Notes under the pieces: generated by a model
The model's database searches: none
What the model saw: only the letters and a program-made list of their open reading frames with translations
What the model was told of the DNA's origin: nothing
Source: Promethearchaeota archaeon
Lineage (GTDB): Archaea > Asgardarchaeota > Lokiarchaeia > Sigyniarchaeales > SOKP01
Assembly: GCA_048939995.1 (NCBI GenBank)
Contig: JBHLOY010000006.1
Span: 128,001 to 192,000 of the forward strand
Direction of reading: 5' to 3'
DNA length: 64,000 nt
Shown here: positions 1-64,000 of the stretch, piece after piece
Layout of the letters: each line of letters starts with the position of its first letter
Numbering within the stretch: the first letter of the stretch is position 1
Translations under genes and position numbers: made by a program

Positions 1-17
1 TTTTTCCAATCAATCTG

Positions 18-746
18 TTACACCTCTATTGATTTTAAATATTGTTCATCAATTTTAATAGGATGCCCCATAGTAGTTTTCAGATACATAGATTTAATAT
101 TATTATACTTATGGGGCATTTGCTCAGCAATATAATCAACTACAGCTTTCAAATTTTCAAAAACATGTTCTTTTTCCATCGACTTTTTTCCAATTTTGAC
201 TTGTATTTGAGGTTGTTTTTTTAATTGAATTCGAATAGCTTTTAAATATCGCTCTATAGCAACTTTTAAATCATCTGGATTAGAAATTATTCCATATCCA
301 CTAGGGAAAGGTTTTGGCATTTTACCAACTGGGCCTAAAAATCGAGCAAGATATCGAGCCAAGTTTGGCATCATTTTATCTTCTACGACAAAAAAATCGT
401 ATTTTTTAACAAATTTCTTTTTATATTTTTTTTCTTCGTTATTCAATTTAATTAAACCCTCTTCATCCAGAGTATCTAAACCTAATTTCTTTGCTTCTAA
501 GAGAATGTCATCTGAAGCGACAACACATATATTTGGATTTTCGGAGATAATAACATTGTTAGGTAAGAGGACTTCTTTATCAATTCTCTGTTTTGGGTCA
601 TTCAAATTTAGATCTTTAAGATTAATGATAAAATCTATGCTTTCATCAAAATTTCTAACCTTGTCCTTAAAACCTTTTTTTTGTTTCACTGAAAATTTAA
701 TTGCTGCATTTAATGATTTTCTTAACATTTTATCGTCTAATTTCAT
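18..746 (-). CDS. rpl1: 50S ribosomal protein uL1
   Basis: RNFDESIDFIINL, LGPVGKMP and YLKTTMG motifs; directly downstream of rpl11, as in the archaeal L11-L1-L10-L12 operon. Confidence 0.96.
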   Translation of the reverse strand: MKLDDKMLRKSLNAAIKFSVKQKKGFKDKVRNFDESIDFIINLKDLNLNDPKQRIDKEVLLPNNVIISENPNICVVASDDILLEAKKLGLDTLDEEGLIKLNNEEKKYKKKFVKKYDFFVVEDKMMPNLARYLARFLGPVGKMPKPFPSGYGIISNPDDLKVAIERYLKAIRIQLKKQPQIQVKIGKKSMEKEHVFENLKAVVDYIAEQMPHKYNNIKSMYLKTTMGHPIKIDEQYLKSIEV

Positions 747-749
747 TTA

Positions 750-1284
750 TTAAATCTCACCTTTTATTTGATCATCAAAATCCCCATTATCAATTTTTTT
801 CTGAATTTCTCGTGGATCCTTTCCTTCAACAGTAGCCCCTATCGATAGCACTGTACCTAATACTGTTTTTAAGGAATTTTTAAACGTTTTATCTAAGAAT
901 CTTTCTTTTTTAGCAATCGCAACAGCAATTACTTGTTCCAATGTTAAATTACCAATCTTTGTTTCTGAAGCTGAAGCACTTCCTTTCTCAACACCCAATT
1001 CTTTCAGAAGAAGGGATGCAGTACTTGGAGTTTCAACAAAAATTTCAAATTGCTTAGTTTCGGGATCACATTCAATCCTAACTGGAACTGTTAATCCCTT
1101 AAAGATCATAGTTTTCTCATTGACAGCATCGACTACATCTTTAATGTTTATACCTGTTGGGCCTACGGCTGGACCTATAGGTGGCCCTCCTGACGCATTC
1201 GGGGTTTATTCTAAATGAATATTAAATTATAACTCTCCCACCAGTCACAAGAGCCTTTACAATTAATTTTCCTTTAGTACTCAT
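750..1284 (-). CDS. rpl11: 50S ribosomal protein uL11, intron-containing; join(complement 1235..1284, 750..1197), 165 aa after splicing
   Basis: The ORF track gives only the C-terminal 119 aa. ATG at 1284 encodes MSTKGKLIVKALVTGG; after a 37-nt insertion, another frame continues ASGGPPIGPAVGPTGINIKDVVDAVNEKT into the listed ORF. Confidence 0.93.
1198..1234 (-). other. Putative BHB (tRNA-type) intron in rpl11, 37 nt
   Basis: Central helix UGGG/CCCG, bulges AG^A and AA^U, intron stem GUU/AAC plus UAUUC/GAAUA, exon stem GGCUCUU-G-UGAC/GUCA-G-GAGGGCC. Contains an in-frame UAA; removal restores the frame. Confidence 0.85.
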
Positions 1285-1290
1285 GCAATT

Positions 1291-1295
1291 TCACC
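1291..1295 (-). promoter_or_regulatory. Shine-Dalgarno-like GGTGA, 6 nt upstream of the rpl11 ATG
   Basis: Minus strand reads GGTGA-AATTGC-ATG; supports 1284 as the real start. Confidence 0.7.
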
Positions 1296-1514
1296 GTTTT
1301 GCTTGATTATTTAGTAAAAAAATATACTTAAAAGGTCAAGAACGTAAAATTAAATTCGTTGTCAATTTTTATTCCAATATGTTTTATATCGAAACCGCTT
1401 TAATTTGCGTCCTAAGTCTTTTAAAAGTATATTTTGAACTTAGTATGAGAAAAAATGTATAAAAATTAATAAGTTTTATTATAATGTCTAAAGGGTCGAA
1501 TAGAAATTTATAGG

Positions 1515-1715
1515 TTAAAATCTACAACATAATCTTCTGCCATAATCTAGATTTTTTTTAAAAAACTCATCTGATAAAAATTCCATAATTTGGTCATAAT
1601 TAAAATTAGTTTTAAAGTTGGAATTTATCTGTTCAGGAATTTCCTTAACTTCTAACCCAGGAATGGCTATTAGTCTAAAGATTTCTTTTTTTATTTCTTC
1701 AGTTATTTCTTCCAT
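1515..1715 (-). CDS. Small hypothetical protein (66 aa) ending in RRLCCRF
   Basis: ATG-initiated ORF filling an intergenic gap, with protein-like composition. Confidence 0.65.
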   Translation of the reverse strand: MEEITEEIKKEIFRLIAIPGLEVKEIPEQINSNFKTNFNYDQIMEFLSDEFFKKNLDYGRRLCCRF

Positions 1716-1779
1716 TATAAAATTGTTATTTATTTAGATAAATAAATGTGAGCCTTAATTTTAAAAATATATTTTAGAC

Positions 1780-2454
1780 CTAAGTTTCTTCTAAAATGAC
1801 CTTGTGTGTGATTCTGCCAATTTTCTCAATCGATGCTTCAATTGTATCTCCTGGTTTAATAGGTGATATTCCACTTGGAGTCCCTGTTGCTATGATATCC
1901 CCTTTTTCTAAAGTCACAAATTTCGAGAGATATTCTAAAATTGCTGGGATTTTAAAAATCATATATTTAGTGTTGGAGGACTGTCTAACCTCATCGTTTA
2001 CTTTTAATTCAATATCAAGATTATGGGGTTCTTGAATCTCATTAACATCTTTTATAATAGGACCTATAGGTGCGAAAGTATCAAAATTTTTACTTCTATA
2101 CCATGGCAAATTAATATTTCTATCAGCTATTTGCATATTTCGAGCGGTTAGATCAAGAATTATGGTATAACCTTGAATATATTCAAATGCAGATTTAGCT
2201 GGAATGTGTTTGCATTTCTGATTTATGATAAATGCAAGTTCAACCTCATGATCCACCCTATTAAACTCTTTATTGTCAAATAATATTTTTGGGTAAATGA
2301 TTGACTCATTATTCATTATGAGTGTATTTATAGTTTTAACGAAGAAAACTGGTTCTTTAGGTATAGGCGCTTCTGTTTCTTTAATATGTTCTAAATAATT
2401 CCTTCCCAGACATAATATTTTTGTGGGATTAATTGAAATATTCCCAATTTTCAT
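1780..2454 (-). CDS. Fumarylacetoacetate hydrolase family protein
   Basis: KILCLGRNY, EPVFFVK, VDHEVELA, SKNFDTFAPIGP and GDIIATGTP motifs. Confidence 0.93.
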   Translation of the reverse strand: MKIGNISINPTKILCLGRNYLEHIKETEAPIPKEPVFFVKTINTLIMNNESIIYPKILFDNKEFNRVDHEVELAFIINQKCKHIPAKSAFEYIQGYTIILDLTARNMQIADRNINLPWYRSKNFDTFAPIGPIIKDVNEIQEPHNLDIELKVNDEVRQSSNTKYMIFKIPAILEYLSKFVTLEKGDIIATGTPSGISPIKPGDTIEASIEKIGRITHKVILEET

Positions 2455-2463
2455 CTTTAATAA

Positions 2464-3138
2464 TCACTCTCCTTCTAAAATTACTTTATTTGTAAGTGTA
2501 CCAATGTTTTCGATTTTTGCTTCAATTAAATCACCTGGATTGATTGGACCAATACCTCCAGGGGTTCCGGTAGCGATAATATCTCCTGACTCCATCGTAA
2601 AAAATTTACTAATATATTCTAATAATTTTGGAACTTTAAATAATAAATGTTTTGTGTTCGATGATTGTTTAATTTCTCCATTTACCTTTAATTCAATTTT
2701 TAGATTATGAGGATCTTCAATGCTTTTAACATCTCGTATAATTGGGCCTATAGGCCCAAATGTATCAAAAGATTTTGATCGGAACCAAGGTAACTTAGAA
2801 ATTATATCTTTAGCTTGCATTTTACGTGCTGTAACATCATTAAATACGGTATATCCAAGAATATATTTATAAACATCATTAGCAGCTACATACTTGCATC
2901 TAGTTTTTATAATGAATGCTAATTCAACCTCATAGTCAACTCGGTTATATTTGCGATTCTGATATAACCATTTAGGATAAATAATTGGTTCTCTATCTAA
3001 GATCAAACAATTTGGAGTTTTAGGGAATAAAACAGGCTCTTTTGGGATTTCTAATTTTGTTTCTTCAATATGGTCCATATAATTTGTACCAACGCAAATT
3101 ATTTTAGTAGGTTCAATGACTTTATCTCCAATTTTCAT
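2464..3138 (-). CDS. Fumarylacetoacetate hydrolase family protein (tandem paralog)
   Basis: Same motifs (VDYEVELA, SKSFDTFGPIGP, GDIIATGTPGG). Start moved to ATG 3138 (MKIGDK), which matches the paralog's N-terminus and 224-aa length. Confidence 0.92.
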   Translation of the reverse strand: MKIGDKVIEPTKIICVGTNYMDHIEETKLEIPKEPVLFPKTPNCLILDREPIIYPKWLYQNRKYNRVDYEVELAFIIKTRCKYVAANDVYKYILGYTVFNDVTARKMQAKDIISKLPWFRSKSFDTFGPIGPIIRDVKSIEDPHNLKIELKVNGEIKQSSNTKHLLFKVPKLLEYISKFFTMESGDIIATGTPGGIGPINPGDLIEAKIENIGTLTNKVILEGE

Positions 3139-3320
3139 GACCTCATTTATCTCCTTAAGATAATTACATTTTAACAACAAAAACATTCTAATCTTTACTA
3201 TTTGAAGAAAAACCAACTATATGCATCTAAATAACGTTTAAATTTTAAAGATAATTAATTTTCAGAAAAGTATAATTGGTATTGAAAATATATTTTATAG
3301 ATTAATTATATAACATTTTA

Positions 3321-3878
3321 ATGATTATGAGTGAGAGAGATACTAGATTCACGTTAAAAGTTGCAATGTGCGCAATTTTTATAGCTTTAGGAGTTGTGTT
3401 AAGTTATTTTAATCCTTTTGCATATATTTTAATATTTGGTACTAGAATTAATCCTTTTGCCCATCTTATCAACGCTATGACAGGTGTTTTAATAGGTATA
3501 AGTTTTTCATGCACTACTGCTTTAGGAATAGCAATAATACGATTTTCAGCAGGTATAGGGACAATACATGCTTTTCATGGAGGAATTTCAGGAGCATTTA
3601 TAGTAGGTATTATTGCTTACTATTTAAGAAAAAAGAAACCTGAATATAGTAATTTATCAGCTCTATGTGAACCAATTGGTACTGTCTTTATAGGAGGGAC
3701 TATTGCATATTTAATCGCGCCTATTGGTGAATCTATAATAGCAGGATTAATTACTTATTGGTGGTTATTCTTTTTAAGTTCTCTTACAGGGAGCATTATA
3801 GGTTTTGTAATTTTGATATTGTTGAAGAGGGTAGGATATAGTTGGGAAACCTTTTTTTTTAAATTAAATACCGTTTAA
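3321..3878 (+). CDS. thiW: ECF transporter S component, ThiW family
   Basis: Hydrophobic protein with NPFAHLINAMTGVLIG, GIGTIHAFHGG and EPIGTVFIG motifs. Confidence 0.82.
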   Translation: MIMSERDTRFTLKVAMCAIFIALGVVLSYFNPFAYILIFGTRINPFAHLINAMTGVLIGISFSCTTALGIAIIRFSAGIGTIHAFHGGISGAFIVGIIAYYLRKKKPEYSNLSALCEPIGTVFIGGTIAYLIAPIGESIIAGLITYWWLFFLSSLTGSIIGFVILILLKRVGYSWETFFFKLNTV

Positions 3879-3887
3879 ATCCTTTTT

Positions 3888-4472
3888 ATGAGATCATTAA
3901 ATAATTTTGAGTTTCAGAAATTTATTGGGCAACATACTCTATTATATGGAGAAAATAATACTCAAAAAACCTATTTAACAGCAAAATTTGTGGAATTTCT
4001 ATTTAATTTAAAAGAGTTTAAGCCTAAAGAAATTTCTATTTTAGATTTTGCCCCAAAATTAACTTACATTAACAATTTAAAAGTAGGAGGCCTAATTAAA
4101 GACTGTTTCAAGGATAGTAAAAAATGTAATTATATTAAATTCAAGGGAGAAATAATACCCCCTCGACTAAAAGCAAGAAATAAAGACGAGTTATATAAAA
4201 ATTTATGTCATAATTATAAAATAGTGTCAAATATCTTACAAAAATTTAATGAAAATCCTTCCTCTATTTTAATAATGAACGATATATCAATTTACCTCCA
4301 TTTGGGAAGTAAGAATTACATTTTAAATACAATTTTAAAAACAAATACCTTTTTTGGTAATTCATACTACGGATATTCGATTAAAAAAGATTTTTCAAAG
4401 CTATTAACTATTAAAGAGCGCAAACGAGTTGAGTTTTTAGCTAGGAGACTGAAAAATGCAATAAAAACATAA
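3888..4472 (+). CDS. Hypothetical protein, degenerate P-loop NTPase-like
   Basis: HTLLYGENNTQKT (Walker A-like) and ILIMNDISIYL (Walker B-like). Confidence 0.6.
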   Translation: MRSLNNFEFQKFIGQHTLLYGENNTQKTYLTAKFVEFLFNLKEFKPKEISILDFAPKLTYINNLKVGGLIKDCFKDSKKCNYIKFKGEIIPPRLKARNKDELYKNLCHNYKIVSNILQKFNENPSSILIMNDISIYLHLGSKNYILNTILKTNTFFGNSYYGYSIKKDFSKLLTIKERKRVEFLARRLKNAIKT

Positions 4473-4632
4473 TTTTTCCAAAAAAACCCCACGCATAAAA
4501 AAATCTAAAATTCTAAGAGTATTTTCAAAAATATCATAGAATCTCACTCTTTTTATAAAAAATTAGGGATAGACTTAAATTTTTAACAAATAAATTTTAT
4601 AAATATAAATTTTAATGTTTTTACGATAAAAA

Positions 4633-6138
4633 ATGAATGAAATTCATGATTTTTCTGTAATGAAGGATGGATTAAATTATAAATACTATGTCAATGGAAA
4701 ATGGAAAGTATCAGATTCGGGTAAAATTACTGCTATTTACAATCCTTATAATAATGATTTAATTGGATATGTTCAAGCGTGTAGTAAAAAAGATGTTGAT
4801 GAAGCGGTTAATTGCGCTAAAGAAAATGTAGATTGCTGGGAAAACACACCATCAAAAGATAGAATTGATGTTTTAAGAAAAGCAGCAGATTTAATGATGA
4901 AATGGGCCGAACCTATAGGAAAAATTCTTATGCAAGAAATAGGGAAACCATTAAAGATCGCTATTTCTGAAATTAGAAGAACTGCAGATATTTTTAATGC
5001 AACAGCAGATGCTGGCTCTCAAATAGTAGGTGAAACAATTATGGGAGACGCATTTAAAGGTTTTAATAAAGACAAAATATCAATGACTTATAGAATCCCC
5101 TTAGGAGTTGTATTATGTATAGGACCATTCAATTATCCTTTTAATTTAACAGGTTCAAAAATTGCTCCAGCACTCGTAGCAGGTAATAGTGTTATTGTAA
5201 AACCACCAAGTGAAGGTGCTATAACGCCATTACATTTTGGTGTAATTTTAGAGAAAGCAGGTCTCCCCCCAGGTGTATTTAATATTATTACAGGACGCGG
5301 TTCAGAAATTGGAGATTATTTAACCGGGCATCCAAAGATAGATATGATAGGTTTTACAGGATCTTCAGAAACAGGTAAGCATCTTTCTAAGGTAGCAGGA
5401 ATGAAACCTTTATTATTAGAACTTGGTGGAAAAGATGCTGCTATAGTTCTTGATGATGCTGATTTAGAATTAGCTATTAAAGCTATAGTAAAAGGCGCAT
5501 TTTCTTTTAGCGGACAAAGATGCACTGCAGTTAAAAGGGTTTTACCAATGCCAAGAATCGCGGATATTTTAGTAGAAAAAGTTACCAAAGAAGTATTGAA
5601 TTTAAGTATTGGGAATCCCGCAGAAAATATGACAATAGGACCTTTAATAAATTCACAAAGATGCGATTACGTTCAAGGATTAATTGATGATGCTTTGAGT
5701 AAGGGAGCCACTTTAAAATGTGGAAATAGAAGAGAAGGGAATATAATGTGGCCAACTATTCTTGATAATGTAACAACAGATATGCGGGTAGCATGGGAGG
5801 AACCATTCGGTCCCGTATTACCTTTCATTCGTATTCGTAGCGCTGAAGAAGCAATTGATATTTCAAATAAATCAGAGTATGGATTACAAGGTATGATTTT
5901 TACTAATAATATTGATCTGGCGTTTAATATCGCTCAAGAATTAGAAGTTGGGACAGTTCAAATAAACGGTCAGAGTGAGAGAGGACCTGATCATTTTCCA
6001 TTTTTAGGAACTAAATCCTCTGGATTGGGGACTCAAGGTATCAAATATTCAATAGAGGCGATGAGTCGTCCTAAAGTTGTGGTTATGAACTTAAGTGAGA
6101 AAGGGAAATTAATTCATGAGTGTAGGGTAGATAATTAA
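4633..6138 (+). CDS. gapN: Non-phosphorylating NADP-dependent glyceraldehyde-3-phosphate dehydrogenase (ALDH family)
   Basis: PFNYPFNLTGSKIAPAL, LELGGKDAA, FSGQRCTAVKR, WEEPFGPVLP and RGPDHFPFLG motifs, typical of GAPN. Confidence 0.88.
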   Translation: MNEIHDFSVMKDGLNYKYYVNGKWKVSDSGKITAIYNPYNNDLIGYVQACSKKDVDEAVNCAKENVDCWENTPSKDRIDVLRKAADLMMKWAEPIGKILMQEIGKPLKIAISEIRRTADIFNATADAGSQIVGETIMGDAFKGFNKDKISMTYRIPLGVVLCIGPFNYPFNLTGSKIAPALVAGNSVIVKPPSEGAITPLHFGVILEKAGLPPGVFNIITGRGSEIGDYLTGHPKIDMIGFTGSSETGKHLSKVAGMKPLLLELGGKDAAIVLDDADLELAIKAIVKGAFSFSGQRCTAVKRVLPMPRIADILVEKVTKEVLNLSIGNPAENMTIGPLINSQRCDYVQGLIDDALSKGATLKCGNRREGNIMWPTILDNVTTDMRVAWEEPFGPVLPFIRIRSAEEAIDISNKSEYGLQGMIFTNNIDLAFNIAQELEVGTVQINGQSERGPDHFPFLGTKSSGLGTQGIKYSIEAMSRPKVVVMNLSEKGKLIHECRVDN

Positions 6139-6139
6139 A

Positions 6140-6979
6140 ATGATTAACTTAAAAGATAAAACATTATTCATCACAGGCGCAAGTCGAGGCATAGGTAAAG
6201 CAATAGCCATGAGAGCTGCCCAAGATGGGGCAAAAATTGCTGTAGTGGCCAAAACCGCGGAACCAAATCCTAAATTACCTGGAACAGTATATAGTGCTGT
6301 TGAAGATATTAATAATACTGGTGGTAAAGGTCTTGCTTGTATAGCAGATATTAGATTTGAAGAACAAGTTCAAACAGCCGTGGATGCTACTATCAAAGAA
6401 TTTGGGGGGATTGATATCTTAGTTAACGATGCAAGTGCTATAAGTTTAACACCAACGTTGGATACTGACATGAAGAGATTTGATCTTATGTTTTCAGTTA
6501 ATTTACGCGGTACATTTTTATGCTCAAAATTATGTCTTCCCTATTTGAAAAAATCTGAAAACCCACACATTCTAAATCTGTCTCCGCCCTTAAATATGGA
6601 TCCAAAATGGTTTACTCATCATGTTGCTTACACAATGTCCAAATACGGAATGAGTATGTGTGTGTTAGGTATGGCTGAAGAATTTAAAAAGGAAGGAATT
6701 GCAGTTAATGCTCTCTGGCCTCGTACAGCTATAGCTACCGCTGCGGTTAAAAATTTATTGGGAGGAGATGCAACAATAAGACATTCAAGAAAACCAGAGA
6801 TTGTTGCTGATGCAGCTTATTTAATATTAACAAAACCTAGTAAAGAATGTACAGGAAACTTTTTCATAGATGATGAAATTTTAATTGAACATGGTATTAC
6901 AAATTTAGAAAAGTACTCAGTAGTCCCTGGTTCTAAGCTTATTCCAGATTTCTTTCTTTATGGGGGAGGACAAACTTAA
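6140..6979 (+). CDS. Short-chain dehydrogenase/reductase, HSDL2-like
   Basis: ITGASRGIG, AKTAEPNPKLPGT, YTMSK and VNALWPRTAIATAA motifs. Confidence 0.88.
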   Translation: MINLKDKTLFITGASRGIGKAIAMRAAQDGAKIAVVAKTAEPNPKLPGTVYSAVEDINNTGGKGLACIADIRFEEQVQTAVDATIKEFGGIDILVNDASAISLTPTLDTDMKRFDLMFSVNLRGTFLCSKLCLPYLKKSENPHILNLSPPLNMDPKWFTHHVAYTMSKYGMSMCVLGMAEEFKKEGIAVNALWPRTAIATAAVKNLLGGDATIRHSRKPEIVADAAYLILTKPSKECTGNFFIDDEILIEHGITNLEKYSVVPGSKLIPDFFLYGGGQT

Positions 6980-7108
6980 CTTAATTGATAAAGATATGAC
7001 TTAAAACTGATTAATTACTACCTCATTACCTCAATAATAAATTTAATAATAGTTATAACTCTAGAAATAAATAACAGCAATTAAAATTACCAATTAAGTG
7101 AGAATAAT

Positions 7109-7747
7109 TTGAAAAAGATAGTTCTTTTTGGTCCTCCTGGAGCGGGAAAGGGGACTTTTTCAGCCCAAATTAAGCAAGCTTTACCAAAAGTAGTCCACAT
7201 TAGCACAGGAGACATTTTTAGAGAAAATTTGAAAAATGAAACTACTTTAGGTTTGAAAGCCAAAACTTTTATGGAAAAGGGAGAATTAGTACCAGATAAT
7301 ATCGTTATTGAAATGATAAAGGATCGAATGAATAAAAAAGACGTTAAAAAAAATGGATTTGTACTAGATGGTTTTCCACGTACTTTATCCCAAGCAGAGG
7401 CGTTATCAGATATAACCAACATAGATTTTGTGTTATTATTAAAAGTAGATGAGGATATTATAATTAAAAGAATTCTTGGTAGATATTCATGTCCAGATTG
7501 CGGTGAACTCTATAATAAATATTTTATGAAGCCAAAGAAAGAAGATATATGTGATAAATGTGGAGCATCGATAAAATTTGAGCAAAGAAGCGATGATAAT
7601 GAAGAAATTTTAAGAAACCGTCTCGATGTATATAAAGAAAATGCCAAACCTCTCCTTGACTATTATAAAAAAAAAGGAAAAGTCAAAGAAATTAATTATG
7701 AAAATAAATTAACTGAAAAAGAAGTTAAAAACGTATTAGAACTATAA
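7109..7747 (+). CDS. adk: Adenylate kinase (bacterial-type, Zn-lid)
   Basis: GPPGAGKGT, HISTGDIFR, LDGFPRT, CPDC...CDKC lid and QRSDD. Confidence 0.95.
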   Translation: MKKIVLFGPPGAGKGTFSAQIKQALPKVVHISTGDIFRENLKNETTLGLKAKTFMEKGELVPDNIVIEMIKDRMNKKDVKKNGFVLDGFPRTLSQAEALSDITNIDFVLLLKVDEDIIIKRILGRYSCPDCGELYNKYFMKPKKEDICDKCGASIKFEQRSDDNEEILRNRLDVYKENAKPLLDYYKKKGKVKEINYENKLTEKEVKNVLEL

Positions 7748-7778
7748 CTATTTTTAACTTTCTTCATTTTATCATATT

Positions 7779-8531
7779 ATGAGCATTAATATTTGCATTT
7801 CAATTCCAATTAAATCTAATAGCATAAACGAAATTAAAATAGTAGTAGATAAAGCTTTAACATTCAATCCTGAGTTTATCGAATTTAGATTTGATTATAT
7901 TAATAAAATCGAATATTTAACAGAGAATTTTGTAAAACAATTAAAATCTTTAATTGAAAGTAAATGCTATTCTATTTTTGTCCTTAGAGATATTTCTGAA
8001 GGAGGAAAAGCTAAACTTGAGAAGTCCCAAAGGATAAAACTGTTAAAAATGCTGATTAAAACTAAACCAGACTTCTTCGATATCGAAATGAACTCAGATT
8101 TACAAACTCTTAGTGACATTATTAGCTTGTCTTTTATGACAAAAGTTAATTTATTTTTCTCTTATCATAATCTTGAAGAAACTCCAGATTTCGAGAGCTT
8201 AAAAGAGATAATTTTAAGGTTCGAAGAAAAAGTAATTAAAAATAATATGAATGAGTTTGACATTCTAGATAAGAGTGTATATAAATTAACGTTTAAAGCC
8301 AATAATTTTGAAGACAACATAATTCCTTTAAAAATTTGTCAAGAGTTATCAAAAAATAATAAAAAGATTATATCCTTCTGCATGGATGATATAGGAATTT
8401 TCTCAAGATTGATGTGTGTAAAGTTAGGTTCATTTTTAACTTATGCTGCTTTGGATGAACAGACAGCACCAGGACAAATTCATGTAAAAATAATGCAAGA
8501 ATTATATGAAATATTCTCAAATAATAAATGA
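7779..8531 (+). CDS. aroD: Type I 3-dehydroquinate dehydratase
   Basis: IEFRFDY, SEGG, DIE, SYHN, FCM and TAPGQI motifs. Confidence 0.88.
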   Translation: MSINICISIPIKSNSINEIKIVVDKALTFNPEFIEFRFDYINKIEYLTENFVKQLKSLIESKCYSIFVLRDISEGGKAKLEKSQRIKLLKMLIKTKPDFFDIEMNSDLQTLSDIISLSFMTKVNLFFSYHNLEETPDFESLKEIILRFEEKVIKNNMNEFDILDKSVYKLTFKANNFEDNIIPLKICQELSKNNKKIISFCMDDIGIFSRLMCVKLGSFLTYAALDEQTAPGQIHVKIMQELYEIFSNNK

Positions 8532-8566
8532 ATATATGCTTAAAATTAAAATATTAACTACCAATA

Positions 8567-9778
8567 GTGATTTATATGGTTGTGTATTTCGCATTTTTAT
8601 TCCATGTATATCAACCCCCAGTGCAAATACCGCAAGTAATTAAACAGATTGTCAATGAATCATATAAACCGATTATTAATGCATTAGAAAATCACACGCA
8701 TACCAAAATTACACTTAATATTAATGGTTCATTGACTGAGCAACTCCATGATTTTGGATATGATGATCTAATTCAATCTATAATTATGTGTGCTAATAGA
8801 GGCCAAATTGAATTCACAGGTTCAGCAAAATTCCATCCAATCCTACCTCTCATTCCACAACCGGAGATTAGACGCCAAATTAAGCTGAATGATGAAACTA
8901 ATCAATTTTTCTTTGGAAAACTTTATTCACCTCGCGGTTTTTTCCCTCCTGAAATGGCTATTTCTGAAGATGTTTTTAGAGTAGTAAAAAAATTAGGATT
9001 TGATTGGGTAATTCTTAGTGGAATCGCAAATATGCTTCCAGATTTTCCAATCAACTATATTTCTTTACATAAGAATGGTCTTAAGTTAATATTTAGAGAC
9101 GATTATATCTCAATTGATTGTGCATTTAATAAAATAAATAATGTAGATGCTTTCATTAATCGTTTGAAATACAAAAATACGAATGAGGATATGTATATAA
9201 CCTTAGCCTTTGATGGTGAGACTTTTGGGCATCATGTTAAACATGCTATTAAGGATTTCTTAATCCCACTATTTGAAACACTACCTTACAGAGAGGATGT
9301 AAAGCTTTGTACTGTCTCTGAAATCATTGATAAGTTTCCAACTAAATATAAACAAGTACCTCGTGAATCTAGTTGGTCAACATTGCCTTATGATCTAGCG
9401 CAAGATGTACCGTTTCCGTTATGGTTCGATCCCAATAACGAAATACATAGAGAACAGCATCGTTTTTTTATGTATGCGTTAACTTTGATCAATTTGTCTG
9501 CAAAATATAGAGAAAGTATGGATGAAGAAAAAAAAGAGATCTTTGAAAATGCCCGAAATTTGCTTGATAGAGGAATTTATAGCTGTCAACAGTGGTGGGC
9601 ATCACAAAAACCATGGTATAATCCTGATATGATATTACGTGGATTAAATGAGGTTTTAATGGGCAGTGTTAATGCAAAAAGAAGTATTCCCGATAGCAAT
9701 CCAGAAATTATAGAAGTTATGGAACTAATCATGAAAGATATGTTAAAAGCCCATAATAAAATTATATTATCTATATAA
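8567..9778 (+). CDS. Glycoside hydrolase family 57 protein
   Basis: HVYQP, HPILPLI, GFFPPEMA (nucleophile Glu) and DGETFGHH (acid/base Asp). Confidence 0.9.
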   Translation: MIYMVVYFAFLFHVYQPPVQIPQVIKQIVNESYKPIINALENHTHTKITLNINGSLTEQLHDFGYDDLIQSIIMCANRGQIEFTGSAKFHPILPLIPQPEIRRQIKLNDETNQFFFGKLYSPRGFFPPEMAISEDVFRVVKKLGFDWVILSGIANMLPDFPINYISLHKNGLKLIFRDDYISIDCAFNKINNVDAFINRLKYKNTNEDMYITLAFDGETFGHHVKHAIKDFLIPLFETLPYREDVKLCTVSEIIDKFPTKYKQVPRESSWSTLPYDLAQDVPFPLWFDPNNEIHREQHRFFMYALTLINLSAKYRESMDEEKKEIFENARNLLDRGIYSCQQWWASQKPWYNPDMILRGLNEVLMGSVNAKRSIPDSNPEIIEVMELIMKDMLKAHNKIILSI

Positions 9779-9822
9779 AAAATAGGAAAAAGAAAAATAG
9801 CTAAGAATAGAAAAGTTCTTTA

Positions 9823-9996
9823 TTAACTCTTATCAAAGATGTTCCCGCAACTACCGCATTTTATTCTCTTTTTATAAACAGGAGTTCCCTGCATAGAAAA
9901 ATAAAGTACTTGAGTCTTATCTGGCTCTTCATGAAGCTTCCTAGGGTTCTCTTCTCCACATTCAGAACATTTAAACCTTTTGTATGTTTCTGTCAT
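9823..9996 (-). CDS. Small zinc-ribbon protein (57 aa; not in the ORF track)
   Basis: Hand translation MTETYKRFKCSECGEENPRKLHEEPDKTQVLYFSMQGTPVYKKRIKCGSCGNIFDKS; two CxxCG knuckles. Confidence 0.8.
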   Translation of the reverse strand: MTETYKRFKCSECGEENPRKLHEEPDKTQVLYFSMQGTPVYKKRIKCGSCGNIFDKS

Positions 9997-10037
9997 ATTC
10001 TACGATCTAAATTTCTTTATAAAATAGTAAGAATTCT

Positions 10038-10583
10038 TTAATTTAAATGTAGTTTTTTGAGAATTTTTATTTTAGTGATAATTTCATCTACTATTTCTTT
10101 TTTATTTCTATTTGTAGTATCTATAATAATATCAGCTGCAATTTTATAAAATGGTTCTCTATAATGTAATATTGATTCTATTTCTCTTTTAAGATTATCT
10201 TTATTTATTAAAGGCCGCTTTTCTTTCCCATTCTTCATTATCCTATAGCAAAGTTCATCAGTACTTGCAGTTAGTAGTATTAAAAGACAATTTCTTTTCA
10301 AATTCTTAATATTTTTATTGTTTAGGACTATACCTCCACCACATGAGATTATAGCTTTTTTTAGTTTTGAAACTTTCTTACAAGCTTTAATTTCATATTC
10401 TCTAAATTTTTGTTCTCCATCTTCTCTAAAAATCTGATTTATTGATTTCCCAGCCATTCTTATTACCATCTGATCAGTTTCTATGAATTGATAGGTATTA
10501 CCTAAGCATCTTGCAAGTTCCTTTCCAATTAATGTTTTTCCAGTTGCCATGAATCCAATAAGTGCAATTGAATCTTTGTTCAT
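10038..10583 (-). CDS. aroK: Shikimate kinase (bacterial/NMP-kinase type)
   Basis: IGFMATGKT, GEQKFREYE, ISCGGG, KRPL and REPFY; start taken at ATG 10583 (MNKDSIALIG). Confidence 0.9.
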   Translation of the reverse strand: MNKDSIALIGFMATGKTLIGKELARCLGNTYQFIETDQMVIRMAGKSINQIFREDGEQKFREYEIKACKKVSKLKKAIISCGGGIVLNNKNIKNLKRNCLLILLTASTDELCYRIMKNGKEKRPLINKDNLKREIESILHYREPFYKIAADIIIDTTNRNKKEIVDEIITKIKILKKLHLN

Positions 10584-10615
10584 AATTAACTCAGTTTTTT
10601 GAATAAATAATACCT

Positions 10616-11170
10616 TCAATCCATAGTAAATCCATGCCTTCCTATTGCTCCTTTTTTTATTTCAAGGTAACTTCCTGAAATATATGCACAAAAATCAAAC
10701 TCATCTGGATTTAAATCATCATTTCGCACATATTTAGGATCAGAATGGGTAGCTAGTACTTCCCCGAAATAGCATACATGTGATCCTAATTTTATACGAT
10801 TAATAACCTTACATTCCATATTCCATGGAAATTCTTTTACCATGGGTACTTGAACAATTGATGCTGGCTCTTTAGTCAAATTTAATGCTTCCCATTTATC
10901 AATATTTCTTCCTGAGCGTGTACCGCAATAATCAATTTCTCTTAACTGTTCAATCGTTGGATAATTGATTACAAATTCGCCATGTTTCTCGATTAAGATA
11001 TAAGAATGGCGCTTGGGTTGAATTGAGATAACTACAATAGCGGGTTTTAAACAGACTTTTCCCACATAAGCAAGAGTTATTAGATTTGCTTCATCACCTT
11101 TTCCTACAGAGATAATAGCATTAGGCATAGGAAATACGCTTATTCCCGGTTTAAGAATTACTTTTTTCAT
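10616..11170 (-). CDS. Flavin reductase-like (split-barrel) protein
   Basis: NLITLAY, GEFVINYP, CGTRSGR, MECKV and GSHVCYFGEV. Confidence 0.87.
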   Translation of the reverse strand: MKKVILKPGISVFPMPNAIISVGKGDEANLITLAYVGKVCLKPAIVVISIQPKRHSYILIEKHGEFVINYPTIEQLREIDYCGTRSGRNIDKWEALNLTKEPASIVQVPMVKEFPWNMECKVINRIKLGSHVCYFGEVLATHSDPKYVRNDDLNPDEFDFCAYISGSYLEIKKGAIGRHGFTMD

Positions 11171-11273
11171 TCTAAAATTCAATACTCATTTATTAGAATA
11201 TTAGCTAAATAATTATAAATTAATTTTATCCTTAAACATATTAATAGTTATTAATTTGTTGATTTATTTGTAA

Positions 11274-12134
11274 ATGTCAGTTAAGAATTATATTACAGCA
11301 CAAACAGACATACTTGGTGTTATTGGGCATCCAATTGAACATTCAATGAGCCCTATTATGCATAATGCTGCTATTAGAGATCTTAACTTGGACTATATAT
11401 ATTTAGCCTTTGATATACCCCCAAATAATTTGAAGGATGCTATAAAAGGAATAAGGGCCCTTAATATAAAAGGGATCAACGTAACACTCCCTCATAAAGA
11501 AAAAGTAATGCAATTTCTAGATAATATTGATGTTATTGCTCAAAAAATCAATAGTATAAATGCTATAAAAAATGAAGATGGGCTTTTAACAGGAAAAAAT
11601 TTTGATTCGGAAGGAGCCAAAGAAGCGTTATTGAATGCAGGATGTACGCTTTCAGGGAAAAAAGTTATAATATTAGGGGCAGGTGGGGCTGCAAAAGCCA
11701 TTTCCTATTCATTGGCATTAGAGGCAGAAAAAATCGTAATAATTAATCGAACTGAGGATCGAGCTAAAAGATTAGTGAGTGAATTGAAAAAATTCAATAT
11801 TGAAAGTAAGAAATATAATGAAGAAACTATTAGAGAGGAAATAAAAAATGCAGATATTTTAATAAATGCAACTCCGGTCGGTATGTTTCCTTCTATGGAA
11901 ACAACCCCAATTTCAAGAAATCTTTTACATAGTGGATTATTTGTTTTTGATCTAATATACAATCCATTAGAAACCCAGTTGCTCAAAGATTCGAAAGAGA
12001 TTGGTTGCCGAGTACTAGGTGGTTTAGATATGTTGGTATACCAAGGAGCTTTAGCATTTGAATGGTGGATAAATAAAAAACCTAATATAGAATTAATGAA
12101 AAGAAAGGTAATTGAATATTTAGGAGGGGGATAA
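11274..12134 (+). CDS. aroE: Shikimate dehydrogenase
   Basis: GHPIEHSMSPIMHN, NVTLPHK, GAGGAA, NATPVGM, DLIYNPLET and GLDMLVYQG. Confidence 0.95.
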   Translation: MSVKNYITAQTDILGVIGHPIEHSMSPIMHNAAIRDLNLDYIYLAFDIPPNNLKDAIKGIRALNIKGINVTLPHKEKVMQFLDNIDVIAQKINSINAIKNEDGLLTGKNFDSEGAKEALLNAGCTLSGKKVIILGAGGAAKAISYSLALEAEKIVIINRTEDRAKRLVSELKKFNIESKKYNEETIREEIKNADILINATPVGMFPSMETTPISRNLLHSGLFVFDLIYNPLETQLLKDSKEIGCRVLGGLDMLVYQGALAFEWWINKKPNIELMKRKVIEYLGGG

Positions 12135-13036
12135 TGTTAGGTAAGAATTTAACCATAATAGGTGGTTCAGGAGGGATGGGAAAAGTCTTTGCAAAATATT
12201 TTAAGAAACATGGATTTAATATAATTTTACATGCTCGTAATGAAGAAAATTTAAAACGTACTGCTTATGAGTTGAATGTAAATTATGAACTATCACTTGG
12301 TAAAAGTGTAGAAGATGCAAACATAGTCATGATCTCAGTTCCTATTCCTCTAACAACAGCTATAATAAGAGAAGTAGTTCCCTTTCTAAAAGCAGATTCA
12401 CTAATTTTTGACATCACTTCAATTAAAAATGAAGTAATTAGAGTATATGAAGAAATTAAGATGAAATACCCCATAAATTGTCTTTCACTTCATCCTATGT
12501 TTGGTCCTGGAATTAAAAATATGAAGAATTACATTATTCTTATCTTAAGAATTGGTGGCACAGAAAACTATAATAAGATAGTTGATGATTTATTAAGTTT
12601 AATTAAATCTGATGACATAATAGTTACAGAAACAACTCCGGAACTACATGATAAATACATAGCAATGACATTAGGAATCCCTCACATGCTTAATATTTTA
12701 TTTTTAAATCTATTAAGAAGAATGAATGAAACGCTGAACGATTTAACAAAATATGCAGGAACTACATTTCTGCTTCAAAAAGTCTTTTCAGAAAGTATTA
12801 TTCAAAGAGAAATGGAGATGTTTGCTGACATTCAGATACAAAACAAAGAATTTCAAAAAGTGTTAGATGAATTTGAAAATTTAATAAAAGAATATAAAAA
12901 AATCATACAAAGCAAAGATAAGCAAGGATTTGTCAATATGTTTAAAGATGGTTTAAATTATTCAAGTGAGGATAGCCACTTTAAAGACTCATACAAATAT
13001 TTCTATGAATTTATGAAAATTTTGAAAAATGAATAG
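12134..13036 (+). CDS. tyrA: Prephenate dehydrogenase
   Basis: IIGGSGGMG, DITSIK, HPMFGP and HDKYIA. Confidence 0.88.
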   Translation: MLGKNLTIIGGSGGMGKVFAKYFKKHGFNIILHARNEENLKRTAYELNVNYELSLGKSVEDANIVMISVPIPLTTAIIREVVPFLKADSLIFDITSIKNEVIRVYEEIKMKYPINCLSLHPMFGPGIKNMKNYIILILRIGGTENYNKIVDDLLSLIKSDDIIVTETTPELHDKYIAMTLGIPHMLNILFLNLLRRMNETLNDLTKYAGTTFLLQKVFSESIIQREMEMFADIQIQNKEFQKVLDEFENLIKEYKKIIQSKDKQGFVNMFKDGLNYSSEDSHFKDSYKYFYEFMKILKNE

Positions 13037-13113
13037 AATATCCTCCAAATTAAAATGTGTAGTTCTTATAATTATATTTATACAGTTTTTTATGAAACTA
13101 TGGCTCTGGGGAG

Positions 13114-13356
13114 TTGAAAACGGAGAAAATAACCTCATTTCACGTATATAGTCAAGATAATAATATTGGTCTTAATATATTAGTCGATAAAATTTGGCTT
13201 GAAAATGATCGCGTTTATTTTAGAGTAAACGAGTTCTTATCTGGAAATAAAAATTATCTACGTAAAGAAAAAGGTAAAGCTATTTTCTCTATTCACGAAA
13301 GCTTTATATTTAGTATAAGATGTCGGATTTACATGCAAGCTTCGCAAAGTATTTAA
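13114..13356 (+). CDS. Hypothetical protein (80 aa)
   Basis: ORF filling the gap between tyrA and tmk on the same strand. Confidence 0.55.
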   Translation: MKTEKITSFHVYSQDNNIGLNILVDKIWLENDRVYFRVNEFLSGNKNYLRKEKGKAIFSIHESFIFSIRCRIYMQASQSI

Positions 13357-13493
13357 GAAATATTTAAGTCAAGCACCATCTATTTTTATGAGAAGAAAAT
13401 AATTTAATAATTTAAGGTGCATTTTATAAAGTGAATTCTTTTTAGACTTAACTCATGTTTACCAAAAAATGAAAAATAATATAAAATTTAATC

Positions 13494-14096
13494 ATGCCAA
13501 CCTTTATCGTATTAGATGGAATTGACGGTTCTGGTACAACAACTCATAGTAAGCTTCTTTACGGCTTTTTAGAGTCAAAGGGTTTTAAAGTGCATTTAAC
13601 TAAAGAACCTTCAAATAGTGAAGTAGGTCAATTAATAAGGAGAAATCTTAAGAATCAAAACATCCCCCCAACTACAGATGCCTTGATGTTTGCAGCTGAT
13701 AGAGACCTTCATTATCGAATGGAAATTAAAGAATATTTATCCAAAGGTTTTATAGTTATTTCTGATAGATACATTGAATCATCAATAGTATATCAATCTA
13801 TACAATCAGATGAAATTTCAATTGATTGGGTAAAAACAATTAATAAGTTTGCGGGAAAAGCAGATTTGACAATTATATTAGATATTGATCCAATGATATC
13901 CCTAGCAAGAAAATCAACAAGCTTTGAAAAATTTGAGAATGATTCCTTCTTGAATAAAGTGAGAGAACTATATCTCTTGCGAGCAAAAGAACAGGGTTAC
14001 CCTATTATTAATACAAATGAAATTATTGAATTTGTCCAACAAAAAATTCAAAAAATAGTTTTAAAAAAATTAAAGGAACAGGAAATACGTGAGTAA
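13494..14096 (+). CDS. tmk: Thymidylate kinase
   Basis: FIVLDGIDGSGTTT, TKEPS, LMFAADR and ISDRYIESSIVYQ. Confidence 0.92.
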   Translation: MPTFIVLDGIDGSGTTTHSKLLYGFLESKGFKVHLTKEPSNSEVGQLIRRNLKNQNIPPTTDALMFAADRDLHYRMEIKEYLSKGFIVISDRYIESSIVYQSIQSDEISIDWVKTINKFAGKADLTIILDIDPMISLARKSTSFEKFENDSFLNKVRELYLLRAKEQGYPIINTNEIIEFVQQKIQKIVLKKLKEQEIRE

Positions 14097-14134
14097 TTTC
14101 TAATCTCTAATCAAAGAAACTTAAAAATGCGAAA

Positions 14135-14668
14135 TTACATTAACTTTTTTAATTCTGCTTGAATATCTTCAATTCTCTTTTTTGCTTTTATAAGTATCTG
14201 TGTTTTTCCATATTTTACGAACCAGTTATTAAACCTTTGTTCGATAGAGACTTCTCGAGTTCCAGCCATATGTTTATCAGCTAGACATATTATCTTCTCT
14301 TCAATTGATTGAGGTAGAAACTCTCTTTCAGGAAGATTAACACTAACAGCATCGATTTTATCTAATCCCCCTAAAATATGGGTTTCACAAATTCTAGCTA
14401 ATTTCTCAGAAAAACCATGTTCTCTTAATATTTGTGCTCCGATTATCGCATGCTTGAATCCATGTGTTTTTGCCCGACCAACATCATGTAATAATGCCCC
14501 GATTTCAATTAAATTAACATCAAGGTCAATTTTTGTGATTTTTTCTGCTATTTCTAGTGCTTTATCAGTAACTTTAAGAGAGTGGCGCCTAACATGGTAT
14601 GGTACTTTCATTTTTTTTAAAAATTCAAAGGCGAATTCACTCGAAGGTAAGGTTTCATCATAAGACAT
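14135..14668 (-). CDS. HD/HDIG-domain phosphohydrolase
   Basis: RRHS, LLHDVGR, HAIIGA, CETH and EEKIICLAD. Confidence 0.88.
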   Translation of the reverse strand: MSYDETLPSSEFAFEFLKKMKVPYHVRRHSLKVTDKALEIAEKITKIDLDVNLIEIGALLHDVGRAKTHGFKHAIIGAQILREHGFSEKLARICETHILGGLDKIDAVSVNLPEREFLPQSIEEKIICLADKHMAGTREVSIEQRFNNWFVKYGKTQILIKAKKRIEDIQAELKKLM

Positions 14669-14811
14669 TAATTTCTAAAAGCGATTATCAACTAAAAGGT
14701 TTAGTTATTGACTAAAAGATCAAAGTATTTATATACTAAAGTAGTAAATATTTAGATCATTAGACAAGAATTCAAAAACATTTATCGTATTGAAATTGAG
14801 GAAGATCGCAG

Positions 14812-17800
14812 ATGAAAAATAAGAAAATAATCTTTTTAATCATTGTTTTATTATCTGTATCTTTTACATTGGTTTTTATGATAAATTATATCAATCAACC
14901 ATATGTTGAAGAATTTTTACCTCAAGAAATGACCCTGGATGTTGAAAATCCAGTTTCTTCAGCCCCTATAACTCCAAAGAATGCTTTTGCTATTGTAGTA
15001 GGTATATCAGATTATCCTGGGTCGACTTCAGATTTGTCTTATTGTGATGATGATGCCCAAGATGTTTATCAGATGTTAATTAATGATTTTAATTTCAAAC
15101 CTGAAAATGTTATTTATCTTCAAGATTCAAGCGCTTCAAAAGGAGCTATAGATAGCGCATTTAATCAAATCGCCTCCCAAATTAGTAGTGAAGATATCTT
15201 TTTCTTTTATTATTCAGGGCATGGAGGTGCTCAAACCCAAAGTACTGGTGTCATAAGTTATTCTGTCGATTCTCCTCACCCTTATTCAAACTACTATGAC
15301 AATATGTGGAGTATTTATCATTCTAACGCAGCTTACATGAGAGTTCATTTTGATCATTTTGAAACTGAATATAATTATGATTATGTATATTTAGGCGATA
15401 CTGATTTAGGTTCTGGATGGTATTATGAAGGATATTCTGGTTATAGTTCCGGATTTTGGTCTGGTTGGATTCCAATCTTGAGTGACTATAGACTTTATAT
15501 TAGACTTGTTACTGATAGCTCAATTACTGATTGGGGATTCAGTATAGATAGTTATGAAGCACGTACGTATGATGGCACTCATTTTTTATGTTCATATGAT
15601 TCTATACCTAGTACTCCTACTAATTATTACTTAGATTCTCTGCTTGATTCAAAACTAGATCAAATAAATTGTGATGAAAGATATATCATTTTAGATGCAT
15701 GTAATACGGGAGGTATGATTCCTGAAGTACAACAAGTAGGTAGATTTATAATGACTGCATGTGATGATGAAGAGTCAAGTTTAGAATCGCCCTCATTAGA
15801 ACATGGAGTTTTCACTAATTTTTTTCTTGAATCTTTTGATTCTGCTAGTGATTCTAATGCGGATGGTGTTATTTCAATGGAAGAAAGTTTCTCATATACT
15901 TCTTCAAGCACCATAAGTTATTCAAGTGGCATGGGTTATACTCATCACCCACAACAATACGATGGTATAAGTGGAGAGTCCGTACTTTTTACTACTTTTG
16001 GAGCTTTAAGCTTAATTCCAACTGGAAATTCCTTATCCTATTCTTTTAATCTCTATGGAACAGGATTAATTGAATCACTCAGAATAGCAGCTTATAATAA
16101 TTCAAATCCTATGGCATACACTGTAGAAGATCTAACAGAAAATCCTGTTTCAGAAACCGGATTTGGATACTATTCTGGTATTTTAGAAGTAAATGGGGTA
16201 ACCGGAATTACTGATTATGGTATTTTTGCCCGCGTAAATGGAAATGAAGTCCTTTTCTTGAATTTAACTATCTCAAATGATATAGATTCGGATTCTATTG
16301 ATGATATCACCGAAATTATGTTTGGAATGAACATATCTAATACAGATAGTGATTCAGATGGTTTAGATGATTATACTGAGTTCTATGGAATAACAAATCC
16401 TACATCTAATGATACTGATAATGATGGGATGGATGATTTTTTTGAATTACATTATAATTTAGATCCAATAAATGATGATTCTAATGAAGATGAGGATAAT
16501 GATGGCTTAAACAACTTACTTGAATATCAACTCGGCTCTTTTGTAAATGATACTGACACTGATGATGATCTGATGCTTGATGGTTGGGAATATATACATA
16601 ATTTAAATTTATTAGTTGATGATACTTCCTTTGACCCCGATTTGGATGGTATTCCTAATATCCATGAATTTGGAAACAATACTGACCCTCAAAGTCCTGA
16701 TACAGATTCGGATACTATCGATGATGGTGATGAGATTTTAGTATATTTTACTAATCCATGTGACAATGATACAGATGAAGATGGTTTAACAGATGATTTC
16801 GAATTGTTCGTTTACTTTACCAATGCTACTGATGAGGATTCTGAAGGTGATGGCATGGATGATTATTATGAATTCATATATGGTTTTGATCCTCTTAATA
16901 ATGATTCAGGATATGATCCAGATGAAGATGGACTTTCTAATCTTTTAGAAAGTCAATATTACACCAATCCTTTAAATCCCGATTCAGATGGAGATTTTAT
17001 GAATGATCACTACGAAATTCAATGTAACTTAAATCCCTTAGTAGATGATGCAAATGCTGATGAAGATAATGATGGACTTTCAAATTTATTAGAATTTCTT
17101 CTAGGTTCAAATGCGAATGATGTTGACTCGGATAATGATCACATGCCAGATTATTGGGAATACAATAATTGTTTAAATTTAACGAATAGTGACGGTCTTT
17201 TTGATAATGATGATGATGGATTAAATAATGTAAATGAATATAACCTTGGAACAAATCCACAAAACCCAGATACTGATTATGATGGTTTAATGGATGGAAA
17301 TGAGGTTCAAATTTATTTTACTAATCCATTTAATCCTGATACAGATGGAGATGGATATTATGATGGTATTGAAGTATTATGGGGTACTAATCCTTTAGAT
17401 CCTAGAACTTCTCTAACTACTATTTTCTTAAATATTGCAGGAGGAGTATTATTAATCGGTTCTGTCTATTACGTTGTACGCACTCAAGTATATGCTAAGA
17501 AGCATAAGGAAAAAATCCCAAAAGGCAAATTTTATGTTGACAAAAAAATAGAAGGTTACAATGCGTTATCTATTAAAAAAGAAATAAAACCAAAGCCTGT
17601 TTATAAACCTAGAACATATACACCAACTTATGGTAGGCCTTACATCCCGCCAACTGGCAGAGTTACTCCCCCAGATCTAAAAGAAGTAAGAAATTTAATC
17701 ATTTATGGTTTACCAACTCCAAAACCTAGTTATTCATTAGAAGGTCAAAGAGCATTGAATATAGCAAATCATGCTTTTAAATTATTCAATCAAGGACAGT

Positions 17801-18132
17801 ATCAAGCTTCAATTCAAAGCATGCTACATGCATTAATGTTAGGAGTACCTGAACCAATGAATAGCCATTTAAAGAAGATTATTCTAGATTCATTGGATAG
17901 AGTTATTGGTTCAGAAAAAATAACACAACCAGCAATTCCTTCATCTTCAGTGAGTTCTACTCCAACTGTAAAGTGTTCAATATGCGGGACTTTAAATAAA
18001 GATATAAACAAATTCTGTAAGAATTGTGGAAAGCCACTAGAAAGGGTTCCTCTGACAAAAAACTGTGGATTTTGTGGGGCATCAAATGGAATCTCTAATA
18101 AATTTTGCACTAAATGTGGGAGGGAGTTATAA
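14812..18132 (+). CDS. Membrane-anchored caspase-family (clan CD) peptidase with CUB-like insert, Ca-binding repeats, TM helix and C-terminal zinc ribbons
   Basis: N-terminal signal/anchor; AIVVGISDY, YYSGHG (H137), ILDAC (C297) and HGVFT; DxDxDG repeats; TM near 17413-17478; two CxxCG-x8-FCxxCG ribbons. Confidence 0.85.
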   Translation: MKNKKIIFLIIVLLSVSFTLVFMINYINQPYVEEFLPQEMTLDVENPVSSAPITPKNAFAIVVGISDYPGSTSDLSYCDDDAQDVYQMLINDFNFKPENVIYLQDSSASKGAIDSAFNQIASQISSEDIFFFYYSGHGGAQTQSTGVISYSVDSPHPYSNYYDNMWSIYHSNAAYMRVHFDHFETEYNYDYVYLGDTDLGSGWYYEGYSGYSSGFWSGWIPILSDYRLYIRLVTDSSITDWGFSIDSYEARTYDGTHFLCSYDSIPSTPTNYYLDSLLDSKLDQINCDERYIILDACNTGGMIPEVQQVGRFIMTACDDEESSLESPSLEHGVFTNFFLESFDSASDSNADGVISMEESFSYTSSSTISYSSGMGYTHHPQQYDGISGESVLFTTFGALSLIPTGNSLSYSFNLYGTGLIESLRIAAYNNSNPMAYTVEDLTENPVSETGFGYYSGILEVNGVTGITDYGIFARVNGNEVLFLNLTISNDIDSDSIDDITEIMFGMNISNTDSDSDGLDDYTEFYGITNPTSNDTDNDGMDDFFELHYNLDPINDDSNEDEDNDGLNNLLEYQLGSFVNDTDTDDDLMLDGWEYIHNLNLLVDDTSFDPDLDGIPNIHEFGNNTDPQSPDTDSDTIDDGDEILVYFTNPCDNDTDEDGLTDDFELFVYFTNATDEDSEGDGMDDYYEFIYGFDPLNNDSGYDPDEDGLSNLLESQYYTNPLNPDSDGDFMNDHYEIQCNLNPLVDDANADEDNDGLSNLLEFLLGSNANDVDSDNDHMPDYWEYNNCLNLTNSDGLFDNDDDGLNNVNEYNLGTNPQNPDTDYDGLMDGNEVQIYFTNPFNPDTDGDGYYDGIEVLWGTNPLDPRTSLTTIFLNIAGGVLLIGSVYYVVRTQVYAKKHKEKIPKGKFYVDKKIEGYNALSIKKEIKPKPVYKPRTYTPTYGRPYIPPTGRVTPPDLKEVRNLIIYGLPTPKPSYSLEGQRALNIANHAFKLFNQGQYQASIQSMLHALMLGVPEPMNSHLKKIILDSLDRVIGSEKITQPAIPSSSVSSTPTVKCSICGTLNKDINKFCKNCGKPLERVPLTKNCGFCGASNGISNKFCTKCGREL
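16276..17405 (+). repeat. Tandem thrombospondin type-3-like Ca-binding repeats (DxDxDGLxDxxE...TNP) within the CDS
   Basis: Many degenerate Asp-rich units in the translation; protein-level repeat. Confidence 0.85.
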
Positions 18133-18213
18133 ATTAAGGCATCAAATCTTACTAATGAAAACCCAAAGAAAAAAGAAAAATACACCTTAATTCAATTTCA
18201 AGATGTTGATAAA

Positions 18214-18693
18214 TTGATTTTCCCAGCAATTTGTATTGCCTGTGGAAAACATACAACAATCTCTCTAAAACATTACTTATTTGGAAACTACACCCCTTCT
18301 AAGGATTATAAAAATGATTATACAATAGCATTACCAGTTTGTGAAAAATGTAAACAGTATATTGAAATGAAGAAAGGTCTTGCGAGTAAAAGTGGAAAGT
18401 TTTTCTTGTTGTTCTCCTTATTGGGAATCACTTTATCTATTTTACTTTACTATTTCTTAAATGCAATCTACTTTAGTATAGGAGTTCTGGTAATTTCGAT
18501 ATTATTTCCCTATTTAAATCATCATAGAAAGATGAGAGTCAAAATAAAACTTTATGATATTGTGAAAACCAATTTAGATTCAAACACTAATACGATAAAA
18601 TTTTCCTTCATAAATGAAAGTTATGCTCAATATCTTAATGAGTTAAATAGTAAGGAAGAACCAAAGGCTATGATAAATTCAGAAGGAGATTAA
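18214..18693 (+). CDS. Zn-binding two-TM membrane protein (start may be further upstream, at ATT 18133)
   Basis: CIAC...CEKC followed by two hydrophobic helices. Confidence 0.75.
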   Translation: MIFPAICIACGKHTTISLKHYLFGNYTPSKDYKNDYTIALPVCEKCKQYIEMKKGLASKSGKFFLLFSLLGITLSILLYYFLNAIYFSIGVLVISILFPYLNHHRKMRVKIKLYDIVKTNLDSNTNTIKFSFINESYAQYLNELNSKEEPKAMINSEGD

Positions 18694-18712
18694 ATAGGAG
18701 ATAGATGTAAAA

Positions 18713-21700
18713 ATGAAAATTGAAAATAGGTTAATATCATTATTTTTGACTTTAATACTCCTTATCTCATTATATGTAAATGTATATAATTTCTCTTATA
18801 ACAAAACCCTAAAATATGAGAATCAAAAGCATTTTCATTTAAGTAATGGTGATCCAATTAATATAACTACTCCAGAAGATAAGATTTATATAGAACCCAT
18901 GAGTGGATATTATCCTGGGACATATGGATTTGAAAATGACTTAACAGGATATGATCCTGCTGAATGGGATGTATTCGAAGGTGCTGGCTATGTCAATATC
19001 AATGATGAAATGGAAAACCATTTTAAAGTAGTAGAAATTTATGATGGCAGCAATACAAATCATGATGAATTACATAAATCATTTCCAATTCAAAGTTACG
19101 GCACTGTAGAGTTTTGGATAATGTCAGATGATGTTTCGGACACACTTAGTATTAATTTATTAGATGATACTGCAACCAGCGTATGGGGGTCTTGTATTGG
19201 TTGGATTCAGTTCTATTCAGACATTATTAGGTATCAAGATGATATGGGAACACATGATACTTCTAAAACCGTATATGATAATACCTGGTATCATATAAAA
19301 GTTGAGTTTGAATGCTCTACGGGAAATTATCATGGATTAGTTCAAGACTCTTGGAGATTCTATGTTGATGGTGAATTATTTGGTGATTTCAACTTTCAAA
19401 ATAACATTGATAATGTTTCTCAAATTTATTTTTTTACACGGGGTTCTGATATAAATTATAAATATTATATTGATGCAGTAGGATTCTCCTGGGATCTAAA
19501 TTATCAAATAGGGGATAATCGATATGAAGGATTATTGTTGAGTTTTAATACCGCTTTTAATCCCGATTGGTTGGGCTATTCATTAGACGGATTAGCCAAT
19601 AAAACAATATCAGGAAACGTAACAATCCCATTACCCTCTAATGGAACACACAATATTCAGGTATTTGGAAATGATTCATTTAACAATAAATATGAATCAA
19701 CTTTGAGACAGTTCTCAATTGATACAAAGTTTTTAGAGATCATAACCCCTGAAAATAAGACATATTTATCCCCAATGAGTGGCTATTATCCCGCAACATT
19801 AGGATTTGAACATGATTTAGAAGGAGAAAATCCACTTAATTGTATTGTAGAAGAAATAGGAGGGGAGATCAACATTGTCGATAATGTTGATGGTCATAAT
19901 AAGGTTGTAGCGGTTGATGATACTAGTACTAGTGATTTTCCTTACTTTTATAATGCTTTTGATTCTCCGCAAACTTATGGAAGCTATGAATTCTGGGCCA
20001 GAACAACGGATGCAACTGGTTTTCAAGGACTTAGGCTCTACTCTGGAAGCATAATTGATTCCAACGTCCTGGTTGATTTTGTAATATCTAATGAAAATTT
20101 TCGATACTATGATGGAGCATGGCACGATATAACAAATTGTGATGATAATAAATGGTATCATATAGAGATTTCCTTTGAATGCACCACAGGAGGTTATAGA
20201 GAACTAAATCAATATAAATTCAAAGTCTGGATAAATGGGACTGAATATGGACAGTTTAGTATGTGGTATAATAAATCAAGCGCAGATAGAGTTCAATTTA
20301 TGGGAGGAAACCCAGAAGTACAAACTTTATTCATTGATGCCATAGGTTATTCGTGGGATCCAAATTATAACATTGGAGATAACTTGAATGAAGGAATATT
20401 ATTAAGTTTTAATTCAAAATTTACACTAGATTGGTCAGGTTATTCATTAGACGGGCTTTCTAATAGAACTATATTAGGGAACACAACGCTTAATGTACCA
20501 ATGGGAAAACACCAAATTCAAGTATTTGGAAATGACACCTTCGGAACCATGTATCAATCGGATAAAAGATTCTTTATTATATCTATTAATAATGAAAATA
20601 AACCTTCCTTATCTAATGCTAGGGTTACACCTACTTTAGGAAATCAAGGAACTTTATTTAATTTCTCAGTAGTTTATTTCGATCTGGATAACAATCACCC
20701 CACTAACATACATCTTATCATAAATAGCTCTGAAAATGAAATGGTAAAATTATATAGTTCAGATAACAATTATTCAGATGGAGTCATATACCATTGTTTA
20801 ACGTATCTTTTACCTTCCACTTATAATTATACTTATTTTTTCAATTGTAGTGATGGAATATATTACAACTCGACCAGAATATTTAATAATTTAAAAGTTA
20901 TAAGTACAAATCTTAAGAAACCTAGCCTTATTAATCCTCAATTCAACCCTGGAATTGGTGATAATTCTACAAGTTTTAATTTTGTTATCTTATATTACGA
21001 TGAGGATAATAACTTTCCATTACAGGTTAACATCACAGTAAATAATATAACTTACAACATGGTACCAAGTGATCCTTTAGATAAAATAGCAGTAGATGGA
21101 ATTGAATATCGTGTTAATATAACATTAGATTTCGGTTTCTGGAACTTTCAGATAAACTGCTCTGATGGATTATTTACTAATTCAACAGGTTGGATTGAAG
21201 GTCCCGAGGTCTCTCCCCTTTATAATATTGATCCTATAATCTTGTTAACACCAATCTATAACTCTCATTTTACTAGCGGATTTGTGAACTTCAGTTGGAC
21301 TAGCGTTGATCTTTTTATAGGTCCAGTTAATTATTCTGTACAAATTTCAAATAAATCCGATTTTTCAGAAATTATTTTCGAAGAGCATGATATTGTTGAA
21401 ATACCGGGAGTCTCAAGCAAAATCCTTTTTATAAACTTTTCTTCAAACATATATTATTGGAGAATTCGGCCCACATACATGCTTTTCAACGGGACTTGGT
21501 CAGAAATTTCTAGGTTTACCACCATAATTAATTATAACGCTCCTTTATTAATTTCTTCTACATTTTTACCTAGTTCTGGAACACAATATACCATCTTTCA
21601 TTTTACAATTACTTACTTTGATTCTGATAACAATGCCCCCTTTTATGTAAAGATTATCATTAATGGTACCTCTTACTTTATGGAAAAACAGGATCCAAAC

Positions 21701-22000
21701 GATGATGAATATACAGATGGATGTATTTATCAATATTATACGCTTTTAAAGCCATCAGCAAATTCTTATCACTATTCTTTTGAATGTAGTGATGGAAATT
21801 TTTTGAGTGCAACATCAGTTTTCATCGGACCTTTGGTTCAATTTCAAATTCCACAAAATGGAGGTCAAAATGACCTCTCTTTAGAGGTTTTATTAAATTG
21901 GATAATCATATTTAGTTTAGGATTGGGTATTTTAATTCCATTTCTTATTTTAGCTGAGCGTAAAATTAGAAAACAGAAACGATTATTAAAAATAAGATAG
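18713..22000 (+). CDS. Large modular cell-surface glycoprotein
   Basis: Signal peptide; two copies of a PMSGYYP...DAxGxSWD...IQVFGND unit; three copies of a YxDxDNNxP...DG...CSDG unit; many NxS/T sites; C-terminal TM with basic tail. Confidence 0.85.
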   Translation: MKIENRLISLFLTLILLISLYVNVYNFSYNKTLKYENQKHFHLSNGDPINITTPEDKIYIEPMSGYYPGTYGFENDLTGYDPAEWDVFEGAGYVNINDEMENHFKVVEIYDGSNTNHDELHKSFPIQSYGTVEFWIMSDDVSDTLSINLLDDTATSVWGSCIGWIQFYSDIIRYQDDMGTHDTSKTVYDNTWYHIKVEFECSTGNYHGLVQDSWRFYVDGELFGDFNFQNNIDNVSQIYFFTRGSDINYKYYIDAVGFSWDLNYQIGDNRYEGLLLSFNTAFNPDWLGYSLDGLANKTISGNVTIPLPSNGTHNIQVFGNDSFNNKYESTLRQFSIDTKFLEIITPENKTYLSPMSGYYPATLGFEHDLEGENPLNCIVEEIGGEINIVDNVDGHNKVVAVDDTSTSDFPYFYNAFDSPQTYGSYEFWARTTDATGFQGLRLYSGSIIDSNVLVDFVISNENFRYYDGAWHDITNCDDNKWYHIEISFECTTGGYRELNQYKFKVWINGTEYGQFSMWYNKSSADRVQFMGGNPEVQTLFIDAIGYSWDPNYNIGDNLNEGILLSFNSKFTLDWSGYSLDGLSNRTILGNTTLNVPMGKHQIQVFGNDTFGTMYQSDKRFFIISINNENKPSLSNARVTPTLGNQGTLFNFSVVYFDLDNNHPTNIHLIINSSENEMVKLYSSDNNYSDGVIYHCLTYLLPSTYNYTYFFNCSDGIYYNSTRIFNNLKVISTNLKKPSLINPQFNPGIGDNSTSFNFVILYYDEDNNFPLQVNITVNNITYNMVPSDPLDKIAVDGIEYRVNITLDFGFWNFQINCSDGLFTNSTGWIEGPEVSPLYNIDPIILLTPIYNSHFTSGFVNFSWTSVDLFIGPVNYSVQISNKSDFSEIIFEEHDIVEIPGVSSKILFINFSSNIYYWRIRPTYMLFNGTWSEISRFTTIINYNAPLLISSTFLPSSGTQYTIFHFTITYFDSDNNAPFYVKIIINGTSYFMEKQDPNDDEYTDGCIYQYYTLLKPSANSYHYSFECSDGNFLSATSVFIGPLVQFQIPQNGGQNDLSLEVLLNWIIIFSLGLGILIPFLILAERKIRKQKRLLKIR

Positions 22001-22026
22001 AAAAACTCCTTTTTTTTATCTATTTT

Positions 22027-22515
22027 CTAATATACTTCTTCGTATGGTCCACTAATTAATCCACCAATTAAGCCCCCTAATATTGCTCCAATTAGTGCAC
22101 TAATAATACCTCCAACTGTAGCAATCAATTGAGCTCCTTGAAATAATGCCGCTAAATCCTCACCTGATAACACACTAAGTAACCACCAAATCGCTAGATC
22201 CACTGCAGTGACTAATGAGCTTGCAATTAATCCTCTTTTAACTCCCTTTGAAATAGAACCGCTTAGATATCCTATAAAAATGCATGCTAAAAGTTGTGGA
22301 GCGAAAAAGTTAACTATAGAAGGATTCTCAGTAAAAAAAGAAATAAAATCATGTTCAAAGTTCCAACCAATTAATATGGTTACTATTTTTAAAGCATTTG
22401 ATCCTGCCGTAACTTGAATAATTGGAAGAATACCATCCATATCAAAGAATAAACCTGTAAAAAAGCTAAAGGCTATCCCTACAATGATTCCAATTACCAA
22501 TCGGTATGACACCAT
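22027..22515 (-). CDS. Gly-rich multi-pass membrane protein
   Basis: Hydrophobic helices with GxxxG repeats. Confidence 0.75.
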   Translation of the reverse strand: MVSYRLVIGIIVGIAFSFFTGLFFDMDGILPIIQVTAGSNALKIVTILIGWNFEHDFISFFTENPSIVNFFAPQLLACIFIGYLSGSISKGVKRGLIASSLVTAVDLAIWWLLSVLSGEDLAALFQGAQLIATVGGIISALIGAILGGLIGGLISGPYEEVY

Positions 22516-22713
22516 AATTTAAACCATATTTTTGAACTTCTATGTGATTTTTAAAATTTGATATTATTAGAAATTAATTCCGTTTTTTAATTCTTTAGTT
22601 CTAAGGCAAATAGTTGACTTCTTTTAATAAAATATTAAAATTATGCTATTTTATTTAATATATTTGAGATTATTTAATTAACTTATTAATTTACAAACTT
22701 TTAGGGTCACACC

Positions 22714-23526
22714 TTGGCTAAAAAGAAGAAAAAAACTGAAGAGGCTAAAAAAACCGAAGAAAAGGAAAACATAGAAGATTTTGAATTTGAGGAAGATTTC
22801 GTTGAGGATTTCGAAGAAGATCTTGATTTAGTTGAAGAACTCGATTTACTTGACACAGAAAGTATCGAAGAGGAGGCCGCAGCCGCCCAAAAAATAATTG
22901 ATAAGGATGAAGAGCAAAAACAACTCTATTTAAGTTGTGGGATACATATTGGGACAAAATTGCTTTCTGGAGATGCTAGAAGATTTATTTATAGACAGAC
23001 TAATTATGGGCTTTACGTTATCGATTTAACCAAAACAGATGAGCGTTTGAGAATTGCTGCTAAATTCTTAAGTAAATACATCGAAGAGGGGAGCGATCGA
23101 GTAATAGTAACCTCTGTTAGAAGGTATGGTAAAGAGCCCGTTCGAAGATTTTGTGAAGCTTTAGGCTGTAAAGCTATTGTTGATCGATTTATACCTGGAT
23201 CACTTACTAATCCTCAGATCGACGATTATATCAAAGATGCTTCAGTAGTAGTTATTGTTGATCCTCATGCAGATAAAGTCATCCTTCGAGAAGCAAAATT
23301 AGCCCGTATTCCTGTAGTCTCATTATTTGATACAGATGACATCCTTGATGGGATTGATCTGGCAATTCCTGCAAATAATCGGGGTAAAAAAGCATTAGGT
23401 CTAACATTTTGGTTATTAGCAAGACAAATTATGCTGGAACTTGGCAAAATCTCAAGTGAGGATGAATTTCCTTATTCTCTTGAACAATTTACTTCAAAAA
23501 TAGTCCCCGTATATAGACAGGAATAG
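22714..23526 (+). CDS. rps2: 30S ribosomal protein uS2 with acidic N-terminal extension
   Basis: GIHIGTK, RFIPGSLTNP, IPVVSLFDTD and IPANNRGKKALGL. Confidence 0.96.
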   Translation: MAKKKKKTEEAKKTEEKENIEDFEFEEDFVEDFEEDLDLVEELDLLDTESIEEEAAAAQKIIDKDEEQKQLYLSCGIHIGTKLLSGDARRFIYRQTNYGLYVIDLTKTDERLRIAAKFLSKYIEEGSDRVIVTSVRRYGKEPVRRFCEALGCKAIVDRFIPGSLTNPQIDDYIKDASVVVIVDPHADKVILREAKLARIPVVSLFDTDDILDGIDLAIPANNRGKKALGLTFWLLARQIMLELGKISSEDEFPYSLEQFTSKIVPVYRQE

Positions 23527-23545
23527 AACCAAATTAAGTTTGAAC

Positions 23546-24325
23546 TTATATAATTCTAGCAAATAGTTCTTTGGCACTTATATATGCCTTGCTTTCATTT
23601 GATAAAAGTAGTAGATTTTCTCCGACTAAATTCATTTTGCTAATTTCTTCATCGTTTGGTAATAATCCTAAAAATCTTACATTGTTTTGGTTTATTTTTT
23701 CTACACGTTCCATTATTAGCCTTTTTAAATCTTTTGGAAATCTATTTCCGATAATTAAAATATTTTCAAAATTTAGTTCCACATCTTTACTTACTTCAAT
23801 GATGCGTTCCATGGTATGAAACCCCATTTTACTAGGATCTGTTACAATAATAAGGTCTGTAACGTCCTGTCCTGTCTTTCGAGAAAAATATTCCAATCCA
23901 GCAGGAGCATCAATAAGAACAATATCGTAATTTTTTGCTAATACATCAATAATACGTTTTAGAGCATTATTAACGCTACAATAACATCCTGAACCTTCAC
24001 TTCGACCCATTTCTAAAATATCAAAATCATCCATCTCAAGTAAGGCATCAAAAACCTCAGATTCAATAATTTGATCCTTTGATACATCAAGTGGAATTTG
24101 TCTTTTTTGTATTTTATCTTTCAATAATGACATTTTACCTCCAACAGTTTCCTTAAAAGTGATTTCTTTTCCAATAATATCACCTATGTTTGCATCAGGA
24201 TCTGCATCGATTAATAATACATTTCTATACTTCTTTGTTTCCAAGATGTATTTAAGCATTAGAATTAGTAGTGTTGATTTCCCCACGCCGCCTTTTCCAC
24301 TAAAGGATATTACTTTTGGGTTCAT
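23546..24325 (-). CDS. cooC: CO dehydrogenase nickel-insertion ATPase, CooC/AcsF family
   Basis: GKGGVGKST, IDADPDAN, MGRSEGSGCYC and DAPAGLEYFSR. Confidence 0.85.
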   Translation of the reverse strand: MNPKVISFSGKGGVGKSTLLILMLKYILETKKYRNVLLIDADPDANIGDIIGKEITFKETVGGKMSLLKDKIQKRQIPLDVSKDQIIESEVFDALLEMDDFDILEMGRSEGSGCYCSVNNALKRIIDVLAKNYDIVLIDAPAGLEYFSRKTGQDVTDLIIVTDPSKMGFHTMERIIEVSKDVELNFENILIIGNRFPKDLKRLIMERVEKINQNNVRFLGLLPNDEEISKMNLVGENLLLLSNESKAYISAKELFARII

Positions 24326-24451
24326 ATGAGCCTTAACTATCTATTTTTAACTTCTTATGAAAGATAAAGAGAGATGTCATATAAGCTTTGATTTTATTTT
24401 TTATTGAAAAATCATGTTGATAATTTTATAAAAACAAAACTTACATCTATT

Positions 24452-25132
24452 TTACTTAAGGAAATAATCAAGATTTTTATATCGATATCGAAAACTCTTC
24501 TCAATCCCTCTTCTCATACCAGGTAATTCAAAACATTGCATCGGAATCATTTTTTTAAAAAATGGTTGATTCTCTCGTTCTGGAATATACTGGGACTTGT
24601 ATAAAGTCTCAAATATTTCTTTCCCAGAAAATTGAATGTCTTCAAAATAGGGAATTACTGGGCGATTTTTGCTAACTTTCTCCACAACACCTTTTAGAGA
24701 GGACTCAATTTCATCAATTTTTCCACTTTCATTGATAATACTAGTTTTTTTAGCATATTCATTATAAAGGCATATAACACACTTTGGCCATCTTTCATGA
24801 AAATATTGTAAAACGAGATCGATTACATTGTGTTTCAAAAAAACAACCCCGTACAAAACACCACGATTATTTATTTCTGTTCGTGTAAATTGCTTCGCTC
24901 TATAAGCTTCTTTAAATACTTCTCGCATCATTTGGTTAATTTTCCTTGCTTCGGGTATTCCAAGATTTCGTAAAACAACATTAGGTATTCTTTTGATTTG
25001 ATAAATTAAATTTGGAGTAAAAAACGCATGTCTTTTAAGGTTTTTGATTAATTCTTCGCGAGAATACCCTTTAGCACATCCTATTACCTCTAATGGGTCT
25101 TTTTGATAATTTTTTCCTTTCATTTTTTCCAC
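24452..25132 (-). CDS. DUF4130-like protein, partner of the DNA modification/repair radical SAM enzyme
   Basis: EAYRAKQFTR, HNVIDLV, YFHERWP and YKSQYIPEREN; 9 nt downstream of the radical SAM gene. Confidence 0.7.
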   Translation of the reverse strand: MEKMKGKNYQKDPLEVIGCAKGYSREELIKNLKRHAFFTPNLIYQIKRIPNVVLRNLGIPEARKINQMMREVFKEAYRAKQFTRTEINNRGVLYGVVFLKHNVIDLVLQYFHERWPKCVICLYNEYAKKTSIINESGKIDEIESSLKGVVEKVSKNRPVIPYFEDIQFSGKEIFETLYKSQYIPERENQPFFKKMIPMQCFELPGMRRGIEKSFRYRYKNLDYFLK

Positions 25133-25141
25133 ATCGAATAT

Positions 25142-26431
25142 TTAAATAAAGTTTGTAATTGTGCTCTGATTTTGGCTATTCAGCAAAATAAAAGGATCTG
25201 CTCTTTTAAGTACAACTCCAACTGATTTTAAATCAGCACGACGTACAAATATAAACTTTTTAGCTCTTAGATTAATAATTCTTTTTGCCGAAACAGGCCC
25301 AATTCCAGGTATACGAAGTAATTCATAATATGATGCTTTATTAGGATCTATTGGTCCAAAACTCTTATAATGTTGTCGTGCTAAATGAATTTTCGGATCT
25401 CCATCTGGTAAATTCCCTTGATCTGTTAGGATTTCTTTTAATTCTTTTAGAGTGTAATGATATATTCTTAGTAACCAATCCGATTGGTATAGTCTATGTT
25501 CTCTAGTTAATGAGGCAGCCTGTTTATCCTGCAAGGGACTACCTTTTATCGGTATGAATGAAGAAAAGTAAGCTCTCCTGAGATCAATTGCTTTATATCC
25601 CCAATCGATCCTTTTAAGTATATCAAAATCTGTTTCACTATCATTAGCACCCACGACAAACTGTGTCGTTTGTCCACTGTTTAAAATTGGAGCTCCATCC
25701 CAACGAAAACTTTTATAACCATCCTTTCGATGAGTTTTGATCATTTTTTTCTGGAAATTTAACTGATAATCATCTTTTAAATCTTTTAAAATCTTAAGAG
25801 CCTCTTCGTTATGTTTAATACGAAATTGTTTAATCCATTTTTGACGAGTTAATATGTCATTGTCAAAATCCTTTTGTTCAGCAATTTCGGCAAGATGTTC
25901 CTTACTAGATGCCTCCGAGTTAATTGAAATGCGATCTGCCAAAGATATAGCTTCTTTAAGAAGATATTGACTTACTCCAGGTAAACATTTAAAATGAATA
26001 TATCCTTGAAATTTATACTTAAATCTTAAAAGTTTTATCGCTTCTAGCATTTCCTCCGTTGTTTTATCAGCACTATTACACACGGCAGATGAAATAAACA
26101 CACCTTCCACTACATTCATAGAATATAACTTCATAAAGGTTCGGGCATATTCTTCCGGAGTAAAGCTCATTTTTTGCTTACAACTGTGAGAAAAACAATA
26201 TTTACAATTGTAAATACACTTGTTAGTGTATAAAGTTTTGAAAAGGCTCATACATCTCCCATCAGGAGTATAGCTATGGCAAATCCCTGCATTAGCAGTA
26301 GCACCTATCCATCCATTTGAATCTCCAAATAATTTTGGATATTTTTTTGTGCGACTGGAAGCGGTACTAGCACATATATCATATTTTGAATTCTCTCCCA
26401 ATACACGAATCTTTTCTAAGGTAGATGGCAA
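25142..26431 (-). CDS. Putative DNA modification/repair radical SAM protein with HhH motif
   Basis: GICHSYTPDGRC, CIYNCKYC, GQTTQF, REHRLYQSDWLLR and LLRIPGIG. Confidence 0.9.
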   Translation of the reverse strand: MPSTLEKIRVLGENSKYDICASTASSRTKKYPKLFGDSNGWIGATANAGICHSYTPDGRCMSLFKTLYTNKCIYNCKYCFSHSCKQKMSFTPEEYARTFMKLYSMNVVEGVFISSAVCNSADKTTEEMLEAIKLLRFKYKFQGYIHFKCLPGVSQYLLKEAISLADRISINSEASSKEHLAEIAEQKDFDNDILTRQKWIKQFRIKHNEEALKILKDLKDDYQLNFQKKMIKTHRKDGYKSFRWDGAPILNSGQTTQFVVGANDSETDFDILKRIDWGYKAIDLRRAYFSSFIPIKGSPLQDKQAASLTREHRLYQSDWLLRIYHYTLKELKEILTDQGNLPDGDPKIHLARQHYKSFGPIDPNKASYYELLRIPGIGPVSAKRIINLRAKKFIFVRRADLKSVGVVLKRADPFILLNSQNQSTITNFI

Positions 26432-26597
26432 ATTCTAATTCAACAAAATTATAAGATATATGCTTTATGTTTTGACGGTTAACTTATAAACTGGAGGGGA
26501 TTATTGAATTTTAAAACTTACTGATAAAAAAAACTTAATTTTAGTTTTATATTCATAAAACTATTGATTCAAAAATTATTAAATATTGAAAAAAAAG

Positions 26598-28415
26598 ATG
26601 CCAGAATATACAGGAGGAGAAATTATAACTAAATATTTGATAAAAGAAGGAGTCAACTATGTTATTGGAATTCCTGGACATGGATGTTTAGCCTTAGTTG
26701 ATGCCTTTTTTAAGGATAAAGAGCACTTGAAATTGGTTCAACCAAAGCAAGAAATGTCTGGCGTACATATGGCTGTCGGCTATTACAGAATAACAGGAAG
26801 ACCATTAGTTGTATTTACTTCAATAGGGCCCGGAGCTATTAACACTGCGATTGGTGTTGCTGATGCTTTTGTAGATTCCTTTCCCTGTCTTGTAATTACA
26901 GGAGATACACATGTACACATGAGAGGTAAGGGTGTTTTACAGGAGATAGAACGAAAAAAAGATTCAAGTATGCCTAAAATACTAGAATCAATAGTTAAAC
27001 GTAGTTTTGAGGTTGATACTGTTGGTCAGTTGCCTACAATAATGCAAAGAGCTTTCAATATAATGTTAACAGGGAGAAAGGGCCCTGTGCATATTGATCT
27101 TCCTATGGATGTCCAGGCAAATAGTATAGATGTAGAAATCCCAGAACCATTAGAAAGAAGATATCGAGGACGATTTATGGCTGATCCCGAATTAGTTCGA
27201 GAAGCTGCTAATTTACTTAAATCTTCTAAAAGACCTCTATTATTTATTGGTGGCGGTGCTATTACTTCTAATGCAAGTGAGGAGATTAAAATTCTAGCTG
27301 AAAAATTAGGAGCTGCTGTTGTAGTCACCATGATGGCAAAAGATATAATCGATAATACTCATCCGCTTTATTGTTGGTCAGCTGGTTCGAAAGGAACAAC
27401 TGTCGGTTTAAAGATGACATCTACTTCTGATGTTATTCTTGCAGTAGGATGTAGATTTGCTGATGAAACAGCAAGTTCTTATAAACAAGGTGTTAGTTTT
27501 TCAATTCCTCCTACAAAATTAATTCAAATTGATATAGACCCCCAAGAAATCGGTAAAAATTATCCTATAAAAGTGGGAATAGTTGGAGATGCGAAATCTT
27601 GCTTAAATCAACTCATTAATGAGTTGAGAGACTTTAAAAAAGATTACCAATCTACCTCATATTATAAAGAAATCCAAGAAGAGAAAAAAAAATGGTTTGA
27701 ATTTTTGAATCAGTATCGAGATGATTCAAAAGTTCCTGTAATGATATCTACAGTTTTAAGAGAAGTTCGAAAATTTTTTGATAGAGATGCTGTTATTGTT
27801 ACAAGTTCAGGTAATGTTCAAGCCCAGATGTTGCAGGAATTAGAGTTTTATGAACCAAAAACTTGCTTGACTGCGGGTGGATTCTCAACCATGGGTTATA
27901 GTGTTCCAGCTGCAATTGGAGCAAAATTAGGCTCAATTGATATTGGAAAACCAGATAGGCAAGTTGCTGCTCTAGTAGGAGATGGTGATTTCATGATGAC
28001 GATTTCTGAATTATCGGTTGCTGTGCAACTGGGATTAACTAACCTCTTTTTTATTGTAATAAATAATCACGGCTGGATTGCTATAAAAGATTTACAGCAA
28101 TCAGCTTTTGGAGAAGATCGTGGTTATGGTACGGCTTTTGAGAATAAGGATGGGACTAGCTATACTCCAGACTTTGCAGAAATTGGAGTTGCATTTGGTT
28201 GTTATTCAGAAAAGATTTCAAAAAAAAGTGAAATAATTCCGGCACTAGAGCGAGCTGCAAAATCAAAAAATCCAGCAGTTATTGAAATTGAGGTACAGAG
28301 AGAATACCCTTATACTGGATCTCCTGCAATTGGTTGGTGGGATGTGACCATCCCGAGTTACTTAAAAGATCGCAGGAAGAAGTATAATGAGGAAATTAAA
28401 GGAGAAAAACTTTAA
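26598..28415 (+). CDS. Thiamine-diphosphate-dependent enzyme (acetolactate synthase/IolD-like)
   Basis: GIPGHG, QEMSGVHMA, SIGPGAIN, GPVHIDLPMD, STMGYSVPAAIGAK and GDGDF...NN. Confidence 0.88.
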   Translation: MPEYTGGEIITKYLIKEGVNYVIGIPGHGCLALVDAFFKDKEHLKLVQPKQEMSGVHMAVGYYRITGRPLVVFTSIGPGAINTAIGVADAFVDSFPCLVITGDTHVHMRGKGVLQEIERKKDSSMPKILESIVKRSFEVDTVGQLPTIMQRAFNIMLTGRKGPVHIDLPMDVQANSIDVEIPEPLERRYRGRFMADPELVREAANLLKSSKRPLLFIGGGAITSNASEEIKILAEKLGAAVVVTMMAKDIIDNTHPLYCWSAGSKGTTVGLKMTSTSDVILAVGCRFADETASSYKQGVSFSIPPTKLIQIDIDPQEIGKNYPIKVGIVGDAKSCLNQLINELRDFKKDYQSTSYYKEIQEEKKKWFEFLNQYRDDSKVPVMISTVLREVRKFFDRDAVIVTSSGNVQAQMLQELEFYEPKTCLTAGGFSTMGYSVPAAIGAKLGSIDIGKPDRQVAALVGDGDFMMTISELSVAVQLGLTNLFFIVINNHGWIAIKDLQQSAFGEDRGYGTAFENKDGTSYTPDFAEIGVAFGCYSEKISKKSEIIPALERAAKSKNPAVIEIEVQREYPYTGSPAIGWWDVTIPSYLKDRRKKYNEEIKGEKL

Positions 28416-28464
28416 TCTTACATTTCCTTTTATTTCATACTTTTATCATTTTTAATCAAACATA

Positions 28465-29751
28465 ATGACAGAATTTTCTAAAATTTTTGAAGAAAAAGGG
28501 ATAGATTACATTCAATTTCATTTCACGACATTACTTGGAGGATTTAAGCAAGTTGAGTTTCCTGCTAAAATATGGGAGGAGATGAAAGACGGTGCAGGTA
28601 TTGATGGGTCAAGTATAGGGTTTCTAAAAACTGAACAAAGTGACATGCAAATAGTTCCGGACTTAAATACATTTACTGTAATTCCTTGGAACACTAGAAT
28701 TGGAAGATTTATCTGTGATATAACTGATAATAAGGGTAATATTTATCCCATGTGTCCCAGAGGGATATTAAAGAAACAGTTAAATTTAGCTAATTCTTTA
28801 GGATATGAATTTTTAACAAGACCAGAATTAGAATGGTATTTTCTGACTAATGACTTAAAAGTTGCAGACAATGGAACCTACATGGATATGCCTCCCAAAG
28901 ATCATTTACATGAATTAAGACGTCAAATAACTGATGATATGCTCGAAATGGGAATTGGAATCAAAACAATTCATCATGAAGTTGCTTCTGGACAACATGA
29001 AATAGAGTTCTTATCTTATAATGCCTTATATCAAGCAGATAATGTTCAAACTGCAAAATTAATCATAAGGACAGAATCTTCTTATGATGATTTAATTGCT
29101 TCTTTTATCCCAAAACCATTTTCTTCACAAGCAGGAAATGGATTACACATTCATCAATTTCTCACTAAAGAAGGAAGAAACATTTTTGCTGATGAAGAAC
29201 ACGGAATTAGTGATTTGCTTAGATATTATATTGGGGGGATACAAAAACATGTAAATGCTATTACAGCTTTATTAAATCCAACCACCAATTCATATAAAAG
29301 ACTTATTCCTAACCATGAAGCTCCTGTATATAATACGTGGGGAATAGGTAATAGAACAGCGATGATCCGTGTTCCTGGATATGAGAAATCAGCGAGAGTC
29401 GAATATCGTGCTGGAGATGCCTCAATGAATATATATCTTGGCACTGCTCTTTTGCTTGCCTCTGGCCTGGATGGAATTAAAAATAAAACTGAACCAAATA
29501 GCCCAATTAATGAGAACATTGATAATCTTTCTAGTGAAAAACGAGAGTATTTAGGAATTAAACAACTTCCACGGAGTTTAGATCAATCGTTAAGAGCATT
29601 TAAGGTGAGCCATTTACTTAAAGAAGCATTGGGTAAGGATATTATTAAAAGATTCATAGAAATAAAAGAGAAAGAACTTGAAGAATATAATAAAGCAACC
29701 AATGATGGAAATGAAGCTGAGTGGGAACTAGAAAAATATCTTTTTTGTTAG
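28465..29751 (+). CDS. glnA: Glutamine synthetase family (type I)
   Basis: DGSSI, PELEWY, HHEVASGQHEI, PKPF...GNGLHIH, NSYKRL...EAP and NRTAMIRVP. Confidence 0.85.
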   Translation: MTEFSKIFEEKGIDYIQFHFTTLLGGFKQVEFPAKIWEEMKDGAGIDGSSIGFLKTEQSDMQIVPDLNTFTVIPWNTRIGRFICDITDNKGNIYPMCPRGILKKQLNLANSLGYEFLTRPELEWYFLTNDLKVADNGTYMDMPPKDHLHELRRQITDDMLEMGIGIKTIHHEVASGQHEIEFLSYNALYQADNVQTAKLIIRTESSYDDLIASFIPKPFSSQAGNGLHIHQFLTKEGRNIFADEEHGISDLLRYYIGGIQKHVNAITALLNPTTNSYKRLIPNHEAPVYNTWGIGNRTAMIRVPGYEKSARVEYRAGDASMNIYLGTALLLASGLDGIKNKTEPNSPINENIDNLSSEKREYLGIKQLPRSLDQSLRAFKVSHLLKEALGKDIIKRFIEIKEKELEEYNKATNDGNEAEWELEKYLFC

Positions 29752-29757
29752 AAAAAA

Positions 29758-31296
29758 TTATGAATATATTGAATACTTTCTATCTAATTTCTTTTTTAAT
29801 TCAGGGGGGAACTTAAACCTATTATTATATAGTTTATATATAAGATTATCTATTTCTTTTTGTATGGATTTATAATCAAAGCTTAAATTATGCTTTTTAT
29901 TCTGAATTATTTTACTTACTAATAACTCAACTTTTGATTTTGTATTAACATCCGGTATAATGATTGGTAATGCGTGGATCCCAGAAATTTGTATACTACT
30001 GGTATTATTTATGATTCCTTTTGCAAGATAATTGTATAGCGAACTATTTAATAAACCTAGAATATAAAATATAGAAAATGAATCATTCTCGATGATAAAA
30101 CCAATAGCCTTATTTGAATCCCAATAACATCCTTTTGGCATATAGCGCGCTGCCAACTTTGTACTTATTCCACTCACTACAATACCTTCTTGTTCAAAAG
30201 GTATATTATTTGGAATGTCGTAATTCGAAATGGCTGTTTTATCCCACTTAAGAGCCTCCATGATAGGTCGATAGTATTGATCAGACCCTCCACGCTTTAG
30301 ATAAGGTTTCCAATTTCCTGAATTTAGTTCGTCTCTGGAAATAATTTTATATTTGTTATCCAATTCCAAAATCTTTTTATTTCTCTTATTGAAAATATCT
30401 GCTAAATCTGTTCCTTGAATAGCAGCAATAAATCTTTTATTATCATGAGTATGCATTCCTATATAGCCTTTAATAAATTGTTTTAACTTAGGTGATTTTT
30501 TAAACAATTCAATTACTTGATTTTCTATATCAATGAAAAATATATTAAAAGGTAAAATATGATACTTTTTTTGCTTTAAAGCAAAATTCAACGGAGGATT
30601 CCAGTATTCAGATTCGTATCTAAGGCGAGGAACAATATTTATTATGTTTTTCTCTCTATTTACCTTATTATGGTTTCCTGTACATTTAGTCAATATAATT
30701 ATCACAGGATTAGTACTAACACCCTGCTTAGAAAATAAATCCTTTGGGGCTAGTAATATCTCATTTAATTTAGTATTTTCAAGTAAAAACTTTCTAAGTT
30801 TCTTATGAGTAATTAAGGTTAAGAATGTATCACTAGTTATAAATCCTAATTTACCAGCTTCTTTTAATCTCCATATACTATTAACTATAAACATTGAATA
30901 TGTTTCATGGGCATTAACATGACCATAAATTCTTTTCAATTTTGATTTATTCTTTCTCACATAGGAACTTGACTTATTAAGGTAAGGAGGATTCCCAATT
31001 ATAAAATCAAACTCATTTAATGACTTGTCATTGATATTCAGAAGTGTATCACATAATTCAAATTTTATTCCTAATTGTTTAATAGGCTCTTTATAATTGG
31101 GGTTAATATCGTAAGCATATATTTGACTTTCATTTACCCCTACATCTATTAGGGTTTTAATGAAGACTCCTGGACCCACGCATGGATCTAAAATCTTTTG
31201 ATTCGACTCTATCTTACCTAACTTTGATATGATATATTTTGCGGTCTTTTGAGGGGTTACAACAGCCCCTAAATCCTTTTCTTTTAATTCTGACAA
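29758..31296 (-). CDS. DNA N6-adenine methyltransferase (gamma class, TaqI-C-like TRD)
   Basis: ILDPCVGPGVF (motif I), IIGNPPY (motif IV) and C-terminal LGLLNSSL...LPIIIP. Confidence 0.85.
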   Translation of the reverse strand: MSELKEKDLGAVVTPQKTAKYIISKLGKIESNQKILDPCVGPGVFIKTLIDVGVNESQIYAYDINPNYKEPIKQLGIKFELCDTLLNINDKSLNEFDFIIGNPPYLNKSSSYVRKNKSKLKRIYGHVNAHETYSMFIVNSIWRLKEAGKLGFITSDTFLTLITHKKLRKFLLENTKLNEILLAPKDLFSKQGVSTNPVIIILTKCTGNHNKVNREKNIINIVPRLRYESEYWNPPLNFALKQKKYHILPFNIFFIDIENQVIELFKKSPKLKQFIKGYIGMHTHDNKRFIAAIQGTDLADIFNKRNKKILELDNKYKIISRDELNSGNWKPYLKRGGSDQYYRPIMEALKWDKTAISNYDIPNNIPFEQEGIVVSGISTKLAARYMPKGCYWDSNKAIGFIIENDSFSIFYILGLLNSSLYNYLAKGIINNTSSIQISGIHALPIIIPDVNTKSKVELLVSKIIQNKKHNLSFDYKSIQKEIDNLIYKLYNNRFKFPPELKKKLDRKYSIYS

Positions 31297-31400
31297 ATTT
31301 CAATTTAAAATTGTATTACTTTTGCATTCACTAAAGCTTAAATTTTATTAAAATTTATGTCATATTCTCTTAATATAGCGATTTTAAATTCACAATACCC

Positions 31401-33065
31401 TTATTTTAAATACGCGCCATATTTAGCAGAACTTACAATCTTTCTATAGGTATTTAAGAAACCCACTTGTATTTTTGGTGATGGAGATTTCCAGCTTTTT
31501 AGTCTACTTGTAAGTTCCTCATTCGAAATCATTAGATTCAATTTTCGATTTTTTATATCAATTTCGATATAATCTCCCTCGTTAACAATAGCAATCGGGC
31601 CACCTTCAATAGCCTCGGGACAAACATGACCTATACATGGTCCTCTTGTAGCTCCTGAGAAACGACCATCGGTGATCATAGCAACTGAATCAGTAAATCC
31701 CATGCCAACTAACATTGCTGCTGGTAAGGATAACTCTCTCATTCCTGGTGAACCTTTAGGGCCTTCATACCTTATCACTAAAACGTCTCCCTCTTCAATT
31801 TTATCATCCAAAAGAGCTTCTTTTACTTCTTCTTCACTTTCAAACACCTTAGCAGGACCTTTATGATGACACATTCCAGGACTTACAGCACTACGCTTTA
31901 CCACTGCTCCCTGAGGAGCTAAACTTCCTGTTAAGACTGCAATTCCTCCTTCAAGTTCAATTGGATCTTCTGGATTTCTAATAATTTGATAATCTTCATA
32001 TTTAACATTATCAAGATATTCCTTTAAAGTTAATCCTAATAGATTTTTAACTGATAAATTCAAATATTTTGATAATTTTTTCATTAAAACCCTTACTCCA
32101 CCTACTTCATGGAATTCTGAAAGTGTATATTCTGAGGTTGGTTTAAACTTCGCTAATAAAGGAACAGAACTACTTAAATTATCAAAATCACAATGATTTA
32201 AACTTCCTCCAATTTCATGAGATAATGCACACATATGCAAAACCATATTTGTAGAACCACCAACGGATAGCGCTACTTTACAAGCATTATTTATTGTTGA
32301 TTCATTTATTAAATCTAACGCCCGAATCCCTTTTTTTACCAATTGCATGATTGTTTCACCTGTTTCTTGGCATAAAATTTCACGTTCTTTTCCAATTGCG
32401 CTTAATGTGGCACAACCTGGTAAGGAAAGTCCCATAGCCTCAACAATGCATGCCATTGTATTAGCTGTACCCATCATATTACATGCTCCTGGTGAACAAC
32501 AAGTCTGAGATTCTATAAGATAAAATTGTTCTTTATTAAGATCGCCCACTTTAAATTTTCCTATAGCTTCTTTTATATCAGATGTTACAAACATCTTTCC
32601 TTTTAAAGGACCATCATTGAAATATTTTGGTTCCATTATACCCCCAGTTAAAAATATTGTAGATATATTGCATCTAGCGGCAGCCAAAAGCATCCCTGGG
32701 ATAATTTTATCACAAGAACATAACATTACCATACCATCGAATCCATATGCTTTTATTGTACATTCAATTGAAGCTGCAATTATATCTCTCGTAGGCAAAA
32801 CATATTTTGAGAAATTTCCTGAGTTAGCAATTCCATCACATATCGAAATTGTGTTAAATTCCATAGGTGTTCCTCCTTTTTCTTTAATTCCTATTTTCAC
32901 TAGCTCAGCTAGTTTTCGTAAGTGGATGTGACCTGGATTTATTTCACTCCAAGAATTAACAATTGCTATTTTAGGTTTTGTTAAATCTTCGTAAGTATAA
33001 CCACATCCTAAATATAATGCGCGCTCATAAGCTCTACTCGGGTTTAATTCTTCATTAGATTTCAT
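31401..33065 (-). CDS. ilvD: Dihydroxy-acid dehydratase (IlvD/Edd family)
   Basis: [43 protein letters not shown] and TDGRFSGAT. Confidence 0.9.
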
Positions 33066-33179
33066 TATAAAATCCCTATTTAAACGCTTTAATTTTAAAA
33101 TTAATTATACATTCAATATATAAATGTAATAAATACAATTATAGATTGATATAAATTTAATCAAATACTTTTGAAAGTC

Positions 33180-34283
33180 ATGCTTAGAGTAGGCTTTATC
33201 GGTACTGGTTTAATTTTTGATTTGAATGTTCTTGGATACCTAAATAATGATGAGGTTAAAATTGTTTCATTGTGTAATAGAACAATTCAAAAGGCAAAAG
33301 ACAAAATAAAACGCTTTAATTTAAATAAAGAAATTTCAATATTTTCTGATTATAAAGAAATGCTAAAGGAGGAAGAGTTAGATATTGTAGAGATACTACT
33401 TCCTCACCATTTGCATGCTCAAGCCACGATCTCAGCCGCAGAGAGCGGTGTTAAAGGCATTTCTGTACAGAAACCAATGGCATTAAATTTGGATGAAGCA
33501 AATTCAATGATTAATATATGTAAAGAATCTGGGTCGTTATTGTCAATCTATGAAAATTTTGTTTTTGCTCCTCATATTATTAAGGCTAAAGAATTATTAG
33601 ACCAAGATTATATTGGAGATCCATCATCAATTCGAATTAAAACTGCCATGGCAGGTAAGGGCGGTTGGATTATCTCAAGAAACACAGAAGACTGGAGAAA
33701 AGATCCAAAAAAAATCGGAGGTTCAAATAGAGGTTCACCAGTTTTATTTGATAATGGATGGCATGATTTCGTATTAGCCTCATGGTTTTTTGATGAAGAA
33801 ATTGATAAAGTATTTGCTTGGACAGGCGATTTTAAAGGTTTAGACGTTCCTGCTTATGTAATGTTTAAATACAAACAAGATAAAGAACACTTGGTTCCTC
33901 AATATGGACATATGGAATTTACATTATTACCAGAAATGCTATTGCCATCGAATTATTACCCAACGGATGAATTTATAGAGATTATAGCAAGTCGAGGAAT
34001 AATGAGAATAAATCAAGGAACTTCAATTGGAAATATCATGACAGAATCAGAAATTTTTGCTCCAATCGTGATAATAAGAGATGGTAATGTTGAAACTTAT
34101 AGGGATTTTAATAACGATTGGAAATTTAGTTTTATTAATGCAACTAACCATTTTATTGAAGCTGTAAAGGGCAATATTGAACCACTTTTATCTGGAGAAT
34201 TTGCAAAAAAGATTTTGAGATTTAACTTAGCTGCTATCAAATCAACTGAATTAGGAAAAGAGATTTCACTTAATGATCTATAA
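33180..34283 (+). CDS. Gfo/Idh/MocA family oxidoreductase
   Basis: VGFIGTG, LPHHLH, SVQKPMA and DNGWH. Confidence 0.88.
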   Translation: MLRVGFIGTGLIFDLNVLGYLNNDEVKIVSLCNRTIQKAKDKIKRFNLNKEISIFSDYKEMLKEEELDIVEILLPHHLHAQATISAAESGVKGISVQKPMALNLDEANSMINICKESGSLLSIYENFVFAPHIIKAKELLDQDYIGDPSSIRIKTAMAGKGGWIISRNTEDWRKDPKKIGGSNRGSPVLFDNGWHDFVLASWFFDEEIDKVFAWTGDFKGLDVPAYVMFKYKQDKEHLVPQYGHMEFTLLPEMLLPSNYYPTDEFIEIIASRGIMRINQGTSIGNIMTESEIFAPIVIIRDGNVETYRDFNNDWKFSFINATNHFIEAVKGNIEPLLSGEFAKKILRFNLAAIKSTELGKEISLNDL

Positions 34284-34313
34284 TCGTTCTAAGCGTTTTG
34301 AGTATGAATTTAA

Positions 34314-35579
34314 TTATTCCTCATATTCATATTTGAATTGTTGATACTTCAAACCGTTTCTTATAGCCTTACGTAAATCTCTCTTTTTCATCCTATTATA
34401 TTTTGCTAAACCACTAGCATCTCGATTTTCAGGTTGTTCTACAATATATTCCCTATTTTGCTCACTTTCTGCATTAATTTCCTCCCAATAAATTGGACGC
34501 TTTTGTTGTTGTGATATGTAGGGCATTTTAGCAAAAATACATAAATTTTTTCCTTCTTCCCCTGTATAAATAGGAGTTCCTCCTTTCTTTAATACGCTAA
34601 TAAAATGTTCAGTGGAATTAATAAATGAATATCTCCAGTCTCTTGGTAAATTATTTCCAAATGATCTCACTTCTCCATTGACATATACTACTATAGGTGG
34701 AAATTGTGGACTTTTAGAAATAAAATTTCCTCCTGAAGTGCACTGATTCAACCACATAATACCTTTAGTTCCCGAAATTTCAATGTATTCATCACAATCA
34801 TAATAATTACTAGGATAATACACATTTTGAGCTAATGTGAATTGCATTGAACCATATTTTGAAGGCTGTTTTGAATTTTTATCAGGATATTTCCAAAATA
34901 TATAACTTGGAATATCCCAAACTCCTGTAAAATAATCTATCCAACTATAAACCTTCTCTACGCGGGATTCTCCCATTAACCAGAGGGCCATTGAAAATTT
35001 ATGTATTCCATCGTCATAAATATAGGGACCACCTCCACAAGTTTCCACTTTAATTCTCCATACGAGTGATGATAATCCCCTTGTATAAATAGTAATCCCA
35101 GGACCACCAGTTGCGATGGTATTTATTCGAAAATTTAAAAGTTCTCCAATAATTCCCCCATTCAGTAACTCTTTTGCTTTTAAAAATAAAGGATAGAATC
35201 GAAAATTCTCATAAAGCTTTAATTTTACCTTATATTTATTACACACTTGGATAATTTTATCACAATCTCTAATAGTATGAGCTAATGGCTTCTGCACAGA
35301 AATCCCCGAAATTCCTGCTTTAGCACAATATTCTACCATTGGAGCATGAAGATTATGTGGGGTTAAAATTTCTACAATATCAAGATTTTCGCAATCTACC
35401 ATCTTTTTATAATCTTCATAAATATTAAGCGTTCTTAATCCCCATCTTTCTACCTTCTCTCTAGCTTTTTTAGTATCACTATCACAAACTGCGACAAGTT
35501 CTGTATCTTGAGAATATAAATATCCTAATACATTAAGATTAGCAATATCTCCACACCCAATTATTCCTACTCTAAGCAT
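34314..35579 (-). CDS. Gfo/Idh/MocA family oxidoreductase (convergent paralog)
   Basis: VGIIGCG, TPHNLH, SVQKPLA and DDGIH; shares PSNYY and DWxxSFIN with its neighbour. Confidence 0.88.
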   Translation of the reverse strand: MLRVGIIGCGDIANLNVLGYLYSQDTELVAVCDSDTKKAREKVERWGLRTLNIYEDYKKMVDCENLDIVEILTPHNLHAPMVEYCAKAGISGISVQKPLAHTIRDCDKIIQVCNKYKVKLKLYENFRFYPLFLKAKELLNGGIIGELLNFRINTIATGGPGITIYTRGLSSLVWRIKVETCGGGPYIYDDGIHKFSMALWLMGESRVEKVYSWIDYFTGVWDIPSYIFWKYPDKNSKQPSKYGSMQFTLAQNVYYPSNYYDCDEYIEISGTKGIMWLNQCTSGGNFISKSPQFPPIVVYVNGEVRSFGNNLPRDWRYSFINSTEHFISVLKKGGTPIYTGEEGKNLCIFAKMPYISQQQKRPIYWEEINAESEQNREYIVEQPENRDASGLAKYNRMKKRDLRKAIRNGLKYQQFKYEYEE

Positions 35580-35644
35580 AATTCGTAGAACTTATATATT
35601 TACTCTATCAAATTCTATTTTAATTATAAATTTTCATAAAATCC

Positions 35645-36871
35645 TTATTTTAAGCAACAATGTTTATATTTTCTACCACTTCCACATGGACAAGGCTCAT
35701 TCCTGCCAATTTTTTTTTCCTTCCTTATTGAAATATTTTTAGTCTCCCTTTTTATTACTTTTTCTGCAATCATCTTAAAATGTGGTAATGAATGACTATA
35801 GAACTTTTTCCAACCTTCACATAACATGCTTAATGCACTATTATTTTGAATTCCAGTGCGAAACTTTTGACAATCCCCATGGCAGAAAAGTAAAAAACTA
35901 CATGAAAAGCAAGAATTATGCCATTTAGCTTTTTGCCTTCCAAATTGACGATATAGAGGAGCATTTAGCAAATCCTCCCATGTCTTATTTAATATATTTC
36001 CAAGAAGAAGATTATCTCTTACAAAGAAATCGCAGGGATAAACACTCCCATCATATTCAATAAGAAAATATTGACAACAAGAATTTCCCATACGACAGAT
36101 ATTGTATCTACCATTTATTAAGAATTCTAGAATAGAATCGAATAATCGAATAGATACTTTATTGATATCTTCTTTAAACCACTCATCAAATATCTCACAT
36201 AGAAAATCCCCCCAATCATAACCAGATATCGAATAAGGCATCAGACTATTATTATCGTCAAACTCCACGCATGGAATATATTGATGATAAAAAAATCCAT
36301 TTTCTCGTAAATAATGATACACCTCTCTTCCTTTTTTGACCGTTAAATTATTAACTAAGGTTAAAATATTGAATTCGACATCATTTTCCACTAATCTTTT
36401 TATTCCACGCATTACTATTGAGTGAGTTGGTTTTTGACTTATACTCTTTCTATAATAGTCATGTAGATCTTCTGGACCATCTAAACTAACTCCTAGTAGA
36501 AATTTATATTCTCCAAAAAATCTCGCGAGTTCCTCTGTTATAAGAGTTCCGTTGGTTTGAAGACCGTTGCTTATAACATTTCCAGGACGTGTGTACTTTA
36601 TTTGGAGTTTAACAACATTTTTGAAAAAATCAAGTCCCATAAGTGTAGGTTCTCCCCCTTGCCAACCAAAAATATAATGATTATTTTGATCAGTTCTCAT
36701 ATAGCTGCCAATTAAATGTTCAAGAACTTCATCAGACATCCTAGGTTTTTGTTCTACAACATTCAAATGATTAATATAAAAGCAATAGTCACATCTTAAA
36801 TTACAATCTGCAGAGGCTGGCTTTATTAATAATGAAAAGGGCATCATACCGTAGCTTTTTAATTTAAGCAA
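35645..36871 (-). CDS. Anaerobic sulfatase maturase-like radical SAM/SPASM protein with C-terminal SEC-C motif
   Basis: CNLRCDYCFY, WQGGEPTL, QTNGTL, YPCDFFV and GRNEPCPCGSGRKYKHCC. Confidence 0.9.
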   Translation of the reverse strand: MLKLKSYGMMPFSLLIKPASADCNLRCDYCFYINHLNVVEQKPRMSDEVLEHLIGSYMRTDQNNHYIFGWQGGEPTLMGLDFFKNVVKLQIKYTRPGNVISNGLQTNGTLITEELARFFGEYKFLLGVSLDGPEDLHDYYRKSISQKPTHSIVMRGIKRLVENDVEFNILTLVNNLTVKKGREVYHYLRENGFFYHQYIPCVEFDDNNSLMPYSISGYDWGDFLCEIFDEWFKEDINKVSIRLFDSILEFLINGRYNICRMGNSCCQYFLIEYDGSVYPCDFFVRDNLLLGNILNKTWEDLLNAPLYRQFGRQKAKWHNSCFSCSFLLFCHGDCQKFRTGIQNNSALSMLCEGWKKFYSHSLPHFKMIAEKVIKRETKNISIRKEKKIGRNEPCPCGSGRKYKHCCLK

Positions 36872-37033
36872 TTTTGTAAAGGCTATTGAGTCTATACTAA
36901 ATAATGATTTATTTAAAAAAAGCCTTCTCTCTCTTTATTACATTTAATACTCAGAATAGTGTCATTTTGTTTTTAAAAAATAAAATTTTTCTTGGCATAA
37001 TCATAATAAAAATTTTAAGTGTAATAGATTTCA

Positions 37034-37777
37034 ATGAATCCCTATTTATTCGATTTAATAATTGTGTTGCTAACGTATCTTTATATATTTGCTACTATCC
37101 TTATACCCGTTCAATTAAAAAAAAGAGACAAAATTTCAAAATTTCAAGCAAGAAAAATTGTGCATTTATTCGCTGGATTGGCTGTATTTTCAAGTCCCTA
37201 TTACACTTGGGTTTGGTGGCCAGTTATTATCGCTGGGACTCTCACAATATTAGTACTATTGAGTTCCAAAAAGTCAAAAGTTAAACAGCTAAAAGAATTG
37301 TATGATTCAATTGGAGAAGAAGCAGAGGAAAAAGTAGGATTTCTCCAAGGACCGTTTCACTATTGTTTATCTCTTACGGGATTGATTACAATCTTTGTAA
37401 TCTTTGCTCCTAATCAATTATATTTTCCAATAGCTGGAATATTACTGATGATTGTTTCTGATACAATCGCATCGATTATTGGAAAGAGATATGGACGAGT
37501 AAAAATAAAAATTCCATGGATAAAGTCAGTAAGAACATTAGAAGGCTCTTTAGCTTTTTTCGGAAGTGGATTTATTCTATGCTTTATTGCATTTACATTA
37601 TTAGGAGTAACTAATCCTATAACTCAAACCCACATTTCAATTGAATTTGCTTTAATAATATCTTTAATTACCAGTATATTAGCTACTGTTGTTGAAATGG
37701 TTTCTCCAAGCACATGGGATGATTTAACTGTGCCAATTTTAACAACATTAATAATATTTTTATTAACTTTCATATAA
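37034..37777 (+). CDS. Polyprenol kinase family membrane protein (dolichol/phytol kinase-like)
   Basis: ARKIVH, DTIASIIGKRYG, RTLEGS and DDLTVP; multi-TM. Confidence 0.8.
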   Translation: MNPYLFDLIIVLLTYLYIFATILIPVQLKKRDKISKFQARKIVHLFAGLAVFSSPYYTWVWWPVIIAGTLTILVLLSSKKSKVKQLKELYDSIGEEAEEKVGFLQGPFHYCLSLTGLITIFVIFAPNQLYFPIAGILLMIVSDTIASIIGKRYGRVKIKIPWIKSVRTLEGSLAFFGSGFILCFIAFTLLGVTNPITQTHISIEFALIISLITSILATVVEMVSPSTWDDLTVPILTTLIIFLLTFI

Positions 37778-37831
37778 ACAATTTTTTTAAATCTTTAGGA
37801 CACATCTAAAATCACATTAAATGATAACATA

Positions 37832-39226
37832 ATGGAAATGATTAAAAATTCTTTTGATGTAATTGTGGTTGGTTCTGGTACAGGTGGAACTACAGCAGCT
37901 CGATTTGCAGCCAAAAATGGATTAGATGTGTGTCTTATTGATAGAAAAGAGAAATATAAAATTGGAGATAAAATATGCGGAGATGCTGTAGGTACTGAGA
38001 TATTTGAGTTTCTGAATATTAATCCGCCTAAAGGAGATGAGTTATCTTGCCATATCAAAGGTGCTAAATTATATTCACCAAACTTAAAAAAATGTATCGA
38101 CCTTATGGATCCAAAACAAGCAGGCTATATAGTAAATAGGCAAGAATTTGGACAAAGACTCCTAAATGAGGCGTTAGATCAAGGGATTGAACAATTTTTA
38201 GATAATACAATGGCTCTAGATTTATTGTACAAGCAGAAATCTGTTTCTGGAGTAAAAGTTAAGTTGAAAAGTGGTGAAAAAAAGGAATTGAAATCTAAAA
38301 TTGTAGTTGATGCTTCTGGGTTTCATTCACCTTTAAGGAAAAAAATAAATAGTGAAATTATTGAAAAGAATATCTCTCAGAGTGATATAATATTATGTTT
38401 TAGAGAAATTGTGAAATTCTCACCTACAGATCTCAAAGTAAACGATCCAGAATATATTTCAATTATCTTAGATCAAGAAAAAGCACCAGGAGGCTATATA
38501 TGGTACTTTCCTAAAAATGAATCTTCAGTCAATATAGGTTTAGGCACCTTTCCTGAATATAAAGGTAAAATAAAACATTATTATCAGAAAAATGTTTTTG
38601 AAGAATTTATAAAAACATCACATTTTGAAATATTGTCCTCTGGTGGAGGCGTTGTACCTGTTAGAAGACCTATTTGGTCATGCGCAGATAATGGAATAAT
38701 GTTTATTGGAGATGCTGCTTCTCAAGTCAATCCATTACATGGTGGAGGAATAGATCCATCAATGAGAGGTGGCTTTTTTGCCTCACAAACTGCTCTAAAA
38801 GCTATTGAAAAAGGCGATCTTTCAATTAAAACTTTATGGGAATACAATTCTAAAGTCATGACGAGCTTTGGAGCTGAATTTGCTGCTTTAGATTTACTTA
38901 GAATGACTTTACAAGTGCTTACAAACACTGAATTAAATTTTGGGTTAGAAAAGGATTTATTAACTGGAGAAGAAATATTAGAAATCTCATCAACAGGAGG
39001 ATTGAACTTAAATCTCCTAAGCATGGTCAATAAAGCAATTAAAGGATTTACTCAACCTAATCTATTATTAGATTTAAATTATTTAAGAATTAGAATGAAA
39101 GAAATCTCAACTTTATATAAAAAATTTCCAATAAGTATAAATGATTTTGAAGTATGGAAAAGTAAAGTAATTCAGGTTTATGATAAAATTAGAAAAATGT
39201 TAATAAATACTAAAAAAGTAAATTAA
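37832..39226 (+). CDS. Digeranylgeranylglycerophospholipid reductase (geranylgeranyl reductase)
   Basis: VVGSGTGG, KICGDAV, PGGYIWYFPK and GDAASQVNPLHGGG. Confidence 0.9.
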   Translation: MEMIKNSFDVIVVGSGTGGTTAARFAAKNGLDVCLIDRKEKYKIGDKICGDAVGTEIFEFLNINPPKGDELSCHIKGAKLYSPNLKKCIDLMDPKQAGYIVNRQEFGQRLLNEALDQGIEQFLDNTMALDLLYKQKSVSGVKVKLKSGEKKELKSKIVVDASGFHSPLRKKINSEIIEKNISQSDIILCFREIVKFSPTDLKVNDPEYISIILDQEKAPGGYIWYFPKNESSVNIGLGTFPEYKGKIKHYYQKNVFEEFIKTSHFEILSSGGGVVPVRRPIWSCADNGIMFIGDAASQVNPLHGGGIDPSMRGGFFASQTALKAIEKGDLSIKTLWEYNSKVMTSFGAEFAALDLLRMTLQVLTNTELNFGLEKDLLTGEEILEISSTGGLNLNLLSMVNKAIKGFTQPNLLLDLNYLRIRMKEISTLYKKFPISINDFEVWKSKVIQVYDKIRKMLINTKKVN

Positions 39227-39236
39227 TTATTAATAA

Positions 39237-40064
39237 GTGAATTTTATGGTCGATATTTTGACAAGTAAATCTATGAAGATGAGCACCTATGCATATATTA
39301 TAAATAGAATTAATAATCAAGGGGCTCTGCATTTTTCCTTAATTGATCCCGATCCTGTTAAACAAAGTCCAAAAAAGGCAGCTAAAATAGCTGAATGTGC
39401 TTATGAAGCAGGAACTGATGCAATTTTAATAGGAGGAAGTACTGTTTTTGATCAACGTTTTGTTGATGAGACAATTTTGGCCATAAAAGACAAGATCGAT
39501 TTACCAGTAATAATATTTCCCGGCGGAATTACTAATATCTCCAAAGAAGCAGATGCCATTCTATTTATGTCTCTTTTAAATTCCGAGGATACGAATAATA
39601 TTATAGGTAATCAAGCACTTGCTTCATATACAATAAAAATTTTAAATATCGAACCGATATCGACAGCTTATTTAATAATTGAGCCTGGAGGAACAGCTGG
39701 TTGGATTGGGAGAGCCAAATTACTTCCACGAAATAAACCAAAATTAACAGCCGCTTACTCTCTTGCGGCTGAAATGATAGGTTATAAGCTTTTATACTTA
39801 GAAGCAGGTTCTGGGAGTGAAAGAATACCATCCGAAACTATCCAACTTTGTTCTAGCATGTTAAATATACCGATTATTGTTGGAGGGGGAGTTAAGAATG
39901 AGGATGCAGCAAGGGAACTTATTGAAGCAGGGGCAAATATTATTGTAATGGGAACTTATTTAGAAAATAACATCCTGCATGATAATGGGATGTGTTTAAG
40001 TTCTATTATTGATGAGATAAAGGAAGCTGGAACAACTTGTAAGAAAAAATATCCATTAAAATAA
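39237..40064 (+). CDS. Geranylgeranylglyceryl phosphate synthase
   Basis: HFSLIDPD, AILIGGS, LFMSLLNS, YLEAGSG and IVGGG. Confidence 0.92.
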   Translation: MNFMVDILTSKSMKMSTYAYIINRINNQGALHFSLIDPDPVKQSPKKAAKIAECAYEAGTDAILIGGSTVFDQRFVDETILAIKDKIDLPVIIFPGGITNISKEADAILFMSLLNSEDTNNIIGNQALASYTIKILNIEPISTAYLIIEPGGTAGWIGRAKLLPRNKPKLTAAYSLAAEMIGYKLLYLEAGSGSERIPSETIQLCSSMLNIPIIVGGGVKNEDAARELIEAGANIIVMGTYLENNILHDNGMCLSSIIDEIKEAGTTCKKKYPLK

Positions 40065-40077
40065 GGTTATATTTTAA

Positions 40078-40950
40078 ATGAAGTTGAAGGATATTATTGA
40101 AATACTCCGCCCTATAAATGATATAATGGGAAGTTTTACAGTAGTAATTGGTATATTAAATACAAGAATCGATATTCCAGTTGATCTTATTATAATAAAT
40201 ATAATTCTTGGAGCTATAACTTACTTCTTCATCGCGGCTTCAGGTATGGTTATTAATGATATCTATGATATCGAAATAGATAAGATAAATCGTCCACAAA
40301 GACCTATTCCAAGTGGAAGGATTAGCATTCATCAGGCAAAGATCATATTCTTTATCACATATGGAGTGGGAATAATAATATCTATATTTCACAGTCTTTT
40401 TTTTAGATTAGGGTTCCTGAATATAATTCTTGCAGTATTTTTTGGGTTTATTGGATGGGTATATGCCAAATGGGGTAAAAAAAGTGGTTTTTTTGGGAAC
40501 TTAATCGTCAGTGTTTCATTTTCAATCGGATTAGTTTATGGAGCCATATTAAATAATGCACTAATTCCTTCATATATTTATTTTTTCTTTTTAACTTCAT
40601 TTTTTCTATTGCTTTCTCGTGAAGTGATAAAAGGATGTGAAGATATTGAAGGAGATAGAGAATTAAATGTAAAAACTCTAGCTATTTTGATTGGTATTAA
40701 AAAATCTACTAAAATGGCAATCACTTTTTCCTTTTTGGCTATAATTTTTTTTATCTTGCCAAATCTTACACCCATTATTAGTCCAACATTGTTTCTGATA
40801 TCAATGATTTTTGGATTAGCTGTTGTTGGATATGCTACAATATTAATGTTTTATTCTAAATCAGAGAGAGAAAACTTTAAGAAAATTAGCTTATTTTTGA
40901 AAGTTGGAGCATTTTTGGGATTGTTAGCATTCTTACTTGCAAGCATTTGA
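40078..40950 (+). CDS. Digeranylgeranylglyceryl phosphate synthase (UbiA family)
   Basis: INDIYDIEIDKINRPQRPIPSG and REVIKGCEDIEGD. Confidence 0.9.
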   Translation: MKLKDIIEILRPINDIMGSFTVVIGILNTRIDIPVDLIIINIILGAITYFFIAASGMVINDIYDIEIDKINRPQRPIPSGRISIHQAKIIFFITYGVGIIISIFHSLFFRLGFLNIILAVFFGFIGWVYAKWGKKSGFFGNLIVSVSFSIGLVYGAILNNALIPSYIYFFFLTSFFLLLSREVIKGCEDIEGDRELNVKTLAILIGIKKSTKMAITFSFLAIIFFILPNLTPIISPTLFLISMIFGLAVVGYATILMFYSKSERENFKKISLFLKVGAFLGLLAFLLASI

Positions 40951-40954
40951 CTAA

Positions 40955-42382
40955 TTATTTAAAATGATCTAATAGTTGCACTATTTTTTCAAATTGATTG
41001 GCTTCAACAAATTTTTTAAGATTCTTCTTATCAAGTTCATTTAAATTTTTAAAGGGAAATGTTTCAATTAGTCTTCTTGTTTGACTTAAACCTAAATATT
41101 TTCTAGTATAATCTGCATTCGAATATTTGTATGTTGTTAGAAATTCACTATCTAAGATATTTCTAAAGTGCTCTAAAACATAATTAAAATAATTTTTTAG
41201 TGAAATTTGATCTTCTACTGAAAGTTGCGGTTCCAAAAAAATCTGAATTGGATGAGTTCGATAGGGATTTCTGGATACATATATACCAACTGCATTAAAA
41301 TCATCTTTAATAATTCCCAAGCCTACTCTTCCAACATATGAACCAGTATCTACAGTTCTTATGTATAATATGTTTGATTCTAATTTTTGCTTTAATTTTT
41401 CATTAATTTCTAAATCTAGCTTTTTATATTCATTATTTTTATATTGATTTGCATCAATTACCTTAACTTTATAGGTTCCCAAATTTTTTGAAACCATCAT
41501 ATTCGATAAATAATATTCTACTTTTAATGGTTTTATGGCACGATGTTTTTGTAAGAATTCATCAAATTCATATCCGGCTCTATATTTATGATTAGGTTTT
41601 AATATATAACTTTTTTGGATGATTTGATTTCCTTTCTTAACTTTAGTACCCAAAAATTTTACATTTTCTATTTTAGGTTCAATTTTTTTTTTAAAGAAGC
41701 CAATACATATGTGAGAGCCAGTAAATTCAAAGATTTTAGTCTCAAAAATGATCATATTATATATTTTATAATGTTTAAAGAAATCGAACCGGAATTTGTT
41801 AGATACTGAGGCTCCATATAGAAAATTTGAAGGTATAATATAAATTAGATTTTCAACATCATTTCTTAAATCATTTATCATAGCGATTTGATATAAGTCC
41901 TGATAACCATTATTTTCCCCTTTGAAATATTTAAGATATTGTTGGGTTTCATAATGCTTTTTAATATATCCCAAATATAAATATGGTGGATTAGTTATAT
42001 GGAAAATTGGTAAATCCTTTTCTTTAAGAAATTCAGGAAAAGACTCAAGATTATCTCGAATTAAAATATTACTTTTTGCTACATGTTCTGAAATTCCATA
42101 CGATTGAGCATTTTCTATGATCTTTTTGACCATTTCTTCTTGTACATCAAATAAGAATAAATGTTTTAAAAAGAAGTTATCCCTTCTTTTCGGATTTATA
42201 TATTTCAAGATAGGCAAAACTAAATTACCTTCACCAGCGTAAAGATCAACCCAAATAAAATTCTTTAGATGTTCCCTTATTTCTGGATATATATATTTAT
42301 GAAAAATCTCTTTGGAGGTTAAATGGATTCCAAATTTTCGTCGTCTCTTAACCTCTTGAGACTTATAAGTGTTATTTTTCAT
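40955..42382 (-). CDS. DNA amino-methyltransferase, orphan
   Basis: WVDLYAGEGNL (motif I), ITNPPY (motif IV) and IIPSNF. Confidence 0.78.
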   Translation of the reverse strand: MKNNTYKSQEVKRRRKFGIHLTSKEIFHKYIYPEIREHLKNFIWVDLYAGEGNLVLPILKYINPKRRDNFFLKHLFLFDVQEEMVKKIIENAQSYGISEHVAKSNILIRDNLESFPEFLKEKDLPIFHITNPPYLYLGYIKKHYETQQYLKYFKGENNGYQDLYQIAMINDLRNDVENLIYIIPSNFLYGASVSNKFRFDFFKHYKIYNMIIFETKIFEFTGSHICIGFFKKKIEPKIENVKFLGTKVKKGNQIIQKSYILKPNHKYRAGYEFDEFLQKHRAIKPLKVEYYLSNMMVSKNLGTYKVKVIDANQYKNNEYKKLDLEINEKLKQKLESNILYIRTVDTGSYVGRVGLGIIKDDFNAVGIYVSRNPYRTHPIQIFLEPQLSVEDQISLKNYFNYVLEHFRNILDSEFLTTYKYSNADYTRKYLGLSQTRRLIETFPFKNLNELDKKNLKKFVEANQFEKIVQLLDHFK

Positions 42383-42547
42383 ACTTTTTAAAATGAGTCA
42401 ATTTTAATTATTTTTATAAATAAATTAGCTCCAATATCATTTAAACAATATTAATGAAAACTGGTCTCCAATTTTTTTTTAAAATACTAAACTTTTTCTA
42501 TAATATCTAAATAGAATTACTATAAAAATTTAAAAAAATTTCTAAGG

Positions 42548-43831
42548 TTGTTAAATTTGAGTTATTCTGAGAACGAAATGATTAACAATTATTTAGAACA
42601 AGTACGAAAGAAATTACCTGAATGGTTAAAGCCAAAAAAAGAGGAAGTTAGTGCGATATTAAATGACCTTAATATGCAAATCTTAGACGAAGCAAGAAAA
42701 ATCGCAGGTGGAGAAGATCCAGACCCTGCTGATATCCAACAAGCATTAATTCAAATTGGATCTCCAGAAACTATTGCTAGGGTTTATAAGAAGCGTGGTA
42801 CCCCTAAGTTATATATAACTGAAGAGCTTTTTGAATTTTATTTAAGAACAATGCTTTTCTTTTTTGTAATTGTAACATTCCTCAATGTTATAATTGGTAT
42901 TTTTAGGTTGTTCTTTTCACCTTGGGAAGCCATAGGAGGGATGATTACAGGAACGTGGATTGGATGCTTAATCACAGCAATCGTAATAACTGGCGTATTC
43001 GTATTTTTTTCAATGCAAGGTTTTCTCCCCGAGGATTTTGGTGTGATTCCTTCTAGATTAGCACTAATTTTTCCATTTCATCTTACGCAACAAGAATTAG
43101 AAGAAACTAAGGAATACACAAAAGAAAGGCTCAAACAAGCAAAGGAAAGAGTTAAAGAAGTAATTGCTGAATCTCAAGCAAGGGTTGAAGATAAATTGAC
43201 CGAAGTTAAAGCATTACGGGAAGAAAGACTAGCTGCAGCTGAATTAAGACGAGAACAAAGATTATTAGAAGCAAGAATACGCAGAGAAGAAAAATTGGAA
43301 AGAAGTAGACGCCTTCGAGAAGAAAAGAAAGCAGTTGCTGAACAAAAGCGAAAAATGAAAAAGATGCAACCCGTCTCTTTAGGTGAACTTATTTTCGGAG
43401 CTATTGCAGGAATCATTTTTGGTTTATTTTTGATAATTCAGCCATTTGCTGGAATTAGTGGATTTTTACCTCAATTTTTAGATTGGCTTACGGTCTTTGG
43501 TCTTTTAATATTCGTAAGTGGTTTATTTGACCTTGTTAGATTGATTGCTGGTGTTAGAAATTATACTTCCCAACAAGTGTTACTTGGGATAAAAACATGC
43601 TATGATGCGGTATATATACCTCTGTTTTTATTTCTAATTGACAAACCTGGAATTTTCCCTATTTCATTCTTTTCAGGGGGTACAATTTCATCAATTCCTT
43701 TAGATACCTCTATCCCAGCTTACATAATTTACTTTTGGGTAATAATAGTTATCGTTTTGGTGATAATTGCTGGGATGATTGTTAATTTCTATAAAATCTA
43801 TAAAATTCAAAAGATAAAAAAAGCTTATTAA
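42548..43831 (+). CDS. HAAS-domain membrane protein with charged 11-mer repeat insertion
   Basis: NYLEQVRKKLP...IGSPETIARVY N-terminal HAAS-like domain; multi-TM; paralog of 43891..44883. Confidence 0.78.
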   Translation: MLNLSYSENEMINNYLEQVRKKLPEWLKPKKEEVSAILNDLNMQILDEARKIAGGEDPDPADIQQALIQIGSPETIARVYKKRGTPKLYITEELFEFYLRTMLFFFVIVTFLNVIIGIFRLFFSPWEAIGGMITGTWIGCLITAIVITGVFVFFSMQGFLPEDFGVIPSRLALIFPFHLTQQELEETKEYTKERLKQAKERVKEVIAESQARVEDKLTEVKALREERLAAAELRREQRLLEARIRREEKLERSRRLREEKKAVAEQKRKMKKMQPVSLGELIFGAIAGIIFGLFLIIQPFAGISGFLPQFLDWLTVFGLLIFVSGLFDLVRLIAGVRNYTSQQVLLGIKTCYDAVYIPLFLFLIDKPGIFPISFFSGGTISSIPLDTSIPAYIIYFWVIIVIVLVIIAGMIVNFYKIYKIQKIKKAY

Positions 43832-43890
43832 ATTCTTTTTTCTTTATTTTTTAAATTTTAACTTAAAAGAAAGAAAAATAAAAAAAAAAA
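43832..43890. terminator. Probable bidirectional U-rich terminator between convergent genes
   Basis: T-tracts follow the + strand stop; A-tracts (T on the - strand) follow the - strand stop. Confidence 0.5.
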
Positions 43891-44883
43891 TTATTTATAT
43901 TTTTGGAGTTTCCAAATTTTATAAATCTCATCTATACTAGTTAATGCAATTATTACAACTAATACAATCATACCACTTCTATAAGCTACATGAAATTCTG
44001 GGGGGATTCCAACGTGAATCCATGGAGTACTGAACCATGGAAAGATATCAGGACGATTCAATAAAATGATTAAGAAAGGTATAACTCCAAATTTGAGGAT
44101 TATTTTGATTAGATGTATAATTTGATGTGTTAAGGGTTGCCGATTTCCTATAATACCTCTAGTAATATCAAAAGAGCTTGCTATGATCATGAAGATTCCA
44201 AAAATACGAAGTAATAATAGAAATTCAGCAATGAAAAGACCCGCAGGAAATGGCTGGAATATAAATAAAACTCCAACTACTAATCCAATACCACCTCCAA
44301 TGATCTCACCAACAGGCTTTATAAAGGGTTTTGGTGGTAAGCCCATTTCAACTCTTAGTGCTTTCTTATCAAGCTCTTTTTTCGATTTAAAATCTTCTGG
44401 GAAATATCCCTCCATTGATAATGCTACAAATATAATTGATACAATAGCAAATGCTACAAATAATCCACTTTGTACACCTCCGATCAAGCCTCCTAATAGT
44501 TCTCCTAGATCTGTCGTCGTTCCGGATACAATATTAAGGATTAAGCCGATTACATTAAGTATTATTATGATTGCAAATACTATCACTAATACATTTAAAT
44601 AAAGTGGCCACAGTTCTTTTGTAATATAGACTTTAGGAGTGCCTCTTCTTTTATATTCTCTCGCTATGCTTTTTGGAGTCCCCATATGAGCTATAGCCAT
44701 TCGAATAGACTCTTCATTTGCTTGCCCCGAATCTGACAGTTCATTCGCTTTTTCCCATATATGTGTTTCAAGCTCAGCTAAAATTTCTTTATGTTCTTTT
44801 TTATCTTTTAGCCAATCTGGGAGCGCTTTCTTAACTTCTTTTATATATTCATTTACTAAAGATTCCAAATTTTTTTCATTCAT
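43891..44883 (-). CDS. HAAS-domain membrane protein
   Basis: EYIKEVKKALP...MGTPKSIAREY; overlaps the stop of the PadR gene. Confidence 0.8.
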   Translation of the reverse strand: MNEKNLESLVNEYIKEVKKALPDWLKDKKEHKEILAELETHIWEKANELSDSGQANEESIRMAIAHMGTPKSIAREYKRRGTPKVYITKELWPLYLNVLVIVFAIIIILNVIGLILNIVSGTTTDLGELLGGLIGGVQSGLFVAFAIVSIIFVALSMEGYFPEDFKSKKELDKKALRVEMGLPPKPFIKPVGEIIGGGIGLVVGVLFIFQPFPAGLFIAEFLLLLRIFGIFMIIASSFDITRGIIGNRQPLTHQIIHLIKIILKFGVIPFLIILLNRPDIFPWFSTPWIHVGIPPEFHVAYRSGMIVLVVIIALTSIDEIYKIWKLQKYK

Positions 44884-45422
44884 TTTTTAAATCCTCTTTC
44901 TTTTACTTCATTTTCAATATTGTGACCACATACATCACAATATCTTAACTCTAAAGTTGTAAGATCGATTTTATTAGCACAATTTGGACAGTATAAATAT
45001 CGTTCTCGTTTTAAGTTTACGTTTACATCAAATAAGGGTGCTATTGCTTCAGTTAGTTTGGAAAAAAATCCTGATAAGTAATTATATACTTTAATTCCAT
45101 TGGCTGTGATAAAGTAAAACTTCCGTTTTCGCCCCGTTTTTTCTCTTTCAGACCTTATTATCCCATCATCTTCTAATTTCCTTAATATTGGGTATAATGT
45201 ACCCTCTTCAATTATCAAAATTTCTTTAGTCTGATCTTGCAAATCTTTTGATATTTGATAACCATGTACCCCTTCATTTTCATAGCGATTAATAATGGAT
45301 AATATACATAACCCAGAAATACCTCTGTTAATCTCAGATTCAAATTTTGATGCATAATCAAGAAACTCTGGATCAAATCCCTTAATTCGTTTAATCATTC
45401 TTTCAACCTTTAATTTTTTCAT
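44880..45422 (-). CDS. PadR-family transcriptional regulator with C-terminal zinc ribbon
   Basis: HGYQISK, EEGTLYPILRKLE, RKRKFYFITANG and CPNC...CDVC; start taken at ATG 45422. Confidence 0.9.
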   Translation of the reverse strand: MKKLKVERMIKRIKGFDPEFLDYASKFESEINRGISGLCILSIINRYENEGVHGYQISKDLQDQTKEILIIEEGTLYPILRKLEDDGIIRSEREKTGRKRKFYFITANGIKVYNYLSGFFSKLTEAIAPLFDVNVNLKRERYLYCPNCANKIDLTTLELRYCDVCGHNIENEVKERGFKK

Positions 45423-45428
45423 TTTCTT

Positions 45429-45449
45429 ATAGTATTCATTCAATACTAT
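45429..45449. promoter_or_regulatory. Candidate PadR operator: ATAGTATT-N5-AATACTAT
   Basis: Perfect 8-bp inverted repeat immediately upstream of the padR ATG and next to a TATA-like element. Confidence 0.55.
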
Positions 45450-45563
45450 GCTATATATAATATTGGATTAATAATATTTAAAGCTTTGGATTGTAAATTA
45501 AACTCCCAAATTACCATTTCTAACACAAAATTAAATTAATTATTATCATTTTTTTAAAATAGA

Positions 45564-46397
45564 ATGGAATTATCAGATGATTTGCAATCCAAAATTAAAA
45601 ATCTTATCTCATATTTAAATAATAAAAAAGTGATTGTTGCCTTCTCAGGAGGAGTTGATAGTAGTCTACTTGCATTTCTTTCGAAAAAATATGCTAAGGA
45701 TACACTTCTTATAACTGAAAAATCAATTCTCTATCCTGATGAAGAAATTCAAGAAGCAAGTGAATTTGCAAAAACTTATCATATCTCTCACATCATTATT
45801 GAAAGGAACCCGCTTGAGAACGATAATTTTAAGAAGAATCCCCATAATCGATGTTATATCTGTAAAACAGGCTTATATAAAGATATAATTAAAATTAAAG
45901 ATGAAAAGAATTTTGATATTGTTCTTGATGGTTCAAATCAAGATGATCTCTCCGATTATAGACCAGGAATGCAAGCTTTAAAAGAATTAGGTATTAGTAC
46001 CCCATATATTGATTTTAAACTAACAAAACAAGATATAAGAAATATTGCTGAACTCTATAAATTAGAAGTTAAAGCAAAACCTTCTATGGCATGTTATTCA
46101 TCACGTATTCCTTACAATCAGCCAATTGATGAAAATAAACTATCTATGATAAGAGAAGCTGAAAATTTCTTAAAAAGTAATTTTAATCTAAAACAATTAC
46201 GAGTTAGATATCATGATGAAAGACTAGCGAGAATTGAGCTTTTACAAGAGGATTTAATACAAATTTTAAATAAAGACAACATAGCAAAAATTAAAACTAA
46301 ATTGAAAGAGTTAGGCTTTTGTTATATTACGATTGATTTAGAAGGGTTTCGATCCGGTTCATTAAATGAAATTTTATCTTTTACCAATAGAAACTAA
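45564..46397 (+). CDS. larE: ATP-dependent sacrificial sulfur transferase LarE
   Basis: AFSGGVDS, NRCYICK, DYRPG, KPSMACYSSRIP, LRVRYH and DLEGFRSGSLN. Confidence 0.92.
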   Translation: MELSDDLQSKIKNLISYLNNKKVIVAFSGGVDSSLLAFLSKKYAKDTLLITEKSILYPDEEIQEASEFAKTYHISHIIIERNPLENDNFKKNPHNRCYICKTGLYKDIIKIKDEKNFDIVLDGSNQDDLSDYRPGMQALKELGISTPYIDFKLTKQDIRNIAELYKLEVKAKPSMACYSSRIPYNQPIDENKLSMIREAENFLKSNFNLKQLRVRYHDERLARIELLQEDLIQILNKDNIAKIKTKLKELGFCYITIDLEGFRSGSLNEILSFTNRN

Positions 46398-46506
46398 TTC
46401 AATTAATATTACTCTTGGTCCCAGTATTAGATTCTAAATACATTTTTGGTTTGACAGGCGTTGTAGTTTCAAATGAAAGATATTTCAAAGGAAAATATTA
46501 CCTTTT

Positions 46507-47928
46507 TTATTCATTTTTTTTCAAATAATTAATAATTTTTTTACGTTTTTCTAACGATCTTAAAGCAGACGCTTCAATTTTTTTTTCCATTATATCCTTT
46601 CTTTCAGGGAGTTCCTCTCCAACTTCTTGCTTAATCTTTGTGTAAGCTGATTCTCTAAATCTTGGCAATATTGTTTCTGCTTTCTTATCTTTATATATCA
46701 TTTTTATTTGTTTTGAATCATCCACATAACCAATTTCTGCGCATTTTACATTGATTTTTGATAAATCTGAAATTATTTCTTTTGTAATAGATTTAGAACA
46801 GTAAATTAGTAGAGCATCTAATGAAACACCTAAATAATCAACTCCAACTCTTTCTAGTAAAGCCAAGACTGCTGGATTTACTAATTTTTTTACCTGCTCC
46901 TCATAAATTTTAACACCACACCCTGCTTCATAATTGATTTCATATAGATCTCCTCTAAGTCCTCCATTTGTAATATCACACATTGCTCTAATTTCTTCTA
47001 TATAATTCTTTGAAAGAATTTCTTTACACGCTTCAAGAAATTTAATATTCATCGTTTCGCTTATGATTTCATGATTTCCTGAATATATTGCTGTTGTTGT
47101 AATTGTTCCACCCCCTGCCCCTTCTGTCATCAAAATTTTATCCCCTACTTGAATATTCCGTCTAGCTAAAAGATTATCTTTTAAAATACCTACAGCGCTT
47201 ACTCCACCAACTAAACGATCTCCAATCACCATATCTCCTCCGATTCTTAAAGTAGATCCCGCAGTAATGGGTACACTTACTAACTCTGATATAGTTGATA
47301 TACCAGCCATAAAATCAAAAAGTTTACCCACATCAGCGTCATCTCCTAGGTGAACATCGACCATAATGGATATTGGTGTTGCACCTTTAACGTATAGATC
47401 TCGTAGTGCAGCTCTCGATACGCTTCATGTAAACCCATTACATGAAATTACGTGAAAACCACACACAAATGGAAAGTCGCTCAGCCGACTATGGATGCCT
47501 TCCATTTTAGATACTATTATAAGTTCATTTTCAGCTTCAAATCCTTCAATATCAGAAAGTCTTACTGCACCAGCATCATCTAACGAGCTTGGTGATAAAA
47601 ATGATTTATAATCGGTTTCTGACAATTCTGTTACCAACTTATGAACAAAAAAATCCCCTGCTCCTCGGCAACCGACACCCTGCTTACCGATTGTTACACC
47701 TGAATTATGAATCTCTAATAATTCTCTTACAAATCTATTGGATACATATTTTAAATCACTTTTCTTACACTCTTCTAAGATCGTTTTTGCATATTTCTGG
47801 GCAGATTGTAAATCAATATCTTTAAAATCAAGATATTCTTTGACCAATCTTTTTATAATAACTTCCTCAGAATTTCCTTTTTTCATTAAATTTCTTGTTA
47901 AACCTTCTAGATCACTCAAATTTTTCAC
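46507..47928 (-). CDS. PurM/HypE-like AIR-synthase-related protein, intron-containing; join(complement 47448..47928, 46507..47417), 463 aa after splicing
   Basis: The two listed ORFs are in the same frame and form one protein: GVGCRGAGDF, LDDAG, GIHSRLSDFPF..GFHV / TRAALRD..., GSTLRIGGD, DITNGGLRGD, PRFRESAYT. Confidence 0.9.
47418..47447 (-). other. Putative canonical BHB intron, 30 nt
   Basis: Exon stem GUGUGGUUUUC/GAGAGCUGCAC, central helix ACGU/GCGU, bulges AA^U and AU^C, perfect 9-bp intron stem UUCAUGUAA/UUACAUGAA. Contains an in-frame UGA; splicing gives GUA ACG AGA (V-T-R). Confidence 0.9.
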
Positions 47929-48010
47929 TCTTATTGAAAAAGTTCATTATCAAAAAATCTTGATATAATAATAATGTTATAAGTACTCAAAAATCAAAAA
48001 CTCTTCGATA

Positions 48011-48375
48011 TTAATTTAGAGCCTTCTTAATATTATTAAAAAGATTTTCTAGTGTAAATGGCTTACTTTTAAAGCTAGTTACTCAATAGAAAGAATTGCC
48101 TCCTTAATTGTTTGGTCTGTACTAGCAAATCTAACTTTCGGTTTAACCTTAATTGAATTATTAAAAATTTCCTTAGTTGCTTCAATTCCATTTTTACTTA
48201 ACATTCAGTGATCCATAATAATTCTGTCTGGCTTTTCTGAAAAATTCTTATATATACGAACTGCTTCTTCTCCATTCTTGGCTAATCCAATTACTTCATA
48301 TCTCCCTAAACTTAATGCTTTCTCATAAAGAAGTCTCAACAACAAGTCATTCTTTACAATAAACACTCTTGCGAT
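48011..48375 (-). pseudogene. Degraded CheY-like response regulator receiver gene
   Basis: Hand translation IARVFIVKND...AKNGEEAV...KPDRIIMDH*MLSKNGIEATKEI...KPFTLENL. Internal TGA at 48205-48207, a frameshift near 48085, no ATG, and the acidic pocket changed to KND. Confidence 0.8.
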
Positions 48376-48590
48376 ATTTAAAAACCCTTAATTCTCGAAC
48401 CTATATTGTTTTGACAACTATATTAGAAGGCAATCAACCTAAACATTACAAATAATGTTACAAGCTTACTTATTTTATAATTATTTGTTTAGTTTAAATG
48501 CAAGAGATAAATCTTACTTCGAATATTTATATTATATTTAAATTATTTTGAAAATTCTACTTAATAGCTTTTAATTCGAAATAATTAGAA

Positions 48591-49604
48591 ATGAAAATTA
48601 GAATTACGGCTCCATGTAGGATTCATCTTTCATTAATAGATGAGAATGGATATACTGGTAGGGTAGATGGGGGTATCGGATTAATGTTAGACCGGCCTAA
48701 TGTTATCTTTGAGGCGTCTAATAATGCTAAGGAATTCAAAATTGAAGCTCACAAATATTATCGTGAGTCTATTGAGGTTATAAATGAGAAAGCTTCGAAG
48801 GTTTTCAAAGTATTTAATATTAGTAATAAAAATTTTCATTTTCACCTTAAAAGATATTATCCAAGTCATGTAGGCCTGGGCTCAAAAACTCAACTATCCT
48901 TAGCAATTGCTAGTGCTATTATCCTTCTAAAGAAGATTAATAATGTTAAACTAAAGGACTTGACTAAAATTGTAGAACGAGGGGGAACTTCCGGAATTGG
49001 ATGGCGAGGTTTTGAAAAAGGAGGCTTTATCTTAGATGCAGGTCACGATTTTGGTGAAGGAAAAGAAAAAGAAACTTTTTTACCTTCTTCTGCTTCAAAA
49101 AATGCAGAACCTGCTCTTACTCTTTTTAGGCATGATATTCCATCAAATTGGAGATTTATTCTAGTGATACCAAGCGTAGGAAAGGGAGCATATGGAGATG
49201 ATGAAATTGGCATTTTTCAAAATTATGCTCCTATACCAAAAGAAGAAGTTAATGAAGTTTCTCACCAGATTTTAATGAAAGTTATACCTGGTATAATAAA
49301 GCGAGATTTAAAGTGTTTTGGGGAGGGTATAAAAAGGATACAAAACATAGGGTTTAAGAAAATTGAAATAAGCCTTCAACATGATATTGTAAAAGATCTT
49401 TTGAATTATTTTGAAAATTATGGCTTAAAAGCTTATGGAATGTCATCCTTTGGACCTAGTGTTATTGGAATAACTGAATCTGAGTCTGAAGCTAATCTAT
49501 TATTAAAAGAAGTTCAGATTTATCTAAAGGATATTGGAGGTCATATCTATATCTGTAAACCCAATAATTGTGGAGCGAAAATTGAATTTTTAAGTGATGA
49601 TTAA
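48591..49604 (+). CDS. mptG: Beta-ribofuranosylaminobenzene 5'-phosphate synthase
   Basis: PCRIHLSLID, GRVDGGIG, HVGLGSKTQ, RGGTSGIG and GMSSFGP. Confidence 0.9.
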   Translation: MKIRITAPCRIHLSLIDENGYTGRVDGGIGLMLDRPNVIFEASNNAKEFKIEAHKYYRESIEVINEKASKVFKVFNISNKNFHFHLKRYYPSHVGLGSKTQLSLAIASAIILLKKINNVKLKDLTKIVERGGTSGIGWRGFEKGGFILDAGHDFGEGKEKETFLPSSASKNAEPALTLFRHDIPSNWRFILVIPSVGKGAYGDDEIGIFQNYAPIPKEEVNEVSHQILMKVIPGIIKRDLKCFGEGIKRIQNIGFKKIEISLQHDIVKDLLNYFENYGLKAYGMSSFGPSVIGITESESEANLLLKEVQIYLKDIGGHIYICKPNNCGAKIEFLSDD

Positions 49605-49990
49605 TGTCGAAAAATAATTTTAATGAATTTTTTCCTTCAGATCTTTCTGAAAGAGAAAGAGCTTGCTTCGAAATAGGTATAAAGCTTGGAGCACTCTATC
49701 ATATTTTATGTGGAATTCCTATATCTTCAAATAAAGATATTATCGCCTCTATTGAAAGAGGGATAGAAGCTTCTATCTCTTGTCAACCTTATGCTAAAAA
49801 AGTTAAAATAAATCTTGATAGAAGTAAAATTATTGGAGATAAATCAACTGAATTTGCTTATGATGAAATATCTGGTAAAGTAATTGAAGCTGAAGTTGAG
49901 CTTCAATATGAAGCAGTAAATATAATAGCAAAAGTTGAATGGATTGAAGATTTAAAATATCCTCTTATGTATATTGAAAAAATAAGTTAA
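49604..49990 (+). CDS. mptD: Archaeal dihydroneopterin aldolase
   Basis: ERACFEIGIKLGALYH, QPY and YPLMYI. Confidence 0.85.
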   Translation: MSKNNFNEFFPSDLSERERACFEIGIKLGALYHILCGIPISSNKDIIASIERGIEASISCQPYAKKVKINLDRSKIIGDKSTEFAYDEISGKVIEAEVELQYEAVNIIAKVEWIEDLKYPLMYIEKIS

Positions 49991-49995
49991 AGAAT

Positions 49996-50700
49996 TTATC
50001 TTAGATTTTGGATATAATTCTCTATAAGTTCCACACTTTTAAGAGCATCCTGATTTTTACCAAATCTTTTTATGGTTTTGATAGTTTCTTCAATCCTCTT
50101 CTGGTACTTAGTTATTAAAAACTCTTTTTTCGTTTCAAAAGCAGTTTTCAATCTTGTGGTAAGAATAATCGTTTCTAAAGTCAAATTCTCGGCTCTATTA
50201 AAGAATTTGTATGATTCTTTTAATTTGTAGCTTACAAGTCTTCTTAGCATAAATTCTGATAATTTAACTTCTCCAAATTCATCTTTTTTTATAAAATGCA
50301 ATTCATTAATTAACTCACAAACTATTATTAGCCATGCTTGTTTAATAAAGGGAAATTTTCTCGTATAAGGTTTATTTTCTCTCTTTAAATTATAGTAGTC
50401 ATAATATTTATTCGGAAAAATTCTAAGCTCTTCAGAAAGAAAATATCCCTTTAATGCAGCTAATGCGTATAAATAGACATTCTCCACAAAGTTAATACAA
50501 ATAAGACCAGTTTCTTTTAAATTCTTGTAAGTAGTCGTATTAGGATACGGAATTATACTTATGGTCTCCTTATCTTTTATCCTAATTCCCATACATGATG
50601 TATTAGGTATTATTTCCTCTTTATTTTTAGAGAAGGTTGTAGCTAAAGTCTCATATAAATATCCTTCTTTAATACCATATTCTAGAAAGTTTGTTGTCAT
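49996..50700 (-). CDS. DUF447-like protein (methanopterin-associated)
   Basis: ETLATT, PNTSCMGI, TTYKNL and FNRAENLTLE; located in the methanopterin cluster. Confidence 0.7.
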   Translation of the reverse strand: MTTNFLEYGIKEGYLYETLATTFSKNKEEIIPNTSCMGIRIKDKETISIIPYPNTTTYKNLKETGLICINFVENVYLYALAALKGYFLSEELRIFPNKYYDYYNLKRENKPYTRKFPFIKQAWLIIVCELINELHFIKKDEFGEVKLSEFMLRRLVSYKLKESYKFFNRAENLTLETIILTTRLKTAFETKKEFLITKYQKRIEETIKTIKRFGKNQDALKSVELIENYIQNLR

Positions 50701-50775
50701 AAGATCCTAAAACTGGAATTGATTTTATTCCTTCTCTAAAGTCTATAATCATTTAGAAATAAAATTTTGTATACT

Positions 50776-51312
50776 TTATTTAAGTCGTTGTTCGGATAAT
50801 TTGAGATGATCGGTTTCTACTTCTACAAAGGCTTCAAAAATTTCTTTTATACGAGGATTTGAAGATTTTACTGCGGCTTCATTATAAAATTTTATAGCTC
50901 GCTCCTCCCTAGAATGCGATTCTTCTAAGTTTGGTGTATATTCAGAAGAACAAGCGTCATATTCGGGAAATTCAACCTTATCCAACCTTAAAATTTTCTT
51001 CCATACTGAGGCATGCTCATTTTCTACTTTTGATAAGATTTTAAATAGTTTTTGGCCTTCAAGATCTGGGGTCTTTTTACTTGCGCATTTATAGAAGATG
51101 GTGTTTGATATTTCAACTTCTAAAGCTTTTTCTGCATAAAGACGATCCTCTTCATTTAGATCTACATCCCAATCACCTTTATCATCATAATTCTCAGCCT
51201 TAACCATATATCTTTTATAAGCTCCACAGAAAGGACAACGGCTGGGGCTTTCCTTTCCAATATAGGCTTCTCCACAGATTTTACAAACAAAAATATTTAT
51301 TACAGTAATCAT
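50776..51312 (-). CDS. Rubrerythrin-like protein (N-terminal rubredoxin knuckles, ferritin-like domain)
   Basis: CKICG...CPFCGA and ExxH motifs (ENEH, ETDH). Confidence 0.88.
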   Translation of the reverse strand: MITVINIFVCKICGEAYIGKESPSRCPFCGAYKRYMVKAENYDDKGDWDVDLNEEDRLYAEKALEVEISNTIFYKCASKKTPDLEGQKLFKILSKVENEHASVWKKILRLDKVEFPEYDACSSEYTPNLEESHSREERAIKFYNEAAVKSSNPRIKEIFEAFVEVETDHLKLSEQRLK

Positions 51313-51496
51313 TTACACCTCACTTTTTTAAGGTTAATTAAATTCCATTTGATTTAAATTTTGAGAATAATTTCTTTTATATTTTTTAAAGGATTAACTT
51401 AGTACTATTAATTTATAGTTATAAACTAGTAAATATAAAAAGAATTATTGTACTTTCATATATAGTTAATTTCAAAAATATCTGTTCTTTGATAGA

Positions 51497-52594
51497 ATGA
51501 AAAATGAGAATAATCTGATAACTTTAGGCGTAGATCCGGGAACGCTCAGCTGGGATTTCTTTGGCTTAGAGGGAAATGATATTATATTAGATTCATCAAT
51601 ACCTACTAAAGAATTAATTAAAGATCCTCAAAAGGTAATCTCATTAGTAAAATCTATAGAAAACATAGACTTAATGGTAGCTCCCAGTGGCTTTGGTCTT
51701 CCTTTAAAGAATGTATGCGATTTAACCGAGAAGGATATTTTTTTTACTCTGTTAAAGTTTGATAAAGAAGAAAAAAATAAATTGATCGGGTTAGGAGAAG
51801 TTTTACGCTTAATCAAATCTGCAAACATTCCTGGCGTAATTGTTCCAGGAGTTAAACATTTACCAACAATTCCACGATATAGGAAAATCAATAAGATTGA
51901 TATGGGAACAGCAGATAAACTATGTACAGCGGTTACAGGTATTAGAGATCAAATGGAGAGATTTGATATTCCTCCTGAAGGTACTAACTTTATAATGGTT
52001 GATATTGGTTATGGGTTTACTGCCGTGTTAGCGATTGAGGATGGTCAAATTATTGATGGCATTGGAGGATCAAATATTATGGGATTTAGAGCATGCGGAA
52101 GTCTTGATGGAGAATTAGCGTACTTAATTAAAACTATTAAGAAAAAAAATATTTACAAAGGTGGGGTCTCATATATCGCGGGATACGAAGATCTAAGCTT
52201 AGAAGAAATATCTTTATTAGCTAGAAGAGATGAGCAAACTGATGTTGCACTTAATGCCTATCTCTCTAGTGTAAAGAAATCTACGTACGCGATATCATCA
52301 TCTTTCTCTAGAAAATCTAAGATAAAGGAAGTTCTTATCGCTGGGCGTGGCACAGATTTAAGGAGTTTGAAAGAGAAGATAATTAGAAATCTTAGTGATG
52401 TTGCTCCAGTTAAATTAATGAAGTCATATAGTCATTTATCTAAACATGCCGCCCAAGGTGCAGCTTTCATAGCCAATGGATTGTTAGGAGGAAAATTTAA
52501 ACCGATAATTGATAACTTAAAGATAAAGGAAGCCACTGGTTCAATATTAGATGATATTTATATTCCATTTGATAAAAAGAAATTCATTGAGTGA
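51497..52594 (+). CDS. DUF1464-like ASKHA-fold protein
   Basis: GVDPGTLSWD, APSGFGLP, NKIDMGTADK and GSLDGELAY. Confidence 0.78.
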   Translation: MKNENNLITLGVDPGTLSWDFFGLEGNDIILDSSIPTKELIKDPQKVISLVKSIENIDLMVAPSGFGLPLKNVCDLTEKDIFFTLLKFDKEEKNKLIGLGEVLRLIKSANIPGVIVPGVKHLPTIPRYRKINKIDMGTADKLCTAVTGIRDQMERFDIPPEGTNFIMVDIGYGFTAVLAIEDGQIIDGIGGSNIMGFRACGSLDGELAYLIKTIKKKNIYKGGVSYIAGYEDLSLEEISLLARRDEQTDVALNAYLSSVKKSTYAISSSFSRKSKIKEVLIAGRGTDLRSLKEKIIRNLSDVAPVKLMKSYSHLSKHAAQGAAFIANGLLGGKFKPIIDNLKIKEATGSILDDIYIPFDKKKFIE

Positions 52595-54174
52595 TAAAAA
52601 TTCGTAAAATACTAATTATAACTGGTATAAACAGTTATCCAATTATAAAGAAAATTGCTCAATCAATAAAGAATTGTGAAATTGAAGTTTATAGAGCTCA
52701 AATTTCAGTATCTGCGTTTATATCAGAGGAAATTGTTCGTAAAATACTTAATGAAATCCAAATAACTGACTTTGATTTAATTTTGCTCCCTGGATTTATC
52801 CAATGGAATACTACTGCTTTAGAACAAAAATATGAAATCAAAATAAGAAAAGGTCCAGAATTTGCTTCAGATTTAGACATAATATTGAAAAATTTAGACA
52901 CAATAGATTTATCAAATAAGATTCCCGCTAATAAGCTTATTGAGATTTCTGGCGAGAAAGATTTTCAAGAATACGTAAAAGAGCAATATGAGATTGCTAG
53001 AAAGAATATTACTGTTCATACATTTTATATTAATCAAGAAAATTCAGATTTAATGGTGGGTCGTAATTTACCTCCTCCTCTGATTGCCGAAATTGTAAAT
53101 TGCCCTGAAAAAAGTGATAAAAATATCCTCCAAAAAGTGAAACATTATATAGAATCTGGTGCTGATATAATAGATATTGGATGCGTTTCAAATAAACCAA
53201 ATCCTAGTAGGATAAAACAAATAATTAAACTTATCAGAAAAAACTTCAACGTATTAATAAGTATTGATTCAATGGTAAAGAATGAGATTTTTGCAGCAGT
53301 TGAAGAGGGTGTTGATATGATTCTTAGTCTTGACGCTGGAAATTATAAGCAATGCCTTAGTCTGCCGAAAGATATCCCAATAGTGATCCTACCCACAAAC
53401 ATTAACGCAGCTTGCTTTCCAAAAGATCCAGTCACAAGAGTGAAAAAGTTATTCGAACTTACAGATAACCTTAAAAGTAATGGTTTCAGTAAGCTTATCG
53501 CAGATCCTCTACTAGAAACACCTATTTCTCCTGGAATTTGCCCCTCTTTAGAGACATATTTTTGCTATAAAAAGAAGGTAGCTGAAGAAAATTACAAGAA
53601 ATTTGAACTCCCAATGTTCTTTGGCATTTCAAACGTTGTAGAATTGATGGATGTCGATTCAGTGGGAATTAATGGCCTCTTAGCTAGCATTGCGATTGAA
53701 CTGGATGTAGGAATAGTTTTTACAGTTGAACATAGCAGTAAACTTATGGGAGGTGTAAAAGAATTGAAGGATTCAATCAAATTAAATTATCTTGCAAAGT
53801 CTAAAAAAACCCCACCAATAAATTTAGGTCTTGAAATTTTCAGGGCAAAAAAGAAAAAGTCTCAAAAATCACCCATTATCGATGAAAAGAACGCAATTAT
53901 TCTAGAAGGCCAAAACCAAGATTATGTCCCTGATAAGAAAGGATATTTTAGAATCTATATTAATCATTATTCAAAGAAATTATATGTAATGTTCTATACA
54001 TGTGAGCATAAACTACTTTATACTTTCATAGGGGAAAATGGAGAAACTATATGCAAACGAATAATTCAAACTAATTTAACAAGTAATATTTATCATCTAA
54101 ATTATCTTGGGAGAGAACTAAATAAAGCAGAATTATGCTTAAATTCTGGAAAAGCTTATATTCAAGATGAATGA
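52591..54174 (+). CDS. Dihydropteroate synthase-like protein (methanopterin pathway-associated)
   Basis: IAEIV, SGADIIDIG, ISIDS, IADPLL, FFGISNVVELMDVDSVGIN and C-terminal YLGRELNKAE...YIQD. Confidence 0.85.
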   Translation: MIKIRKILIITGINSYPIIKKIAQSIKNCEIEVYRAQISVSAFISEEIVRKILNEIQITDFDLILLPGFIQWNTTALEQKYEIKIRKGPEFASDLDIILKNLDTIDLSNKIPANKLIEISGEKDFQEYVKEQYEIARKNITVHTFYINQENSDLMVGRNLPPPLIAEIVNCPEKSDKNILQKVKHYIESGADIIDIGCVSNKPNPSRIKQIIKLIRKNFNVLISIDSMVKNEIFAAVEEGVDMILSLDAGNYKQCLSLPKDIPIVILPTNINAACFPKDPVTRVKKLFELTDNLKSNGFSKLIADPLLETPISPGICPSLETYFCYKKKVAEENYKKFELPMFFGISNVVELMDVDSVGINGLLASIAIELDVGIVFTVEHSSKLMGGVKELKDSIKLNYLAKSKKTPPINLGLEIFRAKKKKSQKSPIIDEKNAIILEGQNQDYVPDKKGYFRIYINHYSKKLYVMFYTCEHKLLYTFIGENGETICKRIIQTNLTSNIYHLNYLGRELNKAELCLNSGKAYIQDE

Positions 54175-54326
54175 TTGCTGCATTATATTGTAGATAATTT
54201 TTCTTTCTGATTGCTTAGGTTTTGAATTTTTAATAAATTAGCTAAACCAGACAGTTTTAAATTAGAGAGACTCATATTACTAAACATATCCAAAAATTAA
54301 TATTTATCATTTAAAATTGGTTAATT

Positions 54327-56189
54327 ATGATTCCAAAAAGAATGGATGTTTTCTTAAAAGAAAATCTACCTGAAGCGACCCTTAAAACTCGACTCAAAAA
54401 GGAAGATGGAAAATGTTATCTAGAATTCAGTAATCTAGATGTCCACCTTCTTTCACGTTTAGGAATCATCGCTGACAAAGTTGGTCCTAAACTTGTAAGC
54501 TGTATGTGGGATGAAGAATCCTCCTTGGAAATTGGTGGTTATTTAGTAGTTGATTCTCTTTCAATGGGTATCCCTTCAATGGGTGGAATAAGAATGCTTC
54601 AAGATATAACACCTTCAGATATCTATAACTTGGCTCGTGGTATGACTCTTAAAAATGCCGCTGCCAACCTTCCATACGGAGGTGGCAAATCTGGTATAGT
54701 TGCTGAAAGAGAGATATCCCAACAAACACATGATAAAATAATCAAGGGGTTTGCTAGCCTAATTCGGCGGTATAAAAGCATATATGTCCCAGGACCCGAT
54801 GTAGGTACCAATGATTCTGATATGAAGGCTATAGCTATTGAAAACGGATTAGATAGTGCAGTATCAAAACCAGCAGATATGGGAGGGAATCGTATTGATG
54901 AACTTGGAGCAGCAGCAGGAGGTGTAATAACTGCTCTACAAACATTGTTAGAAATAATGCCAAGGTTACGTGTGCTTCCTCAGTTCGCGAATTTAGAAAT
55001 TCCAAAATTGGAAAAACTCACAGTTTTGATTCAAGGGTTTGGAGCGGTAGGTGCTCATGCTTCGCGCATACTGAAAGAAAGAATACCATTAGCCAAGATT
55101 ATTGGAATTAGTGATCTAGAAGGATATCTATATAATGAATCAGGTTTACCAATCGAAGAACTTTTTAACTTATGGAAAGAAAAAGGGCTTGTCACCAATA
55201 AATATTTTGAAAATGAGATTCTATCTGAAGGATATAAACACCCAACAAAATTCTCTACAAATCCAAACAATTTATTACTCGAAAATGCTTTTTGCTTAAT
55301 ACCTGCTACCCCTATATTTAATTACCTTGGCGTATGGCAATCAGAAAATCCTTCAATGTTAGTAGAGAGAATGGGAAACTGGGCAGTAATTGTTGAGGGC
55401 GCAAATACTTATTCTCCAGATCCGAATAGAAAAGCTGCGAGGATACGTATGGAACAAATCGTATATCGAGAGAAAGGTGTTATGATAGCAAATGACTATT
55501 TAGTAAACTCTGGTGGAGTAATCTTTGCAGCCCAAGAACATGCAATCAAAACTCCAGATCATCTTCAAATACCTGAAAAATATCTTGGAAACCGTGAAGC
55601 CGTAGATCAGTGGTTATTGGATCATGAAAATGAATTTGCAGAATTATCTAAGAATCGTCTAATCGCTGGTGAGTCCTACAGAAAGGATGTAATTAGCGAT
55701 AATATGATTGAATTAGTAGATTTATTATCAAATAGTCCAGATATGCTTCCCTGTGTCGCTGCAGAAAGAATTAGCATTCAAAGATTGACAGCAAAAGAAA
55801 GAAAACGAATGGCTAAAGATATCATGGTACCAATACCGACTATTGAGGTGGGGTGTAGTATTCAAGAGGCAGCTGCTTTAATGATTGAAAAAAACAGTGG
55901 AATAATTGCTGTTATTTCTAAGAGTAAACTGGTTGGGGTTGTTACAGACTGGGATATTACAAAATCTACAGCAGAAGGAATGCACAATATATCACTTGAG
56001 AAAATTATGACCAAAGACGTTATCAGTGCCTTGCCCGAATTCACAATTTTGGATATTATTCGAGAACTAGAGCAATATCAAATATCTGCAATGCCCGTTG
56101 TTAAAGACGGCGAAGTTTTGGGGAAAGTTAGTTCAGACTTAATAGCACAGCGTTACTTTTTAAATTATTTACAAGATCGCGAACTTTAG
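54327..56189 (+). CDS. Glu/Leu/Phe/Val dehydrogenase fused to a C-terminal CBS pair
   Basis: GGIRM, LARGMTLK, GGGKSG, PGPDVGT, IQGFGAVG, VEGAN and NSGGV; CBS motifs LVGVVTDWD and MPVV. Confidence 0.88.
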   Translation: MIPKRMDVFLKENLPEATLKTRLKKEDGKCYLEFSNLDVHLLSRLGIIADKVGPKLVSCMWDEESSLEIGGYLVVDSLSMGIPSMGGIRMLQDITPSDIYNLARGMTLKNAAANLPYGGGKSGIVAEREISQQTHDKIIKGFASLIRRYKSIYVPGPDVGTNDSDMKAIAIENGLDSAVSKPADMGGNRIDELGAAAGGVITALQTLLEIMPRLRVLPQFANLEIPKLEKLTVLIQGFGAVGAHASRILKERIPLAKIIGISDLEGYLYNESGLPIEELFNLWKEKGLVTNKYFENEILSEGYKHPTKFSTNPNNLLLENAFCLIPATPIFNYLGVWQSENPSMLVERMGNWAVIVEGANTYSPDPNRKAARIRMEQIVYREKGVMIANDYLVNSGGVIFAAQEHAIKTPDHLQIPEKYLGNREAVDQWLLDHENEFAELSKNRLIAGESYRKDVISDNMIELVDLLSNSPDMLPCVAAERISIQRLTAKERKRMAKDIMVPIPTIEVGCSIQEAAALMIEKNSGIIAVISKSKLVGVVTDWDITKSTAEGMHNISLEKIMTKDVISALPEFTILDIIRELEQYQISAMPVVKDGEVLGKVSSDLIAQRYFLNYLQDREL

Positions 56190-57310
56190 AAGTAGTTTAT
56201 GATATTATATAATGTGTCTCTCTGAGCTGGTTTTTTTCCAGCATCTTTTATGATTTTAATAATTTCTTCTGCAGATAGATACTCTCCAAATTCAGCACCG
56301 GCACTTTTAGAAATATTTTCTTCCATTAAAGTTCCCGAAAAATCATTTACTCCATAATTAAGAGATACTTGTGCAAATTTTGGCCCTAACTTGACCCATG
56401 AACACTGGATGTTATCAATATAATTATTAAAAAATATCCTTGCAACACTGAATAACTTTAAGTCTGCCATTCCATAACTTGGTTTCAATGGAAAATCTTT
56501 TAATCTTGACAATAAGGGTTTTTCTTTGACAAAAGGTAAGGGAACAAATTCAGTAAAACCATGAGTCTCTTGTTGGATATTCCTAATTATTTCTAAATGG
56601 GCGATCCTATCTTCTAAATCCTCAATATGACCATACATCATCGTCGATGTTGTTGGGATCCCTACCTTATGAGCTGTAGATATCACCTCTACCCATTTAG
56701 AGGTATTCAGTTTGTTTGGGCATATGATTTTTCTTATTTCGTCCACTAAAATTTCTGCTGCGGTGCCAGGAATAGAATCTAATCCACTGGCTTTTAAGTA
56801 TTTCAAAGTATTTTCAATTGAATTCCCAGATAATTTTGAGATATAATATATCTCTTGAGGGGAGAATGCATGTATGTGCATTTTGGGATTTACATCTTTT
56901 ACAGCTTTTAATAAATCTAAATAATAATCGAATTTTAACTTAGGGTGTATACCTCCTTGAATACAAACTTCAGAGCAATTATTATTATTCGCTTCTTTCA
57001 CTTTTTCTTTTATCTCTTCAATACTTAATAAAAAACCTTCTTTACTGGTGATAGGAACACTGAATGTACAAAATTTACAACCTTGATGACAAATGTTTGT
57101 AAAATTTATATTTCGATTTATAACAAATGTCACAATATCTCGTCTCTTCTCAAAACAAATAGTGTCTGCTGTATTTTGAAGCGCAATAAACTCTTTTCCA
57201 CTCACTTTTAAAAGTTGTAATGCTTCCTGTGGGGAGATTTCCTCAGAATCAAGAGCTTTCTCTAATATCAATTTGATATCAGGTCTAATTTGATTGTATA
57301 TCTGCAACAT
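56186..57310 (-). CDS. cofH: FO synthase subunit 2
   Basis: NRNINFTNICHQGCKFC, PGTAAEIL, GFTEFVPLPF, NIQCSWVKLG and GTLMEENIS. Confidence 0.92.
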   Translation of the reverse strand: MLQIYNQIRPDIKLILEKALDSEEISPQEALQLLKVSGKEFIALQNTADTICFEKRRDIVTFVINRNINFTNICHQGCKFCTFSVPITSKEGFLLSIEEIKEKVKEANNNNCSEVCIQGGIHPKLKFDYYLDLLKAVKDVNPKMHIHAFSPQEIYYISKLSGNSIENTLKYLKASGLDSIPGTAAEILVDEIRKIICPNKLNTSKWVEVISTAHKVGIPTTSTMMYGHIEDLEDRIAHLEIIRNIQQETHGFTEFVPLPFVKEKPLLSRLKDFPLKPSYGMADLKLFSVARIFFNNYIDNIQCSWVKLGPKFAQVSLNYGVNDFSGTLMEENISKSAGAEFGEYLSAEEIIKIIKDAGKKPAQRDTLYNIINYF

Positions 57311-58406
57311 CTAAATTTATATTATCTACAATTTTTTTAATACTTACTGGGCAGGATTCGGAATTTTTTATATATTTAGGATAAATAGCAAGTCTTTCTT
57401 TCAATTCGTAGCCTAATGAGCTGCATATAGTTCTTAACTTATCAATTTTAGGCCAAGGCTGATCTGGATTAATATAATCAATGCTAAATGGAGATAATCC
57501 CCCAAAATCATCAATCCCTAATTCAATTGCATCTTTTTCATAACCTTGAATCAAATTGGGTGGAACTTGTATCGCAATTTCATTTTTAAATATTAATTTA
57601 GCTATACCAGCTGTTCTTAAGGTTTCTGTTATAGATATTGGTTGTTTTGGATGATATTGAATCTCTTTTTTTACCACAAAATTCTGTATTATAACTTCTT
57701 GAATATGCCCGTATTCATCATGTATATCTTTAATTAAAAGGAGGTCATTAATTCTATCTCTGAGGCTCTCACCAATACCTAACAATAAACCAGTAGTAAA
57801 TGGAATTTTCAATTTACCAGCATTCTTTATATGTTCGATTCTTTTATCTGGTAGCTTTCCGGGAGAAAATTCATGAACTGCTCCCTTCTTGAACAGTTTA
57901 CTACTACTGCTTTCAAGCATGAGACCCATACTTGCATTAGAATTCTTCAATCTCCGCAATTCTTCAAATGTGAGCACTCCGATATTCGTATGAGGCAATA
58001 GATTATAATTTAAAAGATATGAGCAAGTTTTAATAACAAATTCTATATAATCATTACATTTTCTACTTTCTAATTCTTTTTTAACCTCATAGAAGCTATC
58101 TGGTCTTTCTCCAGACATTAATAATGCTTCCTTACAATCAAACTCAATTGCCTTTTGAATTAAACCATTCATTTGATCACTTTCTAAAAGAGTAGTATTA
58201 TCAAATCCATCTAATTTAGGAACCTTATAATGATAATAACAATACCTACATTGATTTTGACAGTAATTTGATAACGATAGAGTGAAGTTTTTTGAATAAG
58301 TAATAATATTTTGCTTCTCAGTGGGTAATGAAGTTTTAATCTTTCTCACTAATTTTTTGATCTTTTGGATTGATAAATTTTTATAGGAATTAATATAATC
58401 ACTCAT
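57285..58406 (-). CDS. cofG: FO synthase subunit 1
   Basis: ITYSKN, CQNQCRYC, LPHTNIG, SMGLMLES, PFTTGLLLGIGE, QEVIIQNF and QVPPNL. Confidence 0.92.
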   Translation of the reverse strand: MSDYINSYKNLSIQKIKKLVRKIKTSLPTEKQNIITYSKNFTLSLSNYCQNQCRYCYYHYKVPKLDGFDNTTLLESDQMNGLIQKAIEFDCKEALLMSGERPDSFYEVKKELESRKCNDYIEFVIKTCSYLLNYNLLPHTNIGVLTFEELRRLKNSNASMGLMLESSSSKLFKKGAVHEFSPGKLPDKRIEHIKNAGKLKIPFTTGLLLGIGESLRDRINDLLLIKDIHDEYGHIQEVIIQNFVVKKEIQYHPKQPISITETLRTAGIAKLIFKNEIAIQVPPNLIQGYEKDAIELGIDDFGGLSPFSIDYINPDQPWPKIDKLRTICSSLGYELKERLAIYPKYIKNSESCPVSIKKIVDNINLDVADIQSN

Positions 58407-58407
58407 T

Positions 58408-59073
58408 TTACCTTCTCTTATAGTTTAAAATAATATAATTCTCCCTTTGCTTAACATTAATGAGTTTAAACCTAGGTGCTTCAATCATTTTGTTGAAACC
58501 TTCGCCCTCAGCTAAAGATATGGAATCTTTTCCCCCTATTATCCATGGTGCAACAAATATTCTTAGCTCATCTACTAAATCTTCTTTAAGGAAGCTCCAA
58601 TTTAGATTTCCTCCTCCTTCCAAAAGAATAGTTCTTATACCTAATTCATGTAATTTTTCCATTAGTATCTTAAGATCGACCCGTTCCTTATTTCCACTTT
58701 TGATAATATTGACATTTCTAGCTTTAAAGCGGTTAACTCTGTTCTCAGAAACGTTTTCTGTAGTACATATTATTGTAGGATAAATTTCTGGCTCGAAATT
58801 AATTATTTGTGAATCAATAGGTATAGACAAATTGCTATCAATTACAATACGATAATAACCTTTATGTTGATAGAATTTAATATGAAGTTTAGGGTTATCC
58901 TTAAATATTGTGTTTTTGCCAACCATGATAGCATCTACTTGAGTCCTAATTTTATGAATTTCTTTCCAATCCTCCTCATCTGATAATTCAGAATCCCCTA
59001 TTTTTGATGAAATCTTCCCATCAATCGTCATGGCGGCACTTAAAATAATATACGGTCTTTTAACTTTTTTCAT
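58408..59073 (-). CDS. 2,5-diamino-6-(ribosylamino)-4(3H)-pyrimidinone 5'-phosphate reductase (Rib7/ArfC)
   Basis: PYIILSAAMTIDGKI, DAIMVG, DNPKL and LLEGGG; start taken at ATG 59073. Confidence 0.88.
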   Translation of the reverse strand: MKKVKRPYIILSAAMTIDGKISSKIGDSELSDEEDWKEIHKIRTQVDAIMVGKNTIFKDNPKLHIKFYQHKGYYRIVIDSNLSIPIDSQIINFEPEIYPTIICTTENVSENRVNRFKARNVNIIKSGNKERVDLKILMEKLHELGIRTILLEGGGNLNWSFLKEDLVDELRIFVAPWIIGGKDSISLAEGEGFNKMIEAPRFKLINVKQRENYIILNYKRR

Positions 59074-60223
59074 GAACAAGTTTACCTCTAATATACGTCT
59101 TTTTGATGTTGGATGCGTTTGTTCTTCCAAGAATCAAAGCATAAAAGCTCTCAATATCTAAACTCGATGTATAATAATTTGGATTATTTAAATCAATCAT
59201 GAAAAAATCTGCATGCTTTCCCTCATCAATAGATCCTACATAACTTTGGATATTAAACATTTTAGCTGGATTAATTGTAATCATCTTCAACAAATCTTTC
59301 GCTGTAATATATGTGTTATTGTTAAAAATTCTTAAAATACGATATAAATATCGCAATTCTTCAAATAAATCTAGATTATTTGCCATTATATTATCTGTTC
59401 CAATTGCTATAGGTATTCTTAAATCCACTATTTTGTTAATTGGAGGAAATCCTACTCCAAAATATCCATTACAACATGGACATAGTACTAAGGATTTTCC
59501 TCTTTCCTTTATTAATTTTAAATCATTTTCATTAAAATGAGTACCATGAATAAAAATATCAACAACATTGTCATCAAAAATTTGACTTATTAAATCAGGA
59601 TTTCTTTTCAATTCAGCTACATGACACGCAATTATCTTTCCAAATCTTTTTTTATAGTCAATTAATTTTTCTTTAGCTTCCAGAGATATATTGTTATAAC
59701 TTGGTAAACCGATTCCTCCTGCAGCCTCAAATATTAATTTAATTTCTTTCTCTTCAACATATCTTCCCAAGGAAATATATTTAATATCAGAATAGTTTTT
59801 TAGAGTTTCAGATAAAATATTAAGACCTTGAAGTCCACCTTCTCTAAAGTCAATAAAAAATGTAATACCGTTTGAAAGCATTTCATCCACAGCTTTCTTT
59901 ATTCCCTTTGCGACTAATTCTCGTGGAACTTGGTTTAATAGTAAATGCTTAATCCCTTTAGGAGGAGCAACTACTTCTTTTAAAGGTTTATTAAACCCTT
60001 GTTCTTTAGCAAAACTATCTCCTATATGAACATGAGAGTTAATTAATCCAGGTATTATCAACAACTTTGACTTATTCTCTAGAAATTCAAATATATCTCC
60101 GATGTCATTATATGAAATGGCTCTAAAGTTACCATCCTCATCAAATTTAATTTTAATATCTTTTTTAAGTTCCAGATTATCACCAATTAAACCATAATCA
60201 CTAAAAATATCTATATTACTCAT
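59060..60223 (-). CDS. Amidohydrolase family metalloenzyme
   Basis: PGLINSHVHIGD, FIDFREGG, HVAE, IHGTH and IGTDN. Confidence 0.85.
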   Translation of the reverse strand: MSNIDIFSDYGLIGDNLELKKDIKIKFDEDGNFRAISYNDIGDIFEFLENKSKLLIIPGLINSHVHIGDSFAKEQGFNKPLKEVVAPPKGIKHLLLNQVPRELVAKGIKKAVDEMLSNGITFFIDFREGGLQGLNILSETLKNYSDIKYISLGRYVEEKEIKLIFEAAGGIGLPSYNNISLEAKEKLIDYKKRFGKIIACHVAELKRNPDLISQIFDDNVVDIFIHGTHFNENDLKLIKERGKSLVLCPCCNGYFGVGFPPINKIVDLRIPIAIGTDNIMANNLDLFEELRYLYRILRIFNNNTYITAKDLLKMITINPAKMFNIQSYVGSIDEGKHADFFMIDLNNPNYYTSSLDIESFYALILGRTNASNIKKTYIRGKLVHEKS

Positions 60224-60311
60224 GAAATAGTTTTACCTTATATCAAAAAATAATTTAATTGAATATTAATTATTAGAATTGGTAGACGCAAATAAATTTC
60301 GGTGATTTTTA

Positions 60312-61271
60312 ATCAATCAATTTAAAAAGGACTTACAAGACTCAATTTCTACAGTAAACATTCCTATTGATAAAGTTGGAATTGTTGGAGTAGAAAAGAA
60401 AGTTGATATTATTCAAGAAAATAAACGATTCTCATTTTATCCCAAAATCTCAGCATTAATTTCATTACCAAGTCATAAAAGAGGTATTCATATGTCTCGT
60501 ACCTCTGAAACTATTGAAGAAATCATAAATGAGGTAATTTTTAAACCAACTCCTTCTGTTGAAGTTGTAGGAGATAGAATTGCTCGAGAACTATTAGAGA
60601 AGCACCCTTATACAGAGAAAGTTGAAGTAAAATTAGAAGGAAAAATAATTGTCCAAGTAAAGGATAATGAACAAAGAACCATCCAAAAAGCTTATAATAT
60701 CGTTTCTTTTGTTAAAGCTAGGAAGAATGATAAAGAGGAAATAGACTTTAGCTATTATATTGGGGCTAATGCTGTTGGAATGACGGTTTGTCCATGTGCC
60801 AAGGAAATGAGTCAAGAATACGCTGAAGAAATTATAAAAAATAGAAATGATATTAATCTTCCTACAGAAGTTATTCAAAAACTTCTTAATATTTTGCCAT
60901 TTAGCTCCCATAATCAAAGATCAACTGGAACTATCATAGTACAAATAAAAGATCTAAATAATCATAGAATTGATGTATTAGATATTATTGATATCATTGA
61001 AGATTCAATGAGTGGAAAGATGCAATCTGTTTTGAAAAGACCAGAAGAGGCTAAACTTGTCAGAAGCGCTCATTTGAAACCATTATTCGCAGAAGATGTA
61101 GTAAGAGAAATGGCAAAAAATTTCATATTAAGAGATTTTCCTAATCTAGATGATAATTTTAAAGTAATATTTAAAATTGAAAGCTATGAATCAATTCATC
61201 CCCATAATGTTTATGCGGAATTAAAAACTACTATAGGAGAATTAAAAAAACAAGTAGATATTCAAGATTAA
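60312..61271 (+). CDS. mptA: GTP cyclohydrolase MptA (FolE2-like); probable non-canonical ATC start
   Basis: DLQD, IDKVGI and RGIHMSR lie upstream of or span the listed ATG 60492; GMTVCPCA, SHNQRS, FAEDVVR and ESIHPHN follow. Confidence 0.88.
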   Translation: MNQFKKDLQDSISTVNIPIDKVGIVGVEKKVDIIQENKRFSFYPKISALISLPSHKRGIHMSRTSETIEEIINEVIFKPTPSVEVVGDRIARELLEKHPYTEKVEVKLEGKIIVQVKDNEQRTIQKAYNIVSFVKARKNDKEEIDFSYYIGANAVGMTVCPCAKEMSQEYAEEIIKNRNDINLPTEVIQKLLNILPFSSHNQRSTGTIIVQIKDLNNHRIDVLDIIDIIEDSMSGKMQSVLKRPEEAKLVRSAHLKPLFAEDVVREMAKNFILRDFPNLDDNFKVIFKIESYESIHPHNVYAELKTTIGELKKQVDIQD

Positions 61272-61321
61272 CTCTTTTTTAGTATTTAGGTAGCAATTCC
61301 CTTTTGATTTAAACTTTATAA

Positions 61322-62452
61322 TTAATTTTTTTTCCTTAGAAAGTGTGAATAGATAATTAAATAATTCTTTACGCTAATTATTCTAGGATTTCTTCTATAG
61401 GTAGATGATATAGGAGCACTACACCTTGAACAGAGATTGGATGTTTGCATCCAATCTTTAAATTCATCCGCATGTGCGGGATATCTGCAGTTTGGGCATA
61501 TTACTATCCCTCTCCCTCTATCATCCGGAAGTTTTGGTAATTTAAAACAAAAAATACATTTAAAATCTTCTACTGAGAGATATGATGCTTTTGGCTTATA
61601 TCTCGATAAATCACGAGCTTTAACTCTTTTAGTTTGAGTACTCGTTTTTGTCTTAGTTCTAGTTGTTTTTCTAACGGTTGTTGGTGTTCTTCTTATAGTT
61701 GTACGTGTAGTAGTTCTAGTTAAGGGATTAGGTCTGGATGATGTATTTCGCCTTCTAGATGAATTTAAAGTGGATGGAGAAGTTAATGAATTCAGTTGTC
61801 TCGTACGTTGTGTGATATATTCACGAGTTAATGTTGGTAAGGATTGTTTCGAACCAACAAATCCAAAAATAATAAGTATTAATAAGGTTGTAATAAGTAG
61901 TATCAAAAGATTAAGGTTTAAAGAAAAATGAAGCGGGATTAGGAGAGAATTATAAAAAACATTAACCGAATAAAAACCTATCCAATATATTATAATAAAA
62001 AGAAGAACTATGAAAGCTAAGATATAACCTAATCTTCTCGCATTTATTGATTTTGTACCAAAATATATTACATTAAATTTCTTAAAACAACGATAGAGTG
62101 AATAAGAACCGTACAATACATATGGAAATCCAAAAATAATACTCCACCAACTAAAATATAAACTTGAACCCTCAATTAAGTTTTCACCTAACACGCCAGT
62201 AAAGTAGCCCCAGATAGAATAAAAAATCCCAATAAATAATGGAATAATTACAAAAAATGCAGTATTGTGGGGAGAATTAAATTCTCTATGACGTTTTACA
62301 TTTTCTAAAATCTTAAACGTAATAATGATCCATAAACCAATCAGTGGCCAACTAAAAAAAATATTTAAAGAGAAGGTGATAAGGAAACCATGGATTATCC
62401 CGATTATTAAAAATATAATAACTACAATTAATAAAAACTTATTTTTAACCAC
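61322..62452 (-). CDS. Six-TM membrane protein with C-terminal RING-like domain (candidate E3 ligase)
   Basis: Six hydrophobic segments, a T/R/S-rich linker, then CIFC...CPNC...H...W...CSRC; adjacent to JAMM and E2 genes. Confidence 0.75.
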   Translation of the reverse strand: MVKNKFLLIVVIIFLIIGIIHGFLITFSLNIFFSWPLIGLWIIITFKILENVKRHREFNSPHNTAFFVIIPLFIGIFYSIWGYFTGVLGENLIEGSSLYFSWWSIIFGFPYVLYGSYSLYRCFKKFNVIYFGTKSINARRLGYILAFIVLLFIIIYWIGFYSVNVFYNSLLIPLHFSLNLNLLILLITTLLILIIFGFVGSKQSLPTLTREYITQRTRQLNSLTSPSTLNSSRRRNTSSRPNPLTRTTTRTTIRRTPTTVRKTTRTKTKTSTQTKRVKARDLSRYKPKASYLSVEDFKCIFCFKLPKLPDDRGRGIVICPNCRYPAHADEFKDWMQTSNLCSRCSAPISSTYRRNPRIISVKNYLIIYSHFLRKKN

Positions 62453-62484
62453 AGTTTAACAATCACCAATTATAAAATAAATCA

Positions 62485-63315
62485 TTATTCATCATATTCT
62501 AAATAAACCGGGTTCCCTTGAATTATTGGATTCATAAACTCCAAAATTTCAGGGAGCATCCTAATATCCAATGAGCCTTTAATACCATACACTAATGGAT
62601 ACCACGTTTTTGTTTTCAAATCAGCATGGTAAATCTCAAAACCAGCTGATGTTCCATCAATAAGGTATGGGTCAATAACCAGTGCTACAGCTTTATCCCA
62701 AAGGGTTTGATATCTCGATTGAGTACCAATATCCTCATTACTCATAAAACAACCATAAGATGGATGACTGTGTGCCCATCCACAAATAAATAACTTCTCT
62801 TTTTTAATATCTCGAAATGCTCTTGCATAATTCTTATAATCTTTTATTTCAGCATACACAGCTGTTCCATGCCCCATCGGATAATAATCTTCAATATGTA
62901 AAATGCTTTTTTGATTGTCTAATTTACCTGCAAGTAATCCTATTACTTCTACCCAATTCTTTCTTGGAATTTTTGAATTGGCATATTTAAGTGCATGGCT
63001 TGCCACCTTTAATATTGCTTTAACTGAAATGTATACTTCTGCTTCGAGGTCATTCACAGGAATAACTTTTGGTGCTTCTTTCGTTATTACTTCGATAGGT
63101 GTTTCAGTAGTTGAATGTTTTATAGATTGTTTCCCAAGTGTACTTTTAGACATCATATTACTAATTTCATTTACTAATTCTTTTTCTTCTAATTTCAATT
63201 CTTCATAGATTTCATTAAGTAACTCTTTTTTAATTATTTCCTTAATTTTACCCTTTATTTCTTCTTTGATAGATTCTCTGTTCAAGTTTTTTTCACTCAT
63301 TTTACTGTTCACCAT
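62485..63315 (-). CDS. JAMM/MPN+ isopeptidase (Rpn11/CSN5-like)
   Basis: EVIGLLAG, GWAHSHPSYGCFMSNED (HxH-x7-S-x2-D) and ALVIDP. Confidence 0.9.
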   Translation of the reverse strand: MVNSKMSEKNLNRESIKEEIKGKIKEIIKKELLNEIYEELKLEEKELVNEISNMMSKSTLGKQSIKHSTTETPIEVITKEAPKVIPVNDLEAEVYISVKAILKVASHALKYANSKIPRKNWVEVIGLLAGKLDNQKSILHIEDYYPMGHGTAVYAEIKDYKNYARAFRDIKKEKLFICGWAHSHPSYGCFMSNEDIGTQSRYQTLWDKAVALVIDPYLIDGTSAGFEIYHADLKTKTWYPLVYGIKGSLDIRMLPEILEFMNPIIQGNPVYLEYDE

Positions 63316-63836
63316 TTCCTATTAGCATACTTTTTCACTAAATTTGTAACTTTTTTCTCAAAAAATTTTGGATCTTTCATCATTTCGATAGCTGCTTTTT
63401 TATTAAAAACGTCTGTTGGATTTACAAATTTGCCTCGTGTATTTAACATAGCAATTATTGCCTGAACGACCGTAACAGCTGTTTTCGAAGGACTCCATCC
63501 ACCTTTTTGACCAATTAGCGAGGGATCTACCAACGCTAAGCAAATATTCCTCTGACCTTTATATTCATTTGGTTTTGGCCAAAAATTTGGGTGCCAAATA
63601 GGAGTATGCATTCTTACGAAAGGTGGTTGTTTTGGATATTGAGCAGGGAATTTCATTTCTAATTTAAAAAGGCCACCTGAATAGGCAGTACCTTTAGGAC
63701 CTTTAATTGTTATTGCTAAGTGATCAATACTTTTTTTTTTAGGATTAAATGGAACTAACTGCACAAGATTCCCCTCTTTAAGCATCTTTTTTAATCCTGC
63801 AAAATCTCGGGAAATACGACTACTTCTTATACTCAT
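63309..63836 (-). CDS. Ubiquitin-conjugating enzyme E2
   Basis: IKGPKGTAYSGGLF, FPAQYPKQPP, IWHPN, catalytic NICL and WSPS. Confidence 0.93.
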   Translation of the reverse strand: MSIRSSRISRDFAGLKKMLKEGNLVQLVPFNPKKKSIDHLAITIKGPKGTAYSGGLFKLEMKFPAQYPKQPPFVRMHTPIWHPNFWPKPNEYKGQRNICLALVDPSLIGQKGGWSPSKTAVTVVQAIIAMLNTRGKFVNPTDVFNKKAAIEMMKDPKFFEKKVTNLVKKYANRKW

Positions 63837-63938
63837 ATTCTCAATCCTTTTAGTTTCTTTAATTTCATATTAATAATTTTCTCTTTTATAAGTATCTATT
63901 TCTATAAATGTTATAAAAAATACAATTTAATTATGAAC

Positions 63939-64000
63939 TTATTTTAATTTTAGAGTAACATAAATTTCTCCGCCCTTAAATCCTGCAACAGTAATAAATT
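63939..64000 (-). CDS. 3' end of a gene running off the window (...FITVAGFKGGEIYVTLKLK*), possibly E1 or a ubiquitin-like precursor
   Basis: Open frame ending in TAA at 63939-63941, on the same strand and upstream of E2; only about 20 codons are visible. Confidence 0.45.
   Translation of the reverse strand, partial: FITVAGFKGGEIYVTLKLK

Follow-up and report, generated by a model that had tools for sequence, protein, structure and literature searches.

Probable tRNA-type introns in rpl11, an AIR-synthase-related gene and at least 12 other protein-coding genes of a Promethearchaeota archaeon

How can a conserved protein gene be expressed when a short insertion with an in-frame stop codon interrupts its reading frame? 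The question is raised by the window analysed here, a stretch of 64,000 nt from a Promethearchaeota archaeon (contig JBHLOY010000006.1), in which a preliminary description had noted such inserts in rpl11 (37 nt) and in a PurM-like gene (30 nt). Both frame-breaking inserts were confirmed (Table 1), and the nearest named relatives bear out the Asgard (Promethearchaeota) identity suggested before. We consider it very probable (about 0.93), on comparative sequence evidence, that they are real archaeal tRNA-type pre-mRNA introns, and that their removal by the endonuclease EndA and the ligase RtcB is routine in this genome, affecting 14 or more genes, and is common in its family. Since the inserts that break these genes have the shape of tRNA introns, the mRNAs almost certainly require cutting and rejoining; that EndA and RtcB are the enzymes acting on them is what we infer.

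Table 1. Positions of the two interrupted genes, their introns and associated features in the window
Feature	Position	Strand	Details
rpl1 (uL1), context	18..746	-	intact; begins 3 nt past rpl11 stop
rpl11 (uL11) exon 1	1235..1284	-	16 codons + 2 nt; ATG 1284
rpl11 intron	1198..1234	-	37 nt, relaxed BHB, 22% GC
rpl11 exon 2	750..1197	-	stop 750; protein after splicing 165 aa
rpl11 central helix, exon strand UGGG	1237..1240	-	partner is intron CCCG 1203-1200
rpl11 extended exon-exon stem	1183..1255	-	1255-1249 with 1189-1183; 1247-1244 with 1194-1191
AIR-synthase-related (PurM-superfamily) exon 1	47448..47928	-	160 codons + 1 nt; GTG 47928
AIR-synthase-related gene intron	47418..47447	-	30 nt, canonical BHB, 33% GC, in-frame TGA
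AIR-synthase-related gene exon 2	46507..47417	-	stop 46507; spliced product 463 aa

The rpl11 gene is preceded by an RBS-like GGTGA at 1295-1291 and, if it were not spliced, its frame would end after 20 codons at an intron TAA (1224-1222). As judged from the sequence and from covariation, each transcript folds into a helix of four exon and four intron bases that lies between two A-rich bulges of 3 nt. In the PurM-like intron the helix (ACGU 47453-47450 with GCGU 47423-47420, one G-U) is flanked by the bulges AAU and AUC, and both are closed by outer helices, namely an intron stem of 9 bp and an exon stem of 11 bp. The rpl11 helix also contains one G-U pair, between the bulges AGA (1236-1234) and AAU (1199-1197), and its intron stem has 3 bp; the loop of the inner hairpin is C-ATTTA-G, a variant of C-NNNTC-G. 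A G.G adjoins the second bulge and the exon stem (4+7 bp) appears only beyond an internal loop, hence the site has the intron-side outer helix and lacks the exon-side one, which is the relaxed form. The common fold proposed earlier for both introns thus holds in full for the canonical PurM-like site and in relaxed form for rpl11. The label of the second gene likewise stands in part: the protein matches Pfam AIRS and AIRS_C and falls under every named NCBIfam cut-off, so it is assigned only as AIR-synthase-related and not as PurM itself.

The position of the cut is informative. When each bulge is cut between bases 2 and 3, the joined exons encode GGSASGG in rpl11, with S in 33 of 46 intron-free relatives, and GFHVTRAAL in the PurM-like protein, with T in 18 of 22, as had been expected of this register. 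A shift of one base either way yields N or R in the former and S or M in the latter. The BHB cut is the only or the best one for these two residues, and equally so for the P-loop K in EF-1alpha and H|P in an AAA gene; in MetRS it yields I where the single reference has T.

The window introns belong to a set of 14 BHB-type introns in this genome, at least 12 of them in other genes, with inserts of 21-37 nt. The 4-bp central helix, its 5' strand in the exon and its 3' strand in the intron, is present in all 14, whereas random excisions of 21-38 nt from the coding DNA of this genome contain it in 2.6% of cases, and together with an intron stem of at least 3 bp in 0.17%. We also took a motif-free census, in which frame-breaking insertions of up to 45 nt with conserved flanks were set against frame-keeping indels. 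The full 4-pair helix was found in 12 of 14 short frame-breaking insertions compared with 9 of 64 frame-keeping indels (Fisher p=5e-7), and in 10 of 12 when the rpl11 and PurM-like sites were left out (p=5e-6); two longer frame-breaking hits (67 and 69 nt) proved to be a gene fission and an antisense ORF and were excluded from the table. A genome scan by motif alone had no specificity at loose settings; when the settings were strict, the excess was modest (24 versus 5-14 decoys). Homology upheld four of six scan candidates and found two to be false; rejected candidates comprised tandem paralogs and an intact acyl-CoA synthetase gene.

That many split genes might carry introns was suggested previously. 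More intron-bearing genes do exist: 8 of the 1,216 conserved genes sampled, roughly 0.7%, which extrapolates to some 15-30 per genome; ordinary events occur as well, including a gene fission on contig C26 and a true pseudogene in the window at 48014-48375. Among window genes for which relatives gave coverage, no further introns were found. The tRNA genes of the same genome carry similar BHB inserts of 18-32 nt, some of them away from the anticodon loop.

The nearby pseudogene, a contamination of 5.3% in what is a metagenome-assembled genome, and the fact that uL11 is not essential in certain bacteria might suggest that the interrupted genes are pseudogenes or the inserts assembly errors. We regard this as extremely improbable. 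The identical 37-nt rpl11 insert is present in two further, independent NCBI assemblies that match the window at 99.6-99.8% identity, which argues against an assembly error, and the same sites are occupied in many species. The genome contains no intact second copy of rpl11 or the PurM-like gene, and none of its introns has a second copy elsewhere in it. Purifying selection is unchanged: dN/dS in downstream exons is 0.07-0.11 in carriers and 0.09-0.12 in intron-free alleles, and no additional stops were found in the carrier genes. Moreover, the single-copy core genes with an intron are rpl11, MetRS, EF-1alpha, DnaG (primase), PurA and mevalonate kinase, and EF-1alpha, MetRS and DnaG, interrupted here in their sole copies, are essential genes.

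In a survey of orthologues the patchy occurrence that one would look for was observed. A break near the rpl11 start occurs in about 55 of 127 family genomes and in none of 25 outside the family. In relatives, other rpl11 sites with the same geometry lie at nt 71, 83 and 100, with up to three introns per gene; EF-1alpha has four sites, with 4 pairs in 10/10 resolved introns, and multi-intron genes leave micro-exons of 12-29 nt. An exact search for joined rpl11 with carrier-type flanks returned one metagenome contig, and a short ENA contig (L288) has carrier flanks and no intron. Such joined contigs may be either spliced RNA or intron-loss DNA alleles, and were counted for neither. Three further contig sets of low depth reached across neither of the two window junctions.

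An alternative is retention of the inserts in the mRNA, with the ribosome passing by read-through, frameshifting or hopping. Recoding signals are typically a hairpin beside a stop codon, which these inserts resemble, and at 6 of the 14 sites a matching take-off/landing codon lies within four codons; for the PurM-like site, one of the six, it is GTA. No such pair exists at rpl11, MetRS, EF-1alpha, DnaG, PurA or mevalonate kinase, and a programmed bypass of the T4 gene 60 type was rejected since matching codons are absent at rpl11 and seven others of the 14. Inserts at a single site fall into every one of the three frames, with lengths of 28-38 nt at rpl11 nt 50 and of 32 or 33 nt in EF-1alpha, and the intron stop is TGA or TAA depending on the PurM-like allele. 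Nor would recoding explain the fixed bulge register or the covariation between exon and intron. Across 13 carriers every cell of the rpl11 central helix is paired and four are changed on both sides, UA, AU and UG replacing one another across the exon-intron boundary. Pairing over the whole structure is 93%, compared with 87% in shuffled controls (0/500) and no more than 57% in slid ones; these controls overstate significance because the carriers are mutually related. Taken together, we think recoding most unlikely.

Removal of the introns by EndA and RtcB is consistent with the gene content, since both enzymes, predicted previously, are encoded: a two-subunit EndA (two paralogs, on contig C3 near 124,000 and on C28 near 98,500) and an RtcB (492-aa frame, on C19 near 21,000). 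The Y/H/K triad is present in EndA alpha, whose best alignment is with A. pernix EndA and includes equivalents of K44 and R46; the second paralog lacks the His, as for a structural subunit. By analogy with archaeal tRNA and cbf5 splicing, the two-subunit EndA would cut past base 2 of each bulge and RtcB would then ligate the exons. The broad-specificity loop of Aeropyrum EndA (K44, R46) enables cutting of relaxed motifs (PMC3241643). The relaxed rpl11 site would need an enzyme of this kind, and such a loop is apparently carried here. Some sites in relatives have only three of the four helix pairs, as in 5/11 cases at rpl11 nt 71 and in three alleles of mevalonate kinase, and several sites besides rpl11 are also without the exon-side pair, so cleavage there would depend on an enzyme specificity deduced from one loop.

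The frequency of relaxed motifs could point instead to another nuclease or ligase, or to an extra factor that reads a shared loop. Of 22 unrelated intron sites about 9 have the C-NNNTC-G loop, compared with 0.44 in shuffles, and we know of no reading of intron loops by EndA. Against this, the motif is absent from 12 of the 22 sites, the PurM-like intron among them, the geometry and the cut register are exactly those of EndA, and the EndA of this genome has the broad-specificity loop, leaving these alternatives with only a very slim chance. The recurrence also modifies the earlier view that the introns share geometry alone: the two window introns are indeed unlike each other in sequence, but many introns elsewhere have the loop motif in common.

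Carriers are scattered over the gene tree, and the intron goes together with a patch of flanking sequence. A homing-endonuclease-mobilized intron was rejected, as no endonuclease gene lies in the rpl11 introns or at the adjoining site: no long intron form occurs among 78 rpl11 loci, no nuclease-like ORF lies upstream, and the spacer has the same length in carriers and non-carriers. The homing endonuclease family PF14528, the one nuclease family searched for, was not found in the genome, nor was the reverse transcriptase PF00078 with the query used. Group I/II self-splicing introns were also rejected; the inserts are 21-38 nt compared with a core of hundreds of bases, and the window gave no Rfam match. 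Even odds seem to us appropriate for the wider proposal that a single large Lokiarchaeia-type family splices mRNA routinely with EndA/RtcB (tens of genes in each genome; >40% of species with rpl11 introns) and that the introns are a family still on the move. Many would descend from a common C-NNNTC-G hairpin, and they would pass between lineages within short recombined stretches of exonic and upstream DNA, without an encoded or adjacent endonuclease.

Several known systems invite comparison. In XBP1/HAC1 splicing IRE1 cuts at two stem-loops, under stress regulation and with no BHB, and the animal ligase is RtcB. A short frame-shifting intron removed by an endonuclease is common to both situations; however, IRE1 is not the tRNA endonuclease, so the bearing on XBP1 that had been proposed extends to RtcB and is otherwise an analogy. 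The cbf5 pre-mRNA intron is reportedly also the subject of Watanabe 2002 and Yoshinari 2006. It is a BHB intron of Desulfurococcales and Sulfolobales (Yokobori 2009, PMC2738675) and resembles the present ones in being a short coding-sequence intron, often of relaxed BHB form, cut between bulge bases 2 and 3, which interrupts a conserved motif, coexists with a hetero-oligomeric EndA and is patchily distributed (PMC2738675). It differs in affecting one gene at one site, the catalytic Asp codon, with cDNA proof, whereas the Asgard introns occupy at least 14 genes per genome, at several sites per gene and up to three per gene, and are predicted from DNA; in this genome and in four relatives cbf5 itself is an open frame free of stops. 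Introns predicted in other protein genes were unconfirmed in 2009 (PMC2738675). The 5' UTR intron of Haloferax HVO_1309, processed by EndA (Schwarz et al. 2020, PMC7714728), is likewise an mRNA substrate recognized through a BHB, although it is untranslated with no reading frame at stake; that paper counts cbf5 as the sole other mRNA case. Non-canonical Asgard tRNA introns (bioRxiv 10.64898/2026.10.13.758758) are similarly short and BHB-bounded, with repeated gains, two EndA paralogs and an unknown arrival route, in a study of tRNA genes only from which the word mRNA is absent. In the searchable literature, which includes neither subscription journals nor the predictions of 2006 that PMC2738675 cites, we found no paper on Asgard mRNA introns, and cbf5 is the one gene with a confirmed archaeal coding-sequence intron.

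In a close prokaryotic relative of eukaryotes, core genes of translation, replication and metabolism appear to depend on protein-catalysed splicing, with micro-exons and several introns in some genes but no spliceosome. How intron-rich coding genes are tolerated, gained and lost without a nucleus becomes testable. None of the spliced products of this genome was matched by a database protein. In public annotation these genes are cut short or begin inside the intron (P0001, P0008), with consequences for marker-gene phylogenies and for claims of gene loss in Asgard archaea. In three single-contig genomes of a neighbouring family the rpl11, EF-1alpha and PurM-like genes are uninterrupted; if these are cultured strains, this would explain why the introns were missed.

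Frame-breaking inserts were confirmed in rpl11, which encodes uL11, and in the PurM-like gene, the two window genes for which the preliminary description had claimed tRNA-type bulge-helix-bulge (BHB) micro-introns. Unspliced, rpl11 reads open for 20 codons only, and ASGGPP, a conserved motif, carries on in a different frame. The same insert is present, identical, in two further assemblies of near-identical strains, which argues against an assembly error. The PurM-like insert folds as the canonical BHB that had been proposed, but that of rpl11 is only a relaxed version: the central helix, both bulges and the intron stem are present, the exon side carries a G.G mismatch, and the exon stem of 4+7 bp lies beyond an internal loop. 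The PurM-like product is AIR-synthase-related and scores under all named cut-offs. The genome itself (G000; 3.75 Mb, 38 contigs, 98% complete, 5% contaminated; window at C23:128001-192000) has Promethearchaeota MAGs as its nearest named relatives by uL11 (70-86% identity). Published archaeal cases comprise the cbf5 intron (PMC2738675) and a Haloferax 5' UTR intron (PMC7714728), and tRNA introns have been described in Asgard archaea (bioRxiv 10.64898/2026.10.13.758758); our literature search turned up no publication on introns in mRNAs of Asgard archaea. As far as sequence can tell, the window introns have the defining features of the cbf5 intron, although in rpl11 one of these takes a relaxed form; they differ from it in scale, lineage and apparent mobility. 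Judging from sequence, we put at roughly 93% the probability that the inserts are real and work like the cbf5 intron, with these differences.

In a census that made no use of the motif, proteins from ~2 Mb of relatives' DNA were aligned to the genome. The 1,216 loci yielded eight short frame-breaking insertions with conserved flanks (rpl11, the PurM-like gene, MetRS, PurA, a low-molecular-weight tyrosine phosphatase, acyl-CoA dehydrogenase, an AAA ATPase and a 241-aa protein), and in all eight the helix lay at the homology-defined position. The reciprocal search found six further such insertions in relatives, among them those of an AAA ATPase with three introns and of a 65-aa protein that is probably histone-like, judging by its motif. 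Under identical scoring, the helix was found in 12 of the 14 pooled frame-breaking insertions versus 9 of 64 frame-keeping indels (p=5e-7). A motif scan combined with homology gave four more introns (DnaG, mevalonate kinase, CoA-transferase and a PAC2 protein), and geometry and frame both hold in EF-1alpha and FwdA, the latter identified on geometry and frame alone. Scanned in this way for conserved genes interrupted by stops or frame breaks, the genome holds at least 14 intron-bearing genes, none of the six later ones lying within the census set. Extrapolation gives roughly 15-30 such introns per genome, a loose figure because the census favours conserved genes.

Positions of intron-bearing genes and their introns (G000, the window's own genome; G061 and G064, relatives' genomes; C, contig)
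Feature	Location	Strand	Detail
rpl11	window 1284-750	minus	spliced product 165 aa once 1234-1198 (37 nt) removed
PurM-like gene	window 47928-46507		single in-frame TGA, within 30-nt insert 47447-47418
MetRS BHB intron	G000 C6+82172		first base
PurA BHB intron	G000 C7-109926		first base
Tyrosine phosphatase BHB intron	G000 C17+37247		first base
Acyl-CoA dehydrogenase BHB intron	G000 C17+23476		first base
241-aa protein BHB intron	G000 C19-22792		first base
AAA ATPase BHB intron	G000 C7+20329		first base
DnaG BHB intron	G000 C11-487250		first base
Mevalonate kinase BHB intron	G000 C28+379867		first base
CoA-transferase BHB intron	G000 C38+64707		first base
PAC2 BHB intron	G000 C7+27864		first base
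FwdA BHB intron	G000 C17-377452		first base
EF-1alpha BHB intron	G000 C11-167345		first base
AAA ATPase of relative	G064 C10 ~139.5-139.9 kb		three BHB introns, including one within Walker A
65-aa gene of relative	G061 C1 ~39.6 kb		28-nt intron

The idea that apparently split or pseudogenised genes contain introns thus held for 14 genes, but not for a decayed CheY-like response regulator adjoining an intron-bearing gene (window 48014-48375, minus strand). This has point stops and a frameshift but no insert and, unlike the intron-bearing genes, is a true pseudogene. A further candidate, at C26+51969, was rejected: a 1,155-aa protein of the relative G064 corresponds here to two genes, 67 nt apart, with no BHB between them, and the site is a gene fission or fusion. 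In the PAC2 gene (stretch L232, C7:27700-28800), an upstream ATG lies inside the intron and opens a 266-aa frame that includes exon 2; RNA left unspliced could be translated into a protein whose N-terminus is different.

The interrupted genes do not behave as decaying duplicates. Single loci were found for rpl11, PurA, the AAA gene, mevalonate kinase and PAC2; no intact second copy of MetRS, DnaG or the PurM-like gene was found in the genome, and EF-1alpha has distant GTPase paralogs only. Relaxed selection was likewise not seen, the downstream exons of intron carriers having dN/dS of 0.07-0.11, the same as intron-free alleles. The inserts might instead be retained in the mRNA and passed by the ribosome through recoding. 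This explanation does not work for eight sites, rpl11 among them, because matched codons are absent there, and insert lengths at one site span all three frames.

Splicing is the reading that we favour, and the enzymes for it are encoded in the genome: RtcB and two EndA paralogs. One paralog keeps the Tyr/His/Lys triad, has A. pernix EndA as its best match (E 5e-37) and carries the equivalents of K44 and R46 in the loop that is required for cutting relaxed motifs (PMC3241643). The second is without the His, and the pair is consistent with an alpha2-beta2 enzyme. Comparable short BHB inserts occur in the tRNA genes, in some cases within the D arm; cbf5 is uninterrupted. Geometry, register, structure conserved over sequence, selection on the protein and presence of the enzymes were all observed. 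EndA would cleave after the second base of each bulge, RtcB would ligate the exons and the joined mRNA would then be translated.

Among relatives the introns are patchily distributed. Inserts of 28-38 nt occur in 28 of 75 full rpl11 genes at four positions only (nt 50, 71, 83 and 100); 13 of the 75 share the window's site, nt 50, and one congener has three. In a class-wide profile search, a break or stop near the rpl11 start was seen in ~55/127 genomes of the same family versus 0/25 from other families, a count of breaks in which BHB was confirmed only at individually read loci. The central helix at nt 50 is paired in 13/13 carriers, with UA/AU/UG exchanges of the exon wobble base against the intron. 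Overall, 93% of cells are paired versus 87% when shuffled and at most 57% when slid, a test inflated by the relatedness of the carriers. Six of 29 congeners have the PurM-like intron, with its site and its length of 30 nt unchanged; its stem changes yet still pairs. EF-1alpha has four intron sites around the first GTP-binding motif, with a 4-pair helix in 10/10 resolved inserts; breaks in stretches L322, L330 and L333 do not resolve as one intron and are possibly two introns, or a break beyond the stretch read. Several records whose titles name Thor-, Hod-, Hermod-, Odinarchaeota or Nanopelagicaceae (L010, L017, L028, L039, L012) carry uL11 75-81% identical to the Loki-type protein; the titles are probably wrong, and therefore give no evidence of intron spread to those groups.

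When the 13 carriers of the nt-50 intron are placed on a tree built from the distal portion of rpl11, 10 changes are required; the PurM-like intron requires 6 changes for 7 carriers. Fourfold sites near nt 50 show 70% identity among carriers, partly due to the exon stem, versus 41% distally, a value also seen among non-carriers. Close pairs that differ in the intron diverge 3.8 times as much in nt 33-120 as distally, versus 0.93 for agreeing pairs (7 and 18 pairs, respectively, not independent of one another). The divergent patch of several pairs extends 100-200 nt upstream with near-identical DNA on its flanks, and one intron-free pair has the same patch. All PurM-like carriers read RAALRD, even within a RACLRD clade. 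One contig (depth 3), ~98% identical to the window, departs at 1238 into an intron-free rpl11, where ten bases encode the same residues via four different synonymous codons. Leaving direction and driver aside, this pattern points to exchange of introns in patches by recombination, not precise loss alone. No endonuclease was found adjoining rpl11. The two window introns had been said to share geometry and no sequence; PurM-like introns indeed lack the 5-base loop C-NNNTC-G, but it recurs at ~9/22 independent intron sites versus 0.44 in shuffles, suggesting either shared ancestry or a recognition element.

The surroundings of rpl11 offer some further observations. Genomes that are otherwise nearly identical differ strongly over a ~300-nt patch made up of the upstream spacer and the gene's first 120 nt, whether or not introns are present (stretches L007/L081, L031/L071, L054/L078 and L004/L012). 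At window ~1520-1720 (minus strand) lies a conserved, uncharacterised gene whose product of 62-66 aa ends in RRLCCRF; most relatives have it ~200-260 nt upstream of rpl11. Two tandem paralogous fumarylacetoacetate-hydrolase-family genes lie upstream at 1780-3216 (minus strand). Public annotations of intron-bearing rpl11 (P0001, P0008, P0035) are truncated or start with intron-encoded residues.

What the first reader, a model, noticed from the sequence alone, without database searches (positions are those of the whole stretch)
1183..1255. 37-nt relaxed-BHB intron interrupts ribosomal protein uL11 just before the GPP motif
SEEN (sense RNA): GGCUCUUGUGACUGG-UGGG-AGA-GUUAUAAUUUAAUAUUCAUUUAGAAUAAAC-CCCG-AAU-GCGUCAGGAGGGCC. 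The central helix is UGGG/CCCG, the bulges are AGA and AAU, and the exon stem has 7+4 bp. The exon-side closing pair is a G-G mismatch, so this is a relaxed BHB/bulge-helix-loop form. Unspliced mRNA stops after 20 codons (UAA at 1222-1224) and is frameshifted. Removing 1198-1234 gives GGG AG|U GCG, i.e. VKALVTGGSASGGPPIGP and a full 165-aa uL11. Both exons look intact, with a good SD and the normal operon position, which argues against a pseudogene. INFERENCE: it needs an EndA that accepts relaxed substrates.
Basis: partly seen in the sequence, partly recalled or inferred. Interest (0 to 1): 0.9.

Follow-up and report, generated by a model that had tools for sequence, protein, structure and literature searches.

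The report
tRNA-type mini-intron in Asgard ribosomal gene
The only gene for ribosomal protein uL11 in this Asgard archaeon is broken by a 37-base insert with the shape and conservation of an intron cut out by the tRNA-splicing enzyme, a kind of messenger-RNA splicing that the papers I could search report inside only one other archaeal coding sequence; no spliced RNA has been seen yet.

Summary
Observation confirmed. The single-copy uL11 gene of a Lokiarchaeia (Promethearchaeia) MAG carries a 37-nt insert (1198-1234, minus strand). It shifts the frame and stops translation at codon 21. Removing it at the tRNA-endonuclease cut positions gives 165 aa with GGSASGGPP, as in intron-free relatives. 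The insert is identical in another assembly and in a run from another study. In 13 distinct homologous inserts the 4-bp central helix is intact at the canonical cut (13/13; 0-4 when the cut is slid). A synonymous exon base covaries with the intron, and carriers lock an exon-exon stem that 47 non-carriers lack. Relatives carry similar inserts at three more uL11 sites, patchily, most sharing an NNNUC-loop hairpin. The genome encodes a two-subunit EndA with the broad-specificity loop, and RtcB. It has BHB-shaped inserts in at least three other genes. Best reading (0.9): a relaxed-BHB mRNA intron spliced by EndA and RtcB. Splicing is inferred; no RNA holder was listed. The nearest precedent is crenarchaeal cbf5. 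The scan noted the same kind of intron before on other Lokiarchaeia DNA, including uL11.

The parts
1291..1295 (-). Shine-Dalgarno GGTGA, 6 nt before the ATG
   Evidence: sequence
1235..1284 (-). uL11 exon 1 (codons 1-16 plus AG of Ser17)
   Evidence: against 16 carriers, 39 synonymous versus 1 nonsynonymous differences in codons 9-16
1198..1234 (-). 37-nt AU-rich intron; shifts the frame by one base and holds an in-frame TAA at 1224-1222
750..1197 (-). uL11 exon 2 (T of Ser17 to stop)
   Evidence: PF03946 positions 10-58 and PF00298
1234..1240 (-). 5' strand of the central helix (UGGG) and 5' bulge AG|A; cut between 1235 and 1234
1197..1203 (-). 3' strand of the central helix (CCCG) and 3' bulge AA|U; cut between 1198 and 1197
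   Evidence: variant 1200 C>T turns U.G into U-A
1207..1221 (-). apical intron hairpin with pentaloop AUUUA (family consensus NNNUC)
1241..1255 (-). 5' arm of the exon-exon stem; G1241 faces G1196 as a G.G mismatch (relaxed motif)
1183..1196 (-). 3' arm of the exon-exon stem
18..746 (-). uL1 gene, next in the operon, with its own GGTGA inside the uL11 3' end
47418..47447 (-). second BHB-shaped insert in the window (30 nt, in-frame stop) in an AIR-synthase-related gene; removal gives a 464-aa ORF
   Evidence: found by homology without using the motif

Best explanation
A tRNA-type (relaxed bulge-helix-bulge, HBh'/BHL-like) intron in the uL11 pre-mRNA. The transcript folds a long exon-exon stem, which presents a 4-bp helix flanked by the AG|A bulge and by an AA|U site opened by a G.G mismatch (sequence shown, fold predicted and supported by covariation). 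The two-subunit EndA cuts after the second nucleotide of each bulge, using its CSL lysine for the relaxed side. RtcB joins the exons and restores the Ser17 codon and the frame. Both enzyme steps are inferred from cbf5 and tRNA biochemistry. Unspliced mRNA gives a 20-aa peptide, so full-length uL11 depends on splicing (inferred). The intron is most likely a tolerated passenger, not an essential regulator: close relatives lack it, use other sites, or have the joined form.
For: Single copy. Identical in another study and another assembly. Central helix 4/4 at the canonical cut in 13/13 distinct site-A inserts versus 0-4 for slides of -6 to +6; the other sites give 7/12, 3/3 and 20/20 versus 0-2. 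The Gly15 wobble base covaries with the intron: U-A 6, A-U 5, U.G 2. 94.7% of cells pair versus 36-59% when slid, and RNAalifold recovers the central helix and exon stem unaided. Gly16 is GGG in 17/17 carriers and 14/61 non-carriers. Exon-stem energy is -15.7 to -20 kcal/mol in 15 carriers and -2 to -13.6 in 47 non-carriers. Codons 9-46, translatable only after splicing, are under purifying selection. EndA alpha is most similar to A. pernix EndA and has the CSL K-P-R and the Tyr/His/Lys catalytic residues; a second paralogue and an intact RtcB are present. The CSL confers BHL cleavage (PMC3241643). An allele 97% identical to a carrier over codons 51-164 lacks exactly the predicted intron and keeps the stem (L409).
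Against: The G.G mismatch makes the motif non-canonical, and the central pairs have only 0.45-0.64 predicted probability at 37 C. The 13 inserts are related and flanks can travel with the intron, so the covariation counts overstate independent events. EndA substrate range was inferred from sequence, not assayed.
Confidence: 0.9

Rival explanations
1. No splicing: a truncated uL11 is made from an internal start (ATG 1109, 119 aa, or the ATA-type start used by gene callers, 142 aa), and exon 1 is a dead remnant.
For: An in-frame ATG exists and databases call such products. uL11 is dispensable for viability in some bacteria (own knowledge).
Against: Codons 9-16 and 18-46 change almost only synonymously among carriers. 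Exon 1 has the SD. Four different insert sites all keep BHB geometry.
Confidence: 0.03
2. Ribosomal bypass or programmed frameshift over the hairpin (like T4 gene 60), with no RNA cutting.
For: A stop codon lies in a short AU-rich hairpin a few codons after the possible take-off.
Against: No matching take-off and landing codons: the landing frame offers only ACC, CCG and AAT after its own TAA (sequence). Insert lengths vary from 28 to 38 nt in all three phases while the BHB geometry stays fixed. The split codon AG|T rebuilds the Ser seen in most intron-free relatives.
Confidence: 0.03
3. The insert is excised from DNA in part of the population (programmed rearrangement).
For: The joined form exists in public assemblies of relatives (L409, L413).
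Against: No recombinase site or terminal repeat. G.U pairs are kept, which points to an RNA structure. The joined alleles differ from the nearest carrier at about 10% of 5' positions or more and show graded decay of the stem (-18.9, -11.9), which fits old precise loss.
Confidence: 0.02
4. Pseudogene or assembly artefact.
For: The genome is a MAG with 5% contamination.
Against: Single copy; identical in another study and another assembly; 21 of 31 congeners with a match are split in the same manner; purifying selection.
Confidence: 0.01

Closest known systems
cbf5 pre-mRNA intron of Desulfurococcales and Sulfolobales (Watanabe 2002; Yoshinari 2006; Yokobori 2009, PMC2738675)
   Same: Short (16-44 nt there; 28-38 nt here), no ORF, mostly relaxed BHB, cut between the 2nd and 3rd bulge nucleotides, breaks a conserved coding motif, patchy presence, hetero-oligomeric EndA in the host.
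   Different: Different phylum (Asgard) and gene (a universal ribosomal protein). Four sites within 34 codons, up to three introns per mRNA. Shared apical hairpin. Mosaic 5' blocks between species. Further interrupted genes in the same genome. Splicing was shown for cbf5 and is not shown here.
HVO_1309 5' UTR BHB intron of Haloferax volcanii (Schwarz 2020, PMC7714728)
   Same: EndA-processed mRNA intron of similar size (46 nt).
   Different: Lies in a UTR and does not break the reading frame. That paper names cbf5 as the only other mRNA case.
Non-canonical tRNA introns of Asgard archaea (Goswami 2026, bioRxiv 10.64898/2026.10.13.758758) and Thermoproteales
   Same: Same motif and enzyme, repeated gains, two EndA paralogues in most genomes, route of arrival unknown.
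   Different: tRNA genes only; the paper has no mention of mRNA or cbf5.
IRE1/RtcB splicing of HAC1/XBP1 mRNA in eukaryotes
   Same: Spliceosome-independent removal of a short frame-shifting intron by an endonuclease and a tRNA ligase (own knowledge; for the class).
   Different: Unrelated nuclease, twin stem-loop signal, regulated. No regulation is shown here.

Membership tests
Archaeal BHB (EndA-spliced) intron | 4-bp central helix formed by exon 1 and the intron 3' end | tested here: met
   UGGG/CCCG; 13/13 homologues; one two-sided change
Archaeal BHB (EndA-spliced) intron | Cuts after the 2nd nucleotide of each 3-nt bulge give the correct product | tested here: met
   The homology-defined junction equals the canonical cut, uniquely for this locus
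Archaeal BHB (EndA-spliced) intron | Intron-side helix h' | tested here: met
   First pair G-C or G.U in 13/13; 3-bp helix 94.6% paired with two-sided changes
Strict hBHBh' motif | Exon-side helix h closes directly next to the bulge | tested here: not met
   G.G in 13/13, then G-C and a long stem; therefore the relaxed HBh'/BHL class
Archaeal BHB (EndA-spliced) intron | Host encodes an EndA of a type that cuts relaxed motifs, and a ligase | tested here: met
   Two paralogues; alpha with CSL K-P-R and catalytic residues; intact RtcB. Sequence level only.
Archaeal BHB (EndA-spliced) intron | Spliced RNA or excised circular intron observed | not testable with these tools
   No RNA holder was listed for this stretch
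Archaeal BHB (EndA-spliced) intron | Cleavage by EndA in vitro | not testable with these tools
   Needs an assay
Group I, group II or homing-endonuclease intron | Ribozyme core or internal ORF | tested here: not met
   37 nt, no ORF; no relevant Rfam match
T4 gene 60-type translational bypass | Matched take-off and landing codons | tested here: not met
   None in the sequence; lengths and phases vary across carriers

The most novel reading that the evidence does not exclude
The uL11 inserts are one family of mobile mini-introns. They share an NNNUC-pentaloop hairpin, have reached four neighbouring sites, and move between species inside short recombination tracts although they encode no endonuclease. 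The shared hairpin may also be a protein-binding site that makes splicing of the first gene of the uL11-uL1 operon regulatable. This would sit on top of multi-gene mRNA splicing by the tRNA machinery in a large Lokiarchaeia family.
Probability: 0.25. Interest if true: 0.92.

Novelty: new variant of a known kind. Interest (0 to 1): 0.78.

Why it matters
The papers I could search name one archaeal coding sequence with a spliced intron (cbf5) and one 5' UTR. Here a universal ribosomal protein, and probably MetRS, PurA and others, would need the tRNA-splicing machinery in a close prokaryotic relative of eukaryotes, with up to three introns in one message. That makes intron gain and loss observable across about 60 alleles of one short gene. 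It also gives an abundant mRNA as a direct target for the first demonstration. Practically, uL11 is a phylogenomic marker and is mis-annotated in these MAGs; one NCBI record begins with intron-derived residues (NVM45580.1).

Tried and rejected
RNA: no RNA holder listed; this is no evidence either way. Contigs of four runs, marked as probably DNA, showed no 1197/1235 joint; contigs cannot show absence.

Spliced product: the protein database held no full-length match to this species; the closest 165-aa hits were 84% identical. Seven intron-free contigs of relatives were read. One (L409) carries the joined junction with the carrier-type stem, but its source type is unknown, and a similar ENA contig (L413) includes the promoter, so I read both as DNA alleles and not as spliced RNA.

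Genome-wide screen without the motif: it found three other BHB-shaped frame-breaking inserts in 1.3 Mb but missed uL11 itself. The count is a lower bound, and the blank in outgroup G044 (235 kb) is uninformative. A motif-based scan gave many false fusions of neighbouring genes; I trust only candidates that restore a recognisable motif.

Other blanks: a metagenome pattern search gave mostly chance hits, 4 were uL11. Loci of other genera could not be cut out. No second copy of the intron was seen among the listed hits (output cut short). No reverse transcriptase PF00078 in the 98%-complete genome. No Rfam match.

The CSL is also present in outgroup G044, whose uL11 is intact, so it is permissive and does not explain the distribution.

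Literature: my recollection that two DPANN papers describe protein-gene introns was wrong. Nine literature searches found no report of Asgard mRNA introns; most subscription journals are not searched. One search timed out; some searches were input slips.

Full report
OBSERVATION. On the minus strand uL11 starts at ATG 1284 behind a GGTGA SD, reads 20 codons and stops at TAA 1224-1222. The rest of the gene continues in another frame to 750, with uL1 3 nt downstream. Deleting 1198-1234 gives 165 aa with VTGGSASGGPP. The genome (98% complete) has no other uL11. A contig from another study covers 1057-1418 with no difference, and more distant contigs keep the insert length, with a change at 1200 that turns a U.G pair into U-A. 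A second NCBI assembly is identical around the insert. Named relatives are Promethearchaeota/Lokiarchaeia MAGs such as Loki_b32, AMARA and CSMAG.

DISTRIBUTION. Of 31 congeners with a match, 21 have a split uL11 and 10 do not. All 23 matched genomes from other families of the class are intact. Spliced alignment that uses protein homology only finds inserts of 28-38 nt at four sites: codon 17 (site A, this finding), 24 (B), 28 (C) and 34 (D). Some alleles carry two or three. Among 62 distinct close alleles, A is in 17, B in 10, C in 3, D in 22, and 25 have none. DNA matches that span site A also occur in at least four other genera of the family.

STRUCTURE. At the canonical cut (two nucleotides into each 3-nt bulge) the 4-bp central helix is complete in 13/13 distinct site-A inserts, against 0-4 when the cut is slid by up to 6 nt. 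Sites B, C and D give 7/12, 3/3 and 20/20 against 0-2. The random rate is 2.5%. The first central pair joins the wobble base of Gly15 to the intron and covaries (U-A 6, A-U 5, U.G 2). Over 22 pairs, 94.7% of cells pair, against 36-59% for slid partners. RNAalifold recovers the central helix and exon stem on its own. The exon-side closing position is G.G in all carriers, so the motif is relaxed. Behind it lies a long exon-exon stem whose synonymous positions are nearly fixed in carriers and variable in non-carriers; duplex energies do not overlap (-15.7 to -20 versus -2 to -13.6 kcal/mol). These sequences are related and flanks may travel with the intron, so the counts are not independent events.

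THE GENE IS ALIVE. Against 16 carriers, codons 9-16 differ by 39 synonymous and 1 nonsynonymous changes in total, and codons 18-46 by 264 and 12 (the comparisons share one reference). These codons lie upstream of the first internal ATG. The split codon AG|T rebuilds Ser, the commonest residue in intron-free relatives. One carrier rebuilds Lys, the commonest outgroup residue.

MACHINERY. Two EndA paralogues are present, as in most relatives. The catalytic one is most similar to A. pernix EndA (E 5e-37) and keeps the loop motif K-P-R and the Tyr, His and Lys catalytic residues. In A. pernix this loop confers cleavage of BHL substrates (PMC3241643). RtcB is intact. The loop is also in an outgroup with an intact uL11, so it permits the introns but does not explain them.

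MECHANISM. Shown: the sequence, frame restoration, conservation of geometry, and the presence of the enzymes. Inferred: folding in vivo, cutting by EndA at 1235/1234 and 1198/1197, joining by RtcB, and dependence of full-length uL11 on splicing. Not shown: any spliced RNA; no RNA holder was listed. Truncated translation, ribosomal bypass, DNA excision and pseudogene readings each fail on specific points (see rivals).

EVOLUTION (inference). Site A needs at least 12 changes on the exon tree. L409, 97% identical to carrier L219 over codons 51-164, lacks exactly the predicted intron and keeps the stem (-18.9). L413 keeps the junction with a decayed stem (-11.9). Together they fit precise loss. 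The 5' block is mosaic between congeners: L053 and L025 are 93-95% identical far upstream and 90-100% over the rest of the gene, but 40-77% across the leader and codons 1-30. L050 resembles three different lineages along the gene. This intron is 95% identical to that of L047, whose fourfold sites are 50% identical. That means strong constraint or lateral exchange; chimeric assembly is not fully excluded. An apical hairpin with an NNNUC pentaloop occurs in 39 of 48 inserts across all four sites (about 3 expected from shuffles), but in only 1 of 9 candidate inserts of other genes; this locus has the variant AUUUA. Site D inserts resemble A, B and C above shuffles (z 8-12), while A versus B does not. 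Common descent and a common ligand both fit; neither is tested.

NOT ALONE. Homology without the motif finds BHB-shaped frame-breaking inserts at window 47418-47447, at C17:377452 and in metG. HMM searches show purA with an internal TAA and metG lacking its N-terminus in frame. The motif scan restores recognisable motifs in purA, a mevalonate-kinase-like gene, a MoxR-like gene and a CoA-transferase-like gene (names from motif recognition). The true number is unknown because the screen also missed uL11.

COMPARISON AND NOVELTY. It works like the crenarchaeal cbf5 intron (PMC2738675). It meets every sequence-testable feature of a relaxed BHB intron and fails the strict hBHBh' form. In 2020 cbf5 and a Haloferax 5' UTR were the only mRNA cases named (PMC7714728). 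A 2026 preprint on Asgard introns covers tRNA only. My searches found no report of Asgard mRNA introns. Public gene calls are truncated or start inside the intron. This scan has recorded the same kind of intron, also in uL11, in other Lokiarchaeia genomes; these are unchecked AI notes and I used them as leads only.

VERDICT. New variant of a known kind; confidence 0.9; interest 0.78.

Noticed in passing
window 47418-47447 (-): A second 30-nt BHB-shaped insert with an in-frame stop in an AIR-synthase-related gene; removal restores HVTRA as in the congener and gives 464 aa.
   Followed up: yes
G000 C7:109926(-), C6:82172(+), C17:377452(-), C7:20329(+), C28:379867(+), C38:64707(+): BHB-shaped 30-32-nt inserts in purA, metG, an unidentified gene, and MoxR-, mevalonate-kinase- and CoA-transferase-like genes. 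Weaker candidates at C11:421825(+) and C11:276117(+).
   Followed up: partly
uL11 loci L032-L052, L201-L243: An NNNUC pentaloop hairpin is shared by inserts at all four uL11 sites (39/48) but is rare in inserts of other genes; unexplained.
   Followed up: partly
L031, L053, L025, L050, L047 (uL11 leader and codons 1-35): The 5' block of the operon has a different history from its flanks, which suggests local recombination tracts that carry introns.
   Followed up: partly
L409:36-533 (ENA ERZ25073491): Intron-free allele with the exact joined junction and carrier-type exon stem; the contig starts 35 nt before the start codon; RNA or DNA origin unknown.
   Followed up: partly
G000 whole genome: ARAGORN finds only 20 tRNAs in a 98%-complete genome, several misassigned, which fits multiply interrupted tRNA genes.
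   Followed up: no
window 1341-1354 (-): A TTTAATTT box followed by CGTTCTT is conserved upstream of uL11 in congeners; probable promoter, not tested.
   Followed up: no
window 1780-3216 (-): Two tandem similar genes (224 and 250 aa) that look like fumarylacetoacetate-hydrolase-family proteins by their motifs; not run against a family library.
   Followed up: no
L205, L213, L217, L224, L228, L231, L198 record titles: Several records titled Thorarchaeota, Hodarchaeota, Hermodarchaeota, Odinarchaeota or Nanopelagicaceae carry uL11 genes 70-84% identical to this one, so the record names are probably wrong.
   Followed up: no
G008 C11 near 38148 of the stitched contig (-): A 30-nt stop-containing hairpin insert in a congener gene whose G000 homologue is intact.
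   Followed up: no

What the first reader, a model, noticed from the sequence alone, without database searches (positions are those of the whole stretch)
47407..47464. Canonical BHB intron (30 nt) in the PurM/AIR-synthase-like gene
SEEN (sense RNA): GUGUGGUUUUC-ACGU-AAU-UUCAUGUAA-UGGGU-UUACAUGAA-GCGU-AUC-GAGAGCUGCAC. This gives an 11-bp exon-exon stem (with G-U pairs), a 4-bp central helix ACGU/GCGU, two 3-nt bulges and a perfect 9-bp intron stem with a 5-nt loop. Unspliced, it reads GFHV-ISCNGFT*SVS-RAALRD. Removing 47418-47447 joins GUA A|CG AGA, giving GFHVTRAALRD, which matches the motif I recall for this archaeal family. The Thr codon ACG is created by the BHB-predicted cut, so the structure predicts the residue.
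Basis: partly seen in the sequence, partly recalled or inferred. Interest (0 to 1): 0.92.

Follow-up and report, generated by a model that had tools for sequence, protein, structure and literature searches.

The report
Mobile tRNA-type intron in Asgard enzyme
A conserved enzyme gene of a Loki-type Asgard archaeon is broken by a 30-base insert shaped exactly like the introns archaea cut out of tRNAs, so its message is almost certainly spliced, and related genomes suggest the intron spreads between species together with a neighbouring DNA-cutting gene.

Summary
Observation confirmed. A 30-nt insert (47418-47447, minus strand) folds as a canonical bulge-helix-bulge (BHB; z = -5.0) and holds an in-frame TGA. 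Cutting at the BHB sites gives a 460-aa PurM-fold protein that aligns without a gap to intronless orthologs. Of 156 distinct Promethearchaeota loci, 101 are uninterrupted and 55 carry the insert (28-30 nt; all stop or shift the frame; BHB cut gives Thr in 55/55; stems covary). The genome encodes two EndA paralogs and RtcB, and its only EF-1alpha and MetRS genes are broken the same way. No RNA data were available, so splicing is inferred (about 0.93). A PD-(D/E)XK-like nuclease gene lies just upstream in 10/42 of them against 0/93 intronless ones, often with the host's old 5' half left as a stump. This resembles collaborative homing (about 0.7). The window's copy has no adjacent nuclease. In the papers searched only cbf5 is reported spliced inside a coding sequence. 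This scan already noted many Asgard mRNA BHB introns, and a similar cassette at hutU, on other DNA.

The parts
47418..47447 (-). 30-nt BHB intron, phase 1, with in-frame TGA (47425-47427)
   Evidence: present at the same place in 55 of 156 ortholog loci
47448..47919 (-). Exon 1 (TTG start at 47919, codons 1-157 plus first base of Thr158)
   Evidence: start agrees with orthologs and with the NCBI call P0131
46507..47417 (-). Exon 2 (rest of Thr158 to stop; holds invariant Asp164 and the AIRS/AIRS_C domains)
47454..47464 (-). 5' arm of the exon-exon helix
   Evidence: 10.55 of 11 pairs in intron-bearing against 5.5 in intronless orthologs
47406..47416 (-). 3' arm of the exon-exon helix
47450..47453 (-). 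Central helix, 5' strand (ACGU, exon)
   Evidence: 4/4 pairs in 52 of 55 loci, 3/4 in 3
47420..47423 (-). Central helix, 3' strand (GCGU, intron)
47447..47449 (-). First 3-nt bulge; predicted cut between 47448 and 47447
   Evidence: plus the established EndA rule (cut after the second bulge base; PMC2738675)
47417..47419 (-). Second 3-nt bulge; predicted cut between 47418 and 47417
   Evidence: plus the EndA rule
47424..47446 (-). Intron hairpin (9 bp stem, 5-nt loop)
   Evidence: five of nine pairs show compensatory changes across 21 orthologs

Best explanation
The insert is an endonuclease-spliced (tRNA-type) intron in a protein-coding mRNA. The transcript folds into a BHB, the archaeal splicing endonuclease EndA cuts after the second base of each bulge, and RtcB joins the exons. 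This creates the ACG codon of Thr158 and a 460-aa PurM-fold ATP-dependent enzyme of unknown substrate. Unspliced RNA gives only a 164-aa stump. Shown here: structure, frame restoration, conservation, enzymes in the genome. Inferred: cutting and ligation. How it spreads (inferred, about 0.7): in relatives the intron rides in a cassette [nuclease gene + promoter + new exon 1 + intron + a few codons] that lands in intronless alleles, leaves the host's old 5' half as a stump and restores the gene. The intron would interrupt the nuclease's recognition site and make the restored copy immune, as in collaborative homing. The nuclease gene later decays and the bare intron remains. The window's copy is such a bare intron; that it arrived by this route is only about even odds.
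For: BHB is the MFE, z = -5.0. Spliced product aligns 460/460 without a gap to P0003 at 76%. 55 intron-bearing loci: 46 x 30 nt all with a stop, 8 x 29 and 1 x 28 nt shifting the frame; BHB cut gives Thr in 55/55; intronless residue is Thr in 93/101. 95% of cells paired, 6 pairs with changes on both sides, 0/500 shuffles, slid controls 29-56% (kin are not independent). Exon codons at the junction are frozen only where the intron is present. Two EndA paralogs and RtcB in the genome. The only EF-1alpha has TAG and TAA inside its P-loop and the only MetRS is frameshifted before the HIGH motif; both are mended by 32-33-nt BHB-like cuts and are intact in most relatives. dN well below dS in both exons. 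Spread: the intron label needs 7 changes on the exon-1 tree but 18 on the exon-2 tree. 9/12 intron-bearing against 2/45 intronless alleles have an exon 1 that does not match their exon-2 neighbour; most breaks fall 2-29 codons after the intron. Nuclease gene within 4 kb upstream in 10/42 against 0/93. Intronless 5' stumps upstream in L224, L230, L232, L236, L252, L332, none reaching past +8 codons. Filled/empty pair L254 and L064: 4.2-kb insert, flanks 93%, exon 2 99% from +69 nt. Nuclease domain model pLDDT 91 with an E...PD...DxT...K motif and restriction-enzyme-like best matches.
Against: No spliced RNA seen for this gene. The nuclease assignment rests on middling structural scores (best Z 7.0; no Foldseek hit at E 0.001 or better) and no Pfam or PHROG match. 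Most intron-bearing loci, the window among them, have no adjacent nuclease; the genome's one distant family member lies on another contig (C17:23989-25719). In the window it is exon 2, not exon 1, that looks imported, the reverse of the usual pattern. Distant members of the nuclease family mostly sit beside genes in which no intron was verified.
Confidence: 0.9

Rival explanations
1. Stop-codon recoding: the UGA is read as selenocysteine or Trp and the protein carries a 10-residue insertion.
For: UGA is the in-frame stop in 44 of 46 30-nt inserts. Lokiarchaeota are known to make selenoproteins (my knowledge).
Against: Nine inserts are 28-29 nt and shift the frame; three hold TAA. Orthologs have no Cys or Trp there and no insertion. 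The insert falls in the middle of helix 150-166 that carries invariant Asp164. The UGA is explained by pairing with UCA in the intron stem.
Confidence: 0.02
2. Ribosome bypass or DNA-level excision between the two CGTA repeats that flank the insert, giving GFHVSR.
For: CGTA stands on both sides. One intronless ortholog, L097, has exactly GTA TCG (Ser), the product of such a deletion.
Against: Ser occurs in 1 of 101 intronless loci, Thr in 93. L058 and L085 lack matching take-off and landing codons. The two 3-nt bulges keep their size when the intron length changes. EF-1alpha, purA, dnaG and caiB inserts have no such repeat.
Confidence: 0.03
3. The gene is split or dead: a hairpin insertion left two pieces or a pseudogene.
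For: Gene callers give a 164-167-aa and a 285-aa product; an in-frame ATG exists at 47364.
Against: The two pieces would lack residues 158-175 with invariant R159, L162, R163, D164, K168, G169. Both exons are under purifying selection. It is the only full copy found in the genome. The same kind of break sits in essential single-copy genes.
Confidence: 0.03
4. The intron is real but its patchy spread needs no nuclease: one old gain, many losses, and ordinary recombination in the most conserved block of the gene; the nuclease gene is cargo of an insertion hot spot.
For: The site holds varied cargo (CBASS-like genes, restriction-modification genes, an RT, a TIR-NTPase). L067 has an HNH gene and L048 a Rep-like gene in the slot instead. 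Most intron-bearing loci lack the nuclease.
Against: Mosaics are almost confined to intron-bearing alleles (9/12 against 2/45). In the smallest cassette (L230, L333) the nuclease is the only gene between the stump and the new exon 1. It never stands before an intronless allele (0/93). Exon 1 of nuclease-adjacent alleles is 83-92% alike while their exon 2 is 68-77% alike.
Confidence: 0.25

Closest known systems
cbf5 pre-mRNA BHB intron of Desulfurococcales and Sulfolobales (Watanabe 2002; Yoshinari 2006; Yokobori 2009, PMC2738675)
   Same: Short ORF-less BHB intron inside a coding sequence, cut between the first and second base of a codon in a conserved motif, present in some lineages and absent in others; needs EndA.
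   Different: Different phylum (Asgard) and gene (PurM-fold enzyme); strictly canonical BHB where most cbf5 introns are relaxed; one of at least seven such inserts in one genome; evidence of lateral spread with a nuclease, where cbf5 was read as one gain and a few losses; cbf5 splicing is shown by cDNA, this one is not.
HVO_1309 5'-UTR BHB intron of Haloferax volcanii (Schwarz 2020, PMC7714728)
   Same: EndA substrate in an mRNA.
   Different: Lies in the leader and does not break the reading frame.
Collaborative homing: free-standing F-CphI and the ORF-less group I intron of cyanophage S-PM2 psbA (PMC6083498; also PMC10448857)
   Same: In relatives, a free-standing nuclease gene lies next to an intron-bearing gene and the intron sits where it could block self-cleavage; co-conversion of flanking DNA.
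   Different: The intron is protein-spliced (BHB), 30 nt, chromosomal and archaeal; the nuclease is PD-(D/E)XK-like with Cys/His repeats; the cassette inserts inside the gene and brings a new promoter and exon 1; cleavage untested; no nuclease beside the window's copy.
Asgard tRNA BHB introns (PMC11291895; bioRxiv 10.64898/2026.10.13.758758)
   Same: Same motif, same enzyme, repeated gains in Asgard lineages.
   Different: [quoted passage not shown]
PurM superfamily (HypE, ThiL, SelD, PurM, PurL), the host protein
   Same: AIRS and AIRS_C domains; model matches HypE (E 1e-21, TM 0.76-0.81 by target).
   Different: About 19% identity, below every family cut-off; extra N- and C-terminal helices; often divergent from mptG-mptD, so a role in pterin cofactor synthesis is a guess.

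Membership tests
Archaeal BHB (EndA-spliced) intron | 4-bp central helix with two 3-nt bulges on opposite strands, right handedness | tested here: met
Archaeal BHB (EndA-spliced) intron | Flanking exon-exon and intron-intron helices, kept by selection | tested here: met
Archaeal BHB (EndA-spliced) intron | Removal at the bulge cut sites restores the sequence of uninterrupted orthologs | tested here: met
Archaeal BHB (EndA-spliced) intron | EndA and an RNA ligase encoded by the host | tested here: met
   two PF01974 genes, one RtcB
Archaeal BHB (EndA-spliced) intron | Excision seen in RNA, or cleavage by EndA | not testable with these tools
   no RNA run was listed
Collaborative homing (free-standing nuclease plus intron) | Optional free-standing nuclease gene next to the intron-bearing gene, in relatives | tested here: met
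   10/42 against 0/93
Collaborative homing (free-standing nuclease plus intron) | Nuclease gene next to the window's own copy | tested here: not met
Collaborative homing (free-standing nuclease plus intron) | The ORF is a DNA endonuclease | tested here: inconclusive
   PD-(D/E)XK-like motif and fold, best Z 7.0, no family hit
Collaborative homing (free-standing nuclease plus intron) | Co-conversion of flanking DNA with the intron | tested here: met
Collaborative homing (free-standing nuclease plus intron) | Cuts the intronless allele and is blocked by the intron | not testable with these tools
   needs a cleavage assay
Selenoprotein or UGA read-through | In-frame UGA aligned with Cys or Trp of orthologs, frame always kept | tested here: not met
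Group I or II self-splicing intron | Ribozyme core of hundreds of bases | tested here: not met
   30 nt; no Rfam match at E 1
PurM (AIR synthase) proper | Score above the purM cut-off | tested here: not met
   22.6 bits against 236 for the ortholog P0003

The most novel reading that the evidence does not exclude
Loki-type Asgard archaea routinely splice protein-coding mRNAs with the tRNA endonuclease, and these micro-introns enter conserved genes as immunity parts of homing cassettes: a site-specific nuclease inserts inside its target gene, supplies a fresh promoter and first exon, and uses a 30-nt intron to hide its own site without changing the protein. This would be a DNA-level route of intron gain and exon replacement in the closest prokaryotic relatives of eukaryotes.
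Probability: 0.6. Interest if true: 0.92.

Novelty: new variant of a known kind. Interest (0 to 1): 0.82.

Why it matters
In the papers I could search, splicing inside an archaeal coding sequence is confirmed only for cbf5. A canonical intron with 55 natural variants, in a genome whose EF-1alpha, MetRS, PurA, DnaG and FwdA genes are broken the same way, says mRNA splicing by the tRNA machinery is routine in this Asgard lineage and that annotation splits or drops these genes. A 2026 preprint names the arrival of Asgard introns as the open problem; the filled and empty sites and the candidate nuclease found here give one testable route. It bears on the origin of intron-containing genes and of spliceosome-free mRNA splicing such as XBP1/HAC1 (link from my own knowledge, not tested).

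Tried and rejected
RNA evidence: no RNA holder listed for the window, so no reads could be laid; this is no evidence either way. An exact pattern of the spliced junction found nothing in JGI metagenomes. Full-length database proteins with an intron-type exon 1 were TGA=Trp gene-calling artefacts or intronless alleles. A relaxed genome-wide BHB scan did not beat its wrong-handed control and missed real cases, so I give no genome-wide count; the same scan around distant nuclease homologs was noise (80 against 65). No second copy of the intron sequence in the genome at up to 5 mismatches. No relative in viral contigs. No Rfam match. The Atlas search of the nuclease gave only scores under 0.82. 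ARAGORN intron calls on tRNAs looked unreliable and were not used. Assembly chimera as cause of the mosaics was rejected, because in L086 and L099 both the upstream DNA and exon 2 match intronless kin and only exon 1 differs, and L254 has both flanks. An integrase-driven element was considered; no integrase was seen in the smallest cassettes. The first tree had a wrong L085 row, fixed. All counts are over related genomes and the JGI set was picked by likeness to an intron-type exon 1, so the P values in the scripts overstate. Seven literature searches found no report of Asgard mRNA BHB introns; subscription papers are mostly not covered.

Full report
OBSERVATION. The gene runs on the minus strand from a TTG at 47919 to the stop at 46507. 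Between 47464 and 47406 the sense RNA folds, as its minimum-energy structure, into an 11-bp exon-exon helix, a 4-bp central helix, two 3-nt bulges on opposite strands and a 9-bp intron hairpin (-24.9 kcal/mol, z = -5.0, 0/200 shuffles). The EndA rule (cut after the second base of each bulge; PMC2738675) removes 47447-47418. The frame then reads GFHVTRAALRD; without removal it stops at TGA 47427-47425. Of all 30-nt removals nearby only this one gives Thr. Five other assemblies hold the identical insert. A strict scan of the 3.75-Mb genome ranks it first among frame-restoring BHBs; the wrong-handed geometry gives nothing comparable.

HOST. All close relatives are Promethearchaeota (Lokiarchaeota, Asgard). 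The spliced protein has 460 residues and aligns without a gap to the intronless P0003 at 76%. It has the PurM fold, nearest to HypE in structure, but falls below the cut-offs for purM, hypE, thiL and selD. The junction, Thr158, lies inside helix 150-166, six residues before the invariant Asp164 that aligns with the conserved ND motif of HypE. Neither a 10-residue insertion nor loss of residues 158-175 is plausible there. The gene often faces away from mptG-mptD, so a part in pterin cofactor synthesis is possible but not shown.

ORTHOLOGS. Of 156 distinct loci, 101 are uninterrupted (Thr 93, Ala 7, Ser 1) and 55 carry an insert at this site: 46 of 30 nt, each with a stop, 8 of 29 nt and 1 of 28 nt. 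The BHB cut gives Thr in all 55. The central helix is complete in 52. On 21 of them 95% of cells pair and six pairs change on both sides (0/500 shuffles; slid controls 29-56%). The exon-exon helix has 10.55 of 11 pairs where the intron is present and 5.5 where it is not, and silent positions at the junction are frozen only in the former. dN is far below dS in both exons. These genomes are related, so the counts are not independent tests, but length and stop variants exclude read-through.

MACHINERY AND COMPANY. The genome encodes two EndA paralogs and RtcB. Following earlier scan notes I checked six other genes myself. EF-1alpha (33 nt), metG (32), fwdA (30), purA (30), dnaG (34) and a CaiB-type gene (31) are each broken at a conserved motif by an insert with a complete 4-bp central helix whose removal mends the motif. 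EF-1alpha and MetRS are single-copy. For four of the genes most relatives are intact and a few share the insert. A living cell must make EF-1alpha, so some mRNA repair has to occur; BHB splicing is the one mechanism that fits all cases. No RNA run was available, so excision is inferred.

HOW IT SPREADS. The intron is scattered on the protein tree (11 changes). Split at the junction, the trees disagree: the label needs 7 changes on exon 1 and 18 on exon 2. Twelve intron-bearing alleles share a tight exon 1 (median 83% alike, against 72% in exon 2 and 69% among intronless pairs), while their exon 2 matches intronless kin at up to 90%. Such mismatch is seen in 9/12 intron-bearing and 2/45 intronless alleles, with most breaks 2-29 codons after the intron. 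Longer loci show why. In L224, L230, L232, L236, L252 and L332 an intronless 5' stump of the gene lies upstream of the intron-bearing copy; the stumps end at various points but never beyond +8 codons, and three end at +7 or +8. A conserved ORF of 540-630 aa stands directly before the new exon 1 in 10/42 intron-bearing and 0/93 intronless loci; in L230 and L333 it is the only gene between stump and new exon. It has Cys/His repeats and a C-terminal domain with an E...PD...DxT...K pattern. The model (pLDDT 91) matches restriction-enzyme-like nucleases at middling scores: R2 endonuclease domain (Foldseek probability 0.95, E 0.007), Can2 (Z 7.0, rmsd 3.1, 117 residues), R.BspD6I, BstEII, BglII. L254 and L064 are a filled and an empty site: flanks 93% alike, a 4.2-kb insert, a 13-codon stump, and exon 2 99% identical from 69 nt after the junction. 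Some cassettes carry defence genes. My reading is a homing cassette that cuts near the junction and is copied in with a new promoter, exon 1 and intron, the intron hiding the site as the group I intron does for F-CphI (PMC6083498). No cutting has been tested.

THE WINDOW'S COPY. It has no nuclease beside it; upstream lies a decayed response-regulator gene. One distant family member is on contig C17. Exon 1 and the neighbouring genes group with the nearest genomes G019 and G010, but exon 2 groups with L031 (starred branches; break near codon -18; dS about 1.0 and 1.3 against 3.0 and 2.4). The intron may thus have come in on a converted tract running downstream, without the nuclease gene. An intronless relic of the gene ending 7 codons past the site lies at C6:7243-7401. 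These two points fit conversion but do not prove it.

KNOWN AND NEW. It works like the cbf5 intron and meets every testable feature of a BHB intron. PMC7714728 names cbf5 and a Haloferax leader intron as the mRNA cases; PMC2738675 says introns in other genes were only predicted; the Asgard papers cover tRNA introns. This scan has noted many Asgard mRNA BHB introns on other DNA, some with RNA support, and a similar cassette with a LAGLIDADG gene at hutU; I did not check those.

VERDICT. Real intron about 0.93; nuclease-driven spread in the family about 0.7; that route for the window's copy about 0.5. New variant of a known kind; interest 0.82.

Noticed in passing
G000 C11:167400-166081 (L119), C6:82147-82206 (L120), C17:377423-377452 (L121), C7:109894 (L122), C11:487216-487268 (L123), C38:64683-64738 (L124): EF-1alpha, metG, fwdA, purA, dnaG and a CaiB-type gene of the same genome carry 30-34-nt BHB-like inserts at conserved motifs; EF-1alpha insert shared with G018, metG with G010 and G019, purA with five relatives.
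   Followed up: partly
G000 C6:7243-7401 (-): Orphan intronless fragment of this gene that ends 7 codons past the intron site, the same end point as stumps in relatives.
   Followed up: partly
window 48079-48372 (-): Response-regulator receiver pseudogene (no start, internal TGA) upstream of the gene; intact in several relatives.
   Followed up: no
L339:4828-6181 (G051): Thiolase-like gene right after a distant homolog of the nuclease holds a perfect 32-nt BHB insert (5311-5342) and two more short inserts; the G017 copy has one in-frame stop; the G000 copy aligns without a break.
   Followed up: partly
L332:2609-13972: An 11-kb island with SAVED, ThiF and JAB genes (CBASS-like) and the nuclease, bracketed by two 5' copies of the gene; other cassettes carry restriction-modification genes, an RT or a TIR-NTPase. 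The site looks like a defence-gene hot spot.
   Followed up: partly
L067:1183-2268 and L048:1195-2385: A double-HNH endonuclease gene and a Rep-like (HUH motif) gene occupy the slot upstream of intron-bearing alleles in place of the usual nuclease.
   Followed up: partly
L097:2990-3010: Intronless allele with GTA TCG (Ser), the product expected from DNA deletion between the CGTA repeats that flank the intron; a possible scar of intron loss.
   Followed up: no
window 47450-47453 and L121 (fwdA): The central helix is a palindromic tetramer (ACGU here, CAUG twice in fwdA), so a 4-nt duplication would create the helix by itself; a possible way such introns arise.
   Followed up: no
P0146 (L356), P0148 (L357): Public gene callers read intron-bearing alleles through with TGA as Trp and produce false full-length proteins with a 10-residue insertion.
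   Followed up: yes
window 48591-54174: Methanopterin-type cluster: beta-RFAP synthase, dihydroneopterin aldolase, DUF447, DUF1464, DHPS-like gene; larE converges on the intron-bearing gene in most relatives.
   Followed up: no
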